Shown: piece by piece, positions 1 through 64,000 of the stretch
How positions within the stretch are numbered: the stretch's first letter is position 1
How the letters are laid out: each line of letters opens with the position of its first letter
NCBI GenBank assembly: GCA_002394605.1
Contig: DGUI01000027.1
Coordinates: 2,161 to 66,160, forward strand
DNA length: 64,000 bases
Direction of reading: 5' to 3'
DNA from: Mageeibacillus sp. UBA4314
GTDB lineage: Bacteria; Bacillota; Clostridia; Saccharofermentanales; Saccharofermentanaceae
Made by a program: the position numbers and the translations under genes
Notes under the pieces: model-generated
Database searches by the model: none
Told to the model about the DNA's origin: nothing
What the model saw: only the letters and a program-made list of their open reading frames with translations

Positions 1-113
1 CTGATGAGGAGAGTGAGAGGATCAGGGATATGCTGACCGATCTGACCGGCGGGAACGTTGTTTTTTCCAAGGCCGGGAGGAAGCTTATCAGGGGACGAGA
101 GCTATTGCTTTGA
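1..113 (+). CDS. 3' end of a gene entering from the left edge (possibly YigZ/IMPACT-family C-terminus)
   Basis: Open frame from nt 3 (DEESERIRDMLTDLTGGNVVFSKAGRKLIRGRELLL) ending at TGA 111-113; family guess from the short tail only. Confidence 0.35.
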   Translation, partial: DEESERIRDMLTDLTGGNVVFSKAGRKLIRGRELLL

Positions 114-201
114 TTTTGTTGGATTTTTGATTTAGTTTTGCCTAAATTAAAGCGCGAAACTGATATATTATGAGTGCAGATATTCAAGAGAGGTGATTCT
201 A

Positions 202-1581
202 ATGTCAGAAAACAATGAAGACAGGAAACTAATGGCGGCCTACAGGCGTAATCTGGTCATAGTGTTCGTTATGGCTGTTCTTTTGGCAGGAAGTATTATT
301 TTCTCAGCTCTGCAGACTGTTTACATTTACAGACTGAATACGGGTAAGACCGGTTTGCTGGATTATACATCCGGTGAGAGTACAGAAGAAGGAGAAGGCG
401 GAAGTGTTCATTCGCTGAGCAGTTCATCAGAAGATCTTCCCGAGCCCTGGTTCTCTCTGGAGGATGCAGCCGGCGCGACTAATACCGGCAAACAGAGGCT
501 TTCCGTAACAGACATCGTAGATAAGGTCAGTCCTGCGACCGTGTCACTCTACATCAGAGGCAAGGTCAACGGAGCAACAAGGAATATCTCTTCAGGTTCA
601 GCATTCATCATTTCTGAAGACGGGTATGCGGTAACTAATGCACACGTTGTATCGTCAGTGGCAACAGGGGATCAGGACTATGAACTCTGTGCTTCGATCC
701 ACGGAAACAAAGAACTGATCCAGTGCGAGGTTGTAGGCATTGATACACAGACTGACTGTGCTGTCATCAAGCTTAAGGAAGGCAGGAAATATGATCATGT
801 GACCCTCGGCAATTCTTCCGATCTCCGTGTAGGTGAGCTTGCAGTTGCCATCGGCAATGCGCTCGGTACGCTTGACGGAACTGTTACTGTCGGAGTCATC
901 TCATCACTTGACCGTACGATCTCACACGAACAGTACAGGCTGCCCGTTATCCAGACAGATGCTGCCATCAACAGTGGCAACAGCGGAGGAGCATTGATCA
1001 ACTCTTTCGGTGAGGTTATCGGGATCACAAACGCCAAGATGGTCGTAAACCAGTCTGAAGGTCTGGGATTTGCGATACCGATCGATACCGTCAAGCCGGT
1101 CATCGAATCGCTCATCAATTACGGTAAGGTAGTTAACAGGGCATATCTTGGCGTAACTGTCGCACAGGTGGAAGAGGATTCATATTACGGATCTGTCCCG
1201 GGTGTATACGTATATGAATATGTGAAGGACGGACCTGCCGATAAGGCCGGACTCAGGAATGGCGACAGGATCATAAAGATGGACGGTATTGCAATTAATG
1301 AAACTGATGATATCATTGTAATACGTGACAAACACAAGGTAGGCGATACCATAGAGTTTGAGATCGAGCGTGACGGCAAGCAGATGAAGATCGAACTTGT
1401 GGTCGGTGACGGCTCAGAATATGAAGGGAACTCTACTGTTTCGTCACAGCCCGATGATCCGGGAAGCACAGCTCCTTCAGGACGCACAGATCCTACTGAT
1501 CCATCCGGAAGCACGGATCCGTCCGGTTCCGGCGAAGACGGAGATGACTTCATTCCTGATGTATTCGGTGCAAAAAAATAA
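202..1581 (+). CDS. htrA: HtrA/DegP-family membrane-anchored trypsin-like serine protease with PDZ domain
   Basis: N-terminal TM helix; TNAHVV, D, IQTDAAINSGNSGG catalytic motifs; C-terminal PDZ (GPADKAGL); ATG 202 follows AGAGGTG. Confidence 0.93.
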   Translation: MSENNEDRKLMAAYRRNLVIVFVMAVLLAGSIIFSALQTVYIYRLNTGKTGLLDYTSGESTEEGEGGSVHSLSSSSEDLPEPWFSLEDAAGATNTGKQRLSVTDIVDKVSPATVSLYIRGKVNGATRNISSGSAFIISEDGYAVTNAHVVSSVATGDQDYELCASIHGNKELIQCEVVGIDTQTDCAVIKLKEGRKYDHVTLGNSSDLRVGELAVAIGNALGTLDGTVTVGVISSLDRTISHEQYRLPVIQTDAAINSGNSGGALINSFGEVIGITNAKMVVNQSEGLGFAIPIDTVKPVIESLINYGKVVNRAYLGVTVAQVEEDSYYGSVPGVYVYEYVKDGPADKAGLRNGDRIIKMDGIAINETDDIIVIRDKHKVGDTIEFEIERDGKQMKIELVVGDGSEYEGNSTVSSQPDDPGSTAPSGRTDPTDPSGSTDPSGSGEDGDDFIPDVFGAKK

Positions 1582-1602
1582 ATCGATCGGAAGGACATTA
1601 AG

Positions 1603-1710
1603 ATGGCCAAAAGCAATCAGAACAGAGGAGTGAAGATAGTAGCGATCATATTAGTGGTAGCAATGCTGGTATCCTTTGGAGCATCACTTATCCTGGCAAT
1701 AATGTCCTAA
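1603..1710 (+). CDS. Small 35-aa membrane protein, DUF4044/Prli42-like
   Basis: AAGGA RBS then ATG; MAKSNQNRGVKIVAIILVVAMLVSFGASLILAIMS*: basic N-terminus plus one hydrophobic helix; not in the ORF track. Confidence 0.6.
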   Translation: MAKSNQNRGVKIVAIILVVAMLVSFGASLILAIMS

Positions 1711-2345
1711 GAAGAACAACTGCCGTTGAACATAATGATTCTATCCTTCGCGGAAGGATAATCCGAATTTATCTTGAAGAGCTTAGCTTGTTCGATAAAC
1801 GGTGTGGAGCGGAGTTCAGATACGGGGGAACCCGTGACGGCGTTAATGATAGATTGAATGATTATAGCATGCGTAATAAGAATGACAGGACCGCAGGACG
1901 CGGTCCTGTTCTTTTCTTCGAGAAACTTAAGGATCTGTTCTGCGCGTCTTCGCGTATCGTGGAATGTCTCACCGCCCGCAACAGGAGTGAACTTATCAGG
2001 GTGGTGCTTGAAGTTGTCATAAGTCTCCGGCCACCTTGTCTTGCAGTCCTCGGCATACATTCCTTCCCATGCCCCGAGATCCATCTCCTTGAGCATATCC
2101 GTCACTGTGAAAGGGCACATGACATGACCGTCATCATCCGACAATGCGATGTAAGCCGTCTGAAGCGCCCTGGGAAGCGGACTGACATAGCAGGCCTCAA
2201 ACTTTACTCCCAGATCCCTGATGCTCTTGCGGAGCTCATAGCAGCCCCTGATCCCGTCATCAGTAAGGGGCGAATTCATTCGCCCCTGCATCTTAAGTTC
2301 CGTATTCCAAACCGTTCTGCCGTGCCTGGCGAGGTATAGCTCCAT
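1707..2345 (-). CDS. Histidine phosphatase (phosphoglycerate mutase-like) family protein
   Basis: LARHGRT motif, SPLPRA.QTA, E.DLG.WEG, LITHA; start at ATG 2345 abutting the upstream stop. Confidence 0.9.
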   Translation of the reverse strand: MELYLARHGRTVWNTELKMQGRMNSPLTDDGIRGCYELRKSIRDLGVKFEACYVSPLPRALQTAYIALSDDDGHVMCPFTVTDMLKEMDLGAWEGMYAEDCKTRWPETYDNFKHHPDKFTPVAGGETFHDTRRRAEQILKFLEEKNRTASCGPVILITHAIIIQSIINAVTGSPVSELRSTPFIEQAKLFKINSDYPSAKDRIIMFNGSCSS

Positions 2346-2346
2346 A

Positions 2347-3981
2347 TTACGGCACGTCCCTGATGGATGTGAGTCCGTTCTCGTCAAACTCGTATGTGTA
2401 CTCCGCACACTTCTCATCAAGGAATGCACGGTAGTTATTCATCCTTACAAAACTGTTGACCCTGTCATACCACTCCGGATTAGGTGATTCAGATGCAAAG
2501 TAGAGTACATAGAAATCACCGTCCATCTCAAAGATGGTCTTGTTGCCCGGAGTCCTGTTGTCGTCGAAGATCCATGAAGAGAACTCCTCGCTGTACTGCT
2601 CGGGATAAGTCATCTGGCTGTGCGTTACAACGAGTCTTCCTTCAAGGACTTCGCTGTTGTACTTATTCTCGATCTCGGAGAAGCTGTCAGCATCCGTAAC
2701 CGTCTCGTAGATCTCCTGTGCAAGTGACTGTGCCTGTGAGATGTTCGTGTTGCCGCTCTCGTCCTTTACAGAAGAGATGTGAGCGATATGCACGTCTCTT
2801 AAGTGAATGGACAGCTTCTGGCGCTGTACGAAAACAAGGATTACGGGGAATCCGTCGCTGTCGGTGAAGATGGTTGCATCACCGGGGCGTCTGTCTACGC
2901 CGAACAGCCAGTTGCGGAAATCCGAATGAGTGAAATCACCATATCTGCAGTTGGATACCAGAGTCGAATCCGGCTGCTCGAGAGTGGCCTTGGCAGCACC
3001 TGAGAAGTACTTGGCTGCGCAGCTCTCGAACTTGGAAGGATCATCTGCCATCTCGTCGATGATCTGCTGTGCATGGAGGTTGGCAGTCTCTACATAAGCC
3101 TGCTCACGCTGCTCATAAGCGATCCTTAAGATCTTGTAATCAACGAAGTCATATGTATTCTTGTCATTCTCATAAGCTTCTTCTGCCTGCTGGTCAGTAG
3201 CGGACAGTTCCTCAAGCTTGGCTCCGTCACCATAGTCGTCCGTGAAATACATCTTTGCCAGGAAGTTCAGGGCAGTCTGCTCGCTGACCTGGTTGCCGTA
3301 AACTCCCTTGATATATGTATCAAGAGATACGCCCAGAGTGTCGGCCTGTGACTTGAGCCAGGAAATATACGCCTCTGCACGCTCGAAATGCCTGTTCTCG
3401 ATATCAAGCCCCTTGGATACGGCATCATCGTACAGGATCTCGATGGACTGGAGACGCTGTGCCGTGTAGTCAAGGAAATAGTCCCTGTATGTGCTGTATT
3501 TCTCATCGTCCATGTAAGGGGAGGAGAGGAGGTTGGGGGTATCGGCTGCAAACAGGTCGACACCTTCCTCGATCATCGTATAGTGATACATAAAGCTGAA
3601 GTCAGCACTGCTGATCTTCTTGCCGTGGATGCTCAGAGGGCTGATGATAGAGTCCTTGCCTCCGACATTGTGGAAGATGGATGCTGCCACAGCGAGGAGC
3701 ACTACGATCACGCCAAGGATAACGAGCATGAGGCCTGATGACTTGGAAGGAGTCTTCCCGGCCGTCTCAGTCCCGTCTGAATCGAGTGTTATGTTGACTT
3801 CTTCCCTGGAATTATCCTCGGGAGCAGCTTCTTCTGCCACCTCAAGTTCGTCCGCAGGCTCAGAAGTCACGTCGACTTCAGATGCGGCCTTTGCGGCCAC
3901 GGACATCTCTTTATTCTCGGTTGTCTCTGTTATCTCTTTTATCTCTGCTGTCTCGTTCTTGTCGTTCTTACTCTTTTTCAC
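2347..3981 (-). CDS. Membrane-anchored PrsA/SurA-like foldase (two degenerate parvulin-like PPIase modules)
   Basis: Acidic N-terminus, single TM, SurA-N-like helical region, repeated 'F..W.F...R.PG...IF' segments typical of clostridial PPIases. Confidence 0.65.
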   Translation of the reverse strand: MKKSKNDKNETAEIKEITETTENKEMSVAAKAASEVDVTSEPADELEVAEEAAPEDNSREEVNITLDSDGTETAGKTPSKSSGLMLVILGVIVVLLAVAASIFHNVGGKDSIISPLSIHGKKISSADFSFMYHYTMIEEGVDLFAADTPNLLSSPYMDDEKYSTYRDYFLDYTAQRLQSIEILYDDAVSKGLDIENRHFERAEAYISWLKSQADTLGVSLDTYIKGVYGNQVSEQTALNFLAKMYFTDDYGDGAKLEELSATDQQAEEAYENDKNTYDFVDYKILRIAYEQREQAYVETANLHAQQIIDEMADDPSKFESCAAKYFSGAAKATLEQPDSTLVSNCRYGDFTHSDFRNWLFGVDRRPGDATIFTDSDGFPVILVFVQRQKLSIHLRDVHIAHISSVKDESGNTNISQAQSLAQEIYETVTDADSFSEIENKYNSEVLEGRLVVTHSQMTYPEQYSEEFSSWIFDDNRTPGNKTIFEMDGDFYVLYFASESPNPEWYDRVNSFVRMNNYRAFLDEKCAEYTYEFDENGLTSIRDVP

Positions 3982-3983
3982 TT

Positions 3984-4901
3984 CTACATCTCCTCTTCTT
4001 TAGGAACTATGAGATTTATGCACTGCTTTATGCATTCGATCGTTGTCGGCAGGGATGGTCCGCGCTCGCCGTCAAGATCGAGCACGATCTCAGGGTGTTT
4101 CTTCCTTGTCTCGATATGTATCTTATCGGACTGGAAATAGATGACTTTCTTGCTGTCAAGGTGATCGCCCACCATGAGCTTGCCCATGAGAGGGAAGATG
4201 TCGGTAGGTTCGACCTTCTTTACGATAAGCATGTCAAGGACCCCGTCCTCGATGTCAGCAAGTGACATGAGTTTGCGGAATCCTCCGACGCTCCTCGTGT
4301 TGGATACAAAGAACATGAGTGCATCGACATCGATGACCTCACCGTCGTGCTTTATGCGCAGGGGGATCGTATTCTTGATGGAGGACAGATCCTTGATCGC
4401 CGACAGCCAGTATGCGACAGGACCTATTGCAGTCTTCAACTCGCTTGATACCGTGTAAGCGACATCCGTGAGCATGCCGGCAGCTGCCACATTAAGGAAA
4501 TAGTCGTCGCCGCACTTACCGCAGTCAACGCGTCTGAACTCGGGATCCATCAGCATTCTTGCAAAATCCGAAGGCCCCTGGGGCAGGTGCATCGTGGTCG
4601 CAAAGTCATTGACCGTTCCTGAAGTATATATGGCGAGAGGGATGTCTATGCCTGCCGTGCAGATACCGGAAACTACTTCGTTAACGGTACCGTCGCCGCC
4701 TACGGCAAGGAGATAGTCATAATCACCGGGTCTTGTGTCCATCGCGAAAGCCTTCGCGTCACCCTTACCTGCAGTATAGTATATATCAGCCCTTGTCACA
4801 GCCTGCTGTGATACAAGGTAAGAAAGCATATCCTCGATGCTGATCTTTGCCGTTTCCCTGCCGGAAGAGGGATTTACGATGATTTTAAGCTTAAGCCCCA
4901 T
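3984..4901 (-). CDS. Diacylglycerol/lipid kinase, YegS/DagK/BmrU family
   Basis: IVNPSSG, AVGGDGTVNEVVSG, GTVNDFA, DLDGE motifs. Confidence 0.92.
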   Translation of the reverse strand: MGLKLKIIVNPSSGRETAKISIEDMLSYLVSQQAVTRADIYYTAGKGDAKAFAMDTRPGDYDYLLAVGGDGTVNEVVSGICTAGIDIPLAIYTSGTVNDFATTMHLPQGPSDFARMLMDPEFRRVDCGKCGDDYFLNVAAAGMLTDVAYTVSSELKTAIGPVAYWLSAIKDLSSIKNTIPLRIKHDGEVIDVDALMFFVSNTRSVGGFRKLMSLADIEDGVLDMLIVKKVEPTDIFPLMGKLMVGDHLDSKKVIYFQSDKIHIETRKKHPEIVLDLDGERGPSLPTTIECIKQCINLIVPKEEEM

Positions 4902-4983
4902 AATCTTTCCTTATTGTGATATCATTAGTTTATTTGATTATAACTTTATTTTTATTAAAATCGAAAGGCATTTATATTAATAT

Positions 4984-7698
4984 ATGAAAAATCTCTCAAA
5001 TTCAGCAAAATTTGAGGCAAAAAAACTGAAATTACAGCAAAGACGGGAGGATCTGCCCCAGTATCTGCTGGCGTTTCTTTTTCCGATGCTTACCGTAATA
5101 GCGGCTTTTGCCATCCTCCAGTGCTATCCTTTCGGCAACAGGACAATGCTGACGGTGGATCTCTATCACCAGTATGCACCGTACCTTGTGGCATTCAGGG
5201 ATAAGATCCTATCGGGGGACAGCCTGCTCTATTCGTGGAATGACGGTCTGGGCAATGAGTATTATGCTGCCTTTGCAAACTATACTGCCAGCCCTTTGAA
5301 CATCTTCTGCATATTTTTCACTGCCAAGACGATGCCGGTATTCATAGCATTCATAACTGCAGTAAGGGCCGGACTTGCGTCACTTACCATGACGATATTC
5401 CTCAAGGCGAACGATAATAACAAGCTCGACAACATAACCGTCGTATTTGCGGCTTCATATGCGCTCTGCGGATGGTTCGTCACGGATTTCTGGAACATAA
5501 TGTGGTGCGATGCCATGATCCTCCTTCCGCTTCTGTGCCTGGGACTTCGCAAGATGTTCCTCCAGAACAGCTGGTGGCTTTATATGGTTACTTTGGCAGT
5601 TGCAATCGCGACCAACTACTTCACGGGATACTTCCTTTGCCTGTTCCTCATATTCTTCGCCCCGATCTACTACATCATGCTCGCAGTTCCTGCAAAGGAC
5701 AAGACCGTTAAGAACAGATTCTCTGTCCTTAATCTAATAAAAGCAGCGGGCAAGTTCGGGTGTGCGAGCGTCATAGCAGGTGTATCGACGGCTTTTATCA
5801 CGATTCCTACATACCTGATCCTGCAGCACTGTTCCGCAACTGGCGGAGAGTTCCCCAAGGATTTCAACCTTACGGGTAATCTCTTTGATTTTCTCGGCAG
5901 ACTGATGGTCTCAGCGAGTCCTTCCATAAGGGACGGCATGGCAAATGTTCACTGCGGCATCGTAATAGTCTTTATGCTGCCCCTGTTCTTCATGCTCCCC
6001 AAGAAGTCCGGCATAGGACTCCGGCATAAGTTCGGTTTTGGAATAGCATTGGCGATCCTGTATCTGAGCTTTACCAACAGGACACTTAACTATATCTGGC
6101 ACGGCATGCATTTCCCGAATCAGATCCCTTACAGGGAATCGTTCCTCATGCCGTTCGTGCTTGTATTCATGGCATATCTCACGATAAGGAGGCTCAAGAG
6201 CATCCCGGCATCTGCAGTCGGTGCATCGATCGGAGGATCGTTCATCTATCTCGTGCTCTATGAAAAATTCGGCGAAGGGGAAGAGGGATATATCCAGATA
6301 GGTCTGACATTCCTGTTCATAATAGTCCAGGGCATCGCACTGAAGATAATAACGGACGGCAGGAAGTCAGGTCTGTTCTGCGAGACGCTGCTTACCGTCA
6401 CGATGCTCGTCGAGACTCTTGTCGGGAGCGTCGTGTCGATTGCGCTCGTTGCAAAGAACGAAGGCTTTGTCGGATATGATTTCTACGGCAAGAACTATCA
6501 GATCATAAAGGAATATGCGGATTCAGTCGAAGGAAGCGAAGGACACAGGTCTTTCGAGAGGAGCGAGCTGTTCCCCAACAATATCTGCAACATACAGTCA
6601 CTTTATAACATCAAGGGAATATCGATATTCTCATCAACGACGAGGGAGAGCTTCGTTAAGTACAACAGGAATTTCGGGTTCCACAACAATGGCATAAACG
6701 GCTTCAGGAATGCAGGTATAACCCGCCTCACGGCGTCCCTCTTCGGAGTTAGGAACCTTATTACGATCGAGGACACCAAAACGGTACCGCCTGTCTTTGA
6801 AGTCGAACATTCAGAAGGCGATGTTAAGGTGTACGGCAATCCTGATGCGCTTGCAGCAGGGTTTATGGTGGATGAGAGTGTCACAAAGTATGAGCCGAGC
6901 TGGAATGATTCCAATGCATTCCGCAAGACGAACGAGTGGCTTAATTCCATGGGTGTAAAAGGTGATACATACGAACAGATCGACATGGAGGCCATCGAGT
7001 CAGACAAGATGACAACGTCTTCAAGCGGCGGAAAGATGCTGTCATACTCCATCGTGACCGGCGTTGAGAAGCCTTCGTTCAAGATCTCGATAGATGATGC
7101 TTCCAGGGATGCTGACATATATGTCTATGCCAGTGCCAGCTGCGGCGGAACAGCGACCGTCAAGGTTGGAGATAAGGATGAGTATTCCTTTGAGATAAGG
7201 AGTTATCAGACCATATGTCTCGGGAAGTTCACCGGCGAGAAGATTACTCTCAATATCAAGTATTCCGGCAATCCCGGAAATTCGGTCATCGTATATGCGG
7301 CACAGCTGACTGATGCTGCTTTCCACAAGGCGATCGATACTCTGGGCAGGGATCAGCTGAATGTAACTGAATACAGTTCAGGCTATCTGAAGGGGCACAT
7401 TGATGTTACAAGGGACGGGCTCATGTTCATGTCGGTACCCTACTCAGAAGGATGGAGTGCCAGAGTTGACGGTACTGATATAGAGATAACGCCCATCGGC
7501 GATTCTTTTATCGGGATCAAGCTCGGCAAGGGCGGACATGATGTGGAGATTTCCTACATGCCTGCAGGATTAAAGGCAGGGATCGTGATTTCAGGCGTAA
7601 CCGTTGTGATAATGGCGGCTGTGATAGCCGTTACGGAGCTGATGAGAAGAAGGGCAAGTATCGATGAGACTTCTGAACAAGAAAAAGATCAGGTTTGA
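4984..7698 (+). CDS. YfhO-family GT-C polytopic membrane glycosyltransferase (copy 1)
   Basis: DLYHQYAP loop motif, many TMs, FPNQIPYRESF, C-terminal SVPYSEGWSARVDG + TM typical of YfhO. Confidence 0.88.
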   Translation: MKNLSNSAKFEAKKLKLQQRREDLPQYLLAFLFPMLTVIAAFAILQCYPFGNRTMLTVDLYHQYAPYLVAFRDKILSGDSLLYSWNDGLGNEYYAAFANYTASPLNIFCIFFTAKTMPVFIAFITAVRAGLASLTMTIFLKANDNNKLDNITVVFAASYALCGWFVTDFWNIMWCDAMILLPLLCLGLRKMFLQNSWWLYMVTLAVAIATNYFTGYFLCLFLIFFAPIYYIMLAVPAKDKTVKNRFSVLNLIKAAGKFGCASVIAGVSTAFITIPTYLILQHCSATGGEFPKDFNLTGNLFDFLGRLMVSASPSIRDGMANVHCGIVIVFMLPLFFMLPKKSGIGLRHKFGFGIALAILYLSFTNRTLNYIWHGMHFPNQIPYRESFLMPFVLVFMAYLTIRRLKSIPASAVGASIGGSFIYLVLYEKFGEGEEGYIQIGLTFLFIIVQGIALKIITDGRKSGLFCETLLTVTMLVETLVGSVVSIALVAKNEGFVGYDFYGKNYQIIKEYADSVEGSEGHRSFERSELFPNNICNIQSLYNIKGISIFSSTTRESFVKYNRNFGFHNNGINGFRNAGITRLTASLFGVRNLITIEDTKTVPPVFEVEHSEGDVKVYGNPDALAAGFMVDESVTKYEPSWNDSNAFRKTNEWLNSMGVKGDTYEQIDMEAIESDKMTTSSSGGKMLSYSIVTGVEKPSFKISIDDASRDADIYVYASASCGGTATVKVGDKDEYSFEIRSYQTICLGKFTGEKITLNIKYSGNPGNSVIVYAAQLTDAAFHKAIDTLGRDQLNVTEYSSGYLKGHIDVTRDGLMFMSVPYSEGWSARVDGTDIEITPIGDSFIGIKLGKGGHDVEISYMPAGLKAGIVISGVTVVIMAAVIAVTELMRRRASIDETSEQEKDQV

Positions 7699-9940
7699 TC
7701 TGCATTTGATACTGGCTTTCGTTCTGCCTGTCGTGATCATGGCTCTTGCCTTTGCGGCGGCGCAGATCAAGCCGGGCAGCATCCTTCCCGAAGAAGCAAC
7801 ATTAAGGTATTCCGAGATGGATGATGATATCCTTTGCTCTGTCGACGGGCAGATCAGTTCCTGGCTTACGGTAAGGGAATCGTTTGCTTCACAGGATAAG
7901 CTCGAAGGCATGGGAGGTGTCGAGCTGCTCATTACGGAGTATATGGATCCGTTCTTTATCCTGTCCCTGGGACTGCCCGTAAGCTGGCTGCAGGTCTTCT
8001 ACATGGTCTGCTATTTCCTGCGGTTCGGTCTCGCGGGGATCACGATGTTCCTTTTGTTGGACTGCTGCATAAAGGGTGAACGCAGTTTCAGCCTGTTCAT
8101 GGCAGTACTCTATTCTGTCTCGGCGGTCGCAATGCTGTCAGCCGGATCTGTATCCCTGATGAACCTTTATATCCTGTTCCCGCTGTTCCTGAGATACATG
8201 GATGCGCTTATTACGGGCGGGTCCTTTGTATCAGCAAGATACATACTTGTCAGCATGCTGGTGTACATATCGGGCGTTACAGGTCTTATCCAGGGCTGGA
8301 TCATGACCATATTGTTCGGAGTCTTCATATCGGTATTAAGATACGGGAAGTTCACGGCAGTATTCAATTCCCTGTCGCGGATAGTGATAAACTCGTTCGT
8401 TGGGGTTATCCTGACGGGGATCGTTAACATCCCGAGGCTTATGTCCATCAGTTATGAGAGTATTACGCCGGAGATCTTCGAAGAGGGAGAGATGAGATAT
8501 ACTTTCTTCGACCTTGTCTCATCCGTCGCGAGCGGCAGATCCGTAGATTCATCTGATGTCCTGGTACCTGCGGTCTATATTGGCATATTTACCGTCATGC
8601 TCGTTATCCTGCTGTTCCTTAACAGATATGTCCCGGTCAGGATCAAAGCTGCAGTTGCGGTGCTGACGGTGATCATATATGTCACATGTTCTTATACGGC
8701 AATAAGTGATGTGCTGTCGTTCACAGGCATCTCAACCGCATGTCAGGCTGCCCGTCTTGGAGGACTTACTGTCATGCTCTTTGTCAGCGCAGGCGTTTCC
8801 CTTAAGAACATCAGCGGCCTTTCCAAAGGAAGCATATATGCTTCCATTCTGTTCATGATCGCGGTCGTATGCATAGCAAATAATTCGGAGAATATCTACG
8901 GATACATGAATTACCAGCTCTTCATGACGGTAATATCAGCCATAGTTTCCGGTGTCTTTCTGCTGTCATATCTGGAAGGTGCAAAGAGATCTTATATGAC
9001 GGCTTTCTTTGCTGCCGCATTCATCGCTCTTATCATGAACTGCGGATATGTGTTCATGATGTCGGATGTCTCGCCTGAGGATTATGAGTGCGTAACATAC
9101 GAGTCAGGGACCGGAGATCTCCTGAGTATGCCTTCGAGGATACCGGTATTAGGTGACAGGGTCAGCTATGTTGTCGTTCCTTCTGACGGTTTTACCCCTG
9201 AGGATGGGGATGATCCTGCACTGGCTGTCAACAAGATCGCAAAGTGCATTCAGATCGATGAAGTATTCTCAGGATATGATACGGAGGAGATCATCAATAA
9301 CGGTTTTGAGTCTGAAGACGGCAGATATGTGCTCAAGGAGGATGAAAGCGAAATGATCCTTGGCATTGACGTTGACGACGGCGAAGACATATATGTCAGT
9401 TCAGGACTTAATGTGCCTATTACGATGGCGGAGATGCGCTTCTCCCTGTATGATGAGCCGGATGATCATTTCTTCCACGGACCGTTCCTCGAATGCATAT
9501 CTTATGACGGCAACACTTTTGAGGTCCAGCTGTTAGGCGGCAAGTCAGGCGGCAAGTCCGGACGTATCGGAGTATATACCCTTAACTCACACGAGCTTGG
9601 CAAACTGAAGATGGTCACAAGGCAGTTAGGTTCCGGCAAGTTTACGGTCAGTTCGGATATGGCCGGTGATAATAAAGGTTCAAAAACTCTCATTACAGGA
9701 ATCCCTTATAATGATAATATTAAAGTAAAGGTGAATGGCAGGAATGTTGATACCGCTGATTATCTGAACAGGGTCATCGCGGATATCGGGGATGTCGGAT
9801 CCGCACCGGTTGTTGAGATCACAGCTGAACTGCCCGGCATCTTTGCCGGAACGGTATTGTCTCTTGCCGGATTGGCGGTCTTTGTCTGGATCGCCTTCCA
9901 TAACCTCAGAGAAGGAGAGGAGAATGTGAGCCATGCTTAA
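7664..9940 (+). CDS. Divergent YfhO-like membrane protein (copy 2)
   Basis: Same TM layout and C-terminal 'ITGIPYNDNIKVKVNG...TM' as YfhO, but the N-terminal D-x3-Q motif is not recognisable; TTG start overlaps copy 1. Confidence 0.65.
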   Translation: MRLLNKKKIRFDLHLILAFVLPVVIMALAFAAAQIKPGSILPEEATLRYSEMDDDILCSVDGQISSWLTVRESFASQDKLEGMGGVELLITEYMDPFFILSLGLPVSWLQVFYMVCYFLRFGLAGITMFLLLDCCIKGERSFSLFMAVLYSVSAVAMLSAGSVSLMNLYILFPLFLRYMDALITGGSFVSARYILVSMLVYISGVTGLIQGWIMTILFGVFISVLRYGKFTAVFNSLSRIVINSFVGVILTGIVNIPRLMSISYESITPEIFEEGEMRYTFFDLVSSVASGRSVDSSDVLVPAVYIGIFTVMLVILLFLNRYVPVRIKAAVAVLTVIIYVTCSYTAISDVLSFTGISTACQAARLGGLTVMLFVSAGVSLKNISGLSKGSIYASILFMIAVVCIANNSENIYGYMNYQLFMTVISAIVSGVFLLSYLEGAKRSYMTAFFAAAFIALIMNCGYVFMMSDVSPEDYECVTYESGTGDLLSMPSRIPVLGDRVSYVVVPSDGFTPEDGDDPALAVNKIAKCIQIDEVFSGYDTEEIINNGFESEDGRYVLKEDESEMILGIDVDDGEDIYVSSGLNVPITMAEMRFSLYDEPDDHFFHGPFLECISYDGNTFEVQLLGGKSGGKSGRIGVYTLNSHELGKLKMVTRQLGSGKFTVSSDMAGDNKGSKTLITGIPYNDNIKVKVNGRNVDTADYLNRVIADIGDVGSAPVVEITAELPGIFAGTVLSLAGLAVFVWIAFHNLREGEENVSHA

Positions 9941-10922
9941 TTTCCCTATAAAAGACGGTGCCGAGTTTGTCGTTTTCGATATGGAGTGGAACCAGCCCAT
10001 ATACGGAAAGGAATATGATATCGACGTATCCACGCTTACCGGGGAGATCATCGAGATCGGTGCAGTCAAGTATGTATATGAGAATGGTCATATTATAAAG
10101 ATGAAGTCTTTCTCAAGGGATATTAAGCCCGTCGTATATACCAGCATACATTATCATGTTAAGAAGGTTACAAACAAGACCAACAGTGATCTGCAGCGCG
10201 GTGTCTCCTTCGCAAGGGCGTATAACGACTTTGCCAACTTCATCGGTTCTGCGCAGATCCTCATCGGATGGGGCAATTCTGACCCTGCCATGCTCAAGCA
10301 GAATCTCAAGTTCTTCGACATGGATGATGACCTGCATATCTATTTCCTCGACCTCCAGCCTGTGTTCTCGCTGTTCGGAGGGGAGAGGGGACGTCAGAGG
10401 AGTGTTGAGTTTGCCGTGGACTATTATGGCATCACCAAATCCAACGGATTCCATTCGGCAACGTCGGATGCGATATATACGGGTAAGATATTTGAGAAGA
10501 TATTCGAATGCAATAAGACGGCTCAGGTCCTGTCGGCGATATCAAGTTCTGCCATCGATCCGGATGTTGTAAGTGAATATACATTTGTCGGAAGTCCATC
10601 CAAGGATCCGGCCAAGGCTTTCGAAGGGGTTGATGCATTCTGGAAGAAGTGTCCCATTTGTGACAGCACCCTGTCTGAGAAGATACCGAGGTTCCGTATC
10701 AGAAAATCAGAATATGCGCTGTTCTACTGCAGGAACCATGGTGAATTCTTTGCCAGGAACAGGGCAAAGAAGAACCGTGACGGCGATACATATGTTGCCT
10801 CAGTGCTCAGGATAGCCACCCAGAATGACTATTATCTGGTCGCTTCCAAGAAGGAGGAATTTGACAAGTTTGGCATAGAAGGCGAGCCTAAGGAAAAGGA
10901 AGAGAATACGGAAGAAAACTGA
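9933..10922 (+). CDS. DEDDh 3'-5' exonuclease (KapD/ERI-like) with C-terminal Cys/His zinc-binding domain
   Basis: VVFDMEWNQ, IIEIGAVK, WGNSD, HSATSDA motifs; CPIC...C.NHG. Confidence 0.8.
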   Translation: MLNFPIKDGAEFVVFDMEWNQPIYGKEYDIDVSTLTGEIIEIGAVKYVYENGHIIKMKSFSRDIKPVVYTSIHYHVKKVTNKTNSDLQRGVSFARAYNDFANFIGSAQILIGWGNSDPAMLKQNLKFFDMDDDLHIYFLDLQPVFSLFGGERGRQRSVEFAVDYYGITKSNGFHSATSDAIYTGKIFEKIFECNKTAQVLSAISSSAIDPDVVSEYTFVGSPSKDPAKAFEGVDAFWKKCPICDSTLSEKIPRFRIRKSEYALFYCRNHGEFFARNRAKKNRDGDTYVASVLRIATQNDYYLVASKKEEFDKFGIEGEPKEKEENTEEN

Positions 10923-10981
10923 CTTATTAACAATTTGTTCACACTTTGTGCAAAAAAAATTAGCAAATTTGAAATCTTTTG

Positions 10982-11010
10982 TTGAAATTTGTTACAGGAT
11001 GTTTTAGAAT
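10982..11010 (+). promoter_or_regulatory. Sigma70/SigA-type promoter of the large pilin-like gene
   Basis: TTGAAA-N17-TAGAAT upstream of ATG 11065. Confidence 0.6.
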
Positions 11011-11064
11011 ACGGATAACAAATATAAAAAGGCAAACTATACATACGAAGGGAAGGTACTTCAT

Positions 11065-13020
11065 ATGATCAGAAAGTCAAAGATAAATGGTGACAAGCAA
11101 GGTATCATTCTTGTTATGGTCCTCCTGATCGTTGCAATGGCGATGATCTTCATCTCTGCGGCTCTGTTGCTTACAAATTCAACAAGGAGCAGACTCTACA
11201 ACAACGCAGAAGAGAGCCAGGCAAGACTTACGGTTACATCTGCTGCCGAGGCTTTATATCAGGCTCTCGAGATGCAGGAGATCAGTGACGATACGCTCGG
11301 AGCTCTTGCTGCAGGATCCGGTTCTACGTTGACATTGACAGTAGATGACGGAACAGTTGCAGGTATGGGTACCGCAGCTGATAACTGCACGAAGGTTCAT
11401 ATCTACGAGAAGAAGGTCAGCTCTGTTGACTATGTTTACATGGATTTCACAACAACGATCGGTCCCAAGTCCGAGAATGTCCGTATGATCCTCAAGGCTC
11501 CTACGCCTCCGGTCAAGACTAACCTCTTCAGCACAGTCATGGACCTCGCAGGTGCTGCAGGCGACCAGAACCTCGCTCAGTTCAATATCGGTGAGGGCGG
11601 CGGATCCAAGAAGGACAATGTTGTTGTCGTTCGTGGTTCAGGTAAGAAGTATGTTATCGACCGTGCAAACCAGGATATCTATTCAACTCATATCTTCGTT
11701 GGTGAGACAAGTTCAACATCGATCGATGTATGGCTCAGAGACTCATCATACTACGGCGATCTCGTATTCTACGGCGATTATGCAACACTTCACTGGGATC
11801 TCCAGCCTAAGATCAAGGGTAATGTATATTTCCTCGGCAAGTCTTCCGGTACTGACAAGAACGCTTTTACAGGTGTTGACAGCACATCAAGGACTTTCGG
11901 TGAGAACTCAGCTTCATGGGTATTTGTTAACCGTGTAGCAAATGGTGACACAGACCGTGTTGAGAACATGCTCAAGAACAAGACTTGCGTTCTCCTTCTT
12001 GACAGCTCAAACGACACAGGTGCAAGTGTAAGCTGGGACGATGACAATGCTTCCGGAATCTCTGCTTCTCAGAAGTCAACATGGAAGTCAAGTTATACAG
12101 CAGGTTCTTCCAAGATCACAAATCTCAAGAAGGCCATCAAGGATTACATGAGTTCAACATTTGACGGTGACGGAGCTTTCCCTACGACCGATCAGGCTTT
12201 GAACACTGTACATGTAAACAAGTCAAGCTCGGGAGCTGCTCAGTACACAGCTTCTAACTTCCTCAACACGTTTGCATATTCAGCTTCACATAAGACATTC
12301 CTCCCTGCAGGCAACTACAGGATCTATGATTCAGGTTCAGGTTCTCACAGCATGAACACATCAGCCAAGAACGGTCAGGGAGACATCAAGTATGTATTCC
12401 TTAACGGTGCATTTGATTACAACATCTACTTCGGCGCTGACTACGACATGACCGGTGTACTCTTCGTACAGCTTGGCGGTACAAAGAATTCTATCTGCAA
12501 CTTCATCCTTGAGAAGAATTGCGACCTGACACTCGGCTATTCGAACTACACAAACAATGATTACTACGGTACCGGTTTTGTATCAGTAAGTTCTTCAGGT
12601 TATTCAACTCCCGAGGCTATGTACACGGCATTTAGCACAATGAAGATGGGTTCAACAACAGCTTCTGTATATGACGGAACAAAGAGACCTTATATGTACA
12701 TCTACGGTATCGGCGGTACAAACGGCAACCATGTAACATTCGGTAACAGCGGCGGTGCAAGATGCGTAGTTGAAGCTTATGTTGGTCTGTTCGAGGATTC
12801 ATATCCCGGTAAGTCCATACTTGAGTTCTCAAATCAGCCTGTATACTTCTACGGCAGAATCCAGGCAGCTAAGTTCATCGCAGATACGAACAGCAACAAT
12901 AGCCACATCTACTATTGTCCTGACCCTAACTCTGATGATGATGATTCACCTAAGCCTGCAAGGACCGGTTACTCAGTATACGATGTTATCTACTACTACG
13001 ATTTCTCATCTCCTACATGA
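11065..13020 (+). CDS. Large PilX/GspK-type minor pilin (putative tip pilin/adhesin)
   Basis: Class III signal KQG|IILVMVLLIVAM with no Glu5, followed by 'EESQARLTVTSAAEALY' (PilX-N pattern); large Ser/Gly/Asn-rich beta-type C-terminal region. Confidence 0.78.
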   Translation: MIRKSKINGDKQGIILVMVLLIVAMAMIFISAALLLTNSTRSRLYNNAEESQARLTVTSAAEALYQALEMQEISDDTLGALAAGSGSTLTLTVDDGTVAGMGTAADNCTKVHIYEKKVSSVDYVYMDFTTTIGPKSENVRMILKAPTPPVKTNLFSTVMDLAGAAGDQNLAQFNIGEGGGSKKDNVVVVRGSGKKYVIDRANQDIYSTHIFVGETSSTSIDVWLRDSSYYGDLVFYGDYATLHWDLQPKIKGNVYFLGKSSGTDKNAFTGVDSTSRTFGENSASWVFVNRVANGDTDRVENMLKNKTCVLLLDSSNDTGASVSWDDDNASGISASQKSTWKSSYTAGSSKITNLKKAIKDYMSSTFDGDGAFPTTDQALNTVHVNKSSSGAAQYTASNFLNTFAYSASHKTFLPAGNYRIYDSGSGSHSMNTSAKNGQGDIKYVFLNGAFDYNIYFGADYDMTGVLFVQLGGTKNSICNFILEKNCDLTLGYSNYTNNDYYGTGFVSVSSSGYSTPEAMYTAFSTMKMGSTTASVYDGTKRPYMYIYGIGGTNGNHVTFGNSGGARCVVEAYVGLFEDSYPGKSILEFSNQPVYFYGRIQAAKFIADTNSNNSHIYYCPDPNSDDDDSPKPARTGYSVYDVIYYYDFSSPT

Positions 13021-13059
13021 TAGGATGAGCACATCAGAGAGTTAAGCACAAGCAAGAAC

Positions 13060-13087
13060 AACGGGCTGTCAGAGATGACAGCCCGTT
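13060..13087. terminator. Intrinsic terminator between convergent genes
   Basis: AACGGGCTGTCA-gaga-TGACAGCCCGTT perfect 12-bp stem. Confidence 0.8.
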
Positions 13088-13115
13088 TATCATTGTCATA
13101 GGATCAGAAGGAGCC

Positions 13116-13547
13116 TTATTCTATCGTCAGGAGATAAGCGCCGGAGTCTTTCAGCCAGACAAGAGTCTGGAACATCTCTGAGGCAGATATGCCGATCATG
13201 TCGGAAGGAATGGATATTCCAAAAAGAGAACAGCTCTCCGTACAGACGTATACGGCATCAGTCTTGCCGGAAGATACAAGGTCTTTGAACTTACCGCTAA
13301 GCACATTATCCGGACAGATCAGCTTTGTACCGGTGTCTATGAGATAGATACTGTCAATATGTTTATTGGCAGTAATGAGCGAATCAAAGAGTTCGCGGAG
13401 AAGATCCCTGCCATGCTTGTTGTCAGATGAATAATGATCGTGCTTTATGAACAGGGATATCCCGTAAGAACTGCTTTCTGCTTCGAGTTCATATTCATCC
13501 TTGACCAGGAACCCGAGATCATTTGCTTCCTTTGGATTGTTTCTCAT
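13116..13547 (-). CDS. DsrE/YedF-C-like hypothetical protein
   Basis: 'GRDLLRELFDSL...IYLIDTGTKL...VYVCTESC' resembles the DsrE-type domain of YedF; ATG 13547 has AGGAG RBS. Confidence 0.5.
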   Translation of the reverse strand: MRNNPKEANDLGFLVKDEYELEAESSSYGISLFIKHDHYSSDNKHGRDLLRELFDSLITANKHIDSIYLIDTGTKLICPDNVLSGKFKDLVSSGKTDAVYVCTESCSLFGISIPSDMIGISASEMFQTLVWLKDSGAYLLTIE

Positions 13548-14280
13548 CAAAATCACTCCTGTCTGAAGCGAGGAATCTCATTGAACGCTGAATGGCATTC
13601 TTAGAGTTACCCCACGGTTTGTCATTATTGCGGTAATCAAACTTCAGTGTGAACCACTCGACATCATCGATCAGTTCGCTGAAGTATTTCCCGTCATTCT
13701 GATAAAGAGCTTCCACAAGATCTGCAGCATCGTTCTGGGAGAGCTTGGCAGCTGCCCTTAAGAGCATGGCCGTGTGGGGAAGGCAGTGGGATTTCGCTCC
13801 CGCAAACTTCTCCTTAAAACCGTCTTCATGCTTAAACATATAAGTGATCACTTCAATGTAGTGACCCATTGAATCGTTAAGCTTGCTGCAGATCGGGCAT
13901 TCCTTTGTGCGCTTATCGATCTTATCTGCCAAAGCTGTAAGTTTTGATTTATAATCAGAACTTCTGCCCTTAAACAGTGATGACTTTCCGGGAATAGAAT
14001 CCTTCATCACATTCATCAGGTCGTCATTCACATCCTTAAGATGAGTATGGAGCATGAGCCCGAGGCCGAGCCTGTTCGCTTCCCGCCTGTTGAGCTTTCC
14101 CAGGTGATCCGGGCAGAATCCCGTCTTATTGGTGATCTTACGGGTATCAGGTTCCATCAGTGAAGGTCCCAGATAGTAATCAAGTTCGTTGGTCTCCGCC
14201 TTCGAAGCGAGCTCGCATAGGGGACAGTCACATTCTGACTGGTATGCATCGTTTACGGGGATCATGTATATTCTTTCCAT
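13519..14280 (-). CDS. DUF6062-family conserved clostridial protein
   Basis: IPVNDAY..ECDCPLC, MEPD.R..TN..GFC..H, CPIC, CLPH, KFDYRN motifs. Confidence 0.75.
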   Translation of the reverse strand: MERIYMIPVNDAYQSECDCPLCELASKAETNELDYYLGPSLMEPDTRKITNKTGFCPDHLGKLNRREANRLGLGLMLHTHLKDVNDDLMNVMKDSIPGKSSLFKGRSSDYKSKLTALADKIDKRTKECPICSKLNDSMGHYIEVITYMFKHEDGFKEKFAGAKSHCLPHTAMLLRAAAKLSQNDAADLVEALYQNDGKYFSELIDDVEWFTLKFDYRNNDKPWGNSKNAIQRSMRFLASDRSDFDEKQSKGSK

Positions 14281-14295
14281 TAACGCCTCCTCTTA

Positions 14296-15363
14296 TTACG
14301 TGTCAGCATGAACAAGTCTGTCGGCACGGACATTTACTTCGTTTATGGTGATGGACGTGAATTCCTCTACCGCAGCGCCAACCCTCTGCTGAGCCTGCGA
14401 GAGGACATCCTGTGCGTCAAACCCGTAGAATATGGAGATATTCAGGCTTATCGCGACACCGTATGTCTTCTTCTCTGTCTTGAAAGACGTGACCTCAGCA
14501 ATACCCGGGATGTCCTTAAGGACTATCTTGATGAGATCGAGAAGAGCATCATCCGATATCGAATAAGAACCGAGGGAAGAGAAGGTAGGTCTTACGACTG
14601 TTCTCTCGGATTCCGGTGCGATCGGCGTTATGCCGCGCTCGCGGTCGAGTCTCTGACGGAGCTTGCTGAAAGGATCAGAAAAATATCCGGAGAACTCGTG
14701 CTTGATTTCCATGCTCGGGACGGGGATCGTGTGCATGCCTTCAGACAATCTTGTGTTGCGTGCCAGACGTCTCTCTTCCTCGGTCGAGACATCCTCGATC
14801 CTGATGAGCATCGAAGGCTGGTTGAGCCATAGGTTCGTGCATATCTTCTCGAGCATTGAATCTGAAGTCCCCAAGATCATTAGGGCCTTCGGCATATTCT
14901 CGACCAGAGCCCTGCGCATGACCTCTGATCTGGTGGGATCTACAAATATTGCCTGCCTGACCGACTCGATCTTGGTCGGTGCCTTCTTGGCAGACGTTCC
15001 TGCGACTATCCTGCTTCCGTTGATCAGAAGTCCGTCATCGATTATGTAGTAGATCTCATTCTCGCCGGCGACCTTGATGGCCCTGGTGCTCTTGCCGGTT
15101 CCGGATTGACCGATAAAGGCAACAACTGCAATGTTCGACAGAGCATCGCGCGTCAATTGCTCGCTTGACAGTATCTTCTCGACATTGCGTTCGGATTCAT
15201 AGGAGTTGTTTCCGCCTGAAGCACCGGTCTTGTCAAATCTTCTCAGGGTATCCCTAAGTTCAGGGAGGAGCACACGTCTCCAACCGGCAGCGGTCTCTCT
15301 GGATTCTGCCGGGTTGTGAGAAGCATTGTGTTTGCCGTCAGAAGTATTTGCCATAGCTATCAA
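14296..15363 (-). CDS. P-loop NTPase domain fused to Asp23/Gls24 domain
   Basis: Walker A GQSGTGKS; C-terminal 'G.YSISD...V.I.L.I.I.YG.....V....Q..V...VE..T...I..VNV' Asp23 pattern; start could be ATG 15354. Confidence 0.75.
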   Translation of the reverse strand: MIAMANTSDGKHNASHNPAESRETAAGWRRVLLPELRDTLRRFDKTGASGGNNSYESERNVEKILSSEQLTRDALSNIAVVAFIGQSGTGKSTRAIKVAGENEIYYIIDDGLLINGSRIVAGTSAKKAPTKIESVRQAIFVDPTRSEVMRRALVENMPKALMILGTSDSMLEKICTNLWLNQPSMLIRIEDVSTEEERRLARNTRLSEGMHTIPVPSMEIKHEFSGYFSDPFSKLRQRLDRERGITPIAPESERTVVRPTFSSLGSYSISDDALLDLIKIVLKDIPGIAEVTSFKTEKKTYGVAISLNISIFYGFDAQDVLSQAQQRVGAAVEEFTSITINEVNVRADRLVHADT

Positions 15364-15374
15364 AGATCAGCCGG

Positions 15375-16100
15375 TCAGTTATCCCAGCTGTGGTAGTATT
15401 CCTGGATGTCTTCGTTCTCGTCCATCATCTCGAACATCTTCTCGAGCTGGGCTACCGTATCCTCATCTGTGATCTGCGTCAATGTCGTAGCGACAGGGCC
15501 GAGGCTCGAATCAACAAACGTATACCCCTTGGCTTCAAGGGCATCCTTGACCTCGTAATAGCTTGAAGGATCCGTTACGACTTCATAGTACTCGTCCTCA
15601 GCGACGAAGTCGGCTGCTCCGCACTCCAGGCTGTCGAGCATTACCGTATCCTCATCTTCAAAGTCCTCTCTTGAGATAAGGATGCTGCCCTTCTCTTCGA
15701 AAAGGAATGATACGCTTCCCGATACGCCCATGTTGCCGCCGTTCTTATCGAAAATATGCCTCAGATCAGCAGCAGTCCTGTTACGGTTATTCGTAAGCGC
15801 CCTGACCATGACTGCGACTCCGCCGGGACCATAACCTTCGTATGTGATCTCTTCGTAATCGTCGCCTTCGCCTGCACCGGCCGCCTTCTTGATCGCCCTG
15901 TTGATATTGTCATTGGGCATATTGGCAGCCTTTGCCTTAGAAATGATATCCTTAAGCCTCGAGTTGCCGTCAGGATCAGGGCCTCCGGCCTTGACTGCAA
16001 CGGCGATATCCTTTGCGATCTTAGTAAATACAGCACCCTTTGCTGCATCTGACGCTTCCTTCTTGCGGCGGATGTTGCTCCATTTGGAGTGACCTGACAT
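15375..16100 (-). CDS. yebC: YebC/PmpR family protein
   Basis: MSGHSKWSNI, YEGYGPGGVA, GGNMG..GSV.F.F hallmark motifs. Confidence 0.96.
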   Translation of the reverse strand: MSGHSKWSNIRRKKEASDAAKGAVFTKIAKDIAVAVKAGGPDPDGNSRLKDIISKAKAANMPNDNINRAIKKAAGAGEGDDYEEITYEGYGPGGVAVMVRALTNNRNRTAADLRHIFDKNGGNMGVSGSVSFLFEEKGSILISREDFEDEDTVMLDSLECGAADFVAEDEYYEVVTDPSSYYEVKDALEAKGYTFVDSSLGPVATTLTQITDEDTVAQLEKMFEMMDENEDIQEYYHSWDN

Positions 16101-16107
16101 AGTAAAA

Positions 16108-16956
16108 TTACCTCCCTGTTAAAAACATATAAATAATATGAACGACCGACACGGCCTGAAGGATACAGACTGTGGCGATCCCAAAATATTTATCGGATCT
16201 TGTGTTCTTTGTTACGGCTCTTGCGATCGAGTAGGAAAGACCATAGATGGCAAAATCAAGCCACTTGCTCGTAAACTGGTAATAGTAGCCGAACATGAAT
16301 ATCGATGAAAGCGTTATGTCCATATAGACATCGCCCTTCGTGTACTTCTTCTTCATCAGCAGCGCAAGCAGGAAGCAAACTGCGCATACGGCGCAGATCC
16401 TTCCTATCGTTACCCCGAGATTGATGAGTATCTCAACGATGCCTCCTTCGAGGATCCCGAAAGCGGGGGGAAGGATAACTGCAATGACAACGCATATGAC
16501 TGCCCAGACTGCAGTTACTATGTGGTTTGAACCGGTATCGTAGTAGATCATCATGGAAGATACGCAGGCTGCAAGGAGCAGGACATATGAGATAAAGTAG
16601 AGCAGGAAGAACGTCTGCTGGTTATATCCGAGATTGATGATAGCTGCGTAAGCATATTTGTAGACCCCGACCGACGCGATCAGGAAGAGAACGCCGGTAA
16701 AACTCTCGATCTTGGTATATCTCGAAGCGATGGGAGCGCCGCAGTACCTGCACTTGCCCTTGAGCGTCGCCCAGCTTATGATCGGTATCAGATCCTTGGC
16801 TCCCAGTTTATGTCCGCACGTCATACACATGGAATGTCCCTTGACTATCGTTCTTCCGGCAGGGAGCCTGTATATCACAACATTAAGGAAACTGCCTATG
16901 ATCACGCCGAAAACGCCGGAAATGAAAATAAAATAAACTGCCAGAAAAATATCCAA
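16108..16956 (-). CDS. pilD: Prepilin peptidase/N-methyltransferase
   Basis: GSFLNVVIYRLP, C..C...L...DLIPI.SW..LKGKCRYC; TTG start after GGAGG; C-terminal peptidase part divergent. Confidence 0.85.
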   Translation of the reverse strand: MDIFLAVYFIFISGVFGVIIGSFLNVVIYRLPAGRTIVKGHSMCMTCGHKLGAKDLIPIISWATLKGKCRYCGAPIASRYTKIESFTGVLFLIASVGVYKYAYAAIINLGYNQQTFFLLYFISYVLLLAACVSSMMIYYDTGSNHIVTAVWAVICVVIAVILPPAFGILEGGIVEILINLGVTIGRICAVCAVCFLLALLMKKKYTKGDVYMDITLSSIFMFGYYYQFTSKWLDFAIYGLSYSIARAVTKNTRSDKYFGIATVCILQAVSVVHIIYMFLTGR

Positions 16957-17057
16957 AGAAACACCTCCGTAAACTAAGAGTAATATAACATAAACGCGAT
17001 TTTATTAAAACATATTAATCTGTAACCTATTTCGGTAGACAAAATTCATAAATTTAC

Positions 17058-17086
17058 TTGTTTTTTGTGACATATTGTTATATAGT
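17058..17086 (+). promoter_or_regulatory. Putative SigA promoter of the pilB operon
   Basis: TTGTTT-N17-TATAGT in the AT-rich divergent intergenic region. Confidence 0.4.
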
Positions 17087-17189
17087 TTGATAAATATTAG
17101 GCTCGATTATTGTGTCGAGGTGTCTCCATTTGCGCCTCCCCATGTTATTGACCTATTATAACAGGCGTAGCCTTAAACCAGGAGGAAGT

Positions 17190-18857
17190 ATGAAGAGATT
17201 AGGTGATATCCTCATCGAGAGTGGATTCCTGTCTGCGGCTGAGCTTTCAGAGGCTCTGACCAATTCGAAGGAAACCGGCAAGCGACTCGGAGAGGTAATC
17301 GTCGATATGGGCTTAATGTCCGAGTTTGATATTCTCCGAGCAGTGTCAAGCCAGTACGATTACCCGATTATTGACTTGACCAGTATCGAGATCGACCAGA
17401 AGGCAACATCCCTTTTCGACGAGAAGTATTGTGTCGAGAACTGCGTTTTACCGATAGGTTTTGATGGTGACAATCTTGTAGTTGCTATCGATGACCCTAT
17501 GAACATCCTTATAATGGATGATCTCCAGTTCAGGTCAGGCTATAACGTAACCCCGATGCTTGCGACCAAGACATCTATCCTCGAGGCTGTTAAGGTTAAT
17601 TACGGTAAGGAGCAGGCAGCTCAGGCAGCCGAAGAGCTCGGCATCGACATGAGCCAGGATCTTGAAGGTCTTGATTCCGAATTGTCAGATGCGGTTAACT
17701 CAGCTCCTGTTGTTAAGCTCGTAAACTCAATGATCGATTACGCTATCAGAGCAGGATCATCAGATATCCATATCGAACCTATGGAAGACAGGGTTCGAGT
17801 CAGGATAAGAATCGACGGCGTCATGCAGGAAGTCATGAGCAACCCGCTCGCTGCAAAAGATGCCATCACTACCAGGATCAAGATCCTCGGCGGTATGAAC
17901 ATCGCTGAGAAGAGGATCCCTCAGGACGGCCGTATCAGAACAGAGATCAACGGCGAACCCGTGGACATGCGTGTATCCATCCTTCCTTGTATCACAGGTG
18001 AGAAGACGGTTATCCGTATCCTTGCAAAGAACGATGGCAACCTCAACCGTAAGTTCCTCGGCATAAGCGATCACAATAATGCGCTTATCGATAAGATCGT
18101 TAAGGTCCCTCAGGGCGTTTGCCTCGTATCAGGACCTACCGGTTCAGGTAAGACAACAACACTTTATACTATCCTTTGTGAGAAGAACACACCTGAAACT
18201 AATATCATTACAGCTGAAGACCCTGTCGAGATCCGTATCCCCGGACTTAACCAGTGTCAGATCAATGCTAAGGCCGGAATGACATTTGCTTCAGCACTCC
18301 GTTCTATCTTGCGTCAGGACCCTGATATCGTACTCGTCGGAGAGATCCGTGACGGTGAGACTGCCGAGATCGCGATGAGAGCTGCTATCACGGGTCACTT
18401 GGTTTTCAGCACCATCCATACGAATGATGCTGTATCTTCAATTAACCGTCTCATAGACATGGGTATCGAGCCTTACATGGTATCTACTGCCGTTGTAGGC
18501 GTCATCTCCCAGCGTCTCGTCAGAAGGATCTGTACCAATTGCCGTAAGACATACGAACCCGATGAGGCTCTCAAGGAACAGCTTCAGCTTGAAGATGGAC
18601 AGAAGCTCTATATGGGTGAAGGCTGTACTGACTGCAATGGTTCAGGTTATAAGGGCCGTATCGCTATCCACGAGATCATCTGTATGACCAAGGGCATGAA
18701 GATGCTTCTCGAGAAGCGTGCTACTGAAGAGGAAATGAGAGTCCTTGCCGTATCAGAAGGTACACAGATGCTCTTCGATTCTGCAAAGGCGCTTGTTCTT
18801 GAAGGTATCTCGACTGTTGACGAGATGAACAGAGTTGCATACTCAATTGACGGATAA
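17190..18857 (+). CDS. pilB: Type IV pilus assembly ATPase PilB (GspE family)
   Basis: N-terminal MshEN-like 'RLGDILI..G.L...EL..AL' and 'RLGEVIV'; ASDIHIEP, GPTGSGKTTT, EDPVE, LRQDPDIVLVGEIRD; ATG 17190 after GGAGG. Confidence 0.95.
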   Translation: MKRLGDILIESGFLSAAELSEALTNSKETGKRLGEVIVDMGLMSEFDILRAVSSQYDYPIIDLTSIEIDQKATSLFDEKYCVENCVLPIGFDGDNLVVAIDDPMNILIMDDLQFRSGYNVTPMLATKTSILEAVKVNYGKEQAAQAAEELGIDMSQDLEGLDSELSDAVNSAPVVKLVNSMIDYAIRAGSSDIHIEPMEDRVRVRIRIDGVMQEVMSNPLAAKDAITTRIKILGGMNIAEKRIPQDGRIRTEINGEPVDMRVSILPCITGEKTVIRILAKNDGNLNRKFLGISDHNNALIDKIVKVPQGVCLVSGPTGSGKTTTLYTILCEKNTPETNIITAEDPVEIRIPGLNQCQINAKAGMTFASALRSILRQDPDIVLVGEIRDGETAEIAMRAAITGHLVFSTIHTNDAVSSINRLIDMGIEPYMVSTAVVGVISQRLVRRICTNCRKTYEPDEALKEQLQLEDGQKLYMGEGCTDCNGSGYKGRIAIHEIICMTKGMKMLLEKRATEEEMRVLAVSEGTQMLFDSAKALVLEGISTVDEMNRVAYSIDG

Positions 18858-18875
18858 TATTAGGAGGTAACAAAA

Positions 18876-19994
18876 GTGGAAGAAGGTTTTACATTGACAA
18901 TGGAGGCCATCCTGGCCGAATCAGTCAGAAGGGGAGCGTCTGATACGCATATCACCGTAGGTCTCCCCCCGATGATCCGTGTTGATGGTCAGCTGATGCC
19001 TTTGAGCAAGCAGATCCTGACACCTGCAGATACAGAGTATCTCTGCAAGTCGATGATCGATAAGTCAAGGCAGCAGTATCTGAACGAGAGAGGAGAGATC
19101 GACTTCTCGTTTGTCGTTCATGATTACAGCCGTTTCAGATGCAACATCTACAAGCAGCGCGGATCTTATGCACTTGCTGCAAGAACGATCACCAACGAGA
19201 TCCCTACATGTGAGAAGCTGGGACTTCCGGCTCTCTTCAAGGAGTTGGCAGAGAGACCCAGAGGACTCATCCTTGTTACCGGTCCTACGGGTTCAGGTAA
19301 GTCAACGACACTCGCTGCCATGATCGGACATGTAAACAGCGTTAAGAAGTGTCATATCCTTACACTTGAGGAACCTATCGAGTACCTCCATATGCATGGC
19401 GAGGCTATGATCAACCAGAGAGAGATCCACGAGGATACACTGTCATTTGCTAACGCATTGAGAGCTGCTCTCCGTGAAGACCCTGATATCATCCTCGTAG
19501 GTGAGATGCGTGACCTTGACACGATCAGTACAGCTATTACCGCGTCAGAGACAGGTCACCTTGTTATGTCAACACTCCATACGTCCTCAGCTGCTGATAC
19601 GGTCAACCGTATCATCGACGTATTCCCGCCTCATCAGCAGGATCAGGTCAGAGTTCAGCTCGGTACCGTTCTTGTTGCAGTTATCTGTCAGACGCTCGTT
19701 CCCAGGATCGGCGGCGGACGCTGTGCTGCTTTCGAGATCATGATCGCTAATGACGCCGTACGTAACAACATCCGTGAAGGTAAGACGTATCAGATCGACA
19801 GTACCATCGCAACAAGCTTGTCGATGGGCATGTGTCCTCTTGACTTCTACCTCGCAGAACTCGTTAAGAGGAAGATCATCTCCAGAGAGACTGCTATCTC
19901 CAGATGCAGATTCCCCGATGATCTCAAGAGATATATCAACAATGTTGGAGGACCCGCTAACAGTCCTCTGTTCAGCGATCTGGATTTCCAGTGA
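18876..19994 (+). CDS. pilT: Type IV pilus retraction ATPase PilT
   Basis: GPTGSGKSTT, TLEEPIEY, ALREDPDIILVGEMRD, ETGHLV..TLH, NNIREGK (AIRNLIRE-like). Confidence 0.95.
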   Translation: MEEGFTLTMEAILAESVRRGASDTHITVGLPPMIRVDGQLMPLSKQILTPADTEYLCKSMIDKSRQQYLNERGEIDFSFVVHDYSRFRCNIYKQRGSYALAARTITNEIPTCEKLGLPALFKELAERPRGLILVTGPTGSGKSTTLAAMIGHVNSVKKCHILTLEEPIEYLHMHGEAMINQREIHEDTLSFANALRAALREDPDIILVGEMRDLDTISTAITASETGHLVMSTLHTSSAADTVNRIIDVFPPHQQDQVRVQLGTVLVAVICQTLVPRIGGGRCAAFEIMIANDAVRNNIREGKTYQIDSTIATSLSMGMCPLDFYLAELVKRKIISRETAISRCRFPDDLKRYINNVGGPANSPLFSDLDFQ

Positions 19995-20030
19995 TAACTT
20001 AAGTTAAAATTTTAGGAGGAGGATAAAGAA

Positions 20031-21233
20031 ATGCCTAATTTTAAATATCAGGTAATCGATGCAGCGGGCAAGACGTCTACCGGTGTCATTGATGCTGCCA
20101 GCATGGCTGACGCGTCAAGGAAACTCCGTGCAGACGGCAAGTATGTCGCATCGCTTTCACTTGATAAAGGTGCCGGATTTCTTAATTTCGGTGGCAAAAG
20201 GAAGTTAAAGACAAAAGAGCTCGTTCTTATTACGAGACAGTTGGCTTCACTGCTTTCTGCGGGCATAACGATCATCAGGGCTTTGGACATGTTGTATCAG
20301 CAGGTTGATACAAAGAATGCGAAAGCAATCGTTGGTGAGGTTTATGAATCCATTCAGGGCGGCCGTACCATGTCTGAGGCTTTCAAGGAACAACAGGGAC
20401 TTATTCCTAACATCATGACCAGTATGGTCGCTGCTGGTGAAGAGTCCGGTCGTCTCGACGAAGTTATGGAGAGACTTGCTGAGCACTTCCAGAAAGCTCA
20501 GAAGCTCAAGAACAAGCTGAGTTCAGCAATGGTTTACCCGAAGATCCTTGCGTTCGTTACTTTCGCAGTATCCTGGGGTCTTCTTACATTCCTTGTACCC
20601 AGCATCACGGCAACTATCGCAGACCTCGGCGGTAAACTTCCCGGTCTTACGAAAGCGATCATCGCTGTCAGTGACTCTCTGACGCATTTCTGGTATGTAT
20701 ATCTTGCAATTGTAGTATTCCTGGTTGGCGGCTTCAAGATGTGGAGAGCTTCAGAGAAGGGGCAGTATCAGTGGTCTTGGCTCATGATCCATATGCCTAT
20801 CGTCGGCAACATGACTAAGATGACGGCTACTGCGCAGTTCACAAGAACAGTTTCCACACTCCTTAAGTCTGGTATCTCCGTTCTTCAGGCTGTTGAGATC
20901 ACAGAGAAGTCTCTCGACAACGTTATCTTGGAGAAGAAACTTTCTGATGCGAGGATCGAGATCAGAAAGGGTGCTGCACTTTCCAAGTCTATCAAGGGCA
21001 TCGAAGAATTCCCTCCGATGGTATACGCTATGACGGCTATCGGTGAGGAGTCAGGTACTCTCGATACGATCCTTGACAAAGCAGCAGATTACTTTGAAGA
21101 TGAAGCAGACGCTGCTACAACAAAAATGACAGCAGCTCTTGAACCTATTATGATCATCGTTATGGCCGTTATCGTCGGACTTATCGTCGGTGGTATCGCT
21201 ATCCCGATCTTCAATATGGCATCGTTCATCTAA
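20031..21233 (+). CDS. pilC: Type IV pilus platform protein PilC (GspF family)
   Basis: Two T2SSF domains: RQLASLLSAG, AGEESG.LD..., MVYP, GEESGTLD, LEP. Confidence 0.95.
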   Translation: MPNFKYQVIDAAGKTSTGVIDAASMADASRKLRADGKYVASLSLDKGAGFLNFGGKRKLKTKELVLITRQLASLLSAGITIIRALDMLYQQVDTKNAKAIVGEVYESIQGGRTMSEAFKEQQGLIPNIMTSMVAAGEESGRLDEVMERLAEHFQKAQKLKNKLSSAMVYPKILAFVTFAVSWGLLTFLVPSITATIADLGGKLPGLTKAIIAVSDSLTHFWYVYLAIVVFLVGGFKMWRASEKGQYQWSWLMIHMPIVGNMTKMTATAQFTRTVSTLLKSGISVLQAVEITEKSLDNVILEKKLSDARIEIRKGAALSKSIKGIEEFPPMVYAMTAIGEESGTLDTILDKAADYFEDEADAATTKMTAALEPIMIIVMAVIVGLIVGGIAIPIFNMASFI

Positions 21234-21259
21234 TGTTAATTATTGAAAGGAGATAAATA

Positions 21260-22378
21260 ATGGATTTTTCATCATTTGGAAAGGCTTCATCTGAATTTGT
21301 TATAGACTGTTCCAGTTCCGATCTTAAGCTTGCAGTTGGATCATACAACAGGAAAACAGGTCTTGTGTTGCTCGATAAGGTTGGTGTAGTTCCCCTTGAG
21401 AACGACGCTATCAACGACGGTGCGATCGCAGACTCTTTCGGTGTTGTTATGGCTCTGAAGCACGCTATTGCAAGATTGGATATCAAAAACAGAGGAGCAA
21501 TAGTTACAACAGAGGGTGCTTTCATGCACACAAGAGATCTTGAGCTTCCCAAGGCTAAAGCTGAGCAGCTCAAGGATATGGTTAAGTACGAGGTTATGGG
21601 TCAGGGCAACAACAGAGAGATGACCATCGATTACATCATCTACGGTACAGCTCTCGATGAGGAAACAAATGCCCCTAAGTATAAGATCAGAGCAACAGCA
21701 GTTCCTGTTGATACGATCGCTGAGTACAGAGAATTCCTGAAAAACATGGATCTGACTCCCATCGCGCTGGACGTTAACCCCAACGCTATCAGGAAGCTCT
21801 TCTCTTCCGGTATCATCAACGGCAATGTAAACATCTCTCAGTCAACACTCCTGTTGGTTGAGCTTGCCGGTGCAACTACAACAGTTACGGTTCTTGATAA
21901 GGGCTTCCCGGTCCTCTCAAGAAGACTTGCTTTCGGTCATGCAAACATCCGTCAGGTTGCTGAGTCTGTTAAGAAGATGCAGGGCGGCGGAGACAATCAG
22001 TCTTCACTGGCTAGACGTCTTAACATCACAAAGTCTGACGCTGAGTCATTGATCCCTATCGAGGATATCGATGTATGGCATGAGACAGTTGCAGAGATCC
22101 CTTCTCTGCAGAGCGCTGTAAACGCATACTTCAAGAGCCTTGTTGAGACTGTTAACAGAACGGCACAGTTCTCAATTTCCAAGTTCCATATTGACAGCAT
22201 TAGCACATGTTTCCTCTATGGATCAGGTGCAGGTTACAAGAAAATCGACAAGGAACTGTCAAGACAGCTTGGCACACAGGTTGAGATCCTCAACACTCTC
22301 AGCACTGTCGCAGGTCCTAAAGATTTCATGCTGCCCCAGTTCGTAAATTGCTGTGGTGCACTTATTCGTGAAGATTAA
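21260..22378 (+). CDS. pilM: Pilus assembly protein PilM (actin-like)
   Basis: IDCSSSDLK..., 'AIVT..G...TR.LELP', GATTT, FLYGSGA; position after pilC. Confidence 0.85.
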   Translation: MDFSSFGKASSEFVIDCSSSDLKLAVGSYNRKTGLVLLDKVGVVPLENDAINDGAIADSFGVVMALKHAIARLDIKNRGAIVTTEGAFMHTRDLELPKAKAEQLKDMVKYEVMGQGNNREMTIDYIIYGTALDEETNAPKYKIRATAVPVDTIAEYREFLKNMDLTPIALDVNPNAIRKLFSSGIINGNVNISQSTLLLVELAGATTTVTVLDKGFPVLSRRLAFGHANIRQVAESVKKMQGGGDNQSSLARRLNITKSDAESLIPIEDIDVWHETVAEIPSLQSAVNAYFKSLVETVNRTAQFSISKFHIDSISTCFLYGSGAGYKKIDKELSRQLGTQVEILNTLSTVAGPKDFMLPQFVNCCGALIRED

Positions 22379-22393
22379 GGAGGAGGAAATAAA

Positions 22394-23341
22394 ATGGCAG
22401 GTTTAGGTTCAAAGAAAGATATTGCTAAGCGCGATCTGAATTTCTTTGCAGAATTTACTGCAGCAGCAGCAAAAATGACCAGATTGCTTGGTTATGGCGT
22501 TGTTGTCGGTATCGTAGTCGTAGCGATCATCGTAGGTTTTATCGTATGGGGAATCATCCGCAATGCGATTACACAGTCAGCCATCAACGATCTTGAGGCT
22601 CTGCTCGCATCCGATGAGTACGCAGGTCTCCAGGAAGATGCCGTAAGACTCAATTCAGAACTCACAGGATTCAACAATTACTACTATGCTCTGTCTCAGA
22701 TGAGAGAGCAGGTTGACAAGATCCCCGCTGTCCCCGTTGAGCTTACAAACATCATGGAGAAGTCAATACCTTCTGACTCTTACATTGATAAGTATGAGAT
22801 CAGCCAGACAGGTATGCATGTTGAGGGTTACACATTCAGCTACTACAGTGCATTGAATTTTGTAAATCTCCTCAACAAGTCAGATGTATTCTCTCTTCCC
22901 GTTCAGCTCGAGGTTCAAAGGGTAGATCCTTCAACTATCGGAAGCGTTGAGACATTCATCAGACAGGATGGAAAAGTAAATGCCATCAACAACTATTATC
23001 ACTTCATCGTAGAAGGTCTGCTCGTCAGCGAGGTACACGTATCTGTATCCAACTATCTGCGCACACCTGACGGAAAGGGCGGATTCGTCATTTCCAGCCT
23101 TGGCGGTGTAGAGGTTGAGAAGTATAAGGCAGGAAGCACATATGAAGTTAATAACATCGCTACATATGAGCAGTCCGGTGTAACATACAACCTGTCTCAG
23201 GTTGCTATCAACAGGGCAACACTTGCTCAGGACAAGGTTACACAGCTTGCAACAGACAACAAGATCAGCGGTATTGCTAATGACGATATCGAGATCCAGC
23301 TGTACTACAGTCCTGCAGAGAAGAAGGAGGGTGAAGCATAA
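22394..23341 (+). CDS. pilN: PilN-like protein with extra C-terminal domain
   Basis: N-terminal 'LNFF' PilM-binding motif, TM, coiled coil, 'IP.D..I...I......VEG.T....A..FV..L..S..F' PilN core. Confidence 0.75.
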   Translation: MAGLGSKKDIAKRDLNFFAEFTAAAAKMTRLLGYGVVVGIVVVAIIVGFIVWGIIRNAITQSAINDLEALLASDEYAGLQEDAVRLNSELTGFNNYYYALSQMREQVDKIPAVPVELTNIMEKSIPSDSYIDKYEISQTGMHVEGYTFSYYSALNFVNLLNKSDVFSLPVQLEVQRVDPSTIGSVETFIRQDGKVNAINNYYHFIVEGLLVSEVHVSVSNYLRTPDGKGGFVISSLGGVEVEKYKAGSTYEVNNIATYEQSGVTYNLSQVAINRATLAQDKVTQLATDNKISGIANDDIEIQLYYSPAEKKEGEA

Positions 23342-24360
23342 TGAATAATTTATCATTACGTGAAAAAGCAATTATCTATATTCTTTTCCTGGTTGTTATC
23401 GCTTTGCTTGCTTATCTGTTCGGTATCAGGACACTTAATAATGCAAACGCTGATATGCAGATCCAGCTTCAGGAACTTCAGGCAAGGAAGGAACAGCTCG
23501 ATCTCCTGAAGCAGGAAAACCAGAAGACTCAGGGAGCCATTGAGACCCTGAAGTCTGACATCGTTAAGTATGAGCAGTCTTTCATCAGCGAGATGAAGAC
23601 AGAGAACCTTGAGAAGTATGTTCTCGATGAATTCGAGAAGGCCGGCATGCCTTTCCTCGCAGACGTTAAGTCTGAGGATGTTCAGATGGAAGCCATCGTT
23701 CTTGCTGACGGTACATCTTCCAATGACTCGGTCAACTGTAAGAGGATCATCGCTAAGTATGCTACAACAGACGGATACGAGATCACACAGTACAATCTCA
23801 ATGAGAGCAACTATGATGAGAATGGCAACCCCAGGACATCATACCTCAAGGATATGCTGAACAAGACAGGTGTCTATAACGAAGAGAACAGGTATGGTTA
23901 CCAGGAATTCATTAAGGCACTTGCTACGATGGAGAAGGCTGATCCTGATTGCGTTAAGATCACAAAGATCGGTGCAGAGTCAACTCATGGTTACCTGACA
24001 TTGACAGCAGCTATCGATTTCTACGGAACAACTCTCACCAACAGACAGTCACAGGAGTCTGATGCTCATAAGGCTAAGTTCTACGGTGTATGGAACGGTG
24101 ACGGAGTCGATACAAAGGGCGGATTCATCGGAATGCCTTACAAGGTTGATAACCCTGACAGCTTGTGGAATGGTATCCTTATCGATCCTAACGAGCTTAA
24201 CGGATTCATCGAGAGACCGTTCGCAGCTTATCTCTCCAATGCACGCTTCACACAGCTCCTCTCTGAGAAAGGACTTGAGAAGATCGTTGGCGGCGGTATT
24301 GTTGCAGCTGATTCTGATAAGGTTCCTGAGCCTACTCCGGCTCCCGATGATGCAGCATAA
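23341..24360 (+). CDS. PilO-like protein (extended)
   Basis: 'LSLREK.II.IL' N-terminus, TM, coiled coil; translationally coupled to pilN (TAATG). Confidence 0.65.
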   Translation: MNNLSLREKAIIYILFLVVIALLAYLFGIRTLNNANADMQIQLQELQARKEQLDLLKQENQKTQGAIETLKSDIVKYEQSFISEMKTENLEKYVLDEFEKAGMPFLADVKSEDVQMEAIVLADGTSSNDSVNCKRIIAKYATTDGYEITQYNLNESNYDENGNPRTSYLKDMLNKTGVYNEENRYGYQEFIKALATMEKADPDCVKITKIGAESTHGYLTLTAAIDFYGTTLTNRQSQESDAHKAKFYGVWNGDGVDTKGGFIGMPYKVDNPDSLWNGILIDPNELNGFIERPFAAYLSNARFTQLLSEKGLEKIVGGGIVAADSDKVPEPTPAPDDAA

Positions 24361-24401
24361 CAACAATTTTGAAGAAATTGTGAAAAAATGTGAAAAAACT
24401 A

Positions 24402-24429
24402 TTGCAATTCAAAAAACAGGTGTTATACT
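24402..24429 (+). promoter_or_regulatory. Promoter of pilin 1
   Basis: TTGCAA-N16-TATACT with TG extended -10. Confidence 0.6.
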
Positions 24430-24473
24430 GTAGTTACAAACCAATAAACAAAAAATTCTAGGAGGAATTTACC

Positions 24474-24674
24474 ATGAAGAAGATTCAGAAGACAAAGAAG
24501 GGCTTTACACTCGTTGAGATGGTACTCGTTATTGCTATCATCGTTATCCTTGCTGCAGTTCTTGCACTTAGCATCGGTACATACCTCGGCAGAGCAAAGG
24601 CAGCTGCTTCTTCCATCAGCTTGCACAACTGGTCAATCTCTTCTGTAGACGCAGAGATCCAGGCAGCTCTCTAA
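24474..24674 (+). CDS. pilA: Very short type IV pilin 1 (probable major pilin; 56 aa mature)
   Basis: KKG|FTLVEMVLVIAIIVILAAV class III signal; strong AGGAGG RBS; own promoter and terminator. Confidence 0.88.
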   Translation: MKKIQKTKKGFTLVEMVLVIAIIVILAAVLALSIGTYLGRAKAAASSISLHNWSISSVDAEIQAAL

Positions 24675-24699
24675 TAGTTAGACTACTAGCTGACTAATG

Positions 24700-24728
24700 A
24701 CACGGCGGGGCAACCCGCCGTGTTTTTT
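24700..24728 (+). terminator. Intrinsic terminator after pilin 1
   Basis: ACACGGCGGG-gcaa-CCCGCCGTGT followed by a T run. Confidence 0.9.
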
Positions 24729-24766
24729 ATCAATTCATAAATTTTTAACAATTTGTTAATTTATTG

Positions 24767-24795
24767 TTGAAAAAAGTTGAAACACCAAGTATAAT
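24767..24795 (+). promoter_or_regulatory. Promoter of the pilin 2-3-4 operon
   Basis: TTGAAA-N17-TATAAT. Confidence 0.75.
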
Positions 24796-24829
24796 CTAGA
24801 TGTAAGAAAATACTTTCAGGAGGCACGCC

Positions 24830-25045
24830 ATGCACAAAGTGATGAAGTGTAGAAGAGGATTCACTCTGGTAGAGATCGTTTTGGTCATTGCAATTATCCT
24901 TATACTTGCAAGTGTTACCGCATTGAGTGTTTCAGATATATTGAGGAATAGTCAGCGTGGTCAATCGTCCGTCAGTGATGCCGTGACCTCTGCGAAGTCT
25001 GAGATCAGCAGCAAAGAAGCAGCGCTGAGAGGCTATGGTTTCTAA
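24830..25045 (+). CDS. Very short type IV pilin 2 (61 aa mature)
   Basis: RRG|FTLVEIVLVIAIILILASV; AGGAGG RBS. Confidence 0.85.
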   Translation: MHKVMKCRRGFTLVEIVLVIAIILILASVTALSVSDILRNSQRGQSSVSDAVTSAKSEISSKEAALRGYGF

Positions 25046-25060
25046 GTTGAGGAGGTATAT

Positions 25061-25645
25061 ATGATCAGGATTACTAAAGTTAAGACAAGTGTAGCCAAAG
25101 TTGGTTTTACACTCCTTGAAGTTATACTTTCAGTTGCCATCATGCTTGTATTGACAACGATGATGATGAACGGATTCGCAGCAACGATGTCCTACTCATA
25201 TCACACATCTGTGTTTGCATCAACAGCAGGTTCCAACTATGCTGATGCCATCACAAATGTTGCTACCAATTCAGCAAGTGGTCGTGGTGCTTACACAACA
25301 ATGGGTCCCGGTTACGGATCCATTACTGATAATGACTGCAAGAAGATCCATTTCTCACAGGCTATCGCCGGTACAGGCCAACAGGATATCAACGTACAGA
25401 TGTACAGAGAGAACGGCGGTGCTTCTGATGCCAACTCTCATGCATACAGATCAGAGGCTGAGAACTATGGTGAGGCAGCTGATGGTACATACGCTAACAA
25501 CAGGACTGCTTTCTACTACTATCCTAAGTACATCAAGAATGGTTCCCGTGAGAATACCCGCGGTAAGATATCCATCTATCAGTTCGGTGATGAATTCTGG
25601 TGGTATGATGAAGTTAACAACATGAAGATGTTCAAGGCATATTGA
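25061..25645 (+). CDS. Minor type IV pilin (PilV/GspI-like position)
   Basis: KVG|FTLLEVILSVAIMLVL; globular C-terminal domain. Confidence 0.82.
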   Translation: MIRITKVKTSVAKVGFTLLEVILSVAIMLVLTTMMMNGFAATMSYSYHTSVFASTAGSNYADAITNVATNSASGRGAYTTMGPGYGSITDNDCKKIHFSQAIAGTGQQDINVQMYRENGGASDANSHAYRSEAENYGEAADGTYANNRTAFYYYPKYIKNGSRENTRGKISIYQFGDEFWWYDEVNNMKMFKAY

Positions 25646-25665
25646 TAGGGCCCGGAGGTGTTAAG

Positions 25666-26232
25666 ATGACGGTTGTACATAAGAGTAATAAAAAAGGTTT
25701 TACATTACTTGAGATGATGCTCTCGATCGCTATCGTAACGATCGTAAGCGGATGCCTGGTAACATTGATGATCGGAGTTAAGGATTCTTATATCAATACA
25801 TATAACTCTGATGACTCTACAGATTATGCAATGCTCTTTGCCAAGGCTTTTGAGAATTCCTTCCTTGCAACGGTACAGGACTGTAATGGACACTCAGCAA
25901 CAAATGCTACATGGAAGATCGGAAACTATACCGGTGCAGACGGGCAGACACATCAGGATCTTCTGTTGAATGGTGCACCTCAGCTCAAGTTGTCACAGAT
26001 GAAGGTGCAGCAGAAGGGTACGAATACGATTACCGACAAGTGGAAGATCTCTATGACATATGAATATGTCATGGCTTCCGGAATGGTTAAGTACACGATC
26101 ACAGTTGTTGATAATTACTATGATCCCGGCGTTGTAAAGTGTGTATATAATGGTGGATTCTTCCTTCCTCACTTCGATAACGGAACGATCGATTCACACG
26201 ATGGTACATACATTACCTTCAGAGCTGCATAA
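25666..26232 (+). CDS. Minor type IV pilin (PilW/GspJ-like position)
   Basis: KKG|FTLLEMMLSIAIVTIV; ATG 25666 after GGAGG. Confidence 0.82.
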   Translation: MTVVHKSNKKGFTLLEMMLSIAIVTIVSGCLVTLMIGVKDSYINTYNSDDSTDYAMLFAKAFENSFLATVQDCNGHSATNATWKIGNYTGADGQTHQDLLLNGAPQLKLSQMKVQQKGTNTITDKWKISMTYEYVMASGMVKYTITVVDNYYDPGVVKCVYNGGFFLPHFDNGTIDSHDGTYITFRAA

Positions 26233-26255
26233 GAAGGATAATTTGAATAAGAGTA

Positions 26256-26288
26256 CAGGGGGCGGCCATTGTGCCGCCCCTGAGTTTG
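26256..26288 (+). terminator. Intrinsic terminator of the pilin operon
   Basis: GGGGCGGC-cattgt-GCCGCCCC stem followed by TGAGTTTGTT. Confidence 0.7.
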
Positions 26289-26314
26289 TTAACAAAAAAC
26301 CATTCAACTTATTG

Positions 26315-26343
26315 TTGACAAATGATGAAGACCAACATATAAT
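26315..26343 (+). promoter_or_regulatory. Consensus SigA promoter of tRNA-Gly
   Basis: TTGACA-N17-TATAAT. Confidence 0.9.
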
Positions 26344-26357
26344 AATTAAGCTGTTGT

Positions 26358-26432
26358 GCGGGATTAACTCAGTGGTAGAGTGTCACCTTGCCAAGGTGAA
26401 AGTCGCGAGTTCGAATCTCGTATCCCGCTCCA
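26358..26432 (+). tRNA. tRNA-Gly (GCC)
   Basis: GCGGGAT acceptor stem, D-arm AGTGGTAGAG, anticodon arm TCACC-TTGCCAA-GGTGA, GTTCGAAT T-loop, encoded CCA. Confidence 0.98.
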
Positions 26433-26433
26433 T

Positions 26434-26460
26434 AACGTCCCTGATGCAGGGACGTTTTTT
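26434..26460 (+). terminator. Terminator after tRNA-Gly
   Basis: AACGTCCCTG-atg-CAGGGACGTT followed by TTTT. Confidence 0.85.
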
Positions 26461-26518
26461 TATGCACATACAAAGCAGCCTGATACAGGTTATAATAGAG
26501 CAAAAGGAGGTATGATCT

Positions 26519-26770
26519 ATGCCCGGTTATTCATTTACTCCCAGGGGAGTCTGTTCAGTCAACATCACTTTCGATATCGAGGACGGTAAGATCCATAATG
26601 TGAAGTATGTCGGCGGCTGTGACGGAAATCTCAAAGCCATCGGCAAACTTGTTGAGGGAAAGGATGCCAGGGAAGTTGCTGACATACTTCGCGGCAATGA
26701 CTGCCGGGGAAGGGGAACATCTTGTGCAGATCAGCTGGCCAGGGCTATTGACAGCGCACTTCAAGCCTGA
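26519..26770 (+). CDS. TIGR03905-family TSCPD domain protein
   Basis: PRGVCS...F, FVGGC.GNL.AIGKLVEG, C.GRGTSCADQLA. Confidence 0.88.
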   Translation: MPGYSFTPRGVCSVNITFDIEDGKIHNVKYVGGCDGNLKAIGKLVEGKDAREVADILRGNDCRGRGTSCADQLARAIDSALQA

Positions 26771-26807
26771 TAGATGATATAATGTTTAGTGGTAGCGATA
26801 GCTGCAT

Positions 26808-29387
26808 TTGGAGGTTGTTTTGCAGAATAAGTCGAAGTCGAAGTTATATTATGCCTTACTGGCATTTCTTTTTCTGCTTATACTTAAGCTTATCCTGTTC
26901 TTTGATGACAAACTCCTCGTATGGCTCTATGACGGCGCATCGCAGCATCTGTCAGCTCTCAATTATTACTCTCAGTACTTAAGAGACGTTTTCTCCGGGA
27001 TATTACAGGGGAATTTCCAGATCCCCAGGTTCGATCTGTCGATCGGTGAGGGAAGCGATATACTAACTACTTTCCATTATTACTGCATCGGCGATCCTTT
27101 CGCATTCTTCAGTGTTTTCTTCAGGGGCGAACTGGTCTATCTGTACTATGAGTTCTCGGTGTATCTGAGGTTATTCCTGTCGGGATTCTCGTTTCTGTTT
27201 TTTGCAAAACATTTCGACGGCGGAAGTCTCATGAAGAAGGCTTCGGACATCGTGGTCGCGGCAGCAGCTCTCATGTATGCGTTCTCATGCTGGTCGGTAA
27301 CTTGCATGGGCCGTCACCCGTTCTTCCTTAATCCGTGCATATTCATGCCGCTGATCCTTGCAGGCGTCGAAATGATCATAAGCAGAAAAAAGCGAGGCGT
27401 CCTTCTTCTATCCGTATTCCTGTCATCACTTTCCAATCTCTACTTCCTTTACATGATGGCACTGATCACAGTGATCTATACCATGGTCCGCCTGATCGTG
27501 ATGCATGGAAAGAACATAAGAGAATACATAAGGCCGTTATTGACTGCCGCTGTTGAGGCCGGCATTGGCGTAGTCCTGTCGGGTGCCGTTTTCTACCCGG
27601 TCGCCAGGGTATTTCTGGGCGACTCAAGAGTCGGCGGGAGCAATAACGTAGGAATATTCTACCCGCTTAAGTATTATCTGACGTTCCCTCAGTCGCTGAT
27701 ATCCGGCAACCTTGATTACTACAGGCTGTTCGGGATAGGTGCAGTAGGTGTCATCATAATCTATCTGGTATTTGTGAGGAGCTCTTCAAGACTTCTCAAG
27801 ATATTCTTTGTTATCACGGCGCTCTTCCTGATCTTCCCGGTATTCGGCACGGTCATGAACGGCTTTGCCTATGCATCCGACAGATGGTGTTTTGTCCTGC
27901 CACTGCTTACCGGTGCGGGGCTTATTGTAATATGGAACGATCTGGTCAACATAAAGAAGACCGATGCGGTAATACTCATGATCTTAATGGCAGGCGCCAT
28001 CGTGCTGTCTGTAATAGGCAAAGATATGCAGGGGATCACCGTTATGTCATTAGGCGTGGTCATGATCCTTATCATGTTTGTCATGAAGAGATTGAAGGTC
28101 AGAAGCGGCATTGCCATAGGAGTGATCGCCGTATCTGTCCTCTGCGGCATGATCTTCTATATCATCCCGTTCCTGCCGCAGCTCGCACCGATGAGCTGGC
28201 TCAATGTCTACTACAACGGCAATGAAGCGGCATACATCGCAGACATGGATAAGTCGCGTCCCTTAAGATACTCCGGCAATATCCTCACCGAAAACGTATC
28301 TCCGCTGTCACAGATCTCTTCAACGCAGTTCTACTGGAGCAACGCCAATCCGTATGTCGGAGAGTTCAGGACCGATATCGCGTCCCCTGAATACCGCCTC
28401 TATTACTACACTGGATACAATTCCTCATACACGCTCCTCAATCTGTCGGGAAGCAGATATTATGCGCAGTCCGGAATGCAGACAGAACCGCTTCCTTACG
28501 GTTACGAGAAATGCGCACATATGGATATCGGCTATGACATAATGCGCAATGTAAACGATACCTCTCTGGTCTATTCCTACGACAGAACGGTTCCTGAGCA
28601 GCAGTGGAAGAGCCTTACGCCTACTGACAGGCAGGTGCTTTTAGCACAGGCAATGGTCGTACCGGAAGATAACGGTCCTTCAGTTGACATTGCCCCGACG
28701 TCCGTAAGTTCAAGAGTTACGTCAACGGATAATGATCAGGTCACGATCGAGTTCGACGGCAGGCCCGGCAGCGAGACATATATCACATTCAGCAACATGA
28801 GATCAGATCTTGCAGATACTTTATTCTTCATTTTCGTGAATATCCCTGAGACAGGGGAGACATATGTGCTCAACTATTACACGATGTCCAACTGGTACAA
28901 CGGAAGGGATGAGTTCTCGCTCAACTTAGGCTGGCACGAGGATGCGATCCACAAAGCCGTTATCACGGTCGAGAACGATCTGAAATATCAGTGTGACTAT
29001 TCCGTATCCTGCATCGATATTAACAGTTCATCCGGGAATATCAAAAGAAGGTTTGAGGTCAAGCCTGAGAACCTGAGCGTTGAGGCGCGCGGCACAAAGA
29101 TCAGCTACTCTGTCGATTCTCCTGATGAGAGATATTATGTTCTGGCAGTTCCGTATTCCAAGGGATGGACGGCTTATGTTGACGGCAGCAAGGCTGAGAT
29201 ACTGCGATCAAATATACAGTACATGGCTGTTAAGCTTGATAAGGGCAGGCATGATGTCATGTTCGTCTATTCGGGTGATCAGGACACGGGTATTTATATG
29301 AGCATAGCAGGACTTATTGCTACCGCAATATATCTTGTCTGTGGTAAAATCATAGATAGAAAACGATCAGAGGAGATTGCACCATAA
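26808..29387 (+). CDS. YfhO-family GT-C glycosyltransferase (copy 3)
   Basis: DGASQH loop, W-less 'IGEGSDI...YYCIGDPF', HPFFLNP, NGFAY..DRW, AVPYSKGWTAYVDG + C-terminal TM. Confidence 0.88.
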   Translation: MEVVLQNKSKSKLYYALLAFLFLLILKLILFFDDKLLVWLYDGASQHLSALNYYSQYLRDVFSGILQGNFQIPRFDLSIGEGSDILTTFHYYCIGDPFAFFSVFFRGELVYLYYEFSVYLRLFLSGFSFLFFAKHFDGGSLMKKASDIVVAAAALMYAFSCWSVTCMGRHPFFLNPCIFMPLILAGVEMIISRKKRGVLLLSVFLSSLSNLYFLYMMALITVIYTMVRLIVMHGKNIREYIRPLLTAAVEAGIGVVLSGAVFYPVARVFLGDSRVGGSNNVGIFYPLKYYLTFPQSLISGNLDYYRLFGIGAVGVIIIYLVFVRSSSRLLKIFFVITALFLIFPVFGTVMNGFAYASDRWCFVLPLLTGAGLIVIWNDLVNIKKTDAVILMILMAGAIVLSVIGKDMQGITVMSLGVVMILIMFVMKRLKVRSGIAIGVIAVSVLCGMIFYIIPFLPQLAPMSWLNVYYNGNEAAYIADMDKSRPLRYSGNILTENVSPLSQISSTQFYWSNANPYVGEFRTDIASPEYRLYYYTGYNSSYTLLNLSGSRYYAQSGMQTEPLPYGYEKCAHMDIGYDIMRNVNDTSLVYSYDRTVPEQQWKSLTPTDRQVLLAQAMVVPEDNGPSVDIAPTSVSSRVTSTDNDQVTIEFDGRPGSETYITFSNMRSDLADTLFFIFVNIPETGETYVLNYYTMSNWYNGRDEFSLNLGWHEDAIHKAVITVENDLKYQCDYSVSCIDINSSSGNIKRRFEVKPENLSVEARGTKISYSVDSPDERYYVLAVPYSKGWTAYVDGSKAEILRSNIQYMAVKLDKGRHDVMFVYSGDQDTGIYMSIAGLIATAIYLVCGKIIDRKRSEEIAP

Positions 29388-30097
29388 TGGATACTTTATA
29401 TGTTGTCATGCCGGCTTATAACGAGGAAGAGAATATCGAGGCTGTTATAAGACAGTGGTATCCGGTGCTGGCATTGGGTTCTTCCGATTCCAGACTTGTC
29501 ATAGCTGACAGCGGAAGCGTTGACAAGACACACGATATAATCGAGGGGATGAAGGAGAACGGCTATCCTCAGCTTGAGGCATATCCCGATACATTGAAGC
29601 AGCATGGCCCCAAGGTTATCGCACTCTACAAGTATGCGATCGATCATGGCGCTGATTATGTTTTCCAGACTGACTCTGACGGACAGACAAATCCTGATGA
29701 GTTCACGGCATTCTGGGAGATGAGGAATGCATATGATGCTCTGTTCGGAAGAAGGGTCAACAGGGGAGACGGTAAGTCGAGAGCTTTCGTGGAGAAGGTT
29801 GTATGTTTCCTTCTGAGGCTTTATTTCGGAGTTAAGGTCAAGGATGCGAATGCGCCATTCAGACTCTTTAAGACTGATGTGCTCAGCAAGTATGTCGGAA
29901 GATTCGAAGAGGATTATAACCTTCCTAATATCATGCTCACGACATTCTATGCTTACTATCATGAGAATTACTGTTTCCGCGACATCACTTTCAAGCCCAG
30001 GCAGGGCGGTGTTAATTCCATTAACATCAAGAAGATCTTTAAGATCGGCTGGAAGGCATTAGGTGATTTCCGCAGGTTCAAGAAGACGATGCGATGA
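29387..30097 (+). CDS. GT2 glycosyltransferase (polyprenol-phosphate sugar synthase, CsbB/GtrB/DPM1-like)
   Basis: VVMPAYNEEENI, D.GS.D.T, QTDSDGQ, D.NAPFRL; coupled to YfhO-3 (TAATG). Confidence 0.9.
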   Translation: MDTLYVVMPAYNEEENIEAVIRQWYPVLALGSSDSRLVIADSGSVDKTHDIIEGMKENGYPQLEAYPDTLKQHGPKVIALYKYAIDHGADYVFQTDSDGQTNPDEFTAFWEMRNAYDALFGRRVNRGDGKSRAFVEKVVCFLLRLYFGVKVKDANAPFRLFKTDVLSKYVGRFEEDYNLPNIMLTTFYAYYHENYCFRDITFKPRQGGVNSINIKKIFKIGWKALGDFRRFKKTMR

Positions 30098-30471
30098 GGA
30101 AGCCCGTTAATAAAGGTTTGAGGAATGCCCTTATAGCGGGGGTGCTGTTCCTTCTTGCAGGCATCGGGTATTATGTTTTTATCAGGATCACCGGAACTAC
30201 GATCCATTGCACCATAAGATCCGTAACCGGGTATCTGTGTCCCACATGCGGCATAACCCATATGTTCATGAACCTGTTTGAGTTCAAGTTTGCCGAGGCA
30301 TTCAGGTGTAATCCGTTTATGTTCATAACCTGGCCGCTCATAGGCGCGGAGATACTTTATATCTTCTATGTCGGGGGCAATAACAGGGAACTTCCCAAAT
30401 GGAATTACGTAATGCTGTATATATATATTGGTTTATTGATCTCTTATGGTATAATCAGAAATGTTATTTAA
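30094..30471 (+). CDS. DUF2752 family membrane protein
   Basis: C.IRSVTGYLCPTCGITH.F..L....F.EAFRCNP motif. Confidence 0.85.
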   Translation: MRKPVNKGLRNALIAGVLFLLAGIGYYVFIRITGTTIHCTIRSVTGYLCPTCGITHMFMNLFEFKFAEAFRCNPFMFITWPLIGAEILYIFYVGGNNRELPKWNYVMLYIYIGLLISYGIIRNVI

Positions 30472-30501
30472 CAAATATTTTTATCAATAGGGGGTCTAGA
30501 T

Positions 30502-30864
30502 ATGGAAAATCAGGAATTCCAGAACTACGGACAGGTCTACAACCAGATGAATGACGGCGGAAGCGCACCTTCAGGCGGTAAGGGTCTTGCAGTTGCATCA
30601 CTGGTTCTTGGCATTGTAGGTGCGGTAATGGGATGCTGCTTTTATATAGTTGGTATCGGGTGCGGTATTGCTGCAATTGTCATGGGTGCTATTGCTAAGA
30701 AGAAGGGACAGCGCGGAATGGCTACAGCTGGTCTAATTCTTGGTATCATTGCAACTGTTATCTATGCAGGTGCTTGGATATTCACTATTATTTATGCTTC
30801 AACGCATCCGGAGTATATGGAGAATTACAACAGAATTATGAACTCACTCCTCGGCAAGAAGTAA
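30502..30864 (+). CDS. DUF4190 family membrane protein
   Basis: GLAVASLVLGIVG...CC...GI..GI.AIVMG...K....G.A.AGLILGII. Confidence 0.82.
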   Translation: MENQEFQNYGQVYNQMNDGGSAPSGGKGLAVASLVLGIVGAVMGCCFYIVGIGCGIAAIVMGAIAKKKGQRGMATAGLILGIIATVIYAGAWIFTIIYASTHPEYMENYNRIMNSLLGKK

Positions 30865-30891
30865 TACCTGATAAGAGTCTAAGATCAAACG

Positions 30892-30920
30892 GAGCCGGTC
30901 CTTTACGGGACCGGCTTTTT
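30892..30920 (+). terminator. Intrinsic terminator
   Basis: GCCGGTCC-tttacg-GGACCGGC followed by TTTTT. Confidence 0.8.
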
Positions 30921-30940
30921 ATGATCTTTGAAAATAATTG

Positions 30941-30969
30941 TTGACAAAACCTGATACTCCAGATAAAAT
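30941..30969 (+). promoter_or_regulatory. SigA promoter of metY
   Basis: TTGACA-N17-TAAAAT. Confidence 0.82.
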
Positions 30970-30974
30970 ACCAT

Positions 30975-30999
30975 AAAACCTATCGAACAGATAGGAATT
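30975..30999 (+). promoter_or_regulatory. CymR/Rrf2-like operator overlapping the transcription start
   Basis: AAAACCTATCGAACAGATAGGAATT contains the CCTATC-N5-GATAGG palindrome and the ATNGGAATT end recalled for the B. subtilis CymR box. Confidence 0.55.
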
Positions 31000-31022
31000 A
31001 TAGAAAAAGGAAAAGGCACATC

Positions 31023-31079
31023 ATGATCAACTACTTTGAATCATTGGTAAGAGCTAATTACAGATGCGGACGAATGTGA
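31023..31079 (+). CDS. Putative 18-aa leader peptide MINYFESLVRANYRCGRM
   Basis: AAGGAAAAGG RBS, ATG 31023, TGA 31077-31079; lies within the metY 5' leader and ends in Cys-Gly-Arg-Met. Confidence 0.5.
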   Translation: MINYFESLVRANYRCGRM

Positions 31080-31140
31080 TCCCGCTGTTCTGACGCACTT
31101 TATTAAATTACCAACTATTCATATAAAAGGAGAATCGATC

Positions 31141-32424
31141 ATGAGTAACTATAGATTTGAGACACTTCAGCTTCACGTAGGACAGGAACAGGCAGATCCC
31201 GCAACAGATTCCAGAGCAGTACCTATTTATCAGACAACATCATACGTATTCCATAATTCAGCACACGCTGCTGCAAGATTCGGTCTTGCCGATGCAGGCA
31301 ACATCTACGGAAGACTTACAAATTCCACACAGGATGTATTGGAGAAGAGAGTGGCAGCACTGGAGGGCGGTGTTGCAGCACTCGCAGTAGCTTCAGGCGC
31401 AGCAGCCATCACATATGCACTCGAGGCGCTCGCACAGGCAGGTGACCATATCGTTGCACAGAAGTCCATCTACGGCGGTTCTTACAACCTTTTGGCACAT
31501 ACCCTTAAGCTCCTCGGTGTCGATACGACATTCGTTGATATCCACAACCTTGCAGAGGTAGAGGGCGCGATCCGTCCTAATACGAAGGCAGTATTCCTTG
31601 AGACGCTCGGCAACCCCAACAGTGATATCCCCGATATCGAGGCAGTGGCAGCAATTGCCCACAAGAACAGCATCCCCGTAGTCATCGATAATACTTTCGG
31701 TACGCCTTACCTTATCCGTCCGATCGAGCACGGCGCTGACATCGTTGTACATTCAGCTACGAAGTTCCTCGGTGGACACGGCACGACATTGGGCGGCATC
31801 ATCGTTGATTCCGGCAAGTTCGACTGGAAGGCAGCAGGCAAGTTTGCCCCCATCGCAGATGCAAACCCCAGCTATCACGGAATCTCTTTCGCGGATGCAG
31901 TTGGACCTGCAGCATATGTAACATACATCAGGGCTATCCTGCTCCGTGATACAGGCGCTGCCATCTCACCGTTCAATGCTTTCCTGCTCCTGCAGGGTAT
32001 CGAGACCCTGTCACTGAGACTTGAGCGTCACGTTGAGAACACGAAGAAGGTTATCGAGTTCCTGTCTGACAACCCCAAGGTTGCAAAGATCAACCACCCT
32101 TCACTTGCTGATCATCCGCAGAACGCACTCTACAGGAAGTACTTCCCTAACGGCGCAGGATCGATCTTCACTTTCGACATCAAGGGCGGTCAGGAAGAAG
32201 CACACAAGTTTATAGATGCACTTGAGATATTCTCTCTGCTCGCTAACGTTGCTGATGTTAAGTCACTTGTTATCCATCCTGCCACAACTACTCATTCGCA
32301 GTTGTCAGCAGAGGAACTGGCTGATATCGGCATCAATCCCGGAACGATCAGACTGTCCATCGGTACTGAGCATATCGATGACATCCTTGCTGATCTGCAG
32401 AAGGGCTTCGACGCATTAAACTAA
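31141..32424 (+). CDS. metY: O-acetylhomoserine aminocarboxypropyltransferase/sulfhydrylase
   Basis: FETLQLHVGQE, VPIYQTTSY, YGRLTN, HSATKFLGGHG (PLP Lys), ANVADVKSLVIHPA.TTH. Confidence 0.95.
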   Translation: MSNYRFETLQLHVGQEQADPATDSRAVPIYQTTSYVFHNSAHAAARFGLADAGNIYGRLTNSTQDVLEKRVAALEGGVAALAVASGAAAITYALEALAQAGDHIVAQKSIYGGSYNLLAHTLKLLGVDTTFVDIHNLAEVEGAIRPNTKAVFLETLGNPNSDIPDIEAVAAIAHKNSIPVVIDNTFGTPYLIRPIEHGADIVVHSATKFLGGHGTTLGGIIVDSGKFDWKAAGKFAPIADANPSYHGISFADAVGPAAYVTYIRAILLRDTGAAISPFNAFLLLQGIETLSLRLERHVENTKKVIEFLSDNPKVAKINHPSLADHPQNALYRKYFPNGAGSIFTFDIKGGQEEAHKFIDALEIFSLLANVADVKSLVIHPATTTHSQLSAEELADIGINPGTIRLSIGTEHIDDILADLQKGFDALN

Positions 32425-32440
32425 GAGCCATATAACAAAG

Positions 32441-32482
32441 AAGGAGCCGGGCATCTCCAATTGAAGACCCGGCTCCTTTTTT
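32441..32482. terminator. Bidirectional intrinsic terminator
   Basis: AAGGAGCCGGG...CCCGGCTCCTT followed by TTTT. Confidence 0.82.
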
Positions 32483-32500
32483 GTTTGTCTTAAAAACCGA

Positions 32501-32935
32501 TCACTTAACGATCTTGATCTTATCTCCAATAACGGGAATAGAGAAAGGAAGATTCCTTGCGGCGCTGATGATGCCGAGTACTCTCAGAGCGATGATACCG
32601 CCGTAAACACCGAATGAGAGGATGGAGATGAGGAATCCGAGATGGAGCAATCCGAAAACTAGCCCCAGAATGAACAGTGTGATGCCGCATGCACCTGTAG
32701 CGATATCGATGAGGATACCATTGTTAACATGTCCCCTGACGAAAGGCATGGTCTTCTCAGGTCTGATGAGGAGACCCAAGAGCCAGAGCATACCGCAATA
32801 AGCGAGGATGCTGAACAGCTTGGCATTGGTTCCTGCGGGAGCAGACTGCTGATTTGTATAAGGCTCGGGCTGACTTAAGATCTGCTTGGCCTGTGCTGAT
32901 TCCTGAGAAGGATCATAGTTCTGATTGTTTTCCAT
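32501..32935 (-). CDS. DUF4870-like membrane protein
   Basis: 'FSILAY.G.LWL.GL......FVR.H.N.G.L...' and 'IPVIG' pattern; three TMs. Confidence 0.65.
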   Translation of the reverse strand: MENNQNYDPSQESAQAKQILSQPEPYTNQQSAPAGTNAKLFSILAYCGMLWLLGLLIRPEKTMPFVRGHVNNGILIDIATGACGITLFILGLVFGLLHLGFLISILSFGVYGGIIALRVLGIISAARNLPFSIPVIGDKIKIVK

Positions 32936-33025
32936 ATTATTCCCTCCATATGCGCATAATGGTAATATAGTATCATTATACTTTAAAAGTTTTCATTTTG
33001 GAAAAATATTGAACGGGAATGGACA

Positions 33026-33748
33026 ATGAAAGTAACAAGATATCACAAAGGCGATAAAACAACATATTCTCTGGGCGCAACGGTCACGATGGAGTATCTG
33101 GTAAACAGGCCTTCTATAGTACGTGCCGTCATCCTGCATCCTGATACGTCACCTGAGATAACGGACAGGATAAAGGAACTCTGCAAAGGAACCGGCATTG
33201 AGATCACATACGATGCCAAGGCATTTAACATTCTCTCCCAGAAAGAGAACTGCTTTGTAATAGGCGTCATCGATGTTGAGGAAGACAGGATAGGGGAGGG
33301 TTCCCATGTCGTCCTGGTCAACCCGTCCAACAGTGGCAACATGGGAACCATAGTAAGGAGCTGTGCAGGTTTTGGTATAGACGGCATAGCAATAGTCCTT
33401 CCGGCTGCTGACATTCATGATCCCAAGACGATAAGGGCCTCCATGGGGGCGACGTCGAGGGTCAATGTGGAAGTGTTCGAGACTTTCGAAATGTATAGAG
33501 AGAGGTTCCCGGATAATAATCTGTACCCGTTTATGCTCGATGGAAGCAAGCTTTTGCAGGAAACGGAGATAATAAGCCCGTTTAGCCTGATCATGGGCAA
33601 CGAGGGATCAGGGTTGCCTCAAAAGTTCCGGTATATCGGACAGCCTGTCAGGATAGAACATACAAACGCCATAGACAGCCTTAATCTGCCGATTGCGACC
33701 AGTATCGGACTGTATGAAGCCACAAAGAAGCGTTTTATTGAAAAATAA
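33026..33748 (+). CDS. TrmH/SpoU-family RNA methyltransferase
   Basis: NPSNSGNMGTIVRS, K.IRASMG, IMGNEG.GL, SLNL..A..I.LYE. Confidence 0.9.
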   Translation: MKVTRYHKGDKTTYSLGATVTMEYLVNRPSIVRAVILHPDTSPEITDRIKELCKGTGIEITYDAKAFNILSQKENCFVIGVIDVEEDRIGEGSHVVLVNPSNSGNMGTIVRSCAGFGIDGIAIVLPAADIHDPKTIRASMGATSRVNVEVFETFEMYRERFPDNNLYPFMLDGSKLLQETEIISPFSLIMGNEGSGLPQKFRYIGQPVRIEHTNAIDSLNLPIATSIGLYEATKKRFIEK

Positions 33749-33751
33749 CTA

Positions 33752-33780
33752 TTGATAATCAAAAACAATCATGATAGACT
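33752..33780 (+). promoter_or_regulatory. Promoter of rpsT
   Basis: TTGATA-N17-TAGACT with TG extension. Confidence 0.65.
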
Positions 33781-33824
33781 TATCGGGTTAAATTAAGATT
33801 ATTATTAATACGGAGGAGATACTA

Positions 33825-34082
33825 ATGCCTAACATTAAGTCAGCTATCAAGCGTGTAAGCGTAACTGAGAAGAAGACAGCTGCCAACAAGATGAAGAAGA
33901 GCGAGATCCGCACTACTGTCAAGAAGGCTAAGGCTTCCGTTGCTGCAGGTGAGGCAACTCCCGAGACATTGAAGAATGTCCAGAAGACACTGGATCAGGC
34001 AGCAGCAAAGGGCCACATCAGCAAGCAGGCTGCATCCAGGACAAAATCAAGGATCGCTAAGGCTGCTAATGCCGCAAAGTGA
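33825..34082 (+). CDS. rpsT: 30S ribosomal protein S20
   Basis: MPNIKSAIKR...N...KS..RT..KK, LDQAAAKG.I.K..ASR.KSR. Confidence 0.97.
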   Translation: MPNIKSAIKRVSVTEKKTAANKMKKSEIRTTVKKAKASVAAGEATPETLKNVQKTLDQAAAKGHISKQAASRTKSRIAKAANAAK

Positions 34083-34109
34083 TCGGTTGTTTTGAGCAAT
34101 TATATTAAG

Positions 34110-34145
34110 ACGCAAATGTGTTGCACACATTTGCGTTTCTTTTTT
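34110..34145. terminator. Bidirectional intrinsic terminator
   Basis: ACGCAAATGTGT-tgc-ACACATTTGCGT followed by TTCTTTTTT. Confidence 0.85.
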
Positions 34146-34149
34146 GTTC

Positions 34150-35391
34150 TCACACAACAACAGGCGGAATGTCGCGGGAATACCCGGGCGGCATGCCCAT
34201 TACAGCCCCCGCCAGATCATCCGCCTGTAGACTTAAGCCGGCACACGCCTTAAGTTCACTGTGTTCCAGAAAATCCGAGTAATTATGGATGATCGGGAGT
34301 CTGCTGCATTTTCCCATTATCTTCAGGCAGTATCTCCCGTCGTGATCGAAGCCGAGGACACGTATATACATAGGTTCCTTGCTGATCATATCATCGCGGA
34401 TGCCCAGGATCATCATGGTAAGGGCGCGGTATATCCTCGGCATCGTAAAGTGCTTCGTTGCAAGCTTTGAGGAAAGAGCATCAAATGTATCTTCCCCTGT
34501 CCTCAGATCATTCAGGACATTGCTGACATAACCGGCGAGCCCGTCGCCCATGAACCTTATATCCTGAATATCGTTGCGGGGACATGAGATCACCCTGGAA
34601 GCATACGCATCCGGGTCAGCAGGATGGAACTTGCCGCATGACATGGCACTGAGCATGACTGAGGCAGCTTTGTCCGGCATCTTGCCGTTAACGGCAGATG
34701 CGACCTGTGACAACGTTCCTGAAGTGCCATATATTGCTGTCCTTATGGCAGATGCTGAATAGAACTCCTGTTCATCCCCATGATCCGTGTCAGAGTAACC
34801 CTGACCTTCACGGGGGATCATATGGATCTTAAACTTGGCCCCAAACTTCCTTATCGCCTTCATATACTCTATCGCGAGGATGGTGTTGGGGGACTTCAGG
34901 GCATCCTTGAGATCTCCGTCACCCGTCATACCCGTAACTGCAAGTACAGCCTTGGAGTTTGCCAGCGGGAAAGAATCCCCCGAACTTAATGCATCCTTGA
35001 GTGCCTCTTTATACTGTTCGCTCTCATAGAGCGACGGGTCTGACAATGTTTCAACCAGCTCAGGCGAACTGCAGTCGATCCCCCAGGCGATATCAGTAAC
35101 GACGCCCGTTGCCATAAGCGACCTGACGGCACCCTGCGCAAACTCCGAAGCCGGTGCACACGCAAACTCTACGGGCAGTTCCAGAACAACGTTGCTGCCG
35201 CACAAAAGAGACTGACGTGCCCTGATATGCTTGGGCGCGACGGAAGGAAGCCCCCTCTGCGTCAACGGTCCGCTCATTATGCTCATGACGATGGCGCGCG
35301 GGTCCCCGACGCGCTTCCTGGCTTCTGATATCAGGTATTCATGGCCCTTGTGAAAAGGATTATATTCTGCGATTATCCCAATAACTCTCAT
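34150..35391 (-). CDS. tmcAL: tRNA(Met) cytidine acetate ligase (YlbM/TmcAL)
   Basis: IIAEYNPFHKGH, SG..TQRG.P, VLELP, PN.ILAIEY, SASAIR, IRVLGF...GR. Confidence 0.88.
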   Translation of the reverse strand: MRVIGIIAEYNPFHKGHEYLISEARKRVGDPRAIVMSIMSGPLTQRGLPSVAPKHIRARQSLLCGSNVVLELPVEFACAPASEFAQGAVRSLMATGVVTDIAWGIDCSSPELVETLSDPSLYESEQYKEALKDALSSGDSFPLANSKAVLAVTGMTGDGDLKDALKSPNTILAIEYMKAIRKFGAKFKIHMIPREGQGYSDTDHGDEQEFYSASAIRTAIYGTSGTLSQVASAVNGKMPDKAASVMLSAMSCGKFHPADPDAYASRVISCPRNDIQDIRFMGDGLAGYVSNVLNDLRTGEDTFDALSSKLATKHFTMPRIYRALTMMILGIRDDMISKEPMYIRVLGFDHDGRYCLKIMGKCSRLPIIHNYSDFLEHSELKACAGLSLQADDLAGAVMGMPPGYSRDIPPVVV

Positions 35392-35467
35392 TACTCATTA
35401 TTACCTTAAAATAGTCCTGCAAGTGGTTTATAATCTGAATTATATTTCAAAAGGACGGTGTTATGCA

Positions 35468-36778
35468 ATGAATAATAGGTCGAAGACGATAGTGGGAATA
35501 GCAGTCGCTGCCCTGCTGGTCTTTGTTCTCTATATCGTGTATGTCAACGTATTCGTCAACAAGCACAGGTATAAGCTCGAACACCGTGAGACGGGCGGGC
35601 AGGAATACCGCAACATCGCTGCCGAGAGCAGCATAATGCCGTCTTATATGTGGCGCAGGATAAAGGATATGCTGATCGATGGTGATTACATCATGTCTGA
35701 TCACTTGATGGAGGGAAGGCTCGCTACCCAGACGGCCGAGTCCTCCGGCAAATACTATCTGACTGATCAGTCCCTGCTTCTCCTCAAGTACCTCGCCGAA
35801 GGTGACAGGGGAAGTTCCAGATCTCTGGTCAAGGCGGTCAACCGTGATTTTCGTAATGATGACGGATCATACAGGGGAGTCCTCTACAAGGACGGGACGG
35901 AAGATAAGAGCTACTCCAATAGCGATGAGATGTCTTTCCTTGAAGCATATGTTGAATACTACAGTGCCTATGGCAGCAAGGAGGATCTTGAGAATATCAA
36001 TAAGCTGGTGTCACTCCTTTTCGACGGGAACGGCGAGATGAAGCCGGAGAAGCTCAGGAGCGCCGTATACGTGTCATCGGACAATGTAAGCGGAGAGATA
36101 TCGGACGATGCGCCGGTACCGAGCTTTGACCATATCTATGGCGGCGAGGATGTTACCGTATCGGGAAGCAGTGAGCAGAGCGAGATCTTCGAGTTTGAAG
36201 GTGTCAGGATATGTGACATCAATCTCGAACTCATAAAGAACCTGGAGAATAACGGTCTTATCGCAGCCGGCGCTTTCGACAGGATGAGCAGGATAGTTAA
36301 GGAGTCCGTGGCATCTGAGGACATCCCTTACTATGCATATGCATACCGCAGGAATGAAGATGGCAGTATCACCTACAACTATTCGTACGGCAGGGCAGCA
36401 TCGATTTCAGTGGAACTGTCGTTAAGGACAATGGTCAACCTGGCCAGAACGGGACAGCTCGACCAGGGCATCTATAACATGTTCAAGCTCAATATGATTA
36501 ATGACGGCTACCTTACGAGCAATTACTATATCGCTACGGGAAGGACAGGCGGAACCGAACTTGCGGGCTCATACTGCGATGCGCTCCTTCTTGCCAGGCT
36601 CCAGGAAGATGAAGAACTCTACGGGACGGTCTGCAGGATAATGTCTGTCAGGATCGCGACGAGCAAGAAGAGCAAAGCCATATACATGGTGTTCAGGGAA
36701 GAGGATGGCAGATACAGATTCTACGCCGGAGAAAACCTCAGACTCTTCCTCATCACGAAAGGTATGTTTGCCGTTTGA
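35468..36778 (+). CDS. Membrane-anchored six-hairpin/GH8-like (YdaJ-like) hypothetical protein
   Basis: N-terminal TM; 'YYLTDQSLLLLKYL' and 'YSNSDEMSFLEAY' loosely resemble GH8-like segments; in-frame ATG 35468. Confidence 0.4.
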   Translation: MNNRSKTIVGIAVAALLVFVLYIVYVNVFVNKHRYKLEHRETGGQEYRNIAAESSIMPSYMWRRIKDMLIDGDYIMSDHLMEGRLATQTAESSGKYYLTDQSLLLLKYLAEGDRGSSRSLVKAVNRDFRNDDGSYRGVLYKDGTEDKSYSNSDEMSFLEAYVEYYSAYGSKEDLENINKLVSLLFDGNGEMKPEKLRSAVYVSSDNVSGEISDDAPVPSFDHIYGGEDVTVSGSSEQSEIFEFEGVRICDINLELIKNLENNGLIAAGAFDRMSRIVKESVASEDIPYYAYAYRRNEDGSITYNYSYGRAASISVELSLRTMVNLARTGQLDQGIYNMFKLNMINDGYLTSNYYIATGRTGGTELAGSYCDALLLARLQEDEELYGTVCRIMSVRIATSKKSKAIYMVFREEDGRYRFYAGENLRLFLITKGMFAV

Positions 36779-36803
36779 AATACGCGCGTATAAAGAGTAT
36801 ACT
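36775..36803 (+). promoter_or_regulatory. Promoter of pta-ackA
   Basis: TTGAAA-N17-TATACT; spacer contains the palindrome ATACGCGCGTAT. Confidence 0.65.
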
Positions 36804-36862
36804 TTTCTTTAGTGTGTATTTATCTCAAGACACAAAATCTTATATTTTCGAGGCGACGTAAT

Positions 36863-37861
36863 ATGGCATTTATTGACGACATCAAGGCCCGTGCAAAGGC
36901 CGACAAGAAGACGATCATCCTGCCTGAGTCAATGGACAGGAGAACATTTGAAGCAGCTGCCGAGATCCTGGCAGAGGACATCGCGAACATCGTTATCATC
37001 GGAACAGATGAGCAGATCAAGGCGAACAGCGAAGGTCTGGATATCTCCAAGGCTACGATCATCGATCCTTTTACAAATGAGAAGACAGATACTTACATCA
37101 ATGAGTTCTATGAACTCCGTAAGGCTAAGGGAATGACACCCGAACAGGCTAAGGAGTCACTCCTCGGCGATTACATGTACTATGCCTGCATGATGGTCAA
37201 GATGGGCGACGGTGACGGTATCGTATCAGGTGCATGCCACTCAACAGCAAACACATTAAGACCTTCACTCCAGATCATCAAGACAAAGCCCGGTACGAAG
37301 CTCGTATCTGCTTTCTTCGTAATGGTAGTTCCGGATTGCGACATGGGTGAGAACGGTACATTCGTATTCGGTGACTGCGGTCTTAACCAGAACCCCAACC
37401 CCGAAGAACTCGCTGCCATCGCAGGTTCTTCTGCTGAGTCTTTCAAGCTCCTCGTTGGCAAGGATCCCATCGTTGCAATGCTCTCACACTCTTCAATGGG
37501 TTCAGCTAAGCACGACGACGTTACAAAGGTCGTTGAAGCAACGAAGATCGCCAAGGAACAGTATCCCCAGTTCGCTATTGACGGCGAGCTCCAGGCAGAT
37601 GCTGCAATGGTTCCTTCCATCGGCGCTTCCAAGGCTCCTGATTCAAAGGTTGCAGGTAAGGCAAACGTATTGATCTTCCCTGACCTCGATGCAGGCAACA
37701 TCGGTTACAAGCTCGTTCAGAGACTTGCAAAGGCTGAAGCATACGGACCTATGTGCCAGGGTATCGCTAAGCCTGTTAACGATCTGTCCAGAGGATGTTC
37801 TGCAAAGGATATCGTAGGCGTTATCGCTATTACAGCAGTCCAGGCTCAAGCACAGGGCTGA
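36863..37861 (+). CDS. pta: Phosphate acetyltransferase
   Basis: ILPES.D.R, VSGA.HSTA, DCGLNQNP, MLS.SS.GS, IDGELQ.DAA, FPDLDAGNIGYKL. Confidence 0.97.
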   Translation: MAFIDDIKARAKADKKTIILPESMDRRTFEAAAEILAEDIANIVIIGTDEQIKANSEGLDISKATIIDPFTNEKTDTYINEFYELRKAKGMTPEQAKESLLGDYMYYACMMVKMGDGDGIVSGACHSTANTLRPSLQIIKTKPGTKLVSAFFVMVVPDCDMGENGTFVFGDCGLNQNPNPEELAAIAGSSAESFKLLVGKDPIVAMLSHSSMGSAKHDDVTKVVEATKIAKEQYPQFAIDGELQADAAMVPSIGASKAPDSKVAGKANVLIFPDLDAGNIGYKLVQRLAKAEAYGPMCQGIAKPVNDLSRGCSAKDIVGVIAITAVQAQAQG

Positions 37862-37876
37862 TAAGGAGGATTTTGA

Positions 37877-39067
37877 ATGAACATATTAGTAATCAACTGC
37901 GGAAGCTCATCATGTAAGTTCCAGCTCTTTGATGTTGACAAGGGAATCGTTCTTGCCAAGGGAAATGCTGACAGGATCGGTATCGACGGCAAGTTATCTT
38001 ATAAGCCGGCAGGTAAGGATGAGATTGAGAAGGAAGTATCTCTCCCTGATCACAAGGTTGCTGTAAAGCTCGTTCTCGCACAGCTCACAGATCCCGAGAC
38101 AGGTGTTATCTCTGACGTATCCGAGATCGCAGCTGTCGGCCACAGAGTGCTTCACGGCGGTAAGTACTACAGTGAGTCTGTCATCGTTAATGACGATGTT
38201 AAGAAGGTCATCAGGGACTGCTTTGATCTCGGACCTCTCCACAATCCCGCTAACCTCATCGGTATCGAGGCTTGTGAGGCTGCACTTCCTGCAGGCACAC
38301 CCCAGGTAGCAGTCTTTGATACTGCTTTCCACCAGACAATGCCCCCCAAGGCATACATGTACGCTCTTCCTTATGAGTACTATGAGAAGTACTCCATCAG
38401 AAGATACGGCTTCCACGGCACGAGCCACCGCTATGTATCCAAGCGTGCTGCTGAGTTCCTCGGTCTTGATACAAAGGGACTCAAGATGATCACATGCCAC
38501 CTCGGCAACGGTTCTTCATTCGCAGCTGTCAAGGACGGCAAGTGCGTAGACACATCAATGGGTCTCACACCTCTTGCAGGTATCTGCATGGGTACGAGAA
38601 CAGGTGATATCGATCCCGCGATCGTTCCTTTCATCCAGAAGAGAGAGGGCAAGACAGCTGAGGAGATGGATACCCTTATGAACAAGAAGAGCGGCGTTCT
38701 CGGCGTATCAGGCGTAGGCTCTGACTTCCGTGACCTCGCGAAAGCGGCAGGTGAGGGCAATGAGAGAGCTCAGCTCGCACTCGATATGTTCGTATACCAG
38801 GGTCAGAAGATCATCGGCTCATATGCAGCTGCAATGGGCGGCGTTGATGTAATCGTATTCACAGCCGGCATCGGTGAGAACACATGGAACATCCGCGAAC
38901 AGATGATCGCTCCGCTGGAGTTCATGGGTGCCAAGATCGATCCTGCAAAGAATACGGGCATCAGATCAGAGGCAGTCATCAGTGCTGATGATTCCAAGGT
39001 TAAGATCGTAGTTATCCCCACAAATGAGGAACTTGCGATCGCTCAGGAGACACAGGCTCTCATCTGA
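37877..39067 (+). CDS. ackA: Acetate kinase
   Basis: LVINCGSSS.K, GHRVLHGG, PLHNP, VFDTAFHQT, YGFHGTSH, TSMG.TPL.G, FTAGIGEN, PTNEE. Confidence 0.97.
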   Translation: MNILVINCGSSSCKFQLFDVDKGIVLAKGNADRIGIDGKLSYKPAGKDEIEKEVSLPDHKVAVKLVLAQLTDPETGVISDVSEIAAVGHRVLHGGKYYSESVIVNDDVKKVIRDCFDLGPLHNPANLIGIEACEAALPAGTPQVAVFDTAFHQTMPPKAYMYALPYEYYEKYSIRRYGFHGTSHRYVSKRAAEFLGLDTKGLKMITCHLGNGSSFAAVKDGKCVDTSMGLTPLAGICMGTRTGDIDPAIVPFIQKREGKTAEEMDTLMNKKSGVLGVSGVGSDFRDLAKAAGEGNERAQLALDMFVYQGQKIIGSYAAAMGGVDVIVFTAGIGENTWNIREQMIAPLEFMGAKIDPAKNTGIRSEAVISADDSKVKIVVIPTNEELAIAQETQALI

Positions 39068-39094
39068 GTTTGAGCTTGATAATGTGATCAACGG

Positions 39095-39123
39095 AGGGGT
39101 TGTCAACTGTGACAACCCCTTTT
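39095..39123 (+). terminator. Terminator of pta-ackA
   Basis: AGGGGTTGTCA-actg-TGACAACCCCT followed by TTT. Confidence 0.88.
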
Positions 39124-39225
39124 AGATGTGAGTGACGCAGATTGGATCCGGTGAAGAAAGTGGTTAAGCTCCGCAGGGGTGTCCCGGGTGTCATCTGAGT
39201 GGTGGTTTATGGCTGCCTGATGATC

Positions 39226-39328
39226 TATTCTATAAAGTGCTCTATGTAATGGAAAAACATAGAGTGGTTTATAGAATATTCTATGTATCGCTCTATGTAA
39301 TGAAAATACATAGAGTGTTTTATAGAAT
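39226..39328. repeat. Two tandem ~51-bp imperfect palindromes (REP/BIME-like)
   Basis: Unit 1 TATTCTATAAAGTGCTCTATGT-N9-ACATAGAGTGGTTTATAGAATA; unit 2 ATTCTATGTATCGCTCTATGTA-N7-TACATAGAGTGTTTTATAGAAT. Confidence 0.8.
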
Positions 39329-39377
39329 GAGCTGATCCCACGACCGGGATGTTATAATATAAAGATGGAGGTGTCCG

Positions 39378-40700
39378 GTGAAAGCGAACATCAGAAGATC
39401 TTTATTGTCAGTTGTGACTTCAGCGATCCTTCTAATGCAGGTCATCTTGCCTGTAAGCGCGAATACGGACTCTGAAGAGAGGAGCACCTGGGAAGAAGTC
39501 GAAGAATACTGTCTGAGTTTCCTTGGCGGTTTTGCAGAACCCAACTGTGCTGATTATGTCAGCATGATAATGCAGGACTGCGCATATTATCTCGGGACCT
39601 TTGTGCAGCATCCGCGTGCCAAGGAGATGCGCAGGATGCTTGTCGATAATGAGTATAACCTCGTAGCTTCCAACACTACATACCGTAAGTCTGCCGGCAT
39701 GGGCAAAGAAGAATCCGTTGTTCTCGGCAACTGGATCGGAGACCACGCCCTGCCCGGTGACATCCTCGTTTGGGTCAGGAATTCCACGCATGATGTCGAT
39801 AAGACAGGATGCTGTCATGTCAGCATTTACTGCGGTATCAAGGAAGACATGAAGGAGTATAACGGTCAGACAACCTGGCCGTCACATATTTCCGATAAGG
39901 GTGCGGGCGGGATCGTAGTCTGTCAGCCGCTGTGGGAGTATATCAACAAGGGTCCTAATTCAGGCAGGGGATATGGTATCTACATCTATAGAAGACCGGG
40001 CGACCGGATCAAGAATCCCAAACAGGGCAAATGGTATCAGGATGACATCGGGTACACTTTCACGGGGACGGACGGCAAGGCCAGGAGGGCTGAGTTCGCC
40101 GAGATCAAGGGAAGCACCTATTATTTCGATGAGATGGGTTATATGGCGACCGGATTCAGGGAGATCGATGATAAGACCTATTATTTCAGGAAGGACGGTT
40201 CGATGGCTGTCGGGTGGAAGCAGGTCGGAGACAGCTGGTATCTTTTTGATAATGAGGGTGCCGCCAGGCAAGGCTGGGTCAGGATCAAGAAGGATCATTA
40301 CTATATGGGCGATGACTTCAGGATGGTTACGGGCGTAGCCGAAATAGACGGCAGGATCTATGGCTTCGGCAGCGATGGGAAGATGGTAAGGAAGCGCTGG
40401 GTAAGGTCAGGCAAGGAATGGTATTATTTTGACAGTAACGGCGAACCCTCGAGATCGGTCACTAAGCGTGACGGAGTCCTCTTCCTGACGGACAGGGACG
40501 GCGCCCCGCTGTCAGGCTGGTATAAGTACGGTAAGGGACAGCGCTACTTTGAGCAGAATGGCAAACTCGTCTCAGGCTGGAAGAGGATCGACGGCAGCTG
40601 GTACTATTTCAGGGCTGACGGACTGATGATGACAGGACTTCAGAACATCGACAGTAACTATTACTACTTTAACAAGGATGGTGTGATGCAGACAGGCTAG
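39378..40700 (+). CDS. Secreted NlpC/P60-CHAP-like cell-wall hydrolase with CW_binding (choline-binding-type) repeats; ends at a premature-looking TAG
   Basis: Signal peptide; NCADYVS...PGDILVW...HVSIY; about ten 'TGW..I.G..YYF...G.M' repeats; GTG start after GGAGG. Confidence 0.78.
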   Translation: MKANIRRSLLSVVTSAILLMQVILPVSANTDSEERSTWEEVEEYCLSFLGGFAEPNCADYVSMIMQDCAYYLGTFVQHPRAKEMRRMLVDNEYNLVASNTTYRKSAGMGKEESVVLGNWIGDHALPGDILVWVRNSTHDVDKTGCCHVSIYCGIKEDMKEYNGQTTWPSHISDKGAGGIVVCQPLWEYINKGPNSGRGYGIYIYRRPGDRIKNPKQGKWYQDDIGYTFTGTDGKARRAEFAEIKGSTYYFDEMGYMATGFREIDDKTYYFRKDGSMAVGWKQVGDSWYLFDNEGAARQGWVRIKKDHYYMGDDFRMVTGVAEIDGRIYGFGSDGKMVRKRWVRSGKEWYYFDSNGEPSRSVTKRDGVLFLTDRDGAPLSGWYKYGKGQRYFEQNGKLVSGWKRIDGSWYYFRADGLMMTGLQNIDSNYYYFNKDGVMQTG

Positions 40701-40883
40701 ATCAAGACCGGCGGCAAGACTTATTTCTTTACGCCTGAGGGATATGCCCTGACAGGCTGGAAAAGGTTCGGGAACGACTGGCTTTATTTCGATAAGGACG
40801 GCGTAATGCTCACATCTGCAAAGGTCACGATCGGCTCACGGGAATATGTTTTTGACGGCAAAGGAGCCTGCGTTAATATCTGA
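40701..40883 (+). pseudogene. In-frame continuation (60 aa, ~3 more CW_binding repeats) behind TAG 40698-40700
   Basis: IKTGGKTYFFTPEGYALTGWKRFGNDWLYFDKDGVMLTSAKVTIGSREYVFDGKGACVNI* continues the repeat register; the TAG sits where Trp (TGG) is expected. Confidence 0.8.
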
Positions 40884-40946
40884 GACAATAATCGGTCATA
40901 TGTCGTGGTATAATACCCTGTAAATGATATACGGAGATATATACCC

Positions 40947-43355
40947 TTGGAAGATCTTAACAGCGATTTTTTTAATGAGATACAGAACATCTATAATGAC
41001 GTTAACGGTTCACAGGATCCCGGCTCAGATGCCGATATGCTGCTTGAAGGGCTTAACGATGAACAGAGGCAGGCAGTAACGCATCTTGACGGCCCCCTGC
41101 TCATCCTTGCAGGCGCAGGATCCGGTAAGACGAGAGTCATCACATACCGCATAGCCTATATGATGAAGAAGCATAACGTGAGGCCTTCGCAGATCCTGGC
41201 GATAACCTTTACAAACAAGGCTGCCAACGAGATGAGGGAGCGTATAACCGCCATCGTGGGTGACAGTTCAAGGTATATCTGGTGCGGGACGTTTCACAGC
41301 ATCTTTGCGAGGATCCTGAGGAAGCACGCAGAACTGCTGCACTATTCTGATAATTTTACGATCGTCGATACTGACGAGCAGCTCAAGCTCGTGAAGGATG
41401 CGATGAAGGAACTGGATATCGATGAGAAGAAGATCAAGTCACGCTCCATACTTTATGAGATATCGTCTGCGAAGAACAAGATGATAACGCCGGACCGGTA
41501 TCTGGCAAGTGCCTCGGGTGATTATACTGCAGCAGCAACAGGGAAGGTCTATAAGAGATATTCAGAGATGCTCCTGCTCAATAATGCGATGGACTTCGAC
41601 GATATCCTGATCAACATGACAAGGCTCCTCGAAGAGAATCCTGACATCCTTGAGATGTATCAGAATAAGTTCAGGTACATCATGGTGGACGAGTATCAGG
41701 ATACCAACCTGCCGCAGTATAAGGCGGTCATGCTGCTTGCCAGGAGTCACGGCAACATCTGTGTTGTCGGTGATGACGACCAGTCGATCTATTCTTTCCG
41801 CGGTGCGGATGTCAGGATGATACTTAATTTTGAGAAGGATTTCCCGGGATGCAAGGTCATCAAGCTTGTCCAGAATTACAGATCGACGGGGTATATCCTC
41901 GAAGCGGCGAACCAGGTCATCGCGAATAACAGGAAGAGGAAGAAGAAAGAACTCCGCACTTCTAACGGCGATGGTGACAAGATAGTTGTTGTCAATACTG
42001 ACAGCCAGATGGGCGAGGCGGATTTTGTTGCCGGCACCATCAAGAGATTTGTCGAGAAGGGCAAGTACAAGTATTCCGACTGTGCAGTTCTCTACAGGAT
42101 CAATTCACTGTCGCGTTCGATAGAGAGTTCGCTCAGAATGCAGGAGATCCCGTTCAGGGTCTATGGCGGTCTGAGGTTCTATGACCGTAAAGAGATCAAG
42201 GACCTTCTGGCATATCTGAGGATCATCAGCGATCCTGCTGACAACCTGGCTTTTGAGAGGATAATCAACGTGCCTAAGCGCGGCATCGGAGATACCACCG
42301 TCGATAAGATCAGGCTCATCGGCGCGGAGACCGGAAGGAGCATGTTCGACATCGCGTCCAATGCTTATGAATTTGACGACCTGATGCGTGTGTCATCAAG
42401 ACTTAAAGAGTTTACGGATCTTATCAACGAGATGAGGATGAAGCTCAAGGAAGAAGACCTTAATTTCGCGGGGTTTGTTGAATATGTTCAGGATAAGTCG
42501 GGACTTATCGCAGAGATCATAGCACAGCGCGAGAAGAAGGGCGAGATCGTGGACAGGGTCGAGAACCTGAAGGAGCTCCTGACGGAAGCTTCGGAATTTG
42601 ACAATGCACACAGGGAAGGCAACGCGGCTCTGTCACAGGAAGAATATGATCTGCTGGCTGAACAGGGATTTGCCACTGCTTCCTCCACTGAAGGGATACT
42701 GGCGCTGTATGTTGCCAATGCGGCACTTTATACTGATGAAGAGAGAGACGAAGAGAATGACGATTATGTGAGGCTCATGTCCATCCACAGTGCCAAGGGT
42801 CTTGAGTTCGGTCTTGTATTCCTGGTCGGTGCGGAGGAGACGATCTTCCCGAGCTACAGATCGATCCAGACGGAAGATGACCTTGAGGAAGAGAGAAGGC
42901 TGATGTATGTTGCGATAACGAGAGCCAAGAAGAATCTCTTCGTAGTAATGACAAGGCAGAGGATGCTCTTCGGTCAGACGCAGAGCAATATGCCGTCAAG
43001 GTTCATAAAGGAGATCAATGGTGACCTGCTCTACAAGATGGGCACCAGACGGCCTGAACCGCAGGTATCCGCAGCTGCCGCCAATCCGAGAAGGGATGAG
43101 GCGAGGAGAGCGATCAGTTCTGCATTGTCTACGAAGTTTACCGGAGTCAAGGCGAAGAAGCAGACGGTCGGCAAGGAAGGGTGCCTGAAGCCGGATGAGA
43201 TATCTGTCGGGATGAAGGTGATCCATGACAGGTTCGGAACGGGGGAAGTGCTGAAGTGCGAGCCTGTCGGAGGCGATGCGCTGATCACTGTTGATTTCGA
43301 CGGAATGAGGAAGAACATGCTCGCCAGAGCAGCATCTCTCAGAAGAGCGGAGTGA
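40947..43355 (+). CDS. pcrA: ATP-dependent DNA helicase PcrA/UvrD
   Basis: LAGAGSGKT, TFTNKAA.EM, VDEYQDTN, VGDDDQSIYSFRGA, NYRST, H.AKGLEF, EERRLMYVAITRA, C-terminal Tudor-like domain. Confidence 0.96.
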   Translation: MEDLNSDFFNEIQNIYNDVNGSQDPGSDADMLLEGLNDEQRQAVTHLDGPLLILAGAGSGKTRVITYRIAYMMKKHNVRPSQILAITFTNKAANEMRERITAIVGDSSRYIWCGTFHSIFARILRKHAELLHYSDNFTIVDTDEQLKLVKDAMKELDIDEKKIKSRSILYEISSAKNKMITPDRYLASASGDYTAAATGKVYKRYSEMLLLNNAMDFDDILINMTRLLEENPDILEMYQNKFRYIMVDEYQDTNLPQYKAVMLLARSHGNICVVGDDDQSIYSFRGADVRMILNFEKDFPGCKVIKLVQNYRSTGYILEAANQVIANNRKRKKKELRTSNGDGDKIVVVNTDSQMGEADFVAGTIKRFVEKGKYKYSDCAVLYRINSLSRSIESSLRMQEIPFRVYGGLRFYDRKEIKDLLAYLRIISDPADNLAFERIINVPKRGIGDTTVDKIRLIGAETGRSMFDIASNAYEFDDLMRVSSRLKEFTDLINEMRMKLKEEDLNFAGFVEYVQDKSGLIAEIIAQREKKGEIVDRVENLKELLTEASEFDNAHREGNAALSQEEYDLLAEQGFATASSTEGILALYVANAALYTDEERDEENDDYVRLMSIHSAKGLEFGLVFLVGAEETIFPSYRSIQTEDDLEEERRLMYVAITRAKKNLFVVMTRQRMLFGQTQSNMPSRFIKEINGDLLYKMGTRRPEPQVSAAAANPRRDEARRAISSALSTKFTGVKAKKQTVGKEGCLKPDEISVGMKVIHDRFGTGEVLKCEPVGGDALITVDFDGMRKNMLARAASLRRAE

Positions 43356-43385
43356 ATGATATAATATCTGTTGGAGGGCGTTACC

Positions 43386-44606
43386 ATGACCGATATCACC
43401 AACTTATTTGATCTGTACAGTGAAGCTTTCAGAGATATTAACATCAGCACCGGAGTAAGCGATACGAACCGTGAACTCCTTGATCTTCTCAAGAGGGAGA
43501 AGGACAGTTCGCTGTCCTCTTACGCGATGCATCTGTCGAGGAGCCGCGGAAGGGTCAGGGCTGAGAATGACTCCGATATCAGGAATCCCTACGAGAGGGA
43601 CGTCGGAAGGATCATATTCTCACAGTCCTTCAGAAGGCTTAAGCATAAGACACAGGTGTTCTTCAATCCCACGAATGACCATATCTGCTCAAGGCTTGAA
43701 CATGTTCTCTATGTCTACTATATCGCATCTACGATCGGCAAGGCATTGAATCTCAATACGGATCTCATCCAGGCGATCGCGTTAGGTCACGATATTGGAC
43801 ATGCTCCGTTCGGCCACAGCGGTGAGAGATTCCTGAACAAGTGTCTCAAGAGCCGTGAACCTGACAGGTTCTTTGAGCATGAGGCTCACGGCATCAGGGT
43901 GGTGGATGTGCTCGAGAGCAGAGGTGACGGAGCCGGCCTTAATCTGACATTTGAGGTCAGGGACGGGATCCTGTCGCACTGCGGAGAGATCTATGATGAG
44001 AAGGTGATAAGGCCTTACCGCGATAAACCTGATAATGAAGTATCGTATCTTATCCCCAAATCACAGCGGAATGCCCCTGCAACTCTTGAAGGATGCGTTG
44101 TAAGATTTGCCGATAAGATCGCATATGTCGGAAGAGACGTCGAGGACGCCCTGAGGACCGGCCTGATCGAAGACATCAGCGACTTCGCACCTGAGGCAGC
44201 AGCTGTCCTGGGACAGAATAACTCGCAGGTCATAAACACGCTGGTAGAGGACATAATCAACTGCAGTCTGTCCAAGGATGAGATAAGGATGTCAGATATG
44301 GCAGCCGAAGCCCTGCAGAAGTTCCTGACGACCAACGTTAAGCAGATATATCAGGCACCTAAGGTAATGGTGTATGAGAAGACGGTAGAGATTATGATCA
44401 ACGGTCTGTTCGATGCGTTCTATAATGCAACCGGCAATCTGGAGTCGGCATTCCACTCCAAGAAGAGTTCCATAAGGGGATTTGCAAAGTTTGCACTCTC
44501 TCACCCAGAACCTGATTGTCCGGATGCGGTCAAAGTAACAGATTATATCGCCGGCATGACGGACCAGTTTGCAACGGAATGCTTCAATGAACTCTACAAG
44601 AATTGA
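43386..44606 (+). CDS. HD-domain deoxyguanosinetriphosphate triphosphohydrolase-like protein
   Basis: R.PYERD..RII.S.SFRRL.HKTQVF, RLEH, ALGHDIGHAPFGH.GE, TLEGCVVR.ADKIAY, DYIAGMTD.FA. Confidence 0.9.
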   Translation: MTDITNLFDLYSEAFRDINISTGVSDTNRELLDLLKREKDSSLSSYAMHLSRSRGRVRAENDSDIRNPYERDVGRIIFSQSFRRLKHKTQVFFNPTNDHICSRLEHVLYVYYIASTIGKALNLNTDLIQAIALGHDIGHAPFGHSGERFLNKCLKSREPDRFFEHEAHGIRVVDVLESRGDGAGLNLTFEVRDGILSHCGEIYDEKVIRPYRDKPDNEVSYLIPKSQRNAPATLEGCVVRFADKIAYVGRDVEDALRTGLIEDISDFAPEAAAVLGQNNSQVINTLVEDIINCSLSKDEIRMSDMAAEALQKFLTTNVKQIYQAPKVMVYEKTVEIMINGLFDAFYNATGNLESAFHSKKSSIRGFAKFALSHPEPDCPDAVKVTDYIAGMTDQFATECFNELYKN

Positions 44607-44629
44607 GGAAGAAGGATAAGGAGAAAGAT

Positions 44630-45256
44630 ATGGGCGATGATAAGAATTACGGTTTCTATGCGATGCTCGACAGGATGCAGTATATTGCACGCTGGGGACT
44701 GATGCGTAATTCCAGGACGGAGAATATCAAGGAGCACAGCTTCGATGTGGCTGTGATCGCACAGAGCCTGGCTTTCCTGTATAACCGCAATAACAGCGGA
44801 AAGGAAGGTTTTGAACCACTGGACCCGTACAGGGTCGCGGCATATGGTCTTTACCATGACTGTACTGAGATCTTAACAGGTGATCTTCCCACTCCCATCA
44901 AGTACAGGAACAAGGAGATAACAAGGGCTTATAAAGAAGTCGAATCAGAGGCTGCAAGGACACTTGCGGGCTTGCTTCCCGAAGACCTTCAGGATGAGTA
45001 TATAGATCTTCTCGACCCTTCTTACGAGGGCGAGGAAGGCGCTGTAATGAAGCGCCTCGTAAAGGCTGCTGACAAGATATCTGCTTACATCAAATGCATG
45101 AGGGAAGAATCTACAGGCAACAGGGAATTCTCTTCTGCCATGAAGACTCTTGAGGATTCCATCAGGGCGATGGAGCTTCCTGAAGCCGATGAGTTCATGA
45201 GGTGTTTTATACCGCCGTTCGGTTATAACCTCGATCAGTTGAACGGGGAGAACTGA
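44630..45256 (+). CDS. yfbR: 5'-deoxynucleotidase YfbR-like HD protein
   Basis: RMQYI.RWGLMRN.R.ENI.EHSF.VA, YHDC.EI.TGDLPTPIKY, VKAADKISAYIKC..E...GN.EF. Confidence 0.9.
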   Translation: MGDDKNYGFYAMLDRMQYIARWGLMRNSRTENIKEHSFDVAVIAQSLAFLYNRNNSGKEGFEPLDPYRVAAYGLYHDCTEILTGDLPTPIKYRNKEITRAYKEVESEAARTLAGLLPEDLQDEYIDLLDPSYEGEEGAVMKRLVKAADKISAYIKCMREESTGNREFSSAMKTLEDSIRAMELPEADEFMRCFIPPFGYNLDQLNGEN

Positions 45257-45267
45257 GAGGACGGGTA

Positions 45268-47772
45268 ATGCGAGGCAAGAGAAGACCTGAATATCTTTTT
45301 CTATCCCTTGGTTTTGCTCTGGCGGGGATCATAGTCACGATCCTGATGATGATCGTGATGATATCCTCATCCCATTCCGGCGTCTCCAAAGACCAGGGAT
45401 TAGAACAGATCGTGGGAAGGGCTGAGAAGATATCAGGAAGTTCTTCTTCTGCACAGAACAGGATATCAGGTGGCATGTATTCGCTCGGGGACTATCTCAT
45501 CTCAGTATTCGAATCACCGGAGTATCTTGCTTCCTGTGAGAACGATCAGAGATTTGCTTCAGATCTTGTCATGGTACTTAAGGGCAGTGATGACATCAAC
45601 GCCGTAACAGAGGTAATGTCCGCACTGGGCAGTGAGACCAGGATGAGTGTCATCAGCAGGATGTCAGGCGATATAAAGAGCAGTTACAAGGCTACCGGCA
45701 GGCTTCCCGGCCCGGATGAAGGTTATGTGGCATCGGCAAGTGTGAATGAAGGCTTTACCCGGGAAGGAAGCATCCTCATGGGGATCAATAAGACATCCGG
45801 ATCGCTTCAGTACAAAGGCAGCGGGATAAGAGCAGATATCCTTACTGACGGTTCGATCTGTCACGGTTACCTTAATCTCGGAGATGCCGGCGTATCCGGG
45901 GAGAGGGCTTTCGAGGTGTCATGGGATACGGCGCAGGCAAGACCGGGGCATCACAACGTTGATCTTCTCTTCAGGACGCAAGACGGCAGGAGCTTTGTGG
46001 TACCGGGAGGAGAGACGGACATACCTGATTTTGAAGATATAGCAAATGACAGGGCTTATGAAGGAGTCCTTCCTTCGGACTCTGATTCTTCGTGGTACAG
46101 GTTCAATTGCGAAGACCGCGATGCATATGTGAACATTGTTGGTATGACCGGCGATCTCAAGGCATCCCTGTATGATCTTTACGGGAATCTTATCGGAACA
46201 AATGACATCAGTGGGACCGGATATGAAGTGCTGCGTGCGAAGAGCCAGGATATTGCTCAGGCTTCGAAGATCACCGGTATAGAAGGATTGTCCAACTGTT
46301 TTTATGTCCGCATACAGCGCGGAGACGGCGTGGAAGATCCCGGTCAGGACATAGACTACATGCTCGTCCAGAGCCGTGACGTTGCCAGATATAACGGCAC
46401 ATACATGGCCGTAATAGAGAATGACGGAGAGAATGTTAAGCTCATCGATAAGGATCGCGACATGTTCGAAGAGGCAGTATCCAAGGCGGATCTGCTTCCG
46501 CTGAACGGAACCCTTTGTGATGTGTCCGTGAAAAACGGGGTTACGGGGGAAGCGGTCAATGTGTGGCCCGGATTTGATCCGCTCAAGAATGAATATGCAT
46601 ACTATATGACGGGCGCTTCCGAAGTCAAGGTATCTGCAGTATCCCAGGAGGGATATGCCGGCAAGGTCTCTCTTAATGCAGGTGATAAGCAGATCAGCGT
46701 TGAGGGTGGTGAATATGACATCTATCTTGATAACGGCCTTAATGTCATGAACATTGAAGTTCAGTCCTTTACCGGTGACATCAATGAGTATAAGTTCTAT
46801 TTTCTCTGCGGCGATGATGACAGTGAATTTTACAGGACTACATTGTCCGCTTTCCCCAAGTCATATACGAACGGACTGCTCCTCCTTCACATCCAGCATC
46901 CTGATTACAAGTTCACGCCTTATGACACCGGACTTGATTTCAACGAGGTGCTCAAGGTGGAGGATTCCGGCGGAAGGAGCCTGGCGACCAACAGGTATAA
47001 CCCGACTTATGTCAGACCCGATTCCAGGATCTATGATGCGCCTGACTGGATGGCCGTTAAGACTGAAGTCGTAAGCTATTACATGGATCCGCGCAATTTC
47101 CTTGTTACCGACAGGGTATTCATGTTCGAGAGGCAGTCTTATAACCCGCAGTATCATACGGCAGAAGGCGTTAAGGCAATGATCTCAGGTACGTTCATGG
47201 ACACTGATGATTATGATTATGCCTCAGCGATCATGAGCGCGGCTCAGACGAGCGGTGTATCACCTTATCTCCTTACGAGCAGGATCCTCACCGAAATGGG
47301 GTCGAACGGGCAGTCCAAACTTGCTTCCGGAACCGTTGAGGGATTTGAAGGGTACTATAATTTCTATAACATCGGTTCTTACGGAACGACCGAAGAAGGC
47401 GGACCTGTGCTGAAGGGTGCGCAGTATGCGCGCTGGGGCTACGATCCGGAAGAGCAGCAGATCTCGGAGAAGGAAGCTTCTTATCTGCTTCCCTGGGATA
47501 CAAGGGAGAAGGCGATCACGGGCGGAGCATTATGGATAGCTGCAGGTTATATCAATAACGGACAGGATACATTGTATTTCCAGAAGTTTGATGTCGTGGA
47601 CAACGGCACCGGCCTGTATGATCACCAGTATGCGGGAAATATAATGATGGCATATTCGGAAGGTAACAGGTATTATAAGAGTTATCTTAAGACAGGCCAG
47701 CTTGATAATACTTTTGAGTTCATCATCCCGGTCTACGGTAATATGCCCGAACAATACGGAGATCTGCCATGA
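45268..47772 (+). CDS. Membrane-anchored multidomain peptidoglycan hydrolase (cadherin-like beta-sandwich + GH73-like glucosaminidase)
   Basis: N-terminal TM; 'GFDP.K.EY.Y' cadherin-like domain; C-terminal YYMDPRNFL, GVSPY.L.SR...E.G, GYYNFYNIG, GQDTLYFQKF, HQYA.NI. Confidence 0.75.
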   Translation: MRGKRRPEYLFLSLGFALAGIIVTILMMIVMISSSHSGVSKDQGLEQIVGRAEKISGSSSSAQNRISGGMYSLGDYLISVFESPEYLASCENDQRFASDLVMVLKGSDDINAVTEVMSALGSETRMSVISRMSGDIKSSYKATGRLPGPDEGYVASASVNEGFTREGSILMGINKTSGSLQYKGSGIRADILTDGSICHGYLNLGDAGVSGERAFEVSWDTAQARPGHHNVDLLFRTQDGRSFVVPGGETDIPDFEDIANDRAYEGVLPSDSDSSWYRFNCEDRDAYVNIVGMTGDLKASLYDLYGNLIGTNDISGTGYEVLRAKSQDIAQASKITGIEGLSNCFYVRIQRGDGVEDPGQDIDYMLVQSRDVARYNGTYMAVIENDGENVKLIDKDRDMFEEAVSKADLLPLNGTLCDVSVKNGVTGEAVNVWPGFDPLKNEYAYYMTGASEVKVSAVSQEGYAGKVSLNAGDKQISVEGGEYDIYLDNGLNVMNIEVQSFTGDINEYKFYFLCGDDDSEFYRTTLSAFPKSYTNGLLLLHIQHPDYKFTPYDTGLDFNEVLKVEDSGGRSLATNRYNPTYVRPDSRIYDAPDWMAVKTEVVSYYMDPRNFLVTDRVFMFERQSYNPQYHTAEGVKAMISGTFMDTDDYDYASAIMSAAQTSGVSPYLLTSRILTEMGSNGQSKLASGTVEGFEGYYNFYNIGSYGTTEEGGPVLKGAQYARWGYDPEEQQISEKEASYLLPWDTREKAITGGALWIAAGYINNGQDTLYFQKFDVVDNGTGLYDHQYAGNIMMAYSEGNRYYKSYLKTGQLDNTFEFIIPVYGNMPEQYGDLP

Positions 47773-49208
47773 GAACAGTGATCAGACGACGCATATGTGC
47801 ATTTATGGTATTGGTCATGACCTTATCGGTCATTGTCTATCTCATGCCTTCAAGGGATGCGGATGCGGCAAGTCTCATCAATCTGTCGGTCAAGGCGAAT
47901 AACACGGACCCCGGTGCGGGTGATGTAGTGACCATTTCCGTCTATGCTGATAATTTCCCTGAGATAGTCAGCTTCGGTCCCATGAAGATACATTTCGATG
48001 CGGCACTTGCCGAGTATGTTTCCGTTGAACTGGGACCTGAGATATCTTCGTTCATCTACAATGTCACCCAGGACAATAATTACGTTAACATATCTGCGAT
48101 CGACCAGTATTTCCAGGATGGTGAGTCAGAGCATTCTGCGTTCGATATCGATGAGCAGATGATACTGTTCACGATATCGTTCAGAGTTAAGCAGGATGCA
48201 TCGGGACAGATCCCGTTCTGGATCGAAGAGCCGGGCGATTTTATCTCCTCAGACGGCAAGAAGGTATCCACTGTAGTCGACAATTCGATCAGTGTTACGA
48301 TAAGCAACAGGATCTCAAGTGAAGCTGCTCTTCTCAGCCTGTCGATCAATGAGGGTACGATCGAGCCTCCTTTCGATACGGACATTACTGAATATGAGGC
48401 AACGGTTGAGAGGACAGTAACAGATCTGTATGTAAACGCTACGCCTTCCAATCTGTGGGCCGGCATCGTCATCAACGGCAACAACAATCTTCAGATAGGC
48501 GAGAACTTCGTTACGGTCATAGTTACGGCTCAGGACGGGGTAACGCAGAAGGAATACCACATCAAGGTAACACGTAAAGAGAGCTATGTACCTGACAATG
48601 CGGTCCTTGTTGATGACAAGGGCGTATCGTACAATTTCCTTGATTATCCGCAGAATACTGATCCGCCGGAAGGATTTACGACAGGTATCAAGACGATAAA
48701 CGATTTCTCGGTGCCGGCATTTGTCAAGGATGGATTCTCAAGCGTACTGTTCTATCTGTACGACGGTGAGAACCCTCCGGGTCTGTATCTGTATAACGAG
48801 GATCTTAAGACAGTTATCCCTTACAGGGAGGATCTTACGGTAATGCAGAGCAGCAAGATACTGTTCAGGGCTAATATTCCCGAAGATCTGGAACTTCCCA
48901 AAGATTTTGTTAATAGCGAACGCGCGATCAATGATATACTCTATACCGGTTATACTGATGCCGAGGGAAGATTCGTGTGTTATCTGGCGGATGAGGCCGG
49001 AGAGGCTGATTTCTACTCTTATGATGAGGTGGATCATATATTTGTAAGGTATGTTCCGGTTGACAGAACGGCTCAGAAAGCCTATAGTGCTTTGTTGACG
49101 GTGTTCATGATCACCACGGCTGTAGAAGCCCTGTTCCTGGTCGTTATTGTCATCATCGTGCACAGGGTTCTCTCACAGAGGAAGAATCCGAAGCCGAGAA
49201 GAGTTTAA
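47769..49208 (+). CDS. Surface protein with cohesin domain + cadherin-like beta-sandwich + C-terminal TM
   Basis: Signal peptide; 'GDVVTISV.......SFG..I.FD...EYVSV' and 'LFTISFRVK' cohesin pattern; 'A.LLSL.I..G.IEP.F..DITEY...V' cadherin-like domain. Confidence 0.72.
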   Translation: MRTVIRRRICAFMVLVMTLSVIVYLMPSRDADAASLINLSVKANNTDPGAGDVVTISVYADNFPEIVSFGPMKIHFDAALAEYVSVELGPEISSFIYNVTQDNNYVNISAIDQYFQDGESEHSAFDIDEQMILFTISFRVKQDASGQIPFWIEEPGDFISSDGKKVSTVVDNSISVTISNRISSEAALLSLSINEGTIEPPFDTDITEYEATVERTVTDLYVNATPSNLWAGIVINGNNNLQIGENFVTVIVTAQDGVTQKEYHIKVTRKESYVPDNAVLVDDKGVSYNFLDYPQNTDPPEGFTTGIKTINDFSVPAFVKDGFSSVLFYLYDGENPPGLYLYNEDLKTVIPYREDLTVMQSSKILFRANIPEDLELPKDFVNSERAINDILYTGYTDAEGRFVCYLADEAGEADFYSYDEVDHIFVRYVPVDRTAQKAYSALLTVFMITTAVEALFLVVIVIIVHRVLSQRKNPKPRRV

Positions 49209-49224
49209 AGGAGTATTTGTAATA

Positions 49225-49830
49225 ATGGGTGCAATAAAAACAGTATTGTACGGTGGAGAGCATCTGAGCGAGAAGCAGGAGAAGTTCCGTAAGATATTTA
49301 TGTATCTTGTCTGTGGTGCTTTCACTACGGTTGTCAATAATGCTGCATTTCTGATCTTCGACCTTGTGGTCAAGCAGAAAGCAAATGTGTCCATCTTCGG
49401 ATATGAATTTGATATGATGGTCCTGCTCAACCAGGTTATAGCATGGACCCTTGCCGTTCTGGCAGCATACATCACCAACAGGATCTTTGTATTCAGATCT
49501 TCAGGAAGCGTAGTAAGGGAGCTTTTGAGCTTTGCGGCTGCGAGAGTCGTATCATTCCTGATCCTTGAACTCGGAGTGTTCGCGATCATGATCGCTATCT
49601 GTGAAGGACTGTTCGGCATTCCTCAGGAACAGCCGGTGTTCACGATCGGCAGCTTCAATTTCACATATCTGTATCTGCTCAAGGTACTTAACTCGATCTT
49701 AGTTATTATCGCAAACTATATTATGAGCAAATTGTTCGTATTTAAGAAAGAAGACCTGAAATCATATGACGGACAAAAGACCGACGGCGAACAGGGATCA
49801 GATACCGAAGTTCCTGACAGAAGCGAATAG
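49225..49830 (+). CDS. GtrA-family polyprenol-phosphate-sugar flippase
   Basis: YLVCGAFTTVVN, 'AW.LAV..AYITNR.FVFRS', 'IIANY..SK.FVFK'. Confidence 0.88.
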   Translation: MGAIKTVLYGGEHLSEKQEKFRKIFMYLVCGAFTTVVNNAAFLIFDLVVKQKANVSIFGYEFDMMVLLNQVIAWTLAVLAAYITNRIFVFRSSGSVVRELLSFAAARVVSFLILELGVFAIMIAICEGLFGIPQEQPVFTIGSFNFTYLYLLKVLNSILVIIANYIMSKLFVFKKEDLKSYDGQKTDGEQGSDTEVPDRSE

Positions 49831-51193
49831 ATTCGGGATCAATCCCGGCCTTACCAGGATCAAAAGGTTGTGTGAGCTTCTCGGACATCCCGAGAAGTCC
49901 TTCAGGGTTATCCATATAGCAGGTACCAACGGCAAAGGCTCGGCAACGGCATTTGCTTCATGCATGCTGGCTTCTTCGGGGCTTAAGGTGGGTGTGTATA
50001 CATCTCCTTTCCTGGAGCGTTTCTCTGAGCGTATCAGGGTGATAGACGGTTACGAAGGACTGATCTCTTATTCAGAGGATGATTCATATGGCGAGATAGA
50101 TACTGATTCACTATACAGGCTTTCTGAGGAAGTCAGGAAGGCATGTGACAAGGTGACAGCTGAAGGGATCGAGCACCCCACGGAATTTGAACTCGTAACC
50201 GCAGTCTGCTTCCTTTATTTCAAGGAGCAGGGAATAGATATAGCAGTCATGGAGACCGGGCTTGGCGGAAAGCTCGACTCGACTAATGTTTTTGACGATC
50301 CCATTGCAACGGTGATCACTTCGGTGGGACTTGATCATATGGGAGTCCTTGGAGATACGGTCGACGACATCGCTCATGAGAAAGCAGGCATATTCAAGAA
50401 GGGGTGTCCTGCGTTCTGCCCTGATCCGCACAGCATGATATTAACTCCGGAAGAAGCGGATGCCGTAGAGAAGAGACTTAAGGAGGAAGCAGACCTTACA
50501 GGCTGCCCCTTAACGTTCATATCTCCGCGGACAGATACGGTCAGGTATACGGATGACCACAGGATGAGGTTTGTCTCTGATGCTCTGGGCGGCAGGGAGA
50601 TCATAACGTCCCTTGCAGGAGACCATCAGTGTTCAAACTGTTCCGTAGCAGTAAGTGCTGTCCTTGAGGCAGCAGCAATGTGGCCTCAGATAACGGCTGA
50701 TACATGCATGGAGGGGATCAGGCTGACACGCTGGAAATGCAGGGCTGAGATCATGTCAGATGACCCCTGTGTGGTCCTTGACGGCGGTCATAACCCGCAG
50801 GGCGCCAGGAGCTTTGTTGATGTGTACGGCAGACTCGACGGCGGAAAGCTGATAGATAAGCCCGTAAGGCTCGTGACAGGCGTCATGGGCGACAAGGATA
50901 TCTCAGGGATAGTAGAGCAGTATAAGGCAGGCGGTCTTAAGATAGGCGAGATATGGCCCGTCAAGGTGGATAACCCCAGAACGGCACTCCCCGATGACCT
51001 TTATAATATTTTTAATAAAGTGTATAATAAAGAGATTGACAGAGGCGGATCAGACATTCCAGAGGAGGCTGTACGGCTCGCCTATGCAAGATCACAAACA
51101 GATAACATGCCGCTGGTCGTTACAGGATCCCTGTATCTTCTGGGACAAGTGAGAGGCACATTGAAAGGAATCATCGGATGCACGACTACTTGA
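49766..51193 (+). CDS. folC: Folylpolyglutamate synthase/dihydrofolate synthase
   Basis: IHIAGTNGKGS, VYTSPFL, E.GLGGKLDSTN, I.SVGLDH..LG, DGGHNP.G, TGSLYL.G. Confidence 0.94.
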   Translation: MTDKRPTANRDQIPKFLTEANRFGINPGLTRIKRLCELLGHPEKSFRVIHIAGTNGKGSATAFASCMLASSGLKVGVYTSPFLERFSERIRVIDGYEGLISYSEDDSYGEIDTDSLYRLSEEVRKACDKVTAEGIEHPTEFELVTAVCFLYFKEQGIDIAVMETGLGGKLDSTNVFDDPIATVITSVGLDHMGVLGDTVDDIAHEKAGIFKKGCPAFCPDPHSMILTPEEADAVEKRLKEEADLTGCPLTFISPRTDTVRYTDDHRMRFVSDALGGREIITSLAGDHQCSNCSVAVSAVLEAAAMWPQITADTCMEGIRLTRWKCRAEIMSDDPCVVLDGGHNPQGARSFVDVYGRLDGGKLIDKPVRLVTGVMGDKDISGIVEQYKAGGLKIGEIWPVKVDNPRTALPDDLYNIFNKVYNKEIDRGGSDIPEEAVRLAYARSQTDNMPLVVTGSLYLLGQVRGTLKGIIGCTTT

Positions 51194-52074
51194 GTCTTAT
51201 CTTGGGAATAAGCCCGATAGAAGAGAAGGATCTTATCCTTTTTGATGTAAGTGTTGAAGAGAAGGCGAACATCATCAGGCAGTTCAACAGGGCTTTGCTC
51301 AATGCAAAGGGTGACGGTACTGATGTAGCGCAGATCTTCCTCAAGCCGCTGATAACGAAGTACCCGCAGTGGGGTGATACGGCTCTTGTCTTCGGTCTTT
51401 GCCTGGCGCGCGAAGGCCAGTTCTCCAGAGCTGTCCAGAGCCTGGAATTTGCGATCAACAACACGCTCGGTCATGAGCAGTATCTGGCCATTGCCCAGGA
51501 TGCCCTGAGGAAGTGCAAGGAAGATGTTAAGATACCGGCAAGTGAACTTCCGCCGGTCAATTTCGCTGACAAGATGAAGAATGCCCAGATGGCTGAAGGT
51601 TCATCCCCCGCAGAGAGGAAGAACTATCAGGCTCCGATCCTGATGAAAGCGTCCAAGGGCGTTAACTCATTCCAGATGGCATCTGACAAGGAACGCCGCG
51701 ACATAATGATGAGATCGGCTTCCGGCGGAGACGAACTGGCGAGCGATGACATAGATATAGAGAGCATGATGACTCCTGCCGATAAGGCAAGGCTCGGTGT
51801 CAAGATCGGTATCGGCGTGGTGATCCTTGCCGCTGTCGCTCTTCTGGTGTTCCTCGTCATCATCCCTCTTCTCACAAAGCTTAAGCTTGCTGATGAGAAT
51901 GCAGAGAGGATCGATTACATAATGGACAGATTCGAGGAATACAAGGACGATCCTGAGGTCAACCAGGTCCTCGTCGATTATGCCAAGAAGTTCAATATCA
52001 CAAGTATAGACACAACTGCAGTCCAGACTTCCGCTTCCGCGGAGGATACGGCTGCCGCTTCAGAGAAAACTTAA
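51178..52074 (+). CDS. Hypothetical protein with TPR-like N-terminus and C-terminal TM
   Basis: 'FGLCLAREG.F.RA...LE.A' TPR-like helix pair; hydrophobic segment GVVILAAVALLVFLVIIPLL. Confidence 0.5.
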   Translation: MHDYLSLILGISPIEEKDLILFDVSVEEKANIIRQFNRALLNAKGDGTDVAQIFLKPLITKYPQWGDTALVFGLCLAREGQFSRAVQSLEFAINNTLGHEQYLAIAQDALRKCKEDVKIPASELPPVNFADKMKNAQMAEGSSPAERKNYQAPILMKASKGVNSFQMASDKERRDIMMRSASGGDELASDDIDIESMMTPADKARLGVKIGIGVVILAAVALLVFLVIIPLLTKLKLADENAERIDYIMDRFEEYKDDPEVNQVLVDYAKKFNITSIDTTAVQTSASAEDTAAASEKT

Positions 52075-52087
52075 CTTGGAGGGCAAG

Positions 52088-53593
52088 ATGAAGTATATAA
52101 GCACAAGAGGTTACGAGACTAAGTTTACGGCTGCCGAGGCCATCATGCAGGGCATTGCTCCTGACGGAGGTCTCTTCGTTCCTGAGGAGATACCTGTACT
52201 GTCCAGGGGCGATATCGAAGCAATGAAGAATATGAAGTACTACCAGCTGTCTGCCAAGGTACTGTCCAAGTTCCTTGATGGTTTTACCGAAGAGGAACTC
52301 TTGGGCTACACGGCTGCTGCATACGCAGAGGAGAAGTGGGGTGAGAATACGGTTCCCCTCGTACAGATGAACCCGTACAATGACAGGGAGTACATTCTGG
52401 AACTGTGGCATGGTCCCACGTGTGCATTTAAGGATGTTGCACTGCAGCTCCTTCCTCACCTCATGACTGCATCCATCGCCAAGACAGGCGCGAAGGATAA
52501 GGTGTGCATCCTCACAGCGACCTCCGGCGATACTGGCAAGGCAGCTCTTGAGGGATTCAAGGATCTTCCCGGAACGGAGATCATCGTATTCTATCCCACG
52601 GGCGGCGTATCTGAAGCACAGAAGCTCCAGATGGTAACGACGGGCGGCAGTAATACTCATGTCATCGCGGTCAACGGATGCTTTGACGATGCGCAGACGG
52701 GTGTTAAGAAGATCTTCGGCGATGATTCTTTCGCTGCTGACCTCAAGGCGCACGGCATCAGGCTGTCTTCTGCAAACTCGATCAACTGGGGCAGGCTGGT
52801 CCCCCAGATCGCTTACTATGTATATTCTTACGTCGAGCTTCTCAGGACCGAGAAGATCGAAATGGGCGAGGCCATCAACATCGTCGTTCCCACGGGTAAC
52901 TTCGGCAACATCCTTGCTGCATGGTTTGCAAAGCAGATGGGCATCCCGATCCACAAGCTCATCTGTGCGTCCAACCGTAACAAGGTACTCTGTGATTTCT
53001 TCAACAACGGCAAGTATGACCGCAACAGGGAGTTCTACAAGACGACGTCTCCTTCAATGGATATCCTCATCTCCTCCAATCTGGAGAGACTCCTTTTCGA
53101 GGTCACGGAGAATAATTCCGCACTTGTAGTAGAGTGGATGAATTCGCTTTATTCAAAGGGCACATACACGGTCGACCAGAACACTCTTAAGGTCCTTCAC
53201 AGGATGTTCGTAGGCGGATTTGCTGACGAGAAGGGTGTCTATAAGACAATCCTCGATGTATATGACAGGACTGATCATGTGATCGATACGCATACGGCCG
53301 TAGGCTTTAACATCTATAACCGTTATCACCAGAGATCCGGTGATGAGCATAAGACCGTATTTGCTTCCACGGCTTCCCCGTTCAAGTTCGCGCCTGCAGT
53401 AATGGATGCGATCAGGGGCGAAGGCTACAGCAACGGAAGATCTGTTGAGACTGTCATCTCCGAATTGTCGGAAGAGAGCGGCCTTGAGATCCCTGAGGGC
53501 ATCAAGGACCTGTCTTCCAAGGAAATCAGGCACAAGGATGTCATCGATAAAGAAGACATGATGGACAAGGTCAGACAGATACTTATCGGGTAA
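52088..53593 (+). CDS. thrC: Threonine synthase
   Basis: MKYISTRG, G.APDGGLFVP, ELWHGPTCAFKD, TATSGDTG, SANSINWGRL, VPTGNFGN, SPSMDIL.SSN.ERL. Confidence 0.97.
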   Translation: MKYISTRGYETKFTAAEAIMQGIAPDGGLFVPEEIPVLSRGDIEAMKNMKYYQLSAKVLSKFLDGFTEEELLGYTAAAYAEEKWGENTVPLVQMNPYNDREYILELWHGPTCAFKDVALQLLPHLMTASIAKTGAKDKVCILTATSGDTGKAALEGFKDLPGTEIIVFYPTGGVSEAQKLQMVTTGGSNTHVIAVNGCFDDAQTGVKKIFGDDSFAADLKAHGIRLSSANSINWGRLVPQIAYYVYSYVELLRTEKIEMGEAINIVVPTGNFGNILAAWFAKQMGIPIHKLICASNRNKVLCDFFNNGKYDRNREFYKTTSPSMDILISSNLERLLFEVTENNSALVVEWMNSLYSKGTYTVDQNTLKVLHRMFVGGFADEKGVYKTILDVYDRTDHVIDTHTAVGFNIYNRYHQRSGDEHKTVFASTASPFKFAPAVMDAIRGEGYSNGRSVETVISELSEESGLEIPEGIKDLSSKEIRHKDVIDKEDMMDKVRQILIG

Positions 53594-53599
53594 TTCTAT

Positions 53600-55525
53600 A
53601 TGTCTGACAGGAAGAGGTTGATCAGAACGGGAATAGCAGCTGCCATTTTGGCCGCAGTCTATGTTGTTCTGATAGCTTTAGCTCCAAGGCTGTCTTTCTG
53701 GTCTTATCCCACAAGATTTAACTTCTCAGAGAATACGGAAGAGAAGGTCATAAACAGCGGTGATATATATGAGCATACCTTTAACATGCCTTACGACAGG
53801 ATCATCTCGATCGATCCCGGACTGAAGAACAATTCTTCGAATGTCATAAGCATTGACGGTACCATCGAGCTCATTGACGGCAACGGGAACGTAGTATCTT
53901 CCAGGCACGTTACATCTGCTTATGATTCCATATTCAGCTTAAGGGAACCGGTCGCCTGCGGGACAACTTATACGGTAAGGTTTACTGTTGTCTCGGTAGG
54001 ATCAACGGGTCCTTCCGTCCTTATCAATGCTGATGACAGTAGCATGGTATTCACCATCGCAGGCACCGTCAGCGGATCATCTGCAAAGCTCATCTTTGCG
54101 GGCATCTATGTCCTGATATCCGCCATGGTGCTCCTTTATGTCTACAACCTCGACAAGAAGGGGATATCTGATGCAAAGATGGCTGACAGGGTCTTCATCG
54201 GCGTTTTGATCCTGTGCTGTGTCTTCCTGATCTGCCAGTACTACGATCTGTTCATGATAATCAAGAGCGCGCTGCGCATGCTCGATTCGTTCAAGAGCGG
54301 CAACATTACTGATTATTACGGATTCTCCTATGCAAGTGAACTTACCTCACAGAGCAATAAGATGCTCTTTGCATATGAGTATAATTTCTTCCAGATCTTC
54401 TTTGTTGCCATACTGATGCTCCCGCTGTCCTTTGCATATAACGGTGACATCAACGGGGGCGGCATCGATGGCCTGATATGCGTTATCTACCTTGAGGTGA
54501 TACTTGCGGTGCTCCTTATCGTTTGCCGCAGGCTTATAGGCAGGATAACAAAGATCACGTCACTTGATGATAAGTATCTGAAGGAAGTGCAGACCCTTTT
54601 TATCTTCTCGCCCATGCTCCTGTACATATCGGTCGCATACGGCCAGATAGATCTGATGTACATGATCGTTATCATACTGGCACTGCCTTTCTACTACAGG
54701 AAGAAGTACTATCTGTTCTCGCTTATCATGTCACTTGCAGTTGCCATGAAGACACTGCCGCTCATGATCTTCATTCCCCTGATACTTCTCGCAAATAAGA
54801 GGATCAGGGACATAGCAGTTAACTTCCTGATCGTTATGGTGCTGCCTGTGGCTACGGCGCTCATATTCGAAGGGTCTTCAGGTCACAAGGCGATATCTGC
54901 GGTAATCCGGGAGGATTACTCATATCTCGACAGGATAACCGAATGGCGCCTTGGTGACACAACATCCATCTTCGTCCTGTGCTTTGCGGCAATCTGCATA
55001 GTCTGCTTCATGCACAAGACGGATACGGAAGATAAGACAAAGTTCCTTTATGATTCGCAGCTTGCGGTATTTGCCGTATACGGGGCGTTCATCTCATTCG
55101 TTACGTGGCATCTGCAGTGGATGATCCCTGCAGTTCTGGCTCTGTCGCTTCTGATCCCGCTCATTAAGGACAAGAGGATCCTGATCATGGATACCGTCCT
55201 CGAGATACTGTTCATAATGACGGCAGCATTCATGGGCACATCCACGCACATGACAAACTTCGGGATACTTCCCCTTATCACGAACGAGTATTCTGATGCT
55301 CCCGAAATGACGACGATATATAATAACATCTCTTCGATCACGACTGTTGTCATCAGGACATGTCTTGCGGCTGTTATCATGTATACTCTTTACATGCTGG
55401 TCAGGAACAGGAAAGAAGATAAGATCGAATACGTTCCTTCAAGCAGGACGGCAATAACTGGAAGAGGTCTTGTAATGTATGCAGTGACGGCATTCTTCTG
55501 CTGGACTTTCTTCTATGTGGGGTGA
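53600..55525 (+). CDS. GT-C superfamily membrane glycosyltransferase (GT87/DUF2029-like)
   Basis: Polytopic; 'SP.LLY.S..YGQ.D', 'LAVAMK..P', 'WHLQW' patterns; N-terminal extracellular beta domain. Confidence 0.6.
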   Translation: MSDRKRLIRTGIAAAILAAVYVVLIALAPRLSFWSYPTRFNFSENTEEKVINSGDIYEHTFNMPYDRIISIDPGLKNNSSNVISIDGTIELIDGNGNVVSSRHVTSAYDSIFSLREPVACGTTYTVRFTVVSVGSTGPSVLINADDSSMVFTIAGTVSGSSAKLIFAGIYVLISAMVLLYVYNLDKKGISDAKMADRVFIGVLILCCVFLICQYYDLFMIIKSALRMLDSFKSGNITDYYGFSYASELTSQSNKMLFAYEYNFFQIFFVAILMLPLSFAYNGDINGGGIDGLICVIYLEVILAVLLIVCRRLIGRITKITSLDDKYLKEVQTLFIFSPMLLYISVAYGQIDLMYMIVIILALPFYYRKKYYLFSLIMSLAVAMKTLPLMIFIPLILLANKRIRDIAVNFLIVMVLPVATALIFEGSSGHKAISAVIREDYSYLDRITEWRLGDTTSIFVLCFAAICIVCFMHKTDTEDKTKFLYDSQLAVFAVYGAFISFVTWHLQWMIPAVLALSLLIPLIKDKRILIMDTVLEILFIMTAAFMGTSTHMTNFGILPLITNEYSDAPEMTTIYNNISSITTVVIRTCLAAVIMYTLYMLVRNRKEDKIEYVPSSRTAITGRGLVMYAVTAFFCWTFFYVG

Positions 55526-55529
55526 TGAT

Positions 55530-56048
55530 ATGAATATGGACGGAAGGAAACAAAATATACGTACGATAGTCTATACGGGTGTTGTGGCGGCACTTTATGT
55601 TGTGCTGACGCTTCCTTTCGCACAGGTTGCATACGGACCCGTCCAGTTCAGGATGGCTGAGGCGCTCACGATCCTTCTCGTATTCGGACTGAGGTTCATA
55701 CCGGGCGTGTCCCTTGGATGCCTTATCGCGAATGTACTCAATCCCGGAAGCCTTGGTCCGGTCGATATCATCTTCGGAACACTGGCAACAGTCATCGCGG
55801 GATTCGGTTCAAGATGGATCGGAAAGAAGAAGGACGTACTTGGAATAATACCTCCCATCATCGCCAACGGACTTATAGTCGGCTTCTATCTGCCGTTCCT
55901 TCTGGTCGATGAGGGGAGTTCGGTGAAGGGGTCAGCGATACTGATCAGCATGGGTGAAGTCGCGCTTAGTGAAACGGTCGTAATGGTCCTCATAGGACTT
56001 CCGCTCCTGCTGGTGATCAAGAGAACATCTCTTAAGGATAAACTTTGA
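55530..56048 (+). CDS. queT: QueT-family transporter
   Basis: AALYVVLT......YGPVQFR.AEAL, G..LGC.IAN, D..FG.LAT, PP.I.N. Confidence 0.85.
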   Translation: MNMDGRKQNIRTIVYTGVVAALYVVLTLPFAQVAYGPVQFRMAEALTILLVFGLRFIPGVSLGCLIANVLNPGSLGPVDIIFGTLATVIAGFGSRWIGKKKDVLGIIPPIIANGLIVGFYLPFLLVDEGSSVKGSAILISMGEVALSETVVMVLIGLPLLLVIKRTSLKDKL

Positions 56049-56049
56049 T

Positions 56050-56670
56050 ATGGCACACTATTTTGACGAGGTCCCTGATACGAAGACGGACCGCAGGATG
56101 ATCGATTACAGGGTTGACGGAACGAACTTCACCTTCGTTACCGACAGCAGTGTATTCTCGCGCAGCGAGGTCGACTTCGGATCATCATTGCTCATCGAGG
56201 AACTGATTAGGGACTGCAGGGAAGACGGCCGCGGCAGCGGGGATTTCCTGGACCTTGGATGCGGCGTCGGTGTCGTCGGGATCGTGTTCAAATACAAGTT
56301 CATGCGTTTTGAGGTTACGGGCGTGGATCTTAATTCGAGAGCCGTAAGCCTTGCCAATGAGAACGCATCGAAGAATGGGGTTAAGGCAAGATTTGTACAA
56401 AGTGATGTCTTGGATAAGATACCTGATAGTGTACAATTTGATGTTGTAGCTACAAATCCGCCGGTCAGGGCCGGCAAGGCAACGGTCTTCAGATTCTACG
56501 ATGAAGCGTATGCCAGGATGAAGGATGGAGCTGCGATCTATGTGGTCCTGCAGAGGAAGCAGGGCGCTCCGTCCACGGAGAAGAAGCTGAACGAGCTGTT
56601 CGGCAATTGTGAGACACTGGCCATCAAGGGCGGATACCGCGTTATGAAGGCAGTAAAGAGAGGGGAATAA
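56050..56670 (+). CDS. RsmC/YbxB-like small class I SAM methyltransferase
   Basis: MAHYF, F.TDS.VFS...VD.GS, LDLGCG.G, TNPP.RAGK, ..KQGA.S, GY.V. Confidence 0.88.
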   Translation: MAHYFDEVPDTKTDRRMIDYRVDGTNFTFVTDSSVFSRSEVDFGSSLLIEELIRDCREDGRGSGDFLDLGCGVGVVGIVFKYKFMRFEVTGVDLNSRAVSLANENASKNGVKARFVQSDVLDKIPDSVQFDVVATNPPVRAGKATVFRFYDEAYARMKDGAAIYVVLQRKQGAPSTEKKLNELFGNCETLAIKGGYRVMKAVKRGE

Positions 56671-57708
56671 ATGTTTGATCTGTTACCGTATCCTTTGACG
56701 GATTCGCTGCTGATGTTCTTTATCTACAGCTTTATCGGTTGGGTGATAGAGGTCATATACTACGGTGTTACTGAGGGGCATTTCATTAACAGGGGTTTTC
56801 TTAACGGACCTCTTTGTCCTGTTTACGGCATAGGATTCTACTGTGCATTGTGGTTCTTCGAACCGCTCAAGAGCAGTGTATCCGTTATATTCTATGGTTC
56901 GGCAGTCTGCTGTACCGTTGTGGAACTTATCGCAGGCGTTATCCTCTATCAGGCATTCCACCTGAGATGGTGGGATTATACGGATTATGCCATGAACTTC
57001 AAGGGATTCATCTGTTTCAGGTTCGGTATCTACTGGGGTATCGCGGGAACGCTTGGCGTATATCTGCTCCACCCTGCAGTCTTAAGGGTCATAGGATGGC
57101 TCAATTTCCCTGCCAAGGTGACGATCCTCGTGATCCTCGGCATTATAATCGTGATCGATATCATCGCTACGGTAGCAGGTATCATCGGGTTCTCCAATAA
57201 GCTCAAGCTGTTCACGAAGATATCATCGACCGTTAAGAGCACTTCTGATTTCATCGGCGGCAATATCTATGGAACTGTTGGTACCATCATGGAGATGGAG
57301 GGCACGATCAAGGATTCCTACGATGAATACCGTAAGCTTGTTGAGACACACAAAGCTGAAGAGAATGAACTTGCAAGGCGTCACCGTGAGGAGGAGAAGG
57401 AATACTTCCAGAAGTTCCTCTCTTCCGGTAAGGATGCAGCGATCAAGACCAAGGATATCGCAGGCGGCAAGATGTTCGGACTCGTAAAGAGCTTCAACAT
57501 CGTCGAGAAGAGGCTCATCCGTACCGTCAATGCCAAGAGCATCAAGTCCGGTGTGTCCAACGCATACGGCAAGGCACTCAATGTTATCAGGTTCGGATAC
57601 TTTAAGAACACTGCAAACAGCAACCCTGTCGATATGGTCCCTGAAGACATTACGCTTGAAGAAGAACAGAAGGTAATGAGCGAAGATGAAGATATTGTCA
57701 GCGTCTGA
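56671..57708 (+). CDS. Putative ABC-transporter permease (CmpB/DUF-type membrane protein) with coiled-coil tail
   Basis: F.IYSF.GW..E, NRGFL.GP.CPVYG.G, RWWDY....N..G.IC. Confidence 0.8.
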   Translation: MFDLLPYPLTDSLLMFFIYSFIGWVIEVIYYGVTEGHFINRGFLNGPLCPVYGIGFYCALWFFEPLKSSVSVIFYGSAVCCTVVELIAGVILYQAFHLRWWDYTDYAMNFKGFICFRFGIYWGIAGTLGVYLLHPAVLRVIGWLNFPAKVTILVILGIIIVIDIIATVAGIIGFSNKLKLFTKISSTVKSTSDFIGGNIYGTVGTIMEMEGTIKDSYDEYRKLVETHKAEENELARRHREEEKEYFQKFLSSGKDAAIKTKDIAGGKMFGLVKSFNIVEKRLIRTVNAKSIKSGVSNAYGKALNVIRFGYFKNTANSNPVDMVPEDITLEEEQKVMSEDEDIVSV

Positions 57709-58201
57709 TATCCACGGTTCCATTAACTGGGCTCAGAAGATAATAGACAGGTTCCATGAAGAGAAGGCTGATAAGCTCCTTCTGTTAGGAGACCTGCTCT
57801 ACCATGGTCCGCGCAATGATCTCCCCGGGGATTACCGGCCCAAGAAGGTCATAGAGCTCCTGAATTCCGAAGCTCACAACATCATAGCCGTCAGGGGCAA
57901 CTGTGATACGGAAGTCGATCAGATGGTCCTTGAGTTTCCGATAATGGCAGACTATGCATATATCATCTCAGGCGAGACGGTTATCTTTGCTACACACGGC
58001 CATAAATACAATCCCAAGACACCTCCCGTATCGCTACCTGAAGGTGCCATACTCCTTTGTGGCCATACCCACATCACGGCAGATGAGAAGTATGAAGGGT
58101 TCAGATATATGAATCCGGGTTCGCCATCCATTCCCAAGAACGGCTCGAAGCCTTCTTATATCATCATCGAGGACGGGCGCGCCGAACTCAAGGAATTCTG
58201 A
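57686..58201 (+). CDS. yfcE: YfcE-family metallophosphoesterase
   Basis: SDIHGS, LGD.LYHGPRN, VRGNCD.EVDQMVL.FP, THGH, GHTH, NPGS. Confidence 0.92.
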   Translation: MKILSASDIHGSINWAQKIIDRFHEEKADKLLLLGDLLYHGPRNDLPGDYRPKKVIELLNSEAHNIIAVRGNCDTEVDQMVLEFPIMADYAYIISGETVIFATHGHKYNPKTPPVSLPEGAILLCGHTHITADEKYEGFRYMNPGSPSIPKNGSKPSYIIIEDGRAELKEF

Positions 58202-58203
58202 TC

Positions 58204-58728
58204 ATGAAGAAGGTAACTGTTGCAATACTCTTTCTTTGTCTATGCCTGATCTATGTATCATCCTGCAGCTCAAAGACTGTTGAGTCTTCTTCAGAGAGAA
58301 CAACAGATGTATATAAGTTTCTGGGTGAATATGCATATGATTCACCTCTCGTTGCATTTGTCTATGAACCTGTGGAAGGGGAAGACGAATCCGGCATCCA
58401 ATACCGGAAAGTAACCGATATCGACGGTCTAATGAGATCCGGTGTTACTTTGCTTTTATACTTTACCAGCTCTATGTCAACTGATATGGACGGCATTACG
58501 GCCGGAGCAGAGGATATTGCCCAGAATACCTGGGGAAAAGTGATCGTCCTCATGATCGATGTTCTCGAGAACAAGGATCTTGCGTCACAATTCAATATCG
58601 AACAGGTGCCTGAATTCGTGATCGTAAGATCTTCCGGTGAGATATCGAGATTTGAAGGGTATAATCATGATATATGGACAATTAATGAAGTTACCGCTTG
58701 GCTAAAATCTAATGGAATAGAGGTCTGA
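58204..58728 (+). CDS. Exported thioredoxin-fold protein lacking CxxC (possible lipoprotein)
   Basis: Hydrophobic N-terminus with ...SSC; 'IDV.EN..LA..FNI..VP.F......G.....EG' thioredoxin C-terminal pattern. Confidence 0.55.
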   Translation: MKKVTVAILFLCLCLIYVSSCSSKTVESSSERTTDVYKFLGEYAYDSPLVAFVYEPVEGEDESGIQYRKVTDIDGLMRSGVTLLLYFTSSMSTDMDGITAGAEDIAQNTWGKVIVLMIDVLENKDLASQFNIEQVPEFVIVRSSGEISRFEGYNHDIWTINEVTAWLKSNGIEV

Positions 58729-58737
58729 AGACATAAT

Positions 58738-59229
58738 ATGAGTTATTACATAACGACTGTGGGACAGGATAGTCACAGATTCAAGGAAGGGACCGGTGAA
58801 GGCGAAGGTATTATGCTCGGCGGTGTTCTGATTCCGTGCGATATGGCTTTCGATGCGAATAGTGATGGTGATGTCCTTCTTCATGCTGTCACTAATGCGA
58901 TTTCGGGGTATACATGTGTCAATGTCCTTGGAGGTGCAGCTGATAAACTGTGTCTGGAGCAGGGGATCAGGGACAGTTCTGTATATATCGCTGAGGCATT
59001 GAAGGATGTCCACGGTGCACAGATACTCCATGTATCTGCTACGATAGAATGCCTGAAACCCAAATTGATGCCGTATATCCCTAAGATGAGAAGCCGTATC
59101 GCGTCTCTTCTTGATATTCCCGAACTGTCAGTCGGTATTACTGCTACAACAGGAGAAGGTCTTACCGGATTTGGCCGCGGTGAAGGAGTACAGGTATTCG
59201 TTCTTATCAGTTGGAAAGTGGATGACTGA
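58738..59229 (+). CDS. ispF: 2-C-methyl-D-erythritol 2,4-cyclodiphosphate synthase
   Basis: G.DSHRF, LGGV.IP, SDGDVLLHA, P....., .ATT.EGLT.FGRGEG. Confidence 0.9.
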   Translation: MSYYITTVGQDSHRFKEGTGEGEGIMLGGVLIPCDMAFDANSDGDVLLHAVTNAISGYTCVNVLGGAADKLCLEQGIRDSSVYIAEALKDVHGAQILHVSATIECLKPKLMPYIPKMRSRIASLLDIPELSVGITATTGEGLTGFGRGEGVQVFVLISWKVDD

Positions 59230-59857
59230 CGGGATCGTAGGTCCAGATGGAATACCGCTGCGGCTCCCTGTGGATATATAGTCCCTTCACCTTGTAGATC
59301 TCGTGGCGTGACACCAAATGCCAGTTCCTGCGGTCGTTGAGATAGTATCCGCTCTCGGAATCAGCATAATAATACAGCATTACCTTGTGTCTGAGATCCT
59401 TCTCCAGCATGTTGATGAACTCCTTGAAGGCATCAGCTTCCATAGGCCTGTACATGAATAACATGTCATAATCGTTATAATCCAGCTCGAAAGCGTTCCC
59501 GGTAATTATCCTGATCTGAGGATAACCGGACGACCATTCTCTGGCGATATCTGCCACCTCGGGATCGATCTCAACACCTGTAAGAGTAAGATCGGCACCT
59601 GTGCTCATGAGATAGGCCAGGACGCGTCCCTTGCCGCATCCGATATCGATAAGTGAGGCTTTGCAACCCTTATTGATATTCCCGAAGATCTCCTCGAGAC
59701 CTCTGTATGGTGCTGATTGGCTCCCTGTGGCTCCATGTGATTCGCTGTAACGCGAAGGAACAAACCTGGCAAGAGACATTCCGCAGATATGTTTATCCCT
59801 CAGGTGGTCAAGGAACCTGGATATCTTAAGTGAGAGTTCTACAACAGGGTTATTCAA
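59207..59857 (-). CDS. Class I SAM-dependent methyltransferase
   Basis: IDIGCGKGRV, GVEIDP..A, GNA, MY.P; TTG start after GGAG. Confidence 0.8.
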   Translation of the reverse strand: MNNPVVELSLKISRFLDHLRDKHICGMSLARFVPSRYSESHGATGSQSAPYRGLEEIFGNINKGCKASLIDIGCGKGRVLAYLMSTGADLTLTGVEIDPEVADIAREWSSGYPQIRIITGNAFELDYNDYDMLFMYRPMEADAFKEFINMLEKDLRHKVMLYYYADSESGYYLNDRRNWHLVSRHEIYKVKGLYIHREPQRYSIWTYDPVSHPLSN

Positions 59858-59969
59858 TGTGTTAGCTCCTTGGTGTCATTTTGTGCAAAGAAATAGTTCT
59901 ATCATAGATTTACTATACATGGTCTGAGTAGTAAAATATAGTGTGACATATTGGACGGAGGATCACTTT

Positions 59970-61697
59970 ATGAGTAGATCGATATGTAAGAGATTAGCAA
60001 TGATAATCGCAGTAGCCACGGTTGTCAGTTCGTTCTCGGCTTTTGCGTTTGCTGACAACGAACAGGTGACAGAGCCTGATGCGACTGTAAGTGGAGATAT
60101 CACTGAAGAGACAAAAGAGACTTCAGACGAGGAAGTATCTGTGTCTGAGATCCCTGCCGCTGAAGGCGTAGATGAAGGAGCTCCGGAAGAGATCGTGCTT
60201 CCTGAAGAGACTGAGGTCAGGAATGAAGAGGAACAGACTCCTGACGCCATTACAGAGGCAGCTGCTGAAGACGATACTGAGGTGAAGGTCGCAACAGGTA
60301 CTGTTGCGAAGTATAACGATGCAGAATCATCTAAGCCTTTGTTCCACTTGGATACAAATCCTTATGCTGATAAGATACCGTTTTTGCCTGATCTTGATCA
60401 GGGTGTTGAATTCACAGGTATCCCTGATAAGGTAAAAGCATACAGGGTATATACCAATTCCCATTATAACTCTACGATAGTTATCCCGCTTACAACAGAA
60501 ATGCTCAATAAGTATGTATTCAGGCCTACCAGGAACAATACAGGCAGCGACTATATTATTTTCTGGTTACCTTTCGATAGGAATTTTGAACTGAACGGCA
60601 AAGCTCGTGATTATGATCTGGGACTACAATCTATGACGGATGATATGAAGTTCTGGGCTTATGATGAGGCAACAGGAAGCCTCTCAGAGACTTCAAAACC
60701 GGCAGGACAGTACTATTGTTACAAGATACCGGTCAACGGAGGCGCTCTTAACAAGTATAAATGTCAGTACGCTTATCCCCTGATCTCTGATTACAATAGT
60801 GAATATACGGATGCCGAACAGACTCTTGTTAAGGAGAGTGAGCTTCCAGATCCTTCCGTAGTAAAGATCTACTACCAGAAAGAGCCTGAAGCTTCATGCA
60901 GGGATTACACACCTAAGAAGCCTGCCCAGACGAATGCAGGATCATACACCTATAAGTATCGATATTGGCCTGCTGACGGAACAAAGAATCTGTATTTTAA
61001 CATTTTGGACGATAGCCGTGGCGGTTCTATTCACTCATATACAGCTACGATCGATCCGGCAACGATCAAGGTCTATGCCGAAGATGCGTCCAAGTATGAG
61101 TACGAATCCGATCCCAAGTTGGAGTATAACTGCAGCGGACTTCCGGCCGGATGCCGTGCGGTGGAAGGAGAGCTCGCCCGTGAAGCCGGTGAGAAGCCCG
61201 GTACTTACGATATTACTCAGGGTTCACTTAAGATAGACGATAACAACTATACGCTTGATTTCACCGGAGCTAAGTTTGAGGTCAAGGAGATTGTGTACAA
61301 ATTTACAAAGGGTAACGGTGATACATGGACGAAGGAGAGCGGTAAGGATCTGACATTCAAGGTATCCTGTAATTATAAGGATGATGAGGCGATCGACAGG
61401 TTCATCGGCGTTTCTGTTGACGGTGAAGATCTTGATGATGATCAGTACACTGCAAAGACAGGCAGTGTCATCCTCACTTTGAAGGCTGATTACCTTGAGA
61501 CACTTGATGCAGGCAAACACACGATCGAAGTGGAATTTGAGCATGATAAGACTGCAACAGCCAAGTTTACGATCGAGAATGCACCTGAGCCTTCGCCACA
61601 AACAGGTGACGGCATAAGTCCGTTTATACTTGTGATCGCAGGACTTATGACAGCTGCAGGCGCTGCTTTTGTCTACAAGGCAAAGAAGGCTTTATAA
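59970..61697 (+). CDS. Sortase-anchored surface protein (MBG-type Ig domain + X2-like domain, SPQTG sorting signal)
   Basis: Signal peptide, acidic linker, 'EL.RE.GE.PG.Y.I.QG.L....NY.L.F' MBG pattern, 'V.VDG..L....Y....GS....L...YL..L..G.HT' domain, SPQTG-hydrophobic-KAKK tail. Confidence 0.75.
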   Translation: MSRSICKRLAMIIAVATVVSSFSAFAFADNEQVTEPDATVSGDITEETKETSDEEVSVSEIPAAEGVDEGAPEEIVLPEETEVRNEEEQTPDAITEAAAEDDTEVKVATGTVAKYNDAESSKPLFHLDTNPYADKIPFLPDLDQGVEFTGIPDKVKAYRVYTNSHYNSTIVIPLTTEMLNKYVFRPTRNNTGSDYIIFWLPFDRNFELNGKARDYDLGLQSMTDDMKFWAYDEATGSLSETSKPAGQYYCYKIPVNGGALNKYKCQYAYPLISDYNSEYTDAEQTLVKESELPDPSVVKIYYQKEPEASCRDYTPKKPAQTNAGSYTYKYRYWPADGTKNLYFNILDDSRGGSIHSYTATIDPATIKVYAEDASKYEYESDPKLEYNCSGLPAGCRAVEGELAREAGEKPGTYDITQGSLKIDDNNYTLDFTGAKFEVKEIVYKFTKGNGDTWTKESGKDLTFKVSCNYKDDEAIDRFIGVSVDGEDLDDDQYTAKTGSVILTLKADYLETLDAGKHTIEVEFEHDKTATAKFTIENAPEPSPQTGDGISPFILVIAGLMTAAGAAFVYKAKKAL

Positions 61698-61732
61698 GCA
61701 TTATCAGAAGTTAACGGGGTTTGCCCCGGAGT

Positions 61733-61766
61733 AATATCAGCCCGGTATGCCGGGCTGATATTTTTT
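61733..61766 (+). terminator. Intrinsic terminator
   Basis: AATATCAGCCCGG-tatg-CCGGGCTGATATT followed by TTTT. Confidence 0.88.
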
Positions 61767-61784
61767 GTAAGTTGATATTCGGCA

Positions 61785-61910
61785 TTTCCTAGCAAATCGA
61801 CTGTTTTTTCCTAGCAATGCTAGGAAAAAAGTTGATTATGGTATGAATCATAGCAAAGTGGGCAAATCATCCTAGCAATGCTAGGAAAATAGGCAGGTTT
61901 TGCTAGGAAA
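61785..61910. repeat. 126-bp element with 12-bp terminal inverted repeats and internal palindromes (MITE/REP-like)
   Basis: TTTCCTAGCAAA (61785-96) and TTTGCTAGGAAA (61899-910); internal TTTTTTCCTAGCA-A-TGCTAGGAAAAAA (61804-30) and TCCTAGCA-A-TGCTAGGA (61870-86). Confidence 0.75.
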
Positions 61911-61932
61911 CATCCTTAAGCAGGCTATTGCC

Positions 61933-61941
61933 TGTTATAAT
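61933..61941 (+). promoter_or_regulatory. Extended -10 promoter giving a probable leaderless transcript
   Basis: TG-T-TATAAT ends 6 nt before ATG 61948; no Shine-Dalgarno. Confidence 0.55.
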
Positions 61942-61947
61942 ACTCAC

Positions 61948-62745
61948 ATGGACATAAGGATCATAGTTGCTGCCCATAAAGAAGCTCCGATGCCGACAGA
62001 TGATATGTATCTGCCGGTCTTTGCAGGCAGCTCGCTTGCTGACTCTATCCCTGAGGGCTATCAGGCTGATAATGAAGGTGAGAATATATCATTTCTTAAT
62101 CCTATGTACTGTGAACTCACGGCTTTATACTGGGGATGGAAGAATATTCCGGGTGTAACTTCGGAGAGCTCTTATCTTGGGATGGTGCACTACAGAAGGT
62201 GGTTCGGATGTAAACGCAAAGGTGCATTCGGTAAAGCGGACATTATTCGTTATATCGGCAAGAAGAAAGTCATGGTGCCGAGGGCGAGGAACTATTATAT
62301 AGAGACTCTCAAGACTCATTATTGTCACACGCACGGCAGCAGTACACTGGATGAATGTGAGAATGTCATTAGAGAGTTGTACCCGGAGTATCTTGAGAGC
62401 TTTAACAAGGCTCTGTCCAGATCATACGGATATATGTTTAACATGATGATCATGAGAGGTGATTTGCTGGATCAATATCTTTCCTGGCTGTTTAAGTTAC
62501 TATATGAATTGACGCTGAGAATAGACAACACCGGTATGAACGATTACGACAGGAGATATCCCGGAAGGATCGCTGAACTGCTGCTGAATGTATGGATCGA
62601 ATATATGAGATCAACTGGTGTGATCAAACACCATGATGTAGGAACACTACCCTGGTATTGCACGACGGGTGATAACAGAAAGGAGAAGGCAAAAGCACTT
62701 CTCAAGGCGAAATACAAGGGCGAGAAGTACCATAACAGTTTCTGA
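61948..62745 (+). CDS. DUF4422-family polysaccharide glycosyltransferase
   Basis: I.VAAHK, Y.PV.AG, D..GENIS..NP.YCELTALYW.WKN, G..HYRR.F, FNM.IM......Y..WLF, GRI.E.LLNVW. Confidence 0.85.
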   Translation: MDIRIIVAAHKEAPMPTDDMYLPVFAGSSLADSIPEGYQADNEGENISFLNPMYCELTALYWGWKNIPGVTSESSYLGMVHYRRWFGCKRKGAFGKADIIRYIGKKKVMVPRARNYYIETLKTHYCHTHGSSTLDECENVIRELYPEYLESFNKALSRSYGYMFNMMIMRGDLLDQYLSWLFKLLYELTLRIDNTGMNDYDRRYPGRIAELLLNVWIEYMRSTGVIKHHDVGTLPWYCTTGDNRKEKAKALLKAKYKGEKYHNSF

Positions 62746-62786
62746 TGTGGTAATATTGCGGAAAACTATCTTAGGAGAATACAGGT

Positions 62787-63584
62787 TTGGGAACAGCGAT
62801 AAGATCGGCGAAAAAGTCTTTATCAAGATTTGCCTCAAACAGATTTCTGTTTGAGGAACTGGTGAAGCGCGATTTCGAGCATAAGTACAAGCGGACAGTG
62901 CTTGGAATGGCATGGAGTGTATTGTCTCCTCTTCTCACTCTCCTGGTAATGAGACTTGTTTTCACAGGTTTTTTTGGCAGGACCACACCGCATTACACGA
63001 TCTATCTCTTTGCCGGAACTATTGTGCTGGCGTACTTCAAGGAAGCAACAAATAACGGTATGACCTCAATGATCAGCAATGCTTCTGTTATCAATAAGAT
63101 AAATGTGCCCAAGTATCTGTTCCTGTTCTCGCGGAATGTGTCGTCGCTTGTTAATTTCGGGCTGACGCTGATAGTCTTTTTTATCTTCTGTATTGCCGAC
63201 GGGATTACGTTCCGTGTGAGTTTTTTGCTCCTGGTATTTCCTGTTCTGTGCCTGGTCATAATGAATCTTGGTATCGGAATGATCTTATCGGCGCTATATG
63301 TTTTTTTCAGAGATATCAAATATCTGTATTCGGTATTTCTTACTCTGCTGACATATCTGTCTGCGATATTCTACACGGTAGATTCATTCGACATAAAGAT
63401 ACAGAGATTGTTTCTTTTAAACCCTGTATATGTGATCATAAAGTATATCAGGACCATCGTCATAGACGGCAGGATACCTTCTGTTGAATATCACTGCCTG
63501 TGTCTTATATACGCTGCTCTGTTTGCATTGATCGGAGCTTTCTTTTACAAGAAATATAACAGAAAATTTGTATACTACTTCTAA
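62787..63584 (+). CDS. wzm: Polysaccharide ABC exporter permease (Wzm/TagG/RgpC-like)
   Basis: ELVKRDF..KYKR.VLG..WS.L.PLL, KI.VPKY, RDI.YL, LNP.Y. Confidence 0.92.
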   Translation: MGTAIRSAKKSLSRFASNRFLFEELVKRDFEHKYKRTVLGMAWSVLSPLLTLLVMRLVFTGFFGRTTPHYTIYLFAGTIVLAYFKEATNNGMTSMISNASVINKINVPKYLFLFSRNVSSLVNFGLTLIVFFIFCIADGITFRVSFLLLVFPVLCLVIMNLGIGMILSALYVFFRDIKYLYSVFLTLLTYLSAIFYTVDSFDIKIQRLFLLNPVYVIIKYIRTIVIDGRIPSVEYHCLCLIYAALFALIGAFFYKKYNRKFVYYF

Positions 63585-63592
63585 GGTGAAAT

Positions 63593-64000
63593 ATGGGGAA
63601 AGTGATCGAGTGTAAAGACGTCAGCATCAGATATATAACGGGTGATCTTAAGGCCATCGGTCTTAAGGAATTCGTTATGCGCAAGATCACAGGCAAATAC
63701 CATGTAACGGAATTTTGGGCGGATAAGCATGTGGACTTTGTTCTGAACAGTGGCGACATGCTGGGTATAATCGGTACAAATGGTGCAGGGAAAAGTACAC
63801 TCCTTAAGGCTATATCAGGAATAATGGATCCCAAAGAAGGGTCTATTAAGGTTAATGGTAATATTGCGGCTTTGCTCGAACTAGCCAGCGGATTTGACGG
63901 TGATATGACAGTCAGGGAGAATGCCTATCTTAGGGGAGCAATGCTCGGATATACCCGTGCATTTATGGATGAAATGTATGATGAGATCATCGCTTTCGCG
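63593..64000 (+). CDS. wzt: Polysaccharide ABC exporter ATPase (Wzt/TagH/RgpD-like), truncated by the window end
   Basis: MGKVIECKDVS..., FWA...V.F....GD.LGIIG.NGAGKSTLLK, LLEL.SGFD..MT.RENAYL.G. Confidence 0.92.
   Translation, partial: MGKVIECKDVSIRYITGDLKAIGLKEFVMRKITGKYHVTEFWADKHVDFVLNSGDMLGIIGTNGAGKSTLLKAISGIMDPKEGSIKVNGNIAALLELASGFDGDMTVRENAYLRGAMLGYTRAFMDEMYDEIIAFA

Follow-up and report, generated by a model that had tools for sequence, protein, structure and literature searches.

YfhO-family glycosyltransferase genes around a type IV pilus operon in a rumen bacterium: pilus glycosylation or general envelope decoration?

Does a type IV pilus operon that is flanked by three genes for YfhO-family GT-C glycosyltransferases and a gene for a 236-residue GT2 enzyme form, together with these neighbours, a system for glycosylating its own pilins? 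The locus lies in a 64,000-nucleotide window (the whole stretch of DNA analysed here) from the 2.26-Mb genome of a rumen, Saccharofermentans-like bacterium. An earlier note on this DNA had named the three YfhO genes, the GT2 gene, the pil operon and its two short pilins, all of which were found where it had placed them, and had suggested that one or more of the GT-Cs may glycosylate the headless pilins, with the three-component systems of GT2, GtrA and YfhO as a known parallel. Most of the tests run on this proposal (synteny of YfhO3 and GT2, operon insulation, Ser/Thr content and the contexts of homologues) went against it. The reading that we favour, with a probability of about 0.65, is that the YfhO genes constitute an expanded GT-C set decorating envelope acceptors generally and are not dedicated to the pilus, their location around the pil genes reflecting the history of the neighbourhood.

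The pilus gene set is complete and its arrangement is conserved across the genus. The gene for the prepilin peptidase PilD (16108-16956, reverse strand; PF06750, 107 bits) is followed on the forward strand by those for PilB, PilT, PilC, PilM, PilN and a PilO-like protein (17112-24360; PF00437, PF00482, PF11104, PF05137), by the short pilins pilS1 (24474-24674; 66 residues, 56 when mature) and pilS2 (24830-25045; 71 residues, 61 when mature), both with an N_methyl motif, and by two minor pilins of 194 and 196 residues (25061-26232; Class III signal sequence, N_methyl motif). PilB, PilT, PilC, PilM/N/O, the peptidase and pilins with a G|FTLVE signal are those of a Gram-positive type IVa pilus. 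A terminator lies directly 3' of pilS1 (24699-24724), and pilS2 has a promoter-like site of its own (24767-24795).

The counts of Ser and Thr given earlier for the short-pilin tails (8 of 36 and 11 of 41 residues) are exact, but the description of these tails as Ser/Thr-rich is weak: Ser and Thr make up 12.6% of the proteome, and 9.8% of all its 36-residue windows reach 8 while 3.0% of the 41-residue windows reach 11. The best 30-residue windows of the tails hold 8 and 11 such residues, as against 15-22 in the richest stretches of at least 35 predicted proteins, many of them located just past an N-terminal signal or anchor. Ser/Thr-rich linkers of the kind that serve as Pgf-type acceptors (extracytoplasmic disordered regions) exist on these other proteins and not on the short pilins. 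Among orthologues the Ser/Thr fraction of the tails ranges from 0.07 to 0.28; mature Ser37 of pilS1 is the sole position that is Ser or Thr in all 22 orthologues, and the pilS2 tail has no conserved Ser/Thr position among its orthologues.

Downstream of the pilins, YfhO3 (26808-29387, forward strand; 859 residues; PF09586, 212 bits) overlaps the GT2 gene (29387-30097, forward; PF00535) in TAATG, and GT2 overlaps the DUF2752 gene in ATGA, so that the three are translationally coupled; genes for DUF2752 and DUF4190 small membrane proteins (Pfam) occupy 30094-30864 on the forward strand. YfhO3 is thus a GT-C enzyme co-transcribed with a GT2, which YfhO1 and YfhO2 are not. The stretch before it (26258-26456, forward) contains a terminator (26258-26281), a promoter with a 12/12 match to the consensus (26315-26343), tRNA-Gly(GCC) (26358-26432) and another terminator (26434-26456). 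Since two terminators and a separately promoted tRNA gene stand between them, YfhO3-GT2-DUF2752 is, on these sequence signals, an operon of its own that is transcriptionally insulated from the pil operon. The nearest solved structures to GT2 are the polyprenyl-phosphate transferases ArnC and GtrB; however, no transmembrane helix is predicted in it, and in place of the two C-terminal membrane helices of CsbB and GtrB it has a basic amphipathic C-terminus. The YfhO/pil locus contains no GtrA gene, and the sole match in the genome over the Pfam cut-off, a candidate flippase gene (49147-49830, forward; PF04138, 40.6 bits), lies 19 kb further on among unrelated genes and is unlinked to any YfhO.

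On comparison with relatives, YfhO3 and GT2 were seen to follow the pil genes in one subclade only (G000, G018, RUI031, YRB3002, L090 and L091). The distance from the pil operon to the module is 0.6-5 kb in these six genomes, and in five of them an opposite-strand TetR/YhgE pair (an insert of 4-5 kb) comes in between. A further genome, L092, has the module; the contig extends 4.7 kb upstream of it, and no pil gene was called there. In 18 of 20 congeners with the same short pilins, YfhO3 and GT2 are absent from the pil-adjacent position, which is taken by housekeeping genes; the module is neither next to the major pilin nor inherited together with it, as a pilin-dedicated enzyme would be. DUF2752 is conserved with YfhO3-GT2 in the subclade, where orthologues from the corresponding loci are 48-57% identical for YfhO3 and 86-89% for GT2. 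Of 36 congeners, 34 have one copy of the GT2 orthologue, at another place in the genome; it was not found near pil, YfhO or DUF2752 in any of 17 other genomes examined, and it also occurs in pilus-less families (family f2 among them). More remote homologues of YfhO3 (27-33% identity) have as neighbours genes for an LtaS-like sulfatase, a TagGH-like ABC transporter, LicD, a CTP-transferase or GT2 enzymes, a teichoic-acid or wall-polysaccharide setting, or else lie in a mobile element, and none of them sits beside pil genes. All 61 genomes of the order have YfhO and 42 have PilB, whereas among 44 Clostridia with a PilB orthologue only five have any YfhO, linked to pil in the sister genus only.

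By the earlier note's own criterion of yfhO-pil linkage in close relatives, the proposal thus breaks down for YfhO3 and GT2. YfhO1 and YfhO2 lie beside the gene for a large 'tip' pilin, an adjacency seen in all the congeners examined as well as in the sister genus. YfhO1 (4984-7698, forward; 904 residues; PF09586, 486 bits over its full length) is the best-conserved paralogue, with 48-73% identity across congeners. Its tandem partner YfhO2 (7664-9940, forward; 758 residues) is divergent, matches PF09586 in its N-terminal half only (49.5 bits) and evolves fast, with an identity of 22-27% in most congeners that rises to 44% in the closest relative. The stop codon of YfhO2 overlaps the start of a gene for an RNase T/DnaQ-like exonuclease-domain protein (9933-10922, forward; PF00929, 38 bits), which accompanies the pair in all congeners examined, in the sister-genus genome G177 and in YRB3002; a GT2 partner is absent from the block. 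The pilin gene (11065-13020, forward), which has a promoter-like site ahead of it (10982-11010), encodes 651 residues with a weak GspK match at the N-terminus. The AlphaFold2 model (pLDDT 83.3) has a 59-residue N-terminal helix (11-69) followed by a beta-solenoid, and the best PDB match by Foldseek is the Thermus competence pilin ComZ (6qvi, E 1.5e-6), which supports the label of tip pilin given to it earlier. Ser and Thr make up 20% of this protein, with up to 13 in a 30-residue window.

All 20 congeners examined have the four-gene block intact, as do YRB3002 and G177, the G177 copy carrying an inserted patatin-like gene. Four or five opposite-strand housekeeping genes, of which DsrE-like, DUF6062, Asp23-like and YebC (13116-16100, reverse; Pfam) are conserved in congeners, separate YfhO1 and YfhO2 from the pil operon. 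A terminator-like hairpin with a 12-pair stem (13060-13087, reverse strand) lies between the convergent pilin and DsrE-like genes, and this junction is a recurrent breakpoint, rearranged in G001, G006 and G177. Where the block no longer lies near the pil operon (G001 and G006), it is the YfhO genes and not pil that the 651-residue pilin gene has followed. YfhO1, YfhO2 and the exonuclease gene have stayed with it through all three rearrangements.

All three YfhO proteins score above the PF09586 gathering cut-off of 28.5 bits, and a hydropathy scan, a crude method, gives each about 10-12 N-terminal membrane helices (about 10 for YfhO1), followed by a large C-terminal domain on the outside and one last helix. 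An Asp, possibly the catalytic acidic residue expected in the first outside loop, is aligned after the first helix in all six YfhO paralogues of the genome, in a region where the alignment is gappy. Four of the six probably fall within one 55-60 kb stretch, as relatives have the counterpart of the fourth paralogue (on contig C17) about 20 kb upstream, in collinear order. For the same reason, the chance of co-location, P of about 0.002 for five YfhO units and a 33-kb target in 2.26 Mb, assumes an independence of units that does not hold, the stretch itself being YfhO-rich. The C17 paralogue forms a classical pair with a CsbB-like GT2 of 322 residues, and genes for conventional acceptors comprise two LtaS-like and three TagF-like ones.

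Under the favoured reading of general envelope decoration, GT2, a soluble or peripheral protein, would use a nucleotide sugar to charge undecaprenyl phosphate with one sugar at the inner membrane face, as its family suggests. The lipid-linked sugar might then be flipped by the unlinked GtrA protein or by another protein, and YfhO3, judging from its family, would move the sugar to an acceptor outside the membrane. The most likely acceptor would be a teichoic-acid-type or wall polysaccharide polymer, in agreement with the LtaS-like and TagF-like genes and with the contexts of the homologues, and the next candidate would be the Ser/Thr-rich linkers of surface proteins. YfhO1 and YfhO2 may form another unit without a GT2 of its own, whose lipid-sugar donors would come from another enzyme, such as the CsbB-like GT2 beside the C17 paralogue. 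Of all this, gene identities, operon limits, synteny and phyletic patterns are observed, and donors, flipping and acceptors are inferred. Four observations speak against this reading. On three separate occasions within the genus, YfhO genes have come to lie beside the pil cluster (as the YfhO1/2 block, as YfhO3 in its one subclade and, in G029, as another YfhO gene that immediately follows the minor pilins); the YfhO1-YfhO2-exonuclease genes are never parted from the ComZ-like pilin gene; enzymes of this family are able to glycosylate proteins; and YfhO2 and YfhO3 diverge at the pace of the exposed pilus parts, with 44-54% identity in the closest relative as against 92-98% for PilB, PilT, PilC and PilM.

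That at least one YfhO enzyme glycosylates a pilus component nevertheless appears doubtful to us; the likeliest case would be YfhO1 or YfhO2 on the ComZ-like tip pilin, and the headless pilins are less likely substrates. Action of one or both of these enzymes on the tip pilin, or some other need of the pilin for them, would account for the four genes staying together and for the removal of the pilin gene with YfhO rather than with pil, and it is consistent with the Ser/Thr content of the pilin and with the fast divergence of both YfhO2 and the pilin. However, the pilin gene has its own promoter-like site and the block is without a GT2. All three rearrangements share the junction at the strong terminator-like hairpin, so that the block may persist simply because breaks are tolerated there, and since all the data come from one bacterial family, its conservation amounts to few independent events. 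Taken together, we regard this action on the tip pilin as distinctly improbable. O-glycosylation of the membrane-anchored pilS1 and pilS2 by YfhO3 with its GT2 donor, by YfhO1/2 or by both, resulting in a sugar-coated filament, has precedents in the GT-C pilin glycosyltransferase TfpW and in YfhO-type protein O-glycosylation, and would fit with the invariant Ser or Thr at position 37 of pilS1 and with the short distance from the pil operon to the YfhO3 module in the six subclade genomes. It is very improbable in view of the separate transcription unit of YfhO3-GT2, its absence from that position in most congeners with the same pilins, the near-universal occurrence of GT2 elsewhere in genomes and in families without pili, the modest and variable Ser/Thr content of the tails, the wall-polymer genes around YfhO3 homologues and the 39 of 44 pilus-bearing Clostridia that have no YfhO.

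[quoted passage not shown] The abundance of such linkers near signals and anchors suits this alternative, as do the best NCBIfam matches, which are PgfM1/PgfM2 for YfhO1 and PgfS for GT2. These matches nevertheless fall far below the equivalog cut-offs (233 and 229 bits vs 1400 and 1500 for PgfM1 and PgfM2, 34 vs 500 for PgfS), and those to PgfM1/PgfM2 do not discriminate because no other NCBIfam model is matched by any of the three YfhO proteins. As the contexts of homologues also favour wall polymers, we consider this broad activity unlikely.

If a YfhO enzyme did glycosylate a pilus component, a Gram-positive type IV pilus would for the first time be seen to undergo YfhO-type glycosylation. 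The rapid sequence change in YfhO2, in YfhO3 and in those pilus parts that are exposed could then be the outcome of an arms race common to them, with phages or over host binding for instance, and the link might explain how filaments of 56-61-residue pilins offer a surface for adhesion to plant fibre. If general envelope decoration is the correct reading, the locus is a further case of paralogue-rich YfhO/GT2 decoration in a rumen Firmicute, and it warns against taking loose proximity of genes within one genus as evidence that they share a function. Ruminococcaceae bacterium YRB3002, a cultured relative with the same layout, makes the question of pilus glycosylation directly testable.

Amongst known systems, CsbB-GtcA-YfhO carries out lipid-linked glycosylation of lipoteichoic and wall teichoic acids in B. 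subtilis and L. monocytogenes, the action of CsbB/YfhO on lipoteichoic acid being established (PMC5836110). The resemblance lies in the co-transcription of the YfhO3 GT-C gene with a GT2 related to polyprenol-phosphate sugar synthases, in the C17 pair and in the LtaS-like and TagF-like genes; the differences are the short GT2 without the two membrane helices, a locus without GtrA/GtcA, the GT-C gene being first in order, and YfhO1/2 having no partner GT2. Streptococci use YfhO-family enzymes together with a GT2 of the GtrB/PgfS type to O-glycosylate protein regions that are extracytoplasmic and Ser/Thr-rich (10.1101/2024.05.05.592596). The same two enzyme families, tandem YfhO paralogues (compare PgfM1/PgfM2) and many Ser/Thr-rich linkers recur here, although the NCBIfam scores show that the proteins are not orthologues, the cluster has no epimerase or adhesin genes and the short pilins, unlike the Pgf targets, do not consist of disordered Ser/Thr-rich sequence. 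TfpW, a GT-C arabinosyltransferase, glycosylates the pilin of P. aeruginosa group IV strains (10.1101/2020.04.19.049825), and like the YfhO proteins it is polytopic, with a large outside domain, a gene near pilins and use of a lipid-linked sugar, the last presumed for YfhO. TfpW is, however, Emb-like with a TPR domain and outside the YfhO family, and tfpW follows pilA immediately, whereas here 1.8 kb of DNA with two minor-pilin genes, two terminators and a tRNA separates the last short pilin gene from the nearest YfhO, YfhO3, which most congeners lack. Similarly, the 651-residue protein shares with ComZ of Thermus thermophilus a pilin N-terminal helix and a head with a large beta-solenoid, at an identity of 11-12% and a low TM-score (0.24-0.38); unlike ComZ, it belongs to a Gram-positive host, and its gene stands apart from the pil operon and is linked to YfhO genes.

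The draft genome that contains the window measures 2.26 Mb in 56 contigs, and the names attached to homologous proteins and loci group it with MAGs of rumen Saccharofermentans and of 'Ruminococcaceae bacterium'. Scans against Pfam and NCBIfam bore out each of the genes that the earlier note had named. YfhO1 (4984-7698; PF09586, 486 bits) is followed by YfhO2 (7664-9940; PF09586, 49.5 bits, the match being confined to the N-terminal half), an RNase T-like exonuclease-domain gene (9933-10922) and the gene of a 651-residue ComZ-like pilin (11065-13020). Four housekeeping genes on the opposite strand (13116-16100) and PilD (16108-16956, minus strand) precede PilB, PilT, PilC, PilM, PilN and a PilO-like gene (17112-24360), the short headless pilins pilS1 (66 residues, 24474-24674) and pilS2 (71 residues, 24830-25045), two minor pilins (25061-26232) and a tRNA-Gly (26358-26432). 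Beyond the tRNA lie YfhO3 (26808-29387; PF09586, 212 bits), the polyprenol-phosphate sugar synthase-like GT2 (236 residues, 29387-30097) and two membrane proteins, DUF2752 and DUF4190. No PDB sequences matching YfhO1 or YfhO3 were found. Further envelope genes occur downstream (45268-55525), including those for an 834-residue protein, a cohesin/cadherin-like protein (47769-49208), a Mur-ligase-like protein and a GT87-like GT-C enzyme (53600-55525).

The label of tip pilin given to the 651-residue protein is upheld by structure prediction. The AlphaFold2 prediction, which drew on 40 homologues (pLDDT 83, pTM 0.74), shows an N-terminal helix of 59 residues and a small head of beta structure together with an extended beta-solenoid; its top PDB match in Foldseek is ComZ (6qvi), a competence-associated pilin of Thermus thermophilus, with an E-value of 1.5e-6. 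Where the homologues of this protein (27-94% identical) bear a name at all, it is Saccharofermentans, Clostridiales or Ruminococcaceae.

Promoters and terminators were called as pattern matches, and by these calls a series of signals stands between the pil genes and the YfhO3 operon: an 11-pair terminator directly 3' of pilS1, a 9-pair terminator 3' of the last minor pilin, a promoter of the tRNA-Gly with perfect 12/12 consensus, and a 10-pair terminator with a T-run directly 3' of the tRNA. YfhO3 ends in a stop codon that overlaps the start of GT2 (TAATG), the stop of GT2 likewise overlaps the start of DUF2752 (ATGA), and the three genes therefore form one operon. At the other end, the genes of YfhO1, YfhO2 and the exonuclease are either overlapping or contiguous, the 651-residue pilin gene has a promoter-like site of its own, and a strong terminator-like hairpin stands between it and the opposite-strand genes. 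The strong terminator directly 3' of pilS1 is followed by an 11/12 promoter ahead of pilS2 (24699-24795), as is usual for a major pilin gene that combines high expression with attenuation. Three short pilin genes, not two, are present in the congener G018 and in one metagenome contig.

For the comparison of gene order, the window proteins were mapped onto the PilB regions, 35 kb each, of 20 congeners (PilB 77-93% identical), many of the compared relatives being fragmented MAGs. The full order unk544-(DAGK)-YfhO1-YfhO2-Exo-pilin-(DsrE-like)-DUF6062-Asp23-YebC-(PilD), and then PilB through to the minor pilins, is kept in 18/20. The left block of G001 and G006 is found intact on a separate contig (L049, L050); it still includes the 651-residue pilin, which puts the break between that gene and the DsrE-like one. 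The sister genus (G177; L064+L065) carries the same block inverted on the opposite side of the pil operon, an arrangement for which inversion of the pil segment is a simple explanation. At the inversion junction, where the pil operon meets the ComZ-like pilin gene (17433-20750 in joined reverse-complement coordinates), there are IstB-like genes, transposase genes and the reverse transcriptase of a group II intron. All three rearrangements have their breakpoint at the terminator junction 3' of the pilin gene, and the block YfhO1-YfhO2-Exo-pilin (4984-13087) was never split in the genomes compared, which ties YfhO1 and YfhO2 to the ComZ-like pilin gene and not to the pil operon. Two congeners without a PilB match (G002, G013) have contigs that stop right after the YfhO block and were set aside as pilus-less test cases.

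The linkage of yfhO and pil genes in close relatives, whose absence the earlier note took as refuting its proposal, is missing on the YfhO3 side in most congeners: YfhO3 and GT2 follow the pil operon in one of the 20 congeners (G018), whereas 18 carry housekeeping genes there. In G029 a different YfhO of 912 residues, 22% identical to YfhO1 and lying behind a terminator and promoter of its own, directly follows the minor pilins (24523-27261 in the joined region L033+L034), and the YfhO1 orthologue of this genome is interrupted by a TAA stop. A wider search detected the YfhO3 orthogroup (48-60% identical) with an upstream pil operon in RUI031, the cultured relative Ruminococcaceae bacterium YRB3002 and two metagenome contigs; in all four, a TetR/YhgE pair on the opposite strand separates YfhO3 from the pil operon. 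One further locus (L092) has the YfhO3 module and no pil gene called in 4.7 kb of upstream contig. In YRB3002, a Hungate-type isolate (GCA_900099715.1, FMTG01000004.1; L084, L085), the layout matches from HtrA through the pil operon, followed by an identical tRNA-Gly and YfhO3-GT2-DUF2752-DUF4190-metY, making this isolate a usable experimental system. Of 36 congeners, 34 carry the GT2 orthologue (48-71% identical) as a single copy; it occurs also in a family without PilB (f2), and in none of 17 genomes examined did it lie close to pil, a YfhO or DUF2752. Within the subclade carrying YfhO3 and GT2 beyond pil, GT2 is 86-89% identical as against 48-57% for the YfhO3 orthologues from genome loci, the YfhO3 differences being distributed along the whole protein, a strong difference in rate for genes of the same operon (26808-30097 compared with L044, L046 and L085).

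Beyond the genus, at the order level, YfhO is present in 61/61 genomes and the PilB orthologue in 42/61, and in family f3 the two are not linked. Among Clostridia the PilB orthologue was found in 95 of 250 scored genomes, and YfhO of any kind in 5 of 44 PilB-bearing Clostridia checked outside the genus, lying near pil only in the sister genus. Homologues of YfhO3 at 27-33% identity have as neighbours a sulfatase of LtaS type, an ABC transporter of TagGH type, LicD, a CTP-transferase, other GT2 genes and a second YfhO, or else are located in a mobile element; none was found beside pil genes.

This genome has six YfhO paralogues. On contig C17 (L041, 8057-12013) a 973-residue YfhO and a 322-residue CsbB-like GT2 form a classical divergent pair, which adjoins a Bac_transf sugar transferase. 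In G005 and G020 the C17 segment is collinear with the window's contig at a distance of some 20 kb on its upstream side, which probably places four of the six paralogues within a single stretch of 55-60 kb. The closest paralogue of YfhO3 (24% identical over 912 residues), on contig C31, lies two genes, a zinc-ribbon protein and a 439-residue protein, from a 373-residue PilT-like T2SSE ATPase (L042, 6779-12623). Considered as a second YfhO-secretion pairing, this was treated as chance, being apparently not conserved in congeners: orthologues of the ATPase stand on contigs that have no YfhO among the matches listed. Conventional acceptors are available, as the genome holds two LtaS-like and three TagF-like genes. 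A DgkB-like lipid kinase divergent from YfhO1 was set aside as a hint of a link to LTA, since it is gone from the site in several congeners and sits apart from YfhO1 in the sister genus.

The most economical account is that the YfhO genes here are general envelope-decoration modules, and that the location of the pil operon in YfhO-rich surroundings is a matter of history. From what is known of such lipid-linked glycosylation families (PMC5836110; 10.1101/2024.05.05.592596), a GT2 would make a lipid-linked sugar that would be flipped across the membrane, and a YfhO enzyme would transfer it on the outside, with a wall polymer, or possibly Ser/Thr-rich linkers of proteins, as the acceptor; the gene boundaries, synteny and phyletic patterns are from the present comparison. 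A link to the pilus has its own arguments: YfhO-type enzymes glycosylate proteins (10.1101/2024.05.05.592596), a Pseudomonas pilin is glycosylated by a GT-C enzyme, YfhO genes arrived beside the pil cluster on three separate occasions within the genus, and divergence is much quicker in YfhO2, YfhO3, the 651-residue pilin, PilN, the PilO-like protein and the minor pilins than in the machine's cytoplasmic components. The YfhO1-YfhO2-exonuclease-pilin block, intact through three rearrangements, speaks for action of YfhO1 and YfhO2 on the tip pilin, which we nevertheless regard as quite unlikely; since the genomes with positive synteny all belong to one bacterial family, few independent events are represented. 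Our literature search found no paper linking YfhO to pilins.

Glycosylation of the headless pilins themselves, as originally proposed, is highly improbable. The Ser/Thr counts of their tails (8/36 and 11/41) were exact, however the richness is weaker than claimed: Ser and Thr make up 12.6% of the proteome, and at least 8 are found in 9.8% of 36-residue windows and at least 11 in 3.0% of 41-residue windows. Across 22 pilS1 and 17 pilS2 orthologues the tail fraction ranges over 0.07-0.28, and Ser37 of mature pilS1 is the sole position that is Ser or Thr in all orthologues. The YfhO3 subclade is slightly higher (0.20-0.28 versus about 0.17), a trend rejected as support because the subclade is a single clade and counts as a single event. 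The best 30-residue windows of the short pilins hold 8 and 11 Ser/Thr, and at least 35 other predicted proteins of the whole genome have low-complexity stretches with 15-22, many starting straight after an N-terminal signal or anchor sequence. Should any YfhO paralogue glycosylate proteins, these would be candidate substrates; a broad role in protein O-glycosylation is one that we consider unlikely.

Among known systems, GP25 of Ruminococcus albus is reportedly a glycoprotein, according to older papers; a review describes it as the major pilin and does not mention glycosylation. No GtrA gene, the third part of the three-component scheme, lies within the locus; the one GtrA-family match above the Pfam cut-off in the genome (49147-49830) has unrelated neighbours. 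DUF2752 was rejected as the missing component, its coupling to GT2 being confined to the subclade and GT2 orthologues in 17 other genomes having no adjacent DUF2752. The closest solved structures to GT2 are the polyprenyl-phosphate transferases ArnC and GtrB, and GT2, unlike CsbB and GtrB, has no predicted membrane helix.

Follow-up and report, generated by a model that had tools for sequence, protein, structure and literature searches.

A probable K-type pilin with a beta-solenoid passenger and replaceable alleles beside the type IV pilus operon of a rumen bacterium

K-type minor pilins take the tip position in priming complexes of the GspI/J/K type, and a pilus locus in which none is apparent raises the question of where its cap subunit is encoded. 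Such a locus lies in Mageeibacillus sp. UBA4314 (Clostridia, Saccharofermentanaceae), in the stretch of 64,000 nucleotides analysed here (GenBank assembly GCA_002394605.1, contig DGUI01000027.1, positions 2,161 to 66,160) and referred to below as the window. Its shaft pilins are headless helices of 56-61 residues. At some distance, across an operon on the opposite strand, lies the gene for a 651-aa protein that the original prediction had taken, from the letters of the DNA alone, for a detached K/X-type pilin with a large passenger region. The genes concerned are the following.

11065 to 13020, plus strand: coding sequence of the 651-aa protein, read as a K-type modular pilin on the evidence of its ORF, family conservation, AlphaFold model and Foldseek
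13116 to 13556, minus strand: 146-aa DsrE/YedF-like gene (weak DsrE and YedF matches), which co-varies with the pilin
16108 to 16956, minus strand: pilD-like gene (A24_N_bact, E=5e-31), first of the minus-strand operon, which is transcribed towards the pilin gene
17112 to 24360, plus strand: machine genes pilB, pilT, pilC, pilM, pilN and pilO
24474 to 26232, plus strand: four Glu5-bearing pilins of 66, 71, 194 and about 188 aa, none of them K-type

Because the operon pilins all carry Glu5, no K-type pilin other than the 651-aa protein was found for the adjacent PilB/T/C/M/N/O machine, and we argue that the cap subunit missing from this rumen bacterium's type IV pilus is most likely the product of this gene. 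We consider it probable that the protein is a minor pilin of the K/X type (the GspK, PilX, ComGG class) which belongs to the adjacent type IVa system and resembles ComZ and the cyanobacterial PilX proteins.

The reading frame opens at 11065, the first start codon 3' of the preceding stop, and its translation contains each of the short motifs (YYGDLVFYG, IKGNVYFLG, FYGRIQAAKF) in which a strand periodicity had been noticed. The protein matches no Pfam family, a Pfam search with 40 family members and 10 distant representatives returned matches at noise level only, and its NCBIfam matches all fall below threshold. The family is small and unnamed (205 clusters at 50% identity). Every one of the 31 sampled genomes of the Saccharofermentans group (one rumen/gut Clostridia family) has a member and none of 90 from sister families does, with a single copy of the gene in its own genome; the family is real and conserved, which sets the frame well apart from a chance ORF. 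The distribution of orthologous PilM is exactly the same (31/31 in its own taxonomic family, 0/90 in sister families). This perfect co-occurrence with the pil machine speaks against a rival reading that we regard as unlikely, in which the protein would be a signal-anchored surface beta-helix protein (an adhesin or a polysaccharide-active enzyme) that an uncleaved N-terminal helix retains in the membrane, independent of the pilus and functionally tied to the YfhO glycosyltransferases encoded upstream.

The N-terminus, MIRKSKINGDKQG followed by IILVMVLLIVAMAMIFISAALLL, consists of a basic leader to Gly13 and then 23 hydrophobic residues, and three features were delimited in this part of the chain.

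11065 to 11103, plus strand: basic leader peptide, residues 1-13, with Gly13 as the predicted prepilin-peptidase site (conservation of K11 and G13)
11104 to 11271, plus strand: alpha-1 helix, residues 14-69 (helix 11-69 in two models; 71% mean family identity)
11323 to 11496, plus strand: four-stranded sheet region (DSSP strands 87-91, 107/109-118, 121-132 and 135-144 in two models)

The anatomy of a class III signal is present, with a short basic leader ending in Gly and the hydrophobic first half of a continuous helix. K11 and G13 are each invariant or at least 90% conserved in the family alignments (Gly13 invariant in 25 sequences, at least 90% conserved in 40), and the mature +5 position, Met in the window and V, I, L, T, M or F in relatives, is never Glu. 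The hydrophobic half leads into a conserved motif, T..TR.R.Y....SQARLTVTSA.E, within a helix of 59 residues (11-69) that is continuous both in the full-length model and in a separate model of the N-domain. The K/X-type assignment of the original prediction agrees with the GspK model (NF037980), which aligns with 37 of 40 members over residues 12-72 at E<1 (best E=2.2e-4), with a score of 18 bits that lies far below the curated cut-off of 130. PilX_N (PF14341) matches three of the 40, at E of 0.1 or worse and likewise below its curated cut-off, and the model for HpsB, a pseudopilin of cyanobacterial hormogonium polysaccharide secretion, weakly matches seven. The N_methyl and IV_pilin_GFxxxE motif models (PF07963, TIGR02532) found no match in the 651-aa pilin, as is expected because K-type pilins have neither F1 nor E5. 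ComZ was likewise overlooked by PilFind (PMC6561018).

The N-domain had also been expected to have a pilin fold, and here the evidence divides: the helix and the four-stranded sheet appear in both models, but a Foldseek search with the model of residues 1-150 alone gave nothing significant and no pilins among the top 50 matches listed. Most pilin structures in the PDB are without the first half of alpha-1, so the absence of pilins from that list need not speak against the fold. At the level of sequence, the N-domain profile finds full-length pilins (geopilins) as its best two PDB matches, and Gly13 aligns with the geopilin cleavage-site Gly, in matches that are weak (E=0.19-0.26). Sub-threshold matches to pilin models and an N-domain fold search that retrieves no pilins speak for a simple surface anchor; the invariant Gly, the 59-residue helix and the post-membrane motif fit K-type pilins and would be superfluous for such an anchor, and the operon otherwise has no K-type pilin. 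The closest relatives by class are GspK, PilX of P. aeruginosa, PilK of Neisseria and C. difficile, and ComGG, which share the class III signal without Glu5 and the conserved post-membrane helix motif; they differ in that the model matches, all sub-threshold, cover only the first ~60 residues of the window protein. GspK has an alpha-helical insertion between beta-3 and beta-4 and no solenoid. For C. difficile, a tip complex of PilU, PilV and PilK has been proposed (PMC9556784).

The AlphaFold2 model of the 651-aa protein (pLDDT 83.9, pTM 0.74) comprises helix 11-69, the four-stranded sheet and a solenoid, and further features follow along the chain.

11539 to 12912, plus strand: beta-solenoid passenger, about residues 159-616 (~460 residues; strand-rich, block pLDDT mostly 80-96; Foldseek)
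12064 to 12273, plus strand: helical insertion within the solenoid, residues 334-403 (helices 334-346, 349-363, 375-381 and 396-403)
12973 to 12996, plus strand: conserved C-terminal strand, residues 637-644, YSVYDVIY then YY (modelled strand; Y643 and Y644 invariant)

By analogy with ComZ, the pilin sheet may be completed by strand 637-644. Mean identity in the family alignment declines from stalk to passenger (71% for residues 11-75, then 42%, 34%, 23%, 30% and 40%), and the most variable segment is the helical insertion (residues 331-410 at 23%). This insertion is comparable to the helix-bearing loops that join the solenoid ends in ComZ and in the tapirins, discussed below.

When the full-length model was compared with known structures by Foldseek, the check that the original prediction called for, Thermus ComZ was the sole significant match (E=4e-6, probability 1.0); the global superposition is poor (TM 0.25-0.32, rmsd ~20 Å, 10% identity), and the solenoid may thus account for most of the match. 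Other solenoids gave E of 0.1 or worse, among them ice-binding or antifreeze-type proteins (E=0.1-2.4, target-normalised TM 0.37-0.41), and ComZ was not retrieved in PDB profile searches with the pilin family or N-domain profile. The passenger, once thought novel, is new in sequence and known in fold. Beta-helices are common in carbohydrate-active enzymes, and the appearance of pectate lyase and AlgG among the weak Foldseek matches could favour a pilus-independent surface enzyme; against this, Pfam and NCBIfam searches matched the 651-aa protein to no catalytic family, and the sole significant structural match is itself a pilin.

The combination of a pilin with a beta-solenoid is known from ComZ of Thermus thermophilus (PDB 6QVI) and from cyanobacterial PilX proteins, including the PilX of the hps/EPS system, all argued to be tip pilins (PMC6561018; PMC13759059), ComZ because it is too bulky for the shaft and was hence proposed as a tip cap (PMC6561018). 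Like the window protein, ComZ has a hydrophobic N-terminal helix without Glu5, a GspK-like pilin domain, a large triangular solenoid (~380 residues in ComZ) and a long helix-bearing connection. Unlike it, ComZ binds DNA and is encoded beside a partner pilin, PilA2, at the competence locus of a diderm; the window pilin belongs to a monoderm, is transcribed apart from the other pilins and is acidic, and between close species it is hypervariable. The cyanobacterial PilX genes are sometimes found apart from that of the partner PilV, with which they nevertheless strictly co-occur (PMC13759059); they differ in phylum and cell envelope and have no significant sequence similarity to the window pilin. 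Monoderm type IVa minor pilins with an adhesion module grafted on a pilin module are represented by PilB and PilC of Streptococcus sanguinis (PMC8179133; PMC6916266), in which vWA or lectin modules are carried by canonical Glu5 pilins encoded within the pil locus; neither is K-type and neither has a solenoid.

Given that ComZ binds DNA and is essential for transformation (PMC6561018), the pilus could be mainly a competence pilus, with a solenoid that binds extracellular DNA to be taken up through ComEC. Binding of extracellular DNA is known for the type IV pili of C. difficile (PMC9556784), and the genome encodes both ComEC and the retraction ATPase PilT. We nonetheless consider a ComZ-like DNA receptor distinctly unlikely: the passenger is acidic (pI 5.3 in the window; family-wide medians of 5.1 for pI and -10.5 for net charge) and has a high aromatic content (13%, and 12-13% across the family), it has no detectable sequence homology to ComZ at 10% identity, and the many allele classes described below, 42-47% identical, would be unexpected for a ligand as uniform as DNA. 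Five GH5 genes are also present, and the presence of ComEC and GH5 genes does not discriminate between DNA and fibre ligands.

The GH5 genes bring to mind the tapirins of Caldicellulosiruptor (Calkro_0844, PDB 4WA0; Calhy_0908, PDB 6N2C; NF051896), which bind cellulose and whose deletion abolishes rapid cell attachment (bioRxiv 10.1101/359786). Tapirins too come from plant-biomass-degrading Firmicutes, are ~640-650 aa long, are conserved in their N-terminal third and diverge in a C-terminal beta-helix with a helix-bearing connecting loop or insertion, and are linked to a type IV pilus locus. Full-length tapirins, recovered by a contig scan with an X-padded query (a 98-aa tapirin fragment as query gave nothing), proved to have a Glu5-less N-terminus like that of PilX_N and ComGG and to occupy the last slot of their pilus operon. 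A literature search found no description of tapirins as pilins or as terminal K-type pilins. The window protein might then be a mesophilic orthologue and a true member of this cellulose-binding family, and the family profile's best PDB sequence match is indeed the tapirin C-domain (4wa0, E=0.014), the same C-domain stretch being aligned by hhalign (P=0.003, 11% probability) together with the N-termini (P=0.007). Orthology is all the same very unlikely, as hhalign probabilities reach just 5-11%, Foldseek matches to tapirin structures (E=0.14-3.5) are far weaker than that to ComZ, and the NCBIfam tapirin model NF051896 (cut-off 600 bits), in which tapirins score 588-927 bits, matches none of 40 members at E<1. 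A further difference is that tapirins are encoded inside the pilus operon, and the window pilin gene is separate and convergent with a pilD-led operon. Since neither hhalign nor the NCBIfam model establishes homology, we do not file the family as tapirin.

How far the gene stands outside the pil locus is a matter of degree. The distance to pilB is ~4.1 kb, with the minus-strand operon (13116-16956) in between, as had been described, but that operon is itself pil-linked: it starts with the pilD-like gene, so the pilin gene is convergent with it and not truly outside the locus. In the domain search the divergent pilD-like gene matched A24_N_bact only, with no match to the catalytic domain, and a canonical A24 peptidase is encoded elsewhere in the genome, on contig C56. 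The pilin gene is not contiguous with its presumed partners, the two Glu5 operon pilins of ~190 aa. The order YfhO, RNase_T, pilin, small gene, DUF6062, Asp23-like, YebC, (PilD), PilBTCM recurs in ~36 of 45 species genomes, and where the pil operon is located elsewhere it is still in the genome in six of seven cases. Loci were recovered from cultured relatives too, among them Ruminococcaceae bacterium YRB3002, AB4001 and YAD3003. The tightest linkage of the pilin gene, however, is to YfhO and RNase_T and not to the pil genes, since YfhO-YfhO-RNase_T precedes it in 41 of the 45 species, including a subclade with the pil operon on another contig, and this argues for a surface protein tied to the upstream glycosyltransferases, as does the absence of a plus-strand terminator between that upstream operon and the pilin gene. 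Against it stands a strongly conserved promoter region of the gene's own.

10924 to 10943, plus strand: conserved upstream element TTATTAACAATTTGTTCACA, a candidate operator (unique in the window, within the conserved intergenic region)
10982 to 11010, plus strand: promoter-like site TTGAAA-17-TAGAAT (10/12 consensus matches; conservation)
11042 to 11067, plus strand: small hairpin whose loop contains the Shine-Dalgarno sequence GGAAGG and whose 3' arm includes the start codon (RNA fold -6.8 kcal/mol, z = -2.5)
13060 to 13087, no strand assigned: strong 12-bp hairpin between the convergent genes (-25.6 kcal/mol, z = -6.8)

The 140-bp intergenic region 5' of the pilin gene is for the most part unchanged among six species that share only 34-61% protein identity: both promoter hexamers are essentially unchanged (a single -10 change in one species), the start-codon hairpin is invariant in sequence, and the upstream intergenic DNA is identical to that of L060 at 138 of 142 positions, where synonymous sites are far more diverged. 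The claim of a separate transcription unit thus stands for the promoter but less well for the terminator, as the 13060-13087 hairpin scored as a terminator on the minus strand only, its plus-strand T-tail being poor; it is possibly a bidirectional terminator. The terminator scan found no plus-strand terminator between the RNase_T gene and the pilin gene, so read-through from upstream may occur. A regulatory motif common to the promoters of pilin, pilB and operon pilins was sought and none was found, the candidate TGTGMAAAAAA being abandoned after that comparison.

The reading of the protein as a K-type pilin gains a further dimension from the comparison of alleles in related species. In some species pairs the flanks and machine proteins are 97-100% identical and the pilins only 42-43%; the machine genes of the window are 92-97% identical to those of relatives, against 39-44% for the pilin. 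In sliding comparisons of DNA identity with L008, L011 and L007 this variability maps to a block of ~2.2 kb, with sharp DNA breakpoints in L019 and L033 relative to L040.

11300 to 13500, no strand assigned: hypervariable, replaceable block, the pilin gene from about codon 80 plus the small convergent gene (sliding DNA identity, breakpoints; identity of 97-98% in the flanks against 42-43% in the pilin)

That 11300-13500 is a replaceable block in which the passenger and the small convergent gene vary as one is a new observation: the identity of the 146-aa gene tracks that of the pilin (Spearman 0.79, 210 pairs), falling to 50% where DUF6062 is at 97%. Many pilin allele classes, 42-47% identical to one another, exist within near-identical backgrounds. 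Compared with a 94%-identical allele, dN/dS of the pilin gene is 0.067 overall and 0.04-0.08 in each segment, values that do not point to positive selection inside a class of alleles; the diversity sits between classes. The block is an allele-replacement cassette at a fixed position, which preserves the exchangeable cassette of the original prediction except as a mobile element, a reading ruled out by the fixed position, the lack of transposase or repeats, and the universality of the gene in the family. Recombination is probably anchored in the conserved alpha-1 coding region at one end of the block and in DUF6062 at the opposite end, and tip specificity could in this way be swapped between lineages with the machine left untouched. 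Literature on the cyanobacterial solenoid PilX proteins (PMC13759059) makes no mention of such cassette-like allele replacement.

The original prediction is supported in that its computationally testable parts held, with caveats on the novelty of the fold, the N-domain search and the fixed position; the ligand-binding role, processing by PilD and tip location we infer. The following sequence of events would fit the K-type reading. Prepilin peptidase would cut after Gly13, and the Glu5-less alpha-1 and small pilin head would sit atop a priming complex with the two ~190-aa operon pilins. The solenoid, too bulky for the shaft, would cap the filament tip and, as the shaft pilins are headless helices, is the obvious candidate for the specificity-bearing surface. 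It is probably an adhesin and would be pulled by PilT retraction; its ligand, on the analogy of the tapirins, would most likely be a polysaccharide or plant-fibre surface. More tentatively, and as a conjecture that we think may well prove wrong, this family and the tapirins could be two branches of an unrecognised class of K-type tip pilins bearing a beta-helix polysaccharide adhesin in plant-fibre-degrading Firmicutes, with the rumen Saccharofermentans-type adhesin and its co-varying small cytoplasmic partner gene forming an ancient multi-allelic cassette shuffled at alpha-1 and DUF6062 by homologous recombination.

If this is true, co-existing species with the same pilus motor may differ in the fibre surfaces to which they attach, or evade phages that are specific for the pilus. 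On the K-type reading itself, the likely specificity-bearing tip would have been identified for a pilus with a helix-only shaft, in abundant and poorly studied Clostridia associated with fibre in rumen and gut, and the solenoid-pilin architecture of ComZ and PilX would extend from Thermus and cyanobacteria to monoderm Firmicutes. Tapirins resemble a K-type pilin placed at the end of their own pilus operon, which offers a possible explanation of how they are displayed on cells. The allele block, set in a frame that is 97-100% identical, amounts to a natural experiment on the part of the pilus that determines binding specificity, and supplies divergent adhesin modules for studies of plant-polysaccharide binding.

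The gene under study begins at 11065, the first start codon past the preceding stop, and encodes a 651-aa protein whose N-terminus, MIRKSKINGDKQG|IILVMVLLIVAMAMIFISAALLL, passes from a basic leader ending in Gly into 23 hydrophobic residues, with Met, not Glu, at mature position 5. The open reading frame and every string quoted from it in the original prediction were found in the translation, and the class III-type signal lacking Glu5 is as described there. The gene and its surroundings comprise the following features:

10924-10943, unique 20-nt element inside the intergenic region 10923-11064
10982-11010, plus strand, promoter-like site TTGAAA-17-TAGAAT (motif scan)
11065-13020, plus strand, candidate K-type (GspK/PilX/ComGG-class) pilin CDS, 651 aa (ORF)
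roughly 11300-13500, variable block (DNA identity against other loci)
13060-13087, 12-bp G+C-rich hairpin between the pilin gene and the convergent gene
13116-13556, minus strand, 146-aa DsrE/YedF-like gene inside the replaced DNA block, apparently cytoplasmic
16108-16956, minus strand, pilD-like gene matching the A24 N-terminal domain only, its catalytic domain unmatched
17112-26232, operon with the PilB, PilT, PilC, PilM, PilN and PilO genes, two short pilins (66 and 71 aa; ORFs with N_methyl matches) and two pilins of about 190 aa

The first 75 residues are nearly invariant in the family alignment (K-Q-G, a hydrophobic tract, then T..TR.R.Y....SQARLTVTSA.E...AL..QEI.D); towards the C-terminus there is also conservation of YGR, of a Cys-Pro motif and of the Tyr-rich terminus. 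Mean identity of family members to the window protein is 71% over residues 11-75, 42% over 76-146, 34% over 147-330, 23% over 331-410, 30% over 411-560 and 40% over 561-651. In a confident AlphaFold2 model (40 sequences; pLDDT 83.9, pTM 0.74), residues 11-69 form one continuous helix and 75-82 a short one, followed by an antiparallel sheet within residues 87-144, a long strand-rich domain (the passenger, about residues 159-616) carrying a helical insertion (334-403), and a final strand (637-644) that may complete the pilin sheet; the helix and four-strand topology recur in a second model, of residues 1-150 (25 locus-derived sequences, pLDDT 78.7).

Is this protein a pilin? Residues 12-72 match the NCBIfam GspK model (E=0.0016), as does this stretch in 37 of 40 family members (best E=2.2e-4), and the cyanobacterial pseudopilin HpsB model matches seven of the 40. 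Against this, no pilin-family model reaches its curated cut-off (GspK scores 18 bits against 130), and only three of the 40 members are hit by PilX_N, none better than E=0.1. Against PDB sequences, the N-domain profile has its two top matches in full-length geopilins, which are type IV pilins; both matches are weak (E=0.19-0.26), with the cleavage-site Gly of the geopilins in register. Foldseek with the N-domain alone retrieved no pilin among the top 50 matches listed. With the full model the only target to reach significance was ComZ, the competence pilin of Thermus (6QVI; E=4e-6, probability 1.0) and the comparison first proposed from the sequence, ahead of solenoids of the ice-binding type (E=0.1-2.4) and of the C-domains of tapirins (E=0.14-3.5); the superposition on ComZ is globally poor (TM 0.25-0.32, 10% identity). 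In ComZ a GspK-like pilin domain is interrupted, ahead of its last strand, by a triangular solenoid of ~380 residues whose ends are joined by a long helix-bearing loop, and the tip position of ComZ has been argued on steric grounds (PMC6561018); cyanobacterial PilX proteins share this architecture and have been proposed to replace the PilY1 cap (PMC13759059). Weighing the evidence on both sides, we therefore favour the reading with most support, a likely though not proven one: that the protein is a K-type pilin bearing a solenoid like that of ComZ.

The best PDB sequence match of the pilin-family profile is a tapirin C-domain (4WA0, E=0.014). Tapirins combine a conserved N-terminal third with a divergent beta-helix whose connecting loop carries a helix, bind cellulose and take part in cell attachment (bioRxiv 10.1101/359786). 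Full-length sequences recovered from genomes begin with a Glu5-less, PilX_N/ComGG-like prepilin signal (…KKVDG|SVLIVVIIV…; PilX_N E=0.006, ComGG E=0.017), and the C. obsidiansis tapirin gene (L059:10001-11929) is the last of a type IV pilus operon, starting 8 nt past a GspJ/ComGE-like pilin of 282 aa. By these sequence features tapirins themselves look like K-type tip pilins. The word "pilin" is absent from the tapirin paper (bioRxiv 10.1101/359786), which mentions neither the prepilin signal nor the operon position, and a literature search for "tapirins" together with "minor pilin" found no paper. The window protein shares with tapirins the Glu5-less signal, a conserved N-terminal part, a divergent C-terminal solenoid or beta-helix and the link to a pilus locus, and is thus tapirin-like on paper; membership nonetheless fails, as the curated tapirin model gives no match (real tapirins score 588-927 bits), hhalign probability is just 5-11% and the structural match is weaker than that to ComZ.

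The neighbouring operon bears on the predicted position of the protein in the pilus. The GFxxxE motif is present in all four operon pilins, and there is no K-type pilin among them; since the tip complex proposed for clostridial pilus clusters is PilU/PilV/PilK (PMC9556784), the 651-aa protein is the sole candidate found for the missing K position. It had been called detached, and pilB does start ~4.1 kb downstream across five minus-strand genes (DsrE-like, DUF6062, Asp23-like, YebC, pilD-like), but the minus-strand operon starts with the pilD-like gene, so the pilin gene is convergent with a pil-linked operon and not truly outside the locus. A canonical A24 prepilin peptidase (motif GMGGGDVKL) stands alone on another contig of the same genome (C56:13423-13788, locus L005), and most of the more distant loci lack the pilD-like gene. 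Gene order runs YfhO, YfhO, RNase_T, pilin, small gene, DUF6062, Asp23-like, YebC, (PilD-like), PilB, PilT, PilC, PilM in about 36 of 45 species loci, even at 27-30% pilin identity, and no adjacency is better conserved than YfhO-RNase_T-pilin. In one subclade (L012, L014, L016 and L024, from genomes G001-G004) unrelated genes follow YfhO, RNase_T and the pilin, and the orthologous PilC or pil operon lies on another contig; orthologous PilC was found in six of seven genomes without nearby pil genes, these four and three others. The genes 3' of the pilin in this subclade include ORF 12133-13521 and a neighbour, MurT/GatD-like by eye.

Three YfhO-family membrane proteins flank the pil region on both sides (7664-9940, the YfhO gene upstream of it, and 26808-29387), the last followed by a 236-aa ORF resembling a GT2 glycosyltransferase (29387-30097) and a small membrane protein (30094-30471). 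This set recalls CsbB/YfhO/GtrA-type glycosylation systems acting outside the cytoplasm; by analogy, the pilins or the tip protein are possible targets of its modification.

Separate transcription of the pilin gene is supported on the promoter side. The 140-bp region 5' of it is highly conserved in six species, including both promoter hexamers and a small hairpin whose loop contains the ribosome-binding site and whose stem includes the start codon, and is identical at 138 of 142 positions to that of the closest relative (L060), where dS in the flanking genes is 1.1-2.0. Such conservation speaks for a dedicated, regulated promoter. Conservation of the intergenic region 10923-11064 exceeds that of coding sequence. 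The terminator is less clear: the hairpin at 13060-13087 is strong (-25.6 kcal/mol, z = -6.8, RNA folding) but scored as a terminator on the minus strand only, because its plus-strand T-tail is poor. The scan found no plus-strand terminator between the upstream RNase_T gene and the pilin gene, so read-through from upstream may occur.

Comparison with loci recovered from relatives, as the original prediction had suggested for alleles, sets a conserved frame against a divergent pilin. Relative to L001 and L003, PilB and PilT are 96-97%, PilC and PilM 89-93% and YebC 94-95% identical, while the pilins are 44% and 39% identical, respectively; the pilus machine has diverged far less than the pilin. 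In L019 and L033, each compared with L040, RNase_T, DUF6062 and Asp23-like are 96-98% and YebC, PilB and PilT 98-100% identical, and the pilins just 42-43% (85% between L019 and L033). DNA identity between L019 and L040 is 90-100% upstream of the pilin gene and over its initial 100-300 nt, ~40-50% over the rest of it and the small convergent gene, and again 80-95% inside DUF6062. The L040 allele shares 43-47% identity with its ten closest sampled alleles, and the locus, judged from these sequences, appears to hold many old allele classes within one conserved frame. Such sharply bounded divergence supports the "exchangeable cassette" as allelic replacement at a fixed locus, not as a mobile element. 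Within an allele class selection is purifying (dN/dS 0.067 against the 94%-identical allele of L060). In this closest pair pilin dS is 0.62, below the 1.06-1.98 of the flanks except in codons 331-410 (dS 1.65); the low value is compatible with recent allele sharing, and the mosaic suggests recent recombination.

The 146-aa DsrE/YedF-like gene equals the pilin in variability and co-varies with it (Spearman 0.79 between their identities over 210 pairs), and it is 50% identical where DUF6062 is 97%; it could be a cognate partner of the pilin or a hitch-hiker.

As the shaft pilins are headless, no part is more exposed or more variable than the passenger, and a motor for retraction (PilT) is present, the most economical reading is that the passenger serves as an adhesin or specificity determinant at the predicted tip. 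A ComZ-like role as DNA receptor, for which ComEC encoded in the genome would speak, is improbable given that the passenger is acidic (family medians: pI 5.1, net charge -10.5), rich in aromatic residues (12-13%) and of extreme allelic diversity. These same features, a lifestyle of fibre degradation (the genome has five GH5 genes) and the tapirin analogy argue for a carbohydrate or other variable surface as the ligand of the putative adhesin.

Pfam assigns the protein to no family. A word-seeded search gave 62 relatives, all unnamed or "hypothetical" and from rumen and gut Clostridia, and an exhaustive search with the family profile, covering 1.84 billion representatives, gave only 205 clusters at 50% identity, mostly of full-length proteins (about 570-810 aa). 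The 45 species-representative records bear Saccharofermentans, Mageeibacillus, "Ruminococcaceae bacterium" or Clostridiales labels and come from ruminants, horses and digesters. Across 121 genomes of the order, the family occurs in all 31 of the window's taxonomic family and in none of the 90 in the other three, exactly the distribution of orthologous PilM (62-79% identity); 16 genomes of sister families have only a distant PilM (23-36%). The gene is single-copy in the window's own genome and in two tandem copies in G032; one pilin copy has a single in-frame stop in each of four genomes (G032, G104, G072, G068), which could reflect pseudogenes, phase variation or assembly errors. The original observation is confirmed, and its interpretation is supported on the points that these comparisons could reach. 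The evidence thus supports a new sequence-orphan family bringing the known ComZ/PilX solenoid-pilin architecture to monoderm rumen Clostridia, with two supported twists: a gene with its own promoter, and a sharply bounded, multi-allelic replacement block with a co-varying small gene.

Follow-up and report, generated by a model that had tools for sequence, protein, structure and literature searches.

Two short type IVa prepilins with no evident head domain in the pil locus of a Mageeibacillus genome: a possible helix-only pilus

Can a type IVa (T4a) pilus machine build a filament from pilins that have no head? The question is raised by two very short prepilin genes, here called pilin 1 and pilin 2, at the end of the pil locus of the rumen bacterium Mageeibacillus sp. 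UBA4314, which lies in the 64,000-nucleotide stretch of contig DGUI01000027.1 that we analysed (the window); the genome assembly, in 56 contigs, is of the metagenome-assembled type. A first-pass annotation had proposed a minimal all-helical filament class, built by a T4a machine in a monoderm. This remains the best-supported reading, although some of its component claims had to be corrected. It draws support from the AF2 helices, from a conserved gene arrangement of the major-pilin kind and from transcript depth; moreover, no partner ORF adjoins pilin 1, and the genome has no secretin or Omp85. We consider it somewhat more probable than its negation that a T4a-type machine makes a helix-only shaft in this single-membrane bacterium.

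The pil locus and its prepilins

The locus has the order pilD-pilB-pilT-pilC-pilM-pilN-pilO, followed by the two short prepilin genes (Table 1). Its PilB is the sole PilB-type ATPase of the genome, whose inventory comprises one PilB, one PilC, one pil-locus PilD and two PilTs, the second PilT being encoded on contig C31 and 43% identical to that of the locus. PilT is, by gene content, a dedicated retraction ATPase, and retraction itself is predicted. The machine had been called complete, and this holds for PilB, PilT, PilC, PilM and PilN, which profile matches confirm; it must be qualified for the PilO-like protein, whose match is weak, and for PilD, which is recognised by its A24_N domain only. 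The position of the PilO-like gene is kept in 51 related loci and that of the PilD-like gene is likewise kept in relatives. The C-terminal membrane half of the PilD-like protein is too diverged for a Peptidase_A24 match, and PF01478 finds not this gene but one other in the genome, an orphan on contig C56 whose product shows no similarity to the pil-locus PilD by BLASTP. Since the pil-locus PilD has no recognisable Peptidase_A24 domain, prepilin processing is assumed. A profile search of the genome found neither a secretin (PF00263) nor Omp85, and absence of a secretin (PilQ) is expected, as this bacterium has a single membrane. Upstream of these genes lies a 651-aa pilin-like protein that has no match in a Pfam search and whose relatives adjoin the pil locus in 12 related loci (tblastn); it is a putative large tip pilin of the GspK/PilX type.

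Table 1. Features of the pil locus, in window coordinates (a slash marks the leader cleavage site)
Feature	Position	Strand	Evidence or remark
651-aa pilin-like protein	11065..13020	+	class-III-like signal without Glu5 (KQG/IILVMVLLIV...)
PilD-like protein	16108..16956	-	N-terminal A24_N domain clear, PF06750 5e-31 as sole match
PilB extension ATPase	17112..18857	+	T2SSE 1.2e-128; N-terminal MshEN 1.2e-19
PilT retraction ATPase, 372 aa	18876..19994	+	T2SSE 3e-46; directly after pilB
PilC platform protein	20031..21233	+	T2SSF 5.7e-60, two repeats
PilM	21260..22378	+	PilM_2 1.3e-14
PilN, 315 aa	22394..23341	+	PF05137 PilN 1.7e-6, above cut-off; long C-terminal extension
PilO-like bitopic protein, 339 aa	23341..24360	+	weak T2SSM match 6e-4, below cut-off
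Pilin 1 promoter-like site	24402..24429	+	TTGCAA-16-TATACT, extended -10 TG; consensus match only
Pilin 1 ribosome-binding site	24461-24466	+	AGGAGG; sequence reading
Pilin 1 prepilin, 66 aa (56 aa mature)	24474..24674	+	MKKIQKTKKG/FTLVEMVLVIAIIVIL...
Pilin 1 intrinsic terminator	24699..24724	+	11-bp stem, 8 GC pairs, then T-run
Pilin 2-3-4 operon promoter-like site	24767..24795	+	TTGAAA-17-TATAAT, 11/12 consensus
Pilin 2 prepilin, 71 aa (61 aa mature)	24830..25045	+	MHKVMKCRRG/FTLVEIVLVIAIILIL...
Pilin 3, 194 aa, minor pilin	25061..25645	+	class III signal VG/FTLLEV; weak N_methyl match
Pilin 4, 196 aa, minor pilin	25642..26232	+	N_methyl 1.2e-7

Direct reading gives both short pilins a short class III leader with G-1, F+1 and E+5. 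The perfect G/FTLVE-type signals and the mature lengths first assigned to them were borne out by the reading frames and by profile scores well above the curated cut-offs, at 32.4 and 31.1 bits for pilins 1 and 2 with Pfam N_methyl (cut-off 21.2) and 29.3 and 29.7 bits with TIGR02532 (cut-off 16.3). The predicted tryptic peptide of pilin 1 is AAASSISLHNWSISSVDAEIQAAL. Family profile searches matched neither protein to a head-domain family, and AF2 models each as one continuous helix (residues 13-65, pLDDT 82, for pilin 1; residues 13-68, pLDDT 74, for pilin 2), in agreement with the earlier statement that there is no room for a beta-sheet head; these are models of monomers of a membrane-anchored helix and are uninformative on assembly. 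A Foldseek search of the pilin 1 model against the PDB gave no matches, a result that is uninformative for a lone helix, and one candidate for a solved short pilin, the 70-aa "fimbrial protein" PDB 8TOB_GA, proved to be part of a normal Acinetobacter pilin modelled to residue 147.

Neither short pilin has G14 or P22 (V14/L22 in pilin 1, L14/L22 in pilin 2). The lack of these residues, which had been singled out, is therefore real but is not special to them, since the 194-, 196- and 245-aa pilins of the same genome lack both as well. Pilin 2 ends in a conserved [YK]GF. Aromatic residues make up only 3 of the 56 in mature pilin 1 (5.4%: F1, Y27 and W43), which places it outside the e-pilin definition of at least 9.8% aromatics with aromatic residues at 24, 27, 50/51 and 32/57 (bioRxiv 10.1101/668343).

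Conservation of the short pilins and the search for a partner

Genes this short might be longer pilin genes cut off by a frameshift or an assembly error, a doubt raised at the outset to which we now give practically no credence. Homologues of pilin 1 (n=979; 70-95% identity) are nearly all 66-68 aa long and those of pilin 2 (n=20) almost all 71 aa; such same-length homologues come from hundreds of independent assemblies, cultured isolates included. Pilin 1 is closed by a TAA-TAG double stop and then by a conserved terminator, and DNA assemblies of four runs contain no indels. The mature length of pilin 2 and its aromatic C-terminus are constant across relatives. A survey of pilin lengths in syntenic loci, which the first-pass annotation had called for, found the short lengths kept: genes of identical size follow one another in the same order in 23 of 24 same-genus genomes and in 51 of 80 public loci.

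Among the top 143 clusters (50% identity) of the pilin 1 family, 112 have mature lengths of 70 aa or less, and P22 occurs in none of these 112 and G14 in one. The short pilins are not restricted to a single genome but form a large family in rumen and gut Clostridia of the Saccharofermentans/Mageeibacillus type. In the ruminant gut this family is abundant and its genes are transcribed. It has cultured members, among them Ruminococcaceae bacterium YRB3002 and KHP2 of the Hungate collection and Saccharofermentans acetigenes, so that the question posed here is directly testable. At least one independent short pilin is present in another Clostridia family. Elsewhere in the Clostridia, outside the pilin 1 family, frames of 129-260 aa match the N-terminus only, and another genome of the same order encodes a pilin that is 121 aa long when mature and has both G14 and P22.

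A short pilin may still acquire a head from another protein. Pilin 1 could be a major subunit paired with a PilA-C analogue encoded elsewhere, forming a two-chain pilus of the lollipop type, and the solved sequences that match it best are in fact Geobacter "geopilin domain 1" chains (7tgg, 9egp and 2m7g/6vk9; E 7e-10 to 6e-7), which assemble only with PilA-C (PMC10710030). The C-terminal half of pilin 1 also carries a conserved stripe of small or hydrophobic residues (Y27, A31, A34, I38, H41, I45, V48, I52 and L56) that needs a partner surface, and this stripe could equally be a docking face for such a head protein. The side opposite the stripe is variable (over residues 26-56 the hydrophobic moment points to 194 degrees and the variability moment to 20 degrees), as expected of a solvent-exposed surface and contrary to a head-bearing arrangement. 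The earlier observation that no PilA-C-like ORF follows pilin 1 was confirmed and extended: there is no ORF between pilO, pilin 1 and pilin 2 and no PilA-C-like gene nearby, the 155-nt gap between the pilins holds only a terminator and a promoter, and none of the 51 syntenic loci has an extra ORF adjoining pilin 1. Nor is there a conserved neighbour beside the 29 orphan copies of pilin 1, and the C22 pilin fragment and the second-copy sites of relatives share no neighbours. Furthermore, Geobacter PilA-N keeps P22 and melts, whereas all 112 short family members analysed here lack this residue. We therefore regard a separately encoded head as unlikely, and infer that the shaft has none supplied by a partner. 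A glycan head made by the flanking YfhO-like and GT2 genes was also considered and set aside; YfhO accompanies 5 of about 51 loci and GT2 accompanies 1.

Gene layout, transcript depth and the major subunit

We propose that pilin 1 is the major subunit and pilin 2 a minor pilin. The promoter, ribosome-binding site and terminator ascribed to pilin 1 were all located, by sequence reading or consensus scan, and a hairpin with a T-run lies 3' of pilin 1 in all 46 located pil-locus copies, with stem sequences that differ. An RNA contig of run X18 ends at 24693, and RNA contigs of runs X5, X10 and X11 start at 24813-24827 and continue to about 26250.

Within the pil locus, metatranscriptome contig depth peaks at pilin 1. 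This measure is assembler contig depth and not a read count, and is semi-quantitative. Raw summed RNA depth suggested a 1000-fold expression and was rejected, because the conserved 5' part of pilin 1 is common to many community members and its multi-species unitigs are inflated in DNA runs too (2581 against 7 in X7; 50 against 22 in X1). The comparison was accordingly re-run at 99% likeness, so that strain-specific contigs and unitigs alone count. At this stringency pilin 1 reaches a depth of 371 in X10, where its neighbours have 6.6 and 10.1, and of 16.8 in X18, where they have about 5-7 and 4-6. In X5, compared at 95% likeness, the values are 131 for pilin 1 and 20 and 6 for the neighbours, an excess that falls to roughly 3-fold after DNA normalisation.

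These depths bear on whether the short pilins might be minor, priming or regulatory components of a pilus whose bulk subunit is longer. Candidates exist: besides the 194- and 196-aa pilins of the locus, a 245-aa orphan pilin is encoded on contig C4, relatives repeatedly contain frames of about 240-260 aa that begin like a pilin, and the transcript evidence is only semi-quantitative. The concern that a longer pilin is encoded elsewhere was to this extent justified. The RNA depth of the 245-aa gene is 4-11, however, which is the level of the machinery genes, and its product is of modular design with a Pro/Thr/Glu-rich linker of the sort that characterises modular minor pilins. Pilins 3 and 4, whose genes are syntenic in relatives, are encoded behind pilin 2 in a typical minor-pilin operon. 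It is pilin 1 that has the monocistronic promoter-terminator layout, the top depth, the strongest sequence conservation and, frequently in relatives, a second genomic copy. A longer bulk pilin is thus quite improbable, and these features argue for the predominance of pilin 1 in the filament.

The remark that Flp pilins of this size use the Tad machine requires amendment in one respect, as this genome does contain a Tad-like locus, on contig C22, with CpaF-like and TadB/C-like genes and its own 63-aa Flp1-like pilin, and so the comparison with Tad is a live one. The idea that the Tad machine handles pilin 1 was nevertheless rejected: pilin 1 belongs to the pil locus, and against the Flp1_like cut-off of 33.5 bits it scores 16.8 and pilin 2 scores 12.8, compared with 49.7 for the pilin of the Tad-like locus itself.

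A model of the filament and its relation to known systems

In the model that we favour, PilB and PilC would polymerise pilin 1 with the support of the PilM/N/O-like proteins, and PilT would retract the filament. The shaft would consist of helices only, since mature pilin 1 is a single helix of about 53 residues. As in every type IV filament, the first 25 residues, which are invariant (F1, T2, E5 and the hydrophobic run), would build its core; the C-terminal stripe would find its packing surface on adjacent subunits instead of on a head of the same chain, and the variable face and last ~15 residues would make up the filament surface. With no head to accommodate, melting of the helix would be unnecessary, and the absence of G14 and P22 agrees with this. 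A priming or tip complex would be made of pilins 2, 3 and 4 and, probably, of the 651-aa pilin-like protein, and the 245-aa orphan could supply a low-copy functional module. In the rumen, such a filament would presumably be used for adhesion, twitching or the uptake of DNA. That the PilB/PilT/PilC/PilMNO machine builds and retracts a filament solely of 56-residue single helices, and that such a natural helix-only T4a pilus evolved within the Clostridia by loss of the head, without descent from Tad pili, is a combined proposition to which we assign about even chances.

Pilin 1 might instead form a short endopilus that spans the wall, either as a piston that secretes proteins or as a pseudopilus that takes up DNA in the manner of competence systems. 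A link to secretion has been drawn for type IV pilus systems of Clostridia (bioRxiv 2024.11.04.621531), competence pili are built from small, purely helical pilins (PMC7212644), and a thin helix-only fibre would cross peptidoglycan easily. Against this, the locus has PilT and PilM/N/O, which Com systems do not, pilin 1 falls far short of the ComGC model (NF040999; 20.5 bits, and 15.4 for pilin 2, against a cut-off of 75), and the concentration of variability on the exposed C-terminal face suggests exposure to the environment. An endopilus seems to us rather doubtful. It concerns the length and function of the filament and is compatible with a helix-only shaft.

If a retractile T4a-type machine does make a helix-only shaft, extraction and polymerisation by its platform and motor require neither a head to clamp below nor a melting segment in the pilin. 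The system would then test both the idea that melting of alpha-1 exists for the packing of heads and the proposed platform clamp "right below the globular head". A PilA-N-only architecture has been claimed, and later disputed, for Geobacter "e-pili", and the present filament would give that case a natural reference. Reviews list three departures from the lollipop pilin, namely the split pilin of Geobacter, the helical head of ComGC and modular minor pilins (PMC10191384), and a helix-only shaft would be the fourth; our search of the literature on short or headless T4a pilins (Clostridia, Firmicutes, Saccharofermentans and rumen metatranscriptomes) found no description of one.

Pilin 1, with 56 mature residues and a single AF2 helix, does not have the lollipop fold of a T4a major pilin. 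It shares the machine gene set and N-terminal motif of conventional clostridial T4a pilins (about 120-170 aa mature), but lacks their head domain and has lost G14 and P22. ComGC of Firmicutes competence pili is likewise a small type IV pilin of a single-membrane host with no beta-sheet, but alpha-2 and alpha-3 give it a helical globular head, and ComGA and ComGB assemble it with no PilT or PilM/N/O (PMC7212644). PilA-N of Geobacter sulfurreducens (2M7G, 6VK9, 7TGG) has a T4a-type short leader (G/FTLIE), is ~61 aa when mature and consists of nearly alpha-1 only, and both it and pilin 1 are encoded with PilB, PilT, PilC and PilM/N/O. In Geobacter the product of the adjacent pilA-C supplies the head, and P22 is kept and its segment melted in the filament (PMC10710030, PMC11046646); pilin 1, in contrast, has few aromatics, lacks P22 and G14 and has no partner encoded beside it; its host has a single membrane, and its family occurs only in Clostridia of the rumen and gut. 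Tad/Flp (type IVc) pilins such as PilA of Caulobacter crescentus have 40-60 residues, lack a globular domain and P22, and form the sole solved helix-only type IV filament, in which the helix is continuous and its polar C-terminal part makes the surface (PMC10710030). Tad systems use TadA/CpaF, TadB/C and TadV, have no PilT and carry the Flp motif in their pilins, whereas pilin 1 has F1, T2 and E5 and lies in a pilBTCMNO locus. By analogy, the Tad pilus shows that a type IV filament can physically consist of helices only, and, as the only solved filament of this kind, it offers the best model for a pilin 1 shaft.

Sequence and predicted shape of the short pilins

Direct reading of the two short prepilin genes returned exactly the lengths and residues reported in the first-pass annotation, which had proposed headless type IVa pilins on a complete PilB/PilT machine: pilin 1 has the leader MKKIQKTKKG, 56 mature residues, V14 and L22, and pilin 2 has the leader MHKVMKCRRG, 61 mature residues, L14 and L22. 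Both lie above the curated cut-offs of N_methyl and TIGR02532, and domain searches gave no other substantial match for either. AlphaFold2 predicts a single unbroken helix for pilin 1 (residues 13-65, pLDDT 82, 42-sequence alignment) and a single helix for pilin 2 (residues 13-68, pLDDT 74). Mature residues 1-25 of pilin 1 are almost invariant among relatives. In residues 26-56 a conserved small/hydrophobic stripe (Y27, A31, A34, I38, H41, I45, V48, I52, L56) lies at 194 degrees on a helical wheel and variability at 20 degrees, on the opposite face; to judge from sequence, one face of the C-terminal half evidently makes a conserved, buried contact, and the other is exposed and can vary freely. 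By sequence, the closest solved proteins are the 'geopilin domain 1' chains of Geobacter (E 7e-10); N-terminal segments of ordinary T4a pilins come next. The lack of G14 and P22 noticed earlier is true of both short pilins, but the 194-, 196- and 245-aa pilins lack them too, so on these sequences it is a trait of the organism's whole filament system and not just of headless subunits.

Domain searches back the composition of the machine (PilB, PilT, PilC, PilM, PilN and, weakly, PilO), and a promoter-like site, the ribosome-binding site (AGGAGG) and the terminator claimed for pilin 1 are all present; the 155-nt gap between pilins 1 and 2 holds no ORF. The genome has one PilB, one PilC and two PilT. 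The PilD of the locus keeps its A24_N domain, but Peptidase_A24 no longer finds a match in its membrane half; the genome's sole canonical Peptidase_A24 domain, with GGGDVKL, is encoded by an orphan gene of contig C56 (L110:7151-8035). A separate Tad-like locus lies on contig C22; pilin 1 itself is ruled out as a Flp pilin, scoring 16.8 bits against an Flp1_like cut-off of 33.5.

Features of the pil locus and of the Tad-like locus (plain coordinates are window positions; L004 is a stretch of contig C22 of the same genome)
Feature	Position	Strand	Basis
pilin-like protein without Glu5, 651 aa	11065-13020		
pilD-like gene	16108-16956	-	ORF; A24_N domain
pilB	17112-18857	+	T2SSE 1e-128 plus MshEN
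pilT	18876-19994	+	T2SSE 3e-46
pilC	20031-21233	+	T2SSF 6e-60
pilM	21260-22378	+	PilM_2 1e-14
pilN	22394-23341	+	PilN 2e-6
pilO-like gene	23341-24360	+	weak T2SSM match only
promoter-like site 5' of pilin 1	24402-24429	+	sequence scan
pilin 1 prepilin gene, 66 aa	24474-24674	+	ORF and prepilin motif
terminator after pilin 1, 11-bp stem	24699-24724	+	sequence scan
second promoter, near-consensus, 5' of pilin 2	24767-24795	+	sequence scan
pilin 2 prepilin gene, 71 aa	24830-25045	+	ORF and prepilin motif
pilin 3 prepilin gene, 194 aa	25061-25645	+	ORF
pilin 4 prepilin gene, 196 aa	25642-26232	+	ORF
CpaF-like ATPase, 399 aa	C22, within L004:6418-10500		
TadB/C-like protein, 528 aa	C22, within L004:6418-10500		
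Flp1-like pilin, 63 aa, KKG/MGTVEIV...	C22, within L004:6418-10500		Flp1_like 49.7 bits
FHA-domain protein	C22, within L004:6418-10500		

Several other features were noted in this genome. PilN (315 aa) and the PilO-like protein (339 aa; together 22394-24360) are each 100-150 aa above the usual length, with C-terminal extensions that have no family match. Directly 3' of the pilin operon is a tRNA-Gly(GCC) (26315-26432 including its promoter) with a perfect 12/12 sigma-70-type promoter (26315-26343) and a terminator (26434-26456). Two YfhO-family membrane proteins and a GT2 glycosyltransferase flank the locus (7664-9940, 26808-29387, 29387-30097); pilin glycosylation by these is unsupported, as YfhO occurs in 5 of about 51 loci and GT2 in 1, in the closest relatives only. 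Two more orphan prepilin-like peptides, of 57 aa (contig C42, L003:8525-8698, minus strand) and 64 aa (contig C2, L002:8664-8858, minus strand), have the N-termini KKG/VTLVETV... and KQG/VSLIETV... and Cys-containing tails; upstream of the former, at a distance of about 400 nt, is a radical SAM/SPASM/PqqD-domain gene (L003:9092-10456), a pairing that resembles a RiPP precursor with its maturase.

Short pilins in related genomes

That the short frames are frameshift artefacts of a longer pilin, an objection already foreseen in the first-pass annotation, is refuted by same-length homologues and by DNA assemblies of four independent runs, in which the region is indel-free. Among 5.8 billion proteins pilin 1 has 979 relatives, nearly all of them 66-68 aa long, with full-length identities of 70-95%, and pilin 2 has 20, almost all 71 aa. 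Of the 143 best motif-bearing clusters in a 50%-identity library, 112 have a mature length of at most 70 aa; P22 is absent from all 112, and G14 is present in one.

With 2.26 Mb in 56 contigs at 48% GC, the genome falls within a Saccharofermentans/Mageeibacillus-labelled group of rumen/gut Clostridia, and a profile search of it found neither secretin nor Omp85, consistent with a single-membrane bacterium. Related loci occur in cattle, sheep, goat, yak, buffalo and horse MAGs, and in the cultured isolates 'Ruminococcaceae bacterium' YRB3002 and KHP2. The order pilD (minus strand), pilB, pilT, pilC, pilM, pilN, pilO, pilin 1, pilin 2 and two longer pilins is kept in 23 of 24 same-genus genomes and 51 of 80 public loci; the length survey suggested earlier thus bears out the short form, pilin 1 staying at 56-60 aa mature in syntenic loci, where the last two pilins have 190-235 and 170-200 aa. 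Mature pilin 2 has 61 aa in most relatives, and up to 65, usually ending in G[FY].

The short Geobacter pilin requires PilA-C, encoded immediately downstream (PMC10710030), and a head partner for pilin 1 might likewise be encoded somewhere in this genome. We consider this unlikely: no syntenic locus has an extra gene among pilO, pilin 1 and pilin 2, and the solitary second copies of pilin 1 that make up the remaining 29 public loci have no conserved neighbour. The earlier claim that there is no PilA-C-like partner therefore stands for the genes beside pilin 1.

Across 399 evenly drawn Clostridia genomes, only two genera of this family have short matches over the full length; outside it, the best matches are N-termini of 129-260-aa frames. 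One genome of the same order (G026) encodes a pilin with 121 mature residues that has both G14 and P22, and loss of the head within this family would be the simplest history. In a genome of another Clostridia family (G074), a 65-aa mature pilin with P22 lies between pilT and pilD (L108:2406-2639, minus strand); this is apparently an independent case, so heads may have been lost from T4a-type pilins more than once in Clostridia. On C22 (50917-51345, minus strand), a 142-aa DUF4190-like membrane protein ends in ...SVGTYLGRAKAAASSISYHNWSIS, and the last 67 nt of its gene match the central part of the pilin 1 gene at 84% identity; by sequence this looks like what is left of a second pilin copy after fusion to another gene. 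Many relatives still carry an intact second copy as an orphan gene.

Evidence on the major pilin

Pilin 1 is laid out as a monocistronic gene, between a promoter and a terminator of its own. A GC-rich hairpin and T-run follow its stop in 46 of 46 pil-locus copies located by script, with stem sequences that differ between species; it is the most strongly conserved of the four locus pilins, frequently has a second genomic copy, and shows the highest transcript depth in the locus. Together these points favour pilin 1 as the major pilin. Transcript depth was taken from Logan contigs (assembled contig depth). Since the conserved 5' part of pilin 1 is common to many community members and summed depth is inflated in DNA runs too (2581 vs 7 in X7; 50 vs 22 in X1), RNA spikes of about 1000-fold at pilin 1 were discarded as unusable. 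More reliable figures come from contigs at least 99% identical: in RNA run X10 a pilin 1 unitig without a single mismatch reaches a depth of 371, where pilO has 6.6 and the transcript of pilins 2-3-4 has 10.1, and in X18 a 394-nt pilin 1 contig, ending at 24693 just 5' of the terminator stem, has 16.8 against 4-7 for its neighbours. At 95% likeness, X5 gives 131 against 20 and 6, or about 3-fold once normalised by DNA run X1. RNA contigs of pilin 2-3-4 start at 24813-24827, immediately 3' of the second promoter.

The sole other candidate for the shaft is a 245-aa orphan pilin on contig C4 (L001:6991-7728). A longer pilin elsewhere in the genome thus does exist, but its depth in the same RNA runs is 4-11, the level of machinery genes. 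With a pilin helix, a Pro/Thr/Glu-rich linker and a C-terminal module of about 100 aa without family match, it looks like a modular minor pilin, and we think it quite improbable that a pilin other than pilin 1 is the major subunit. Its gene lies between a CCA-adding enzyme-like gene and dnaX, and frames of about 240-260 aa with pilin N-termini recur in relatives. Upstream of dnaX, the intergenic stretch L001:7885-7940 has an RNA contig of depth 153, against 2-4 around it (X5), and may be a small structured RNA, e.g. SRP RNA.

A possible helix-only filament and known pilins

We lean towards a shaft made of helices only, in which pilin 1 is the major subunit. The all-helical filament first proposed, built by a T4aP machine in a monoderm, is thus supported in part, by the single-helix models, the layout, the depth and the lack of an adjacent partner. 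PilB and PilC would assemble pilin 1 into this all-helix shaft, with the N-terminal halves forming the hydrophobic core as usual, the conserved C-terminal stripe packing against neighbouring subunits, and the variable face and tail making up the surface; that a 45-aa pilin can form its surface in this way is shown by the structure of the Caulobacter Tad pilus (PMC10710030). Priming and tipping of the filament would fall to pilins 2, 3 and 4 together with the 651-aa pilin-like protein, and its retraction to PilT. Melting of alpha-1 has been argued to reconcile core contacts with head packing (PMC10710030); a subunit with no head could dispense with melting, in keeping with the loss of P22 and G14. 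The product may be a short endopilus only, which we rate as a minor possibility and which is compatible with the helix-only architecture.

Reviews recognise three departures from the lollipop pilin, namely the Geobacter split pilin, the ComGC helical head and modular pilins (PMC10191384), and a survey of 1,955 K02650 pilins gives mature lengths of 42-297 aa (mean 141) and leaves short ones outside Geobacter undiscussed (PMC11046646). In the full-text literature we found no description of short T4a-type pilins in Clostridia or of Saccharofermentans pili; since cultured isolates exist, the helix-only reading is directly testable. The Geobacter short pilin has the PilA-C gene directly downstream, whereas pilin 1 has no adjacent partner gene.
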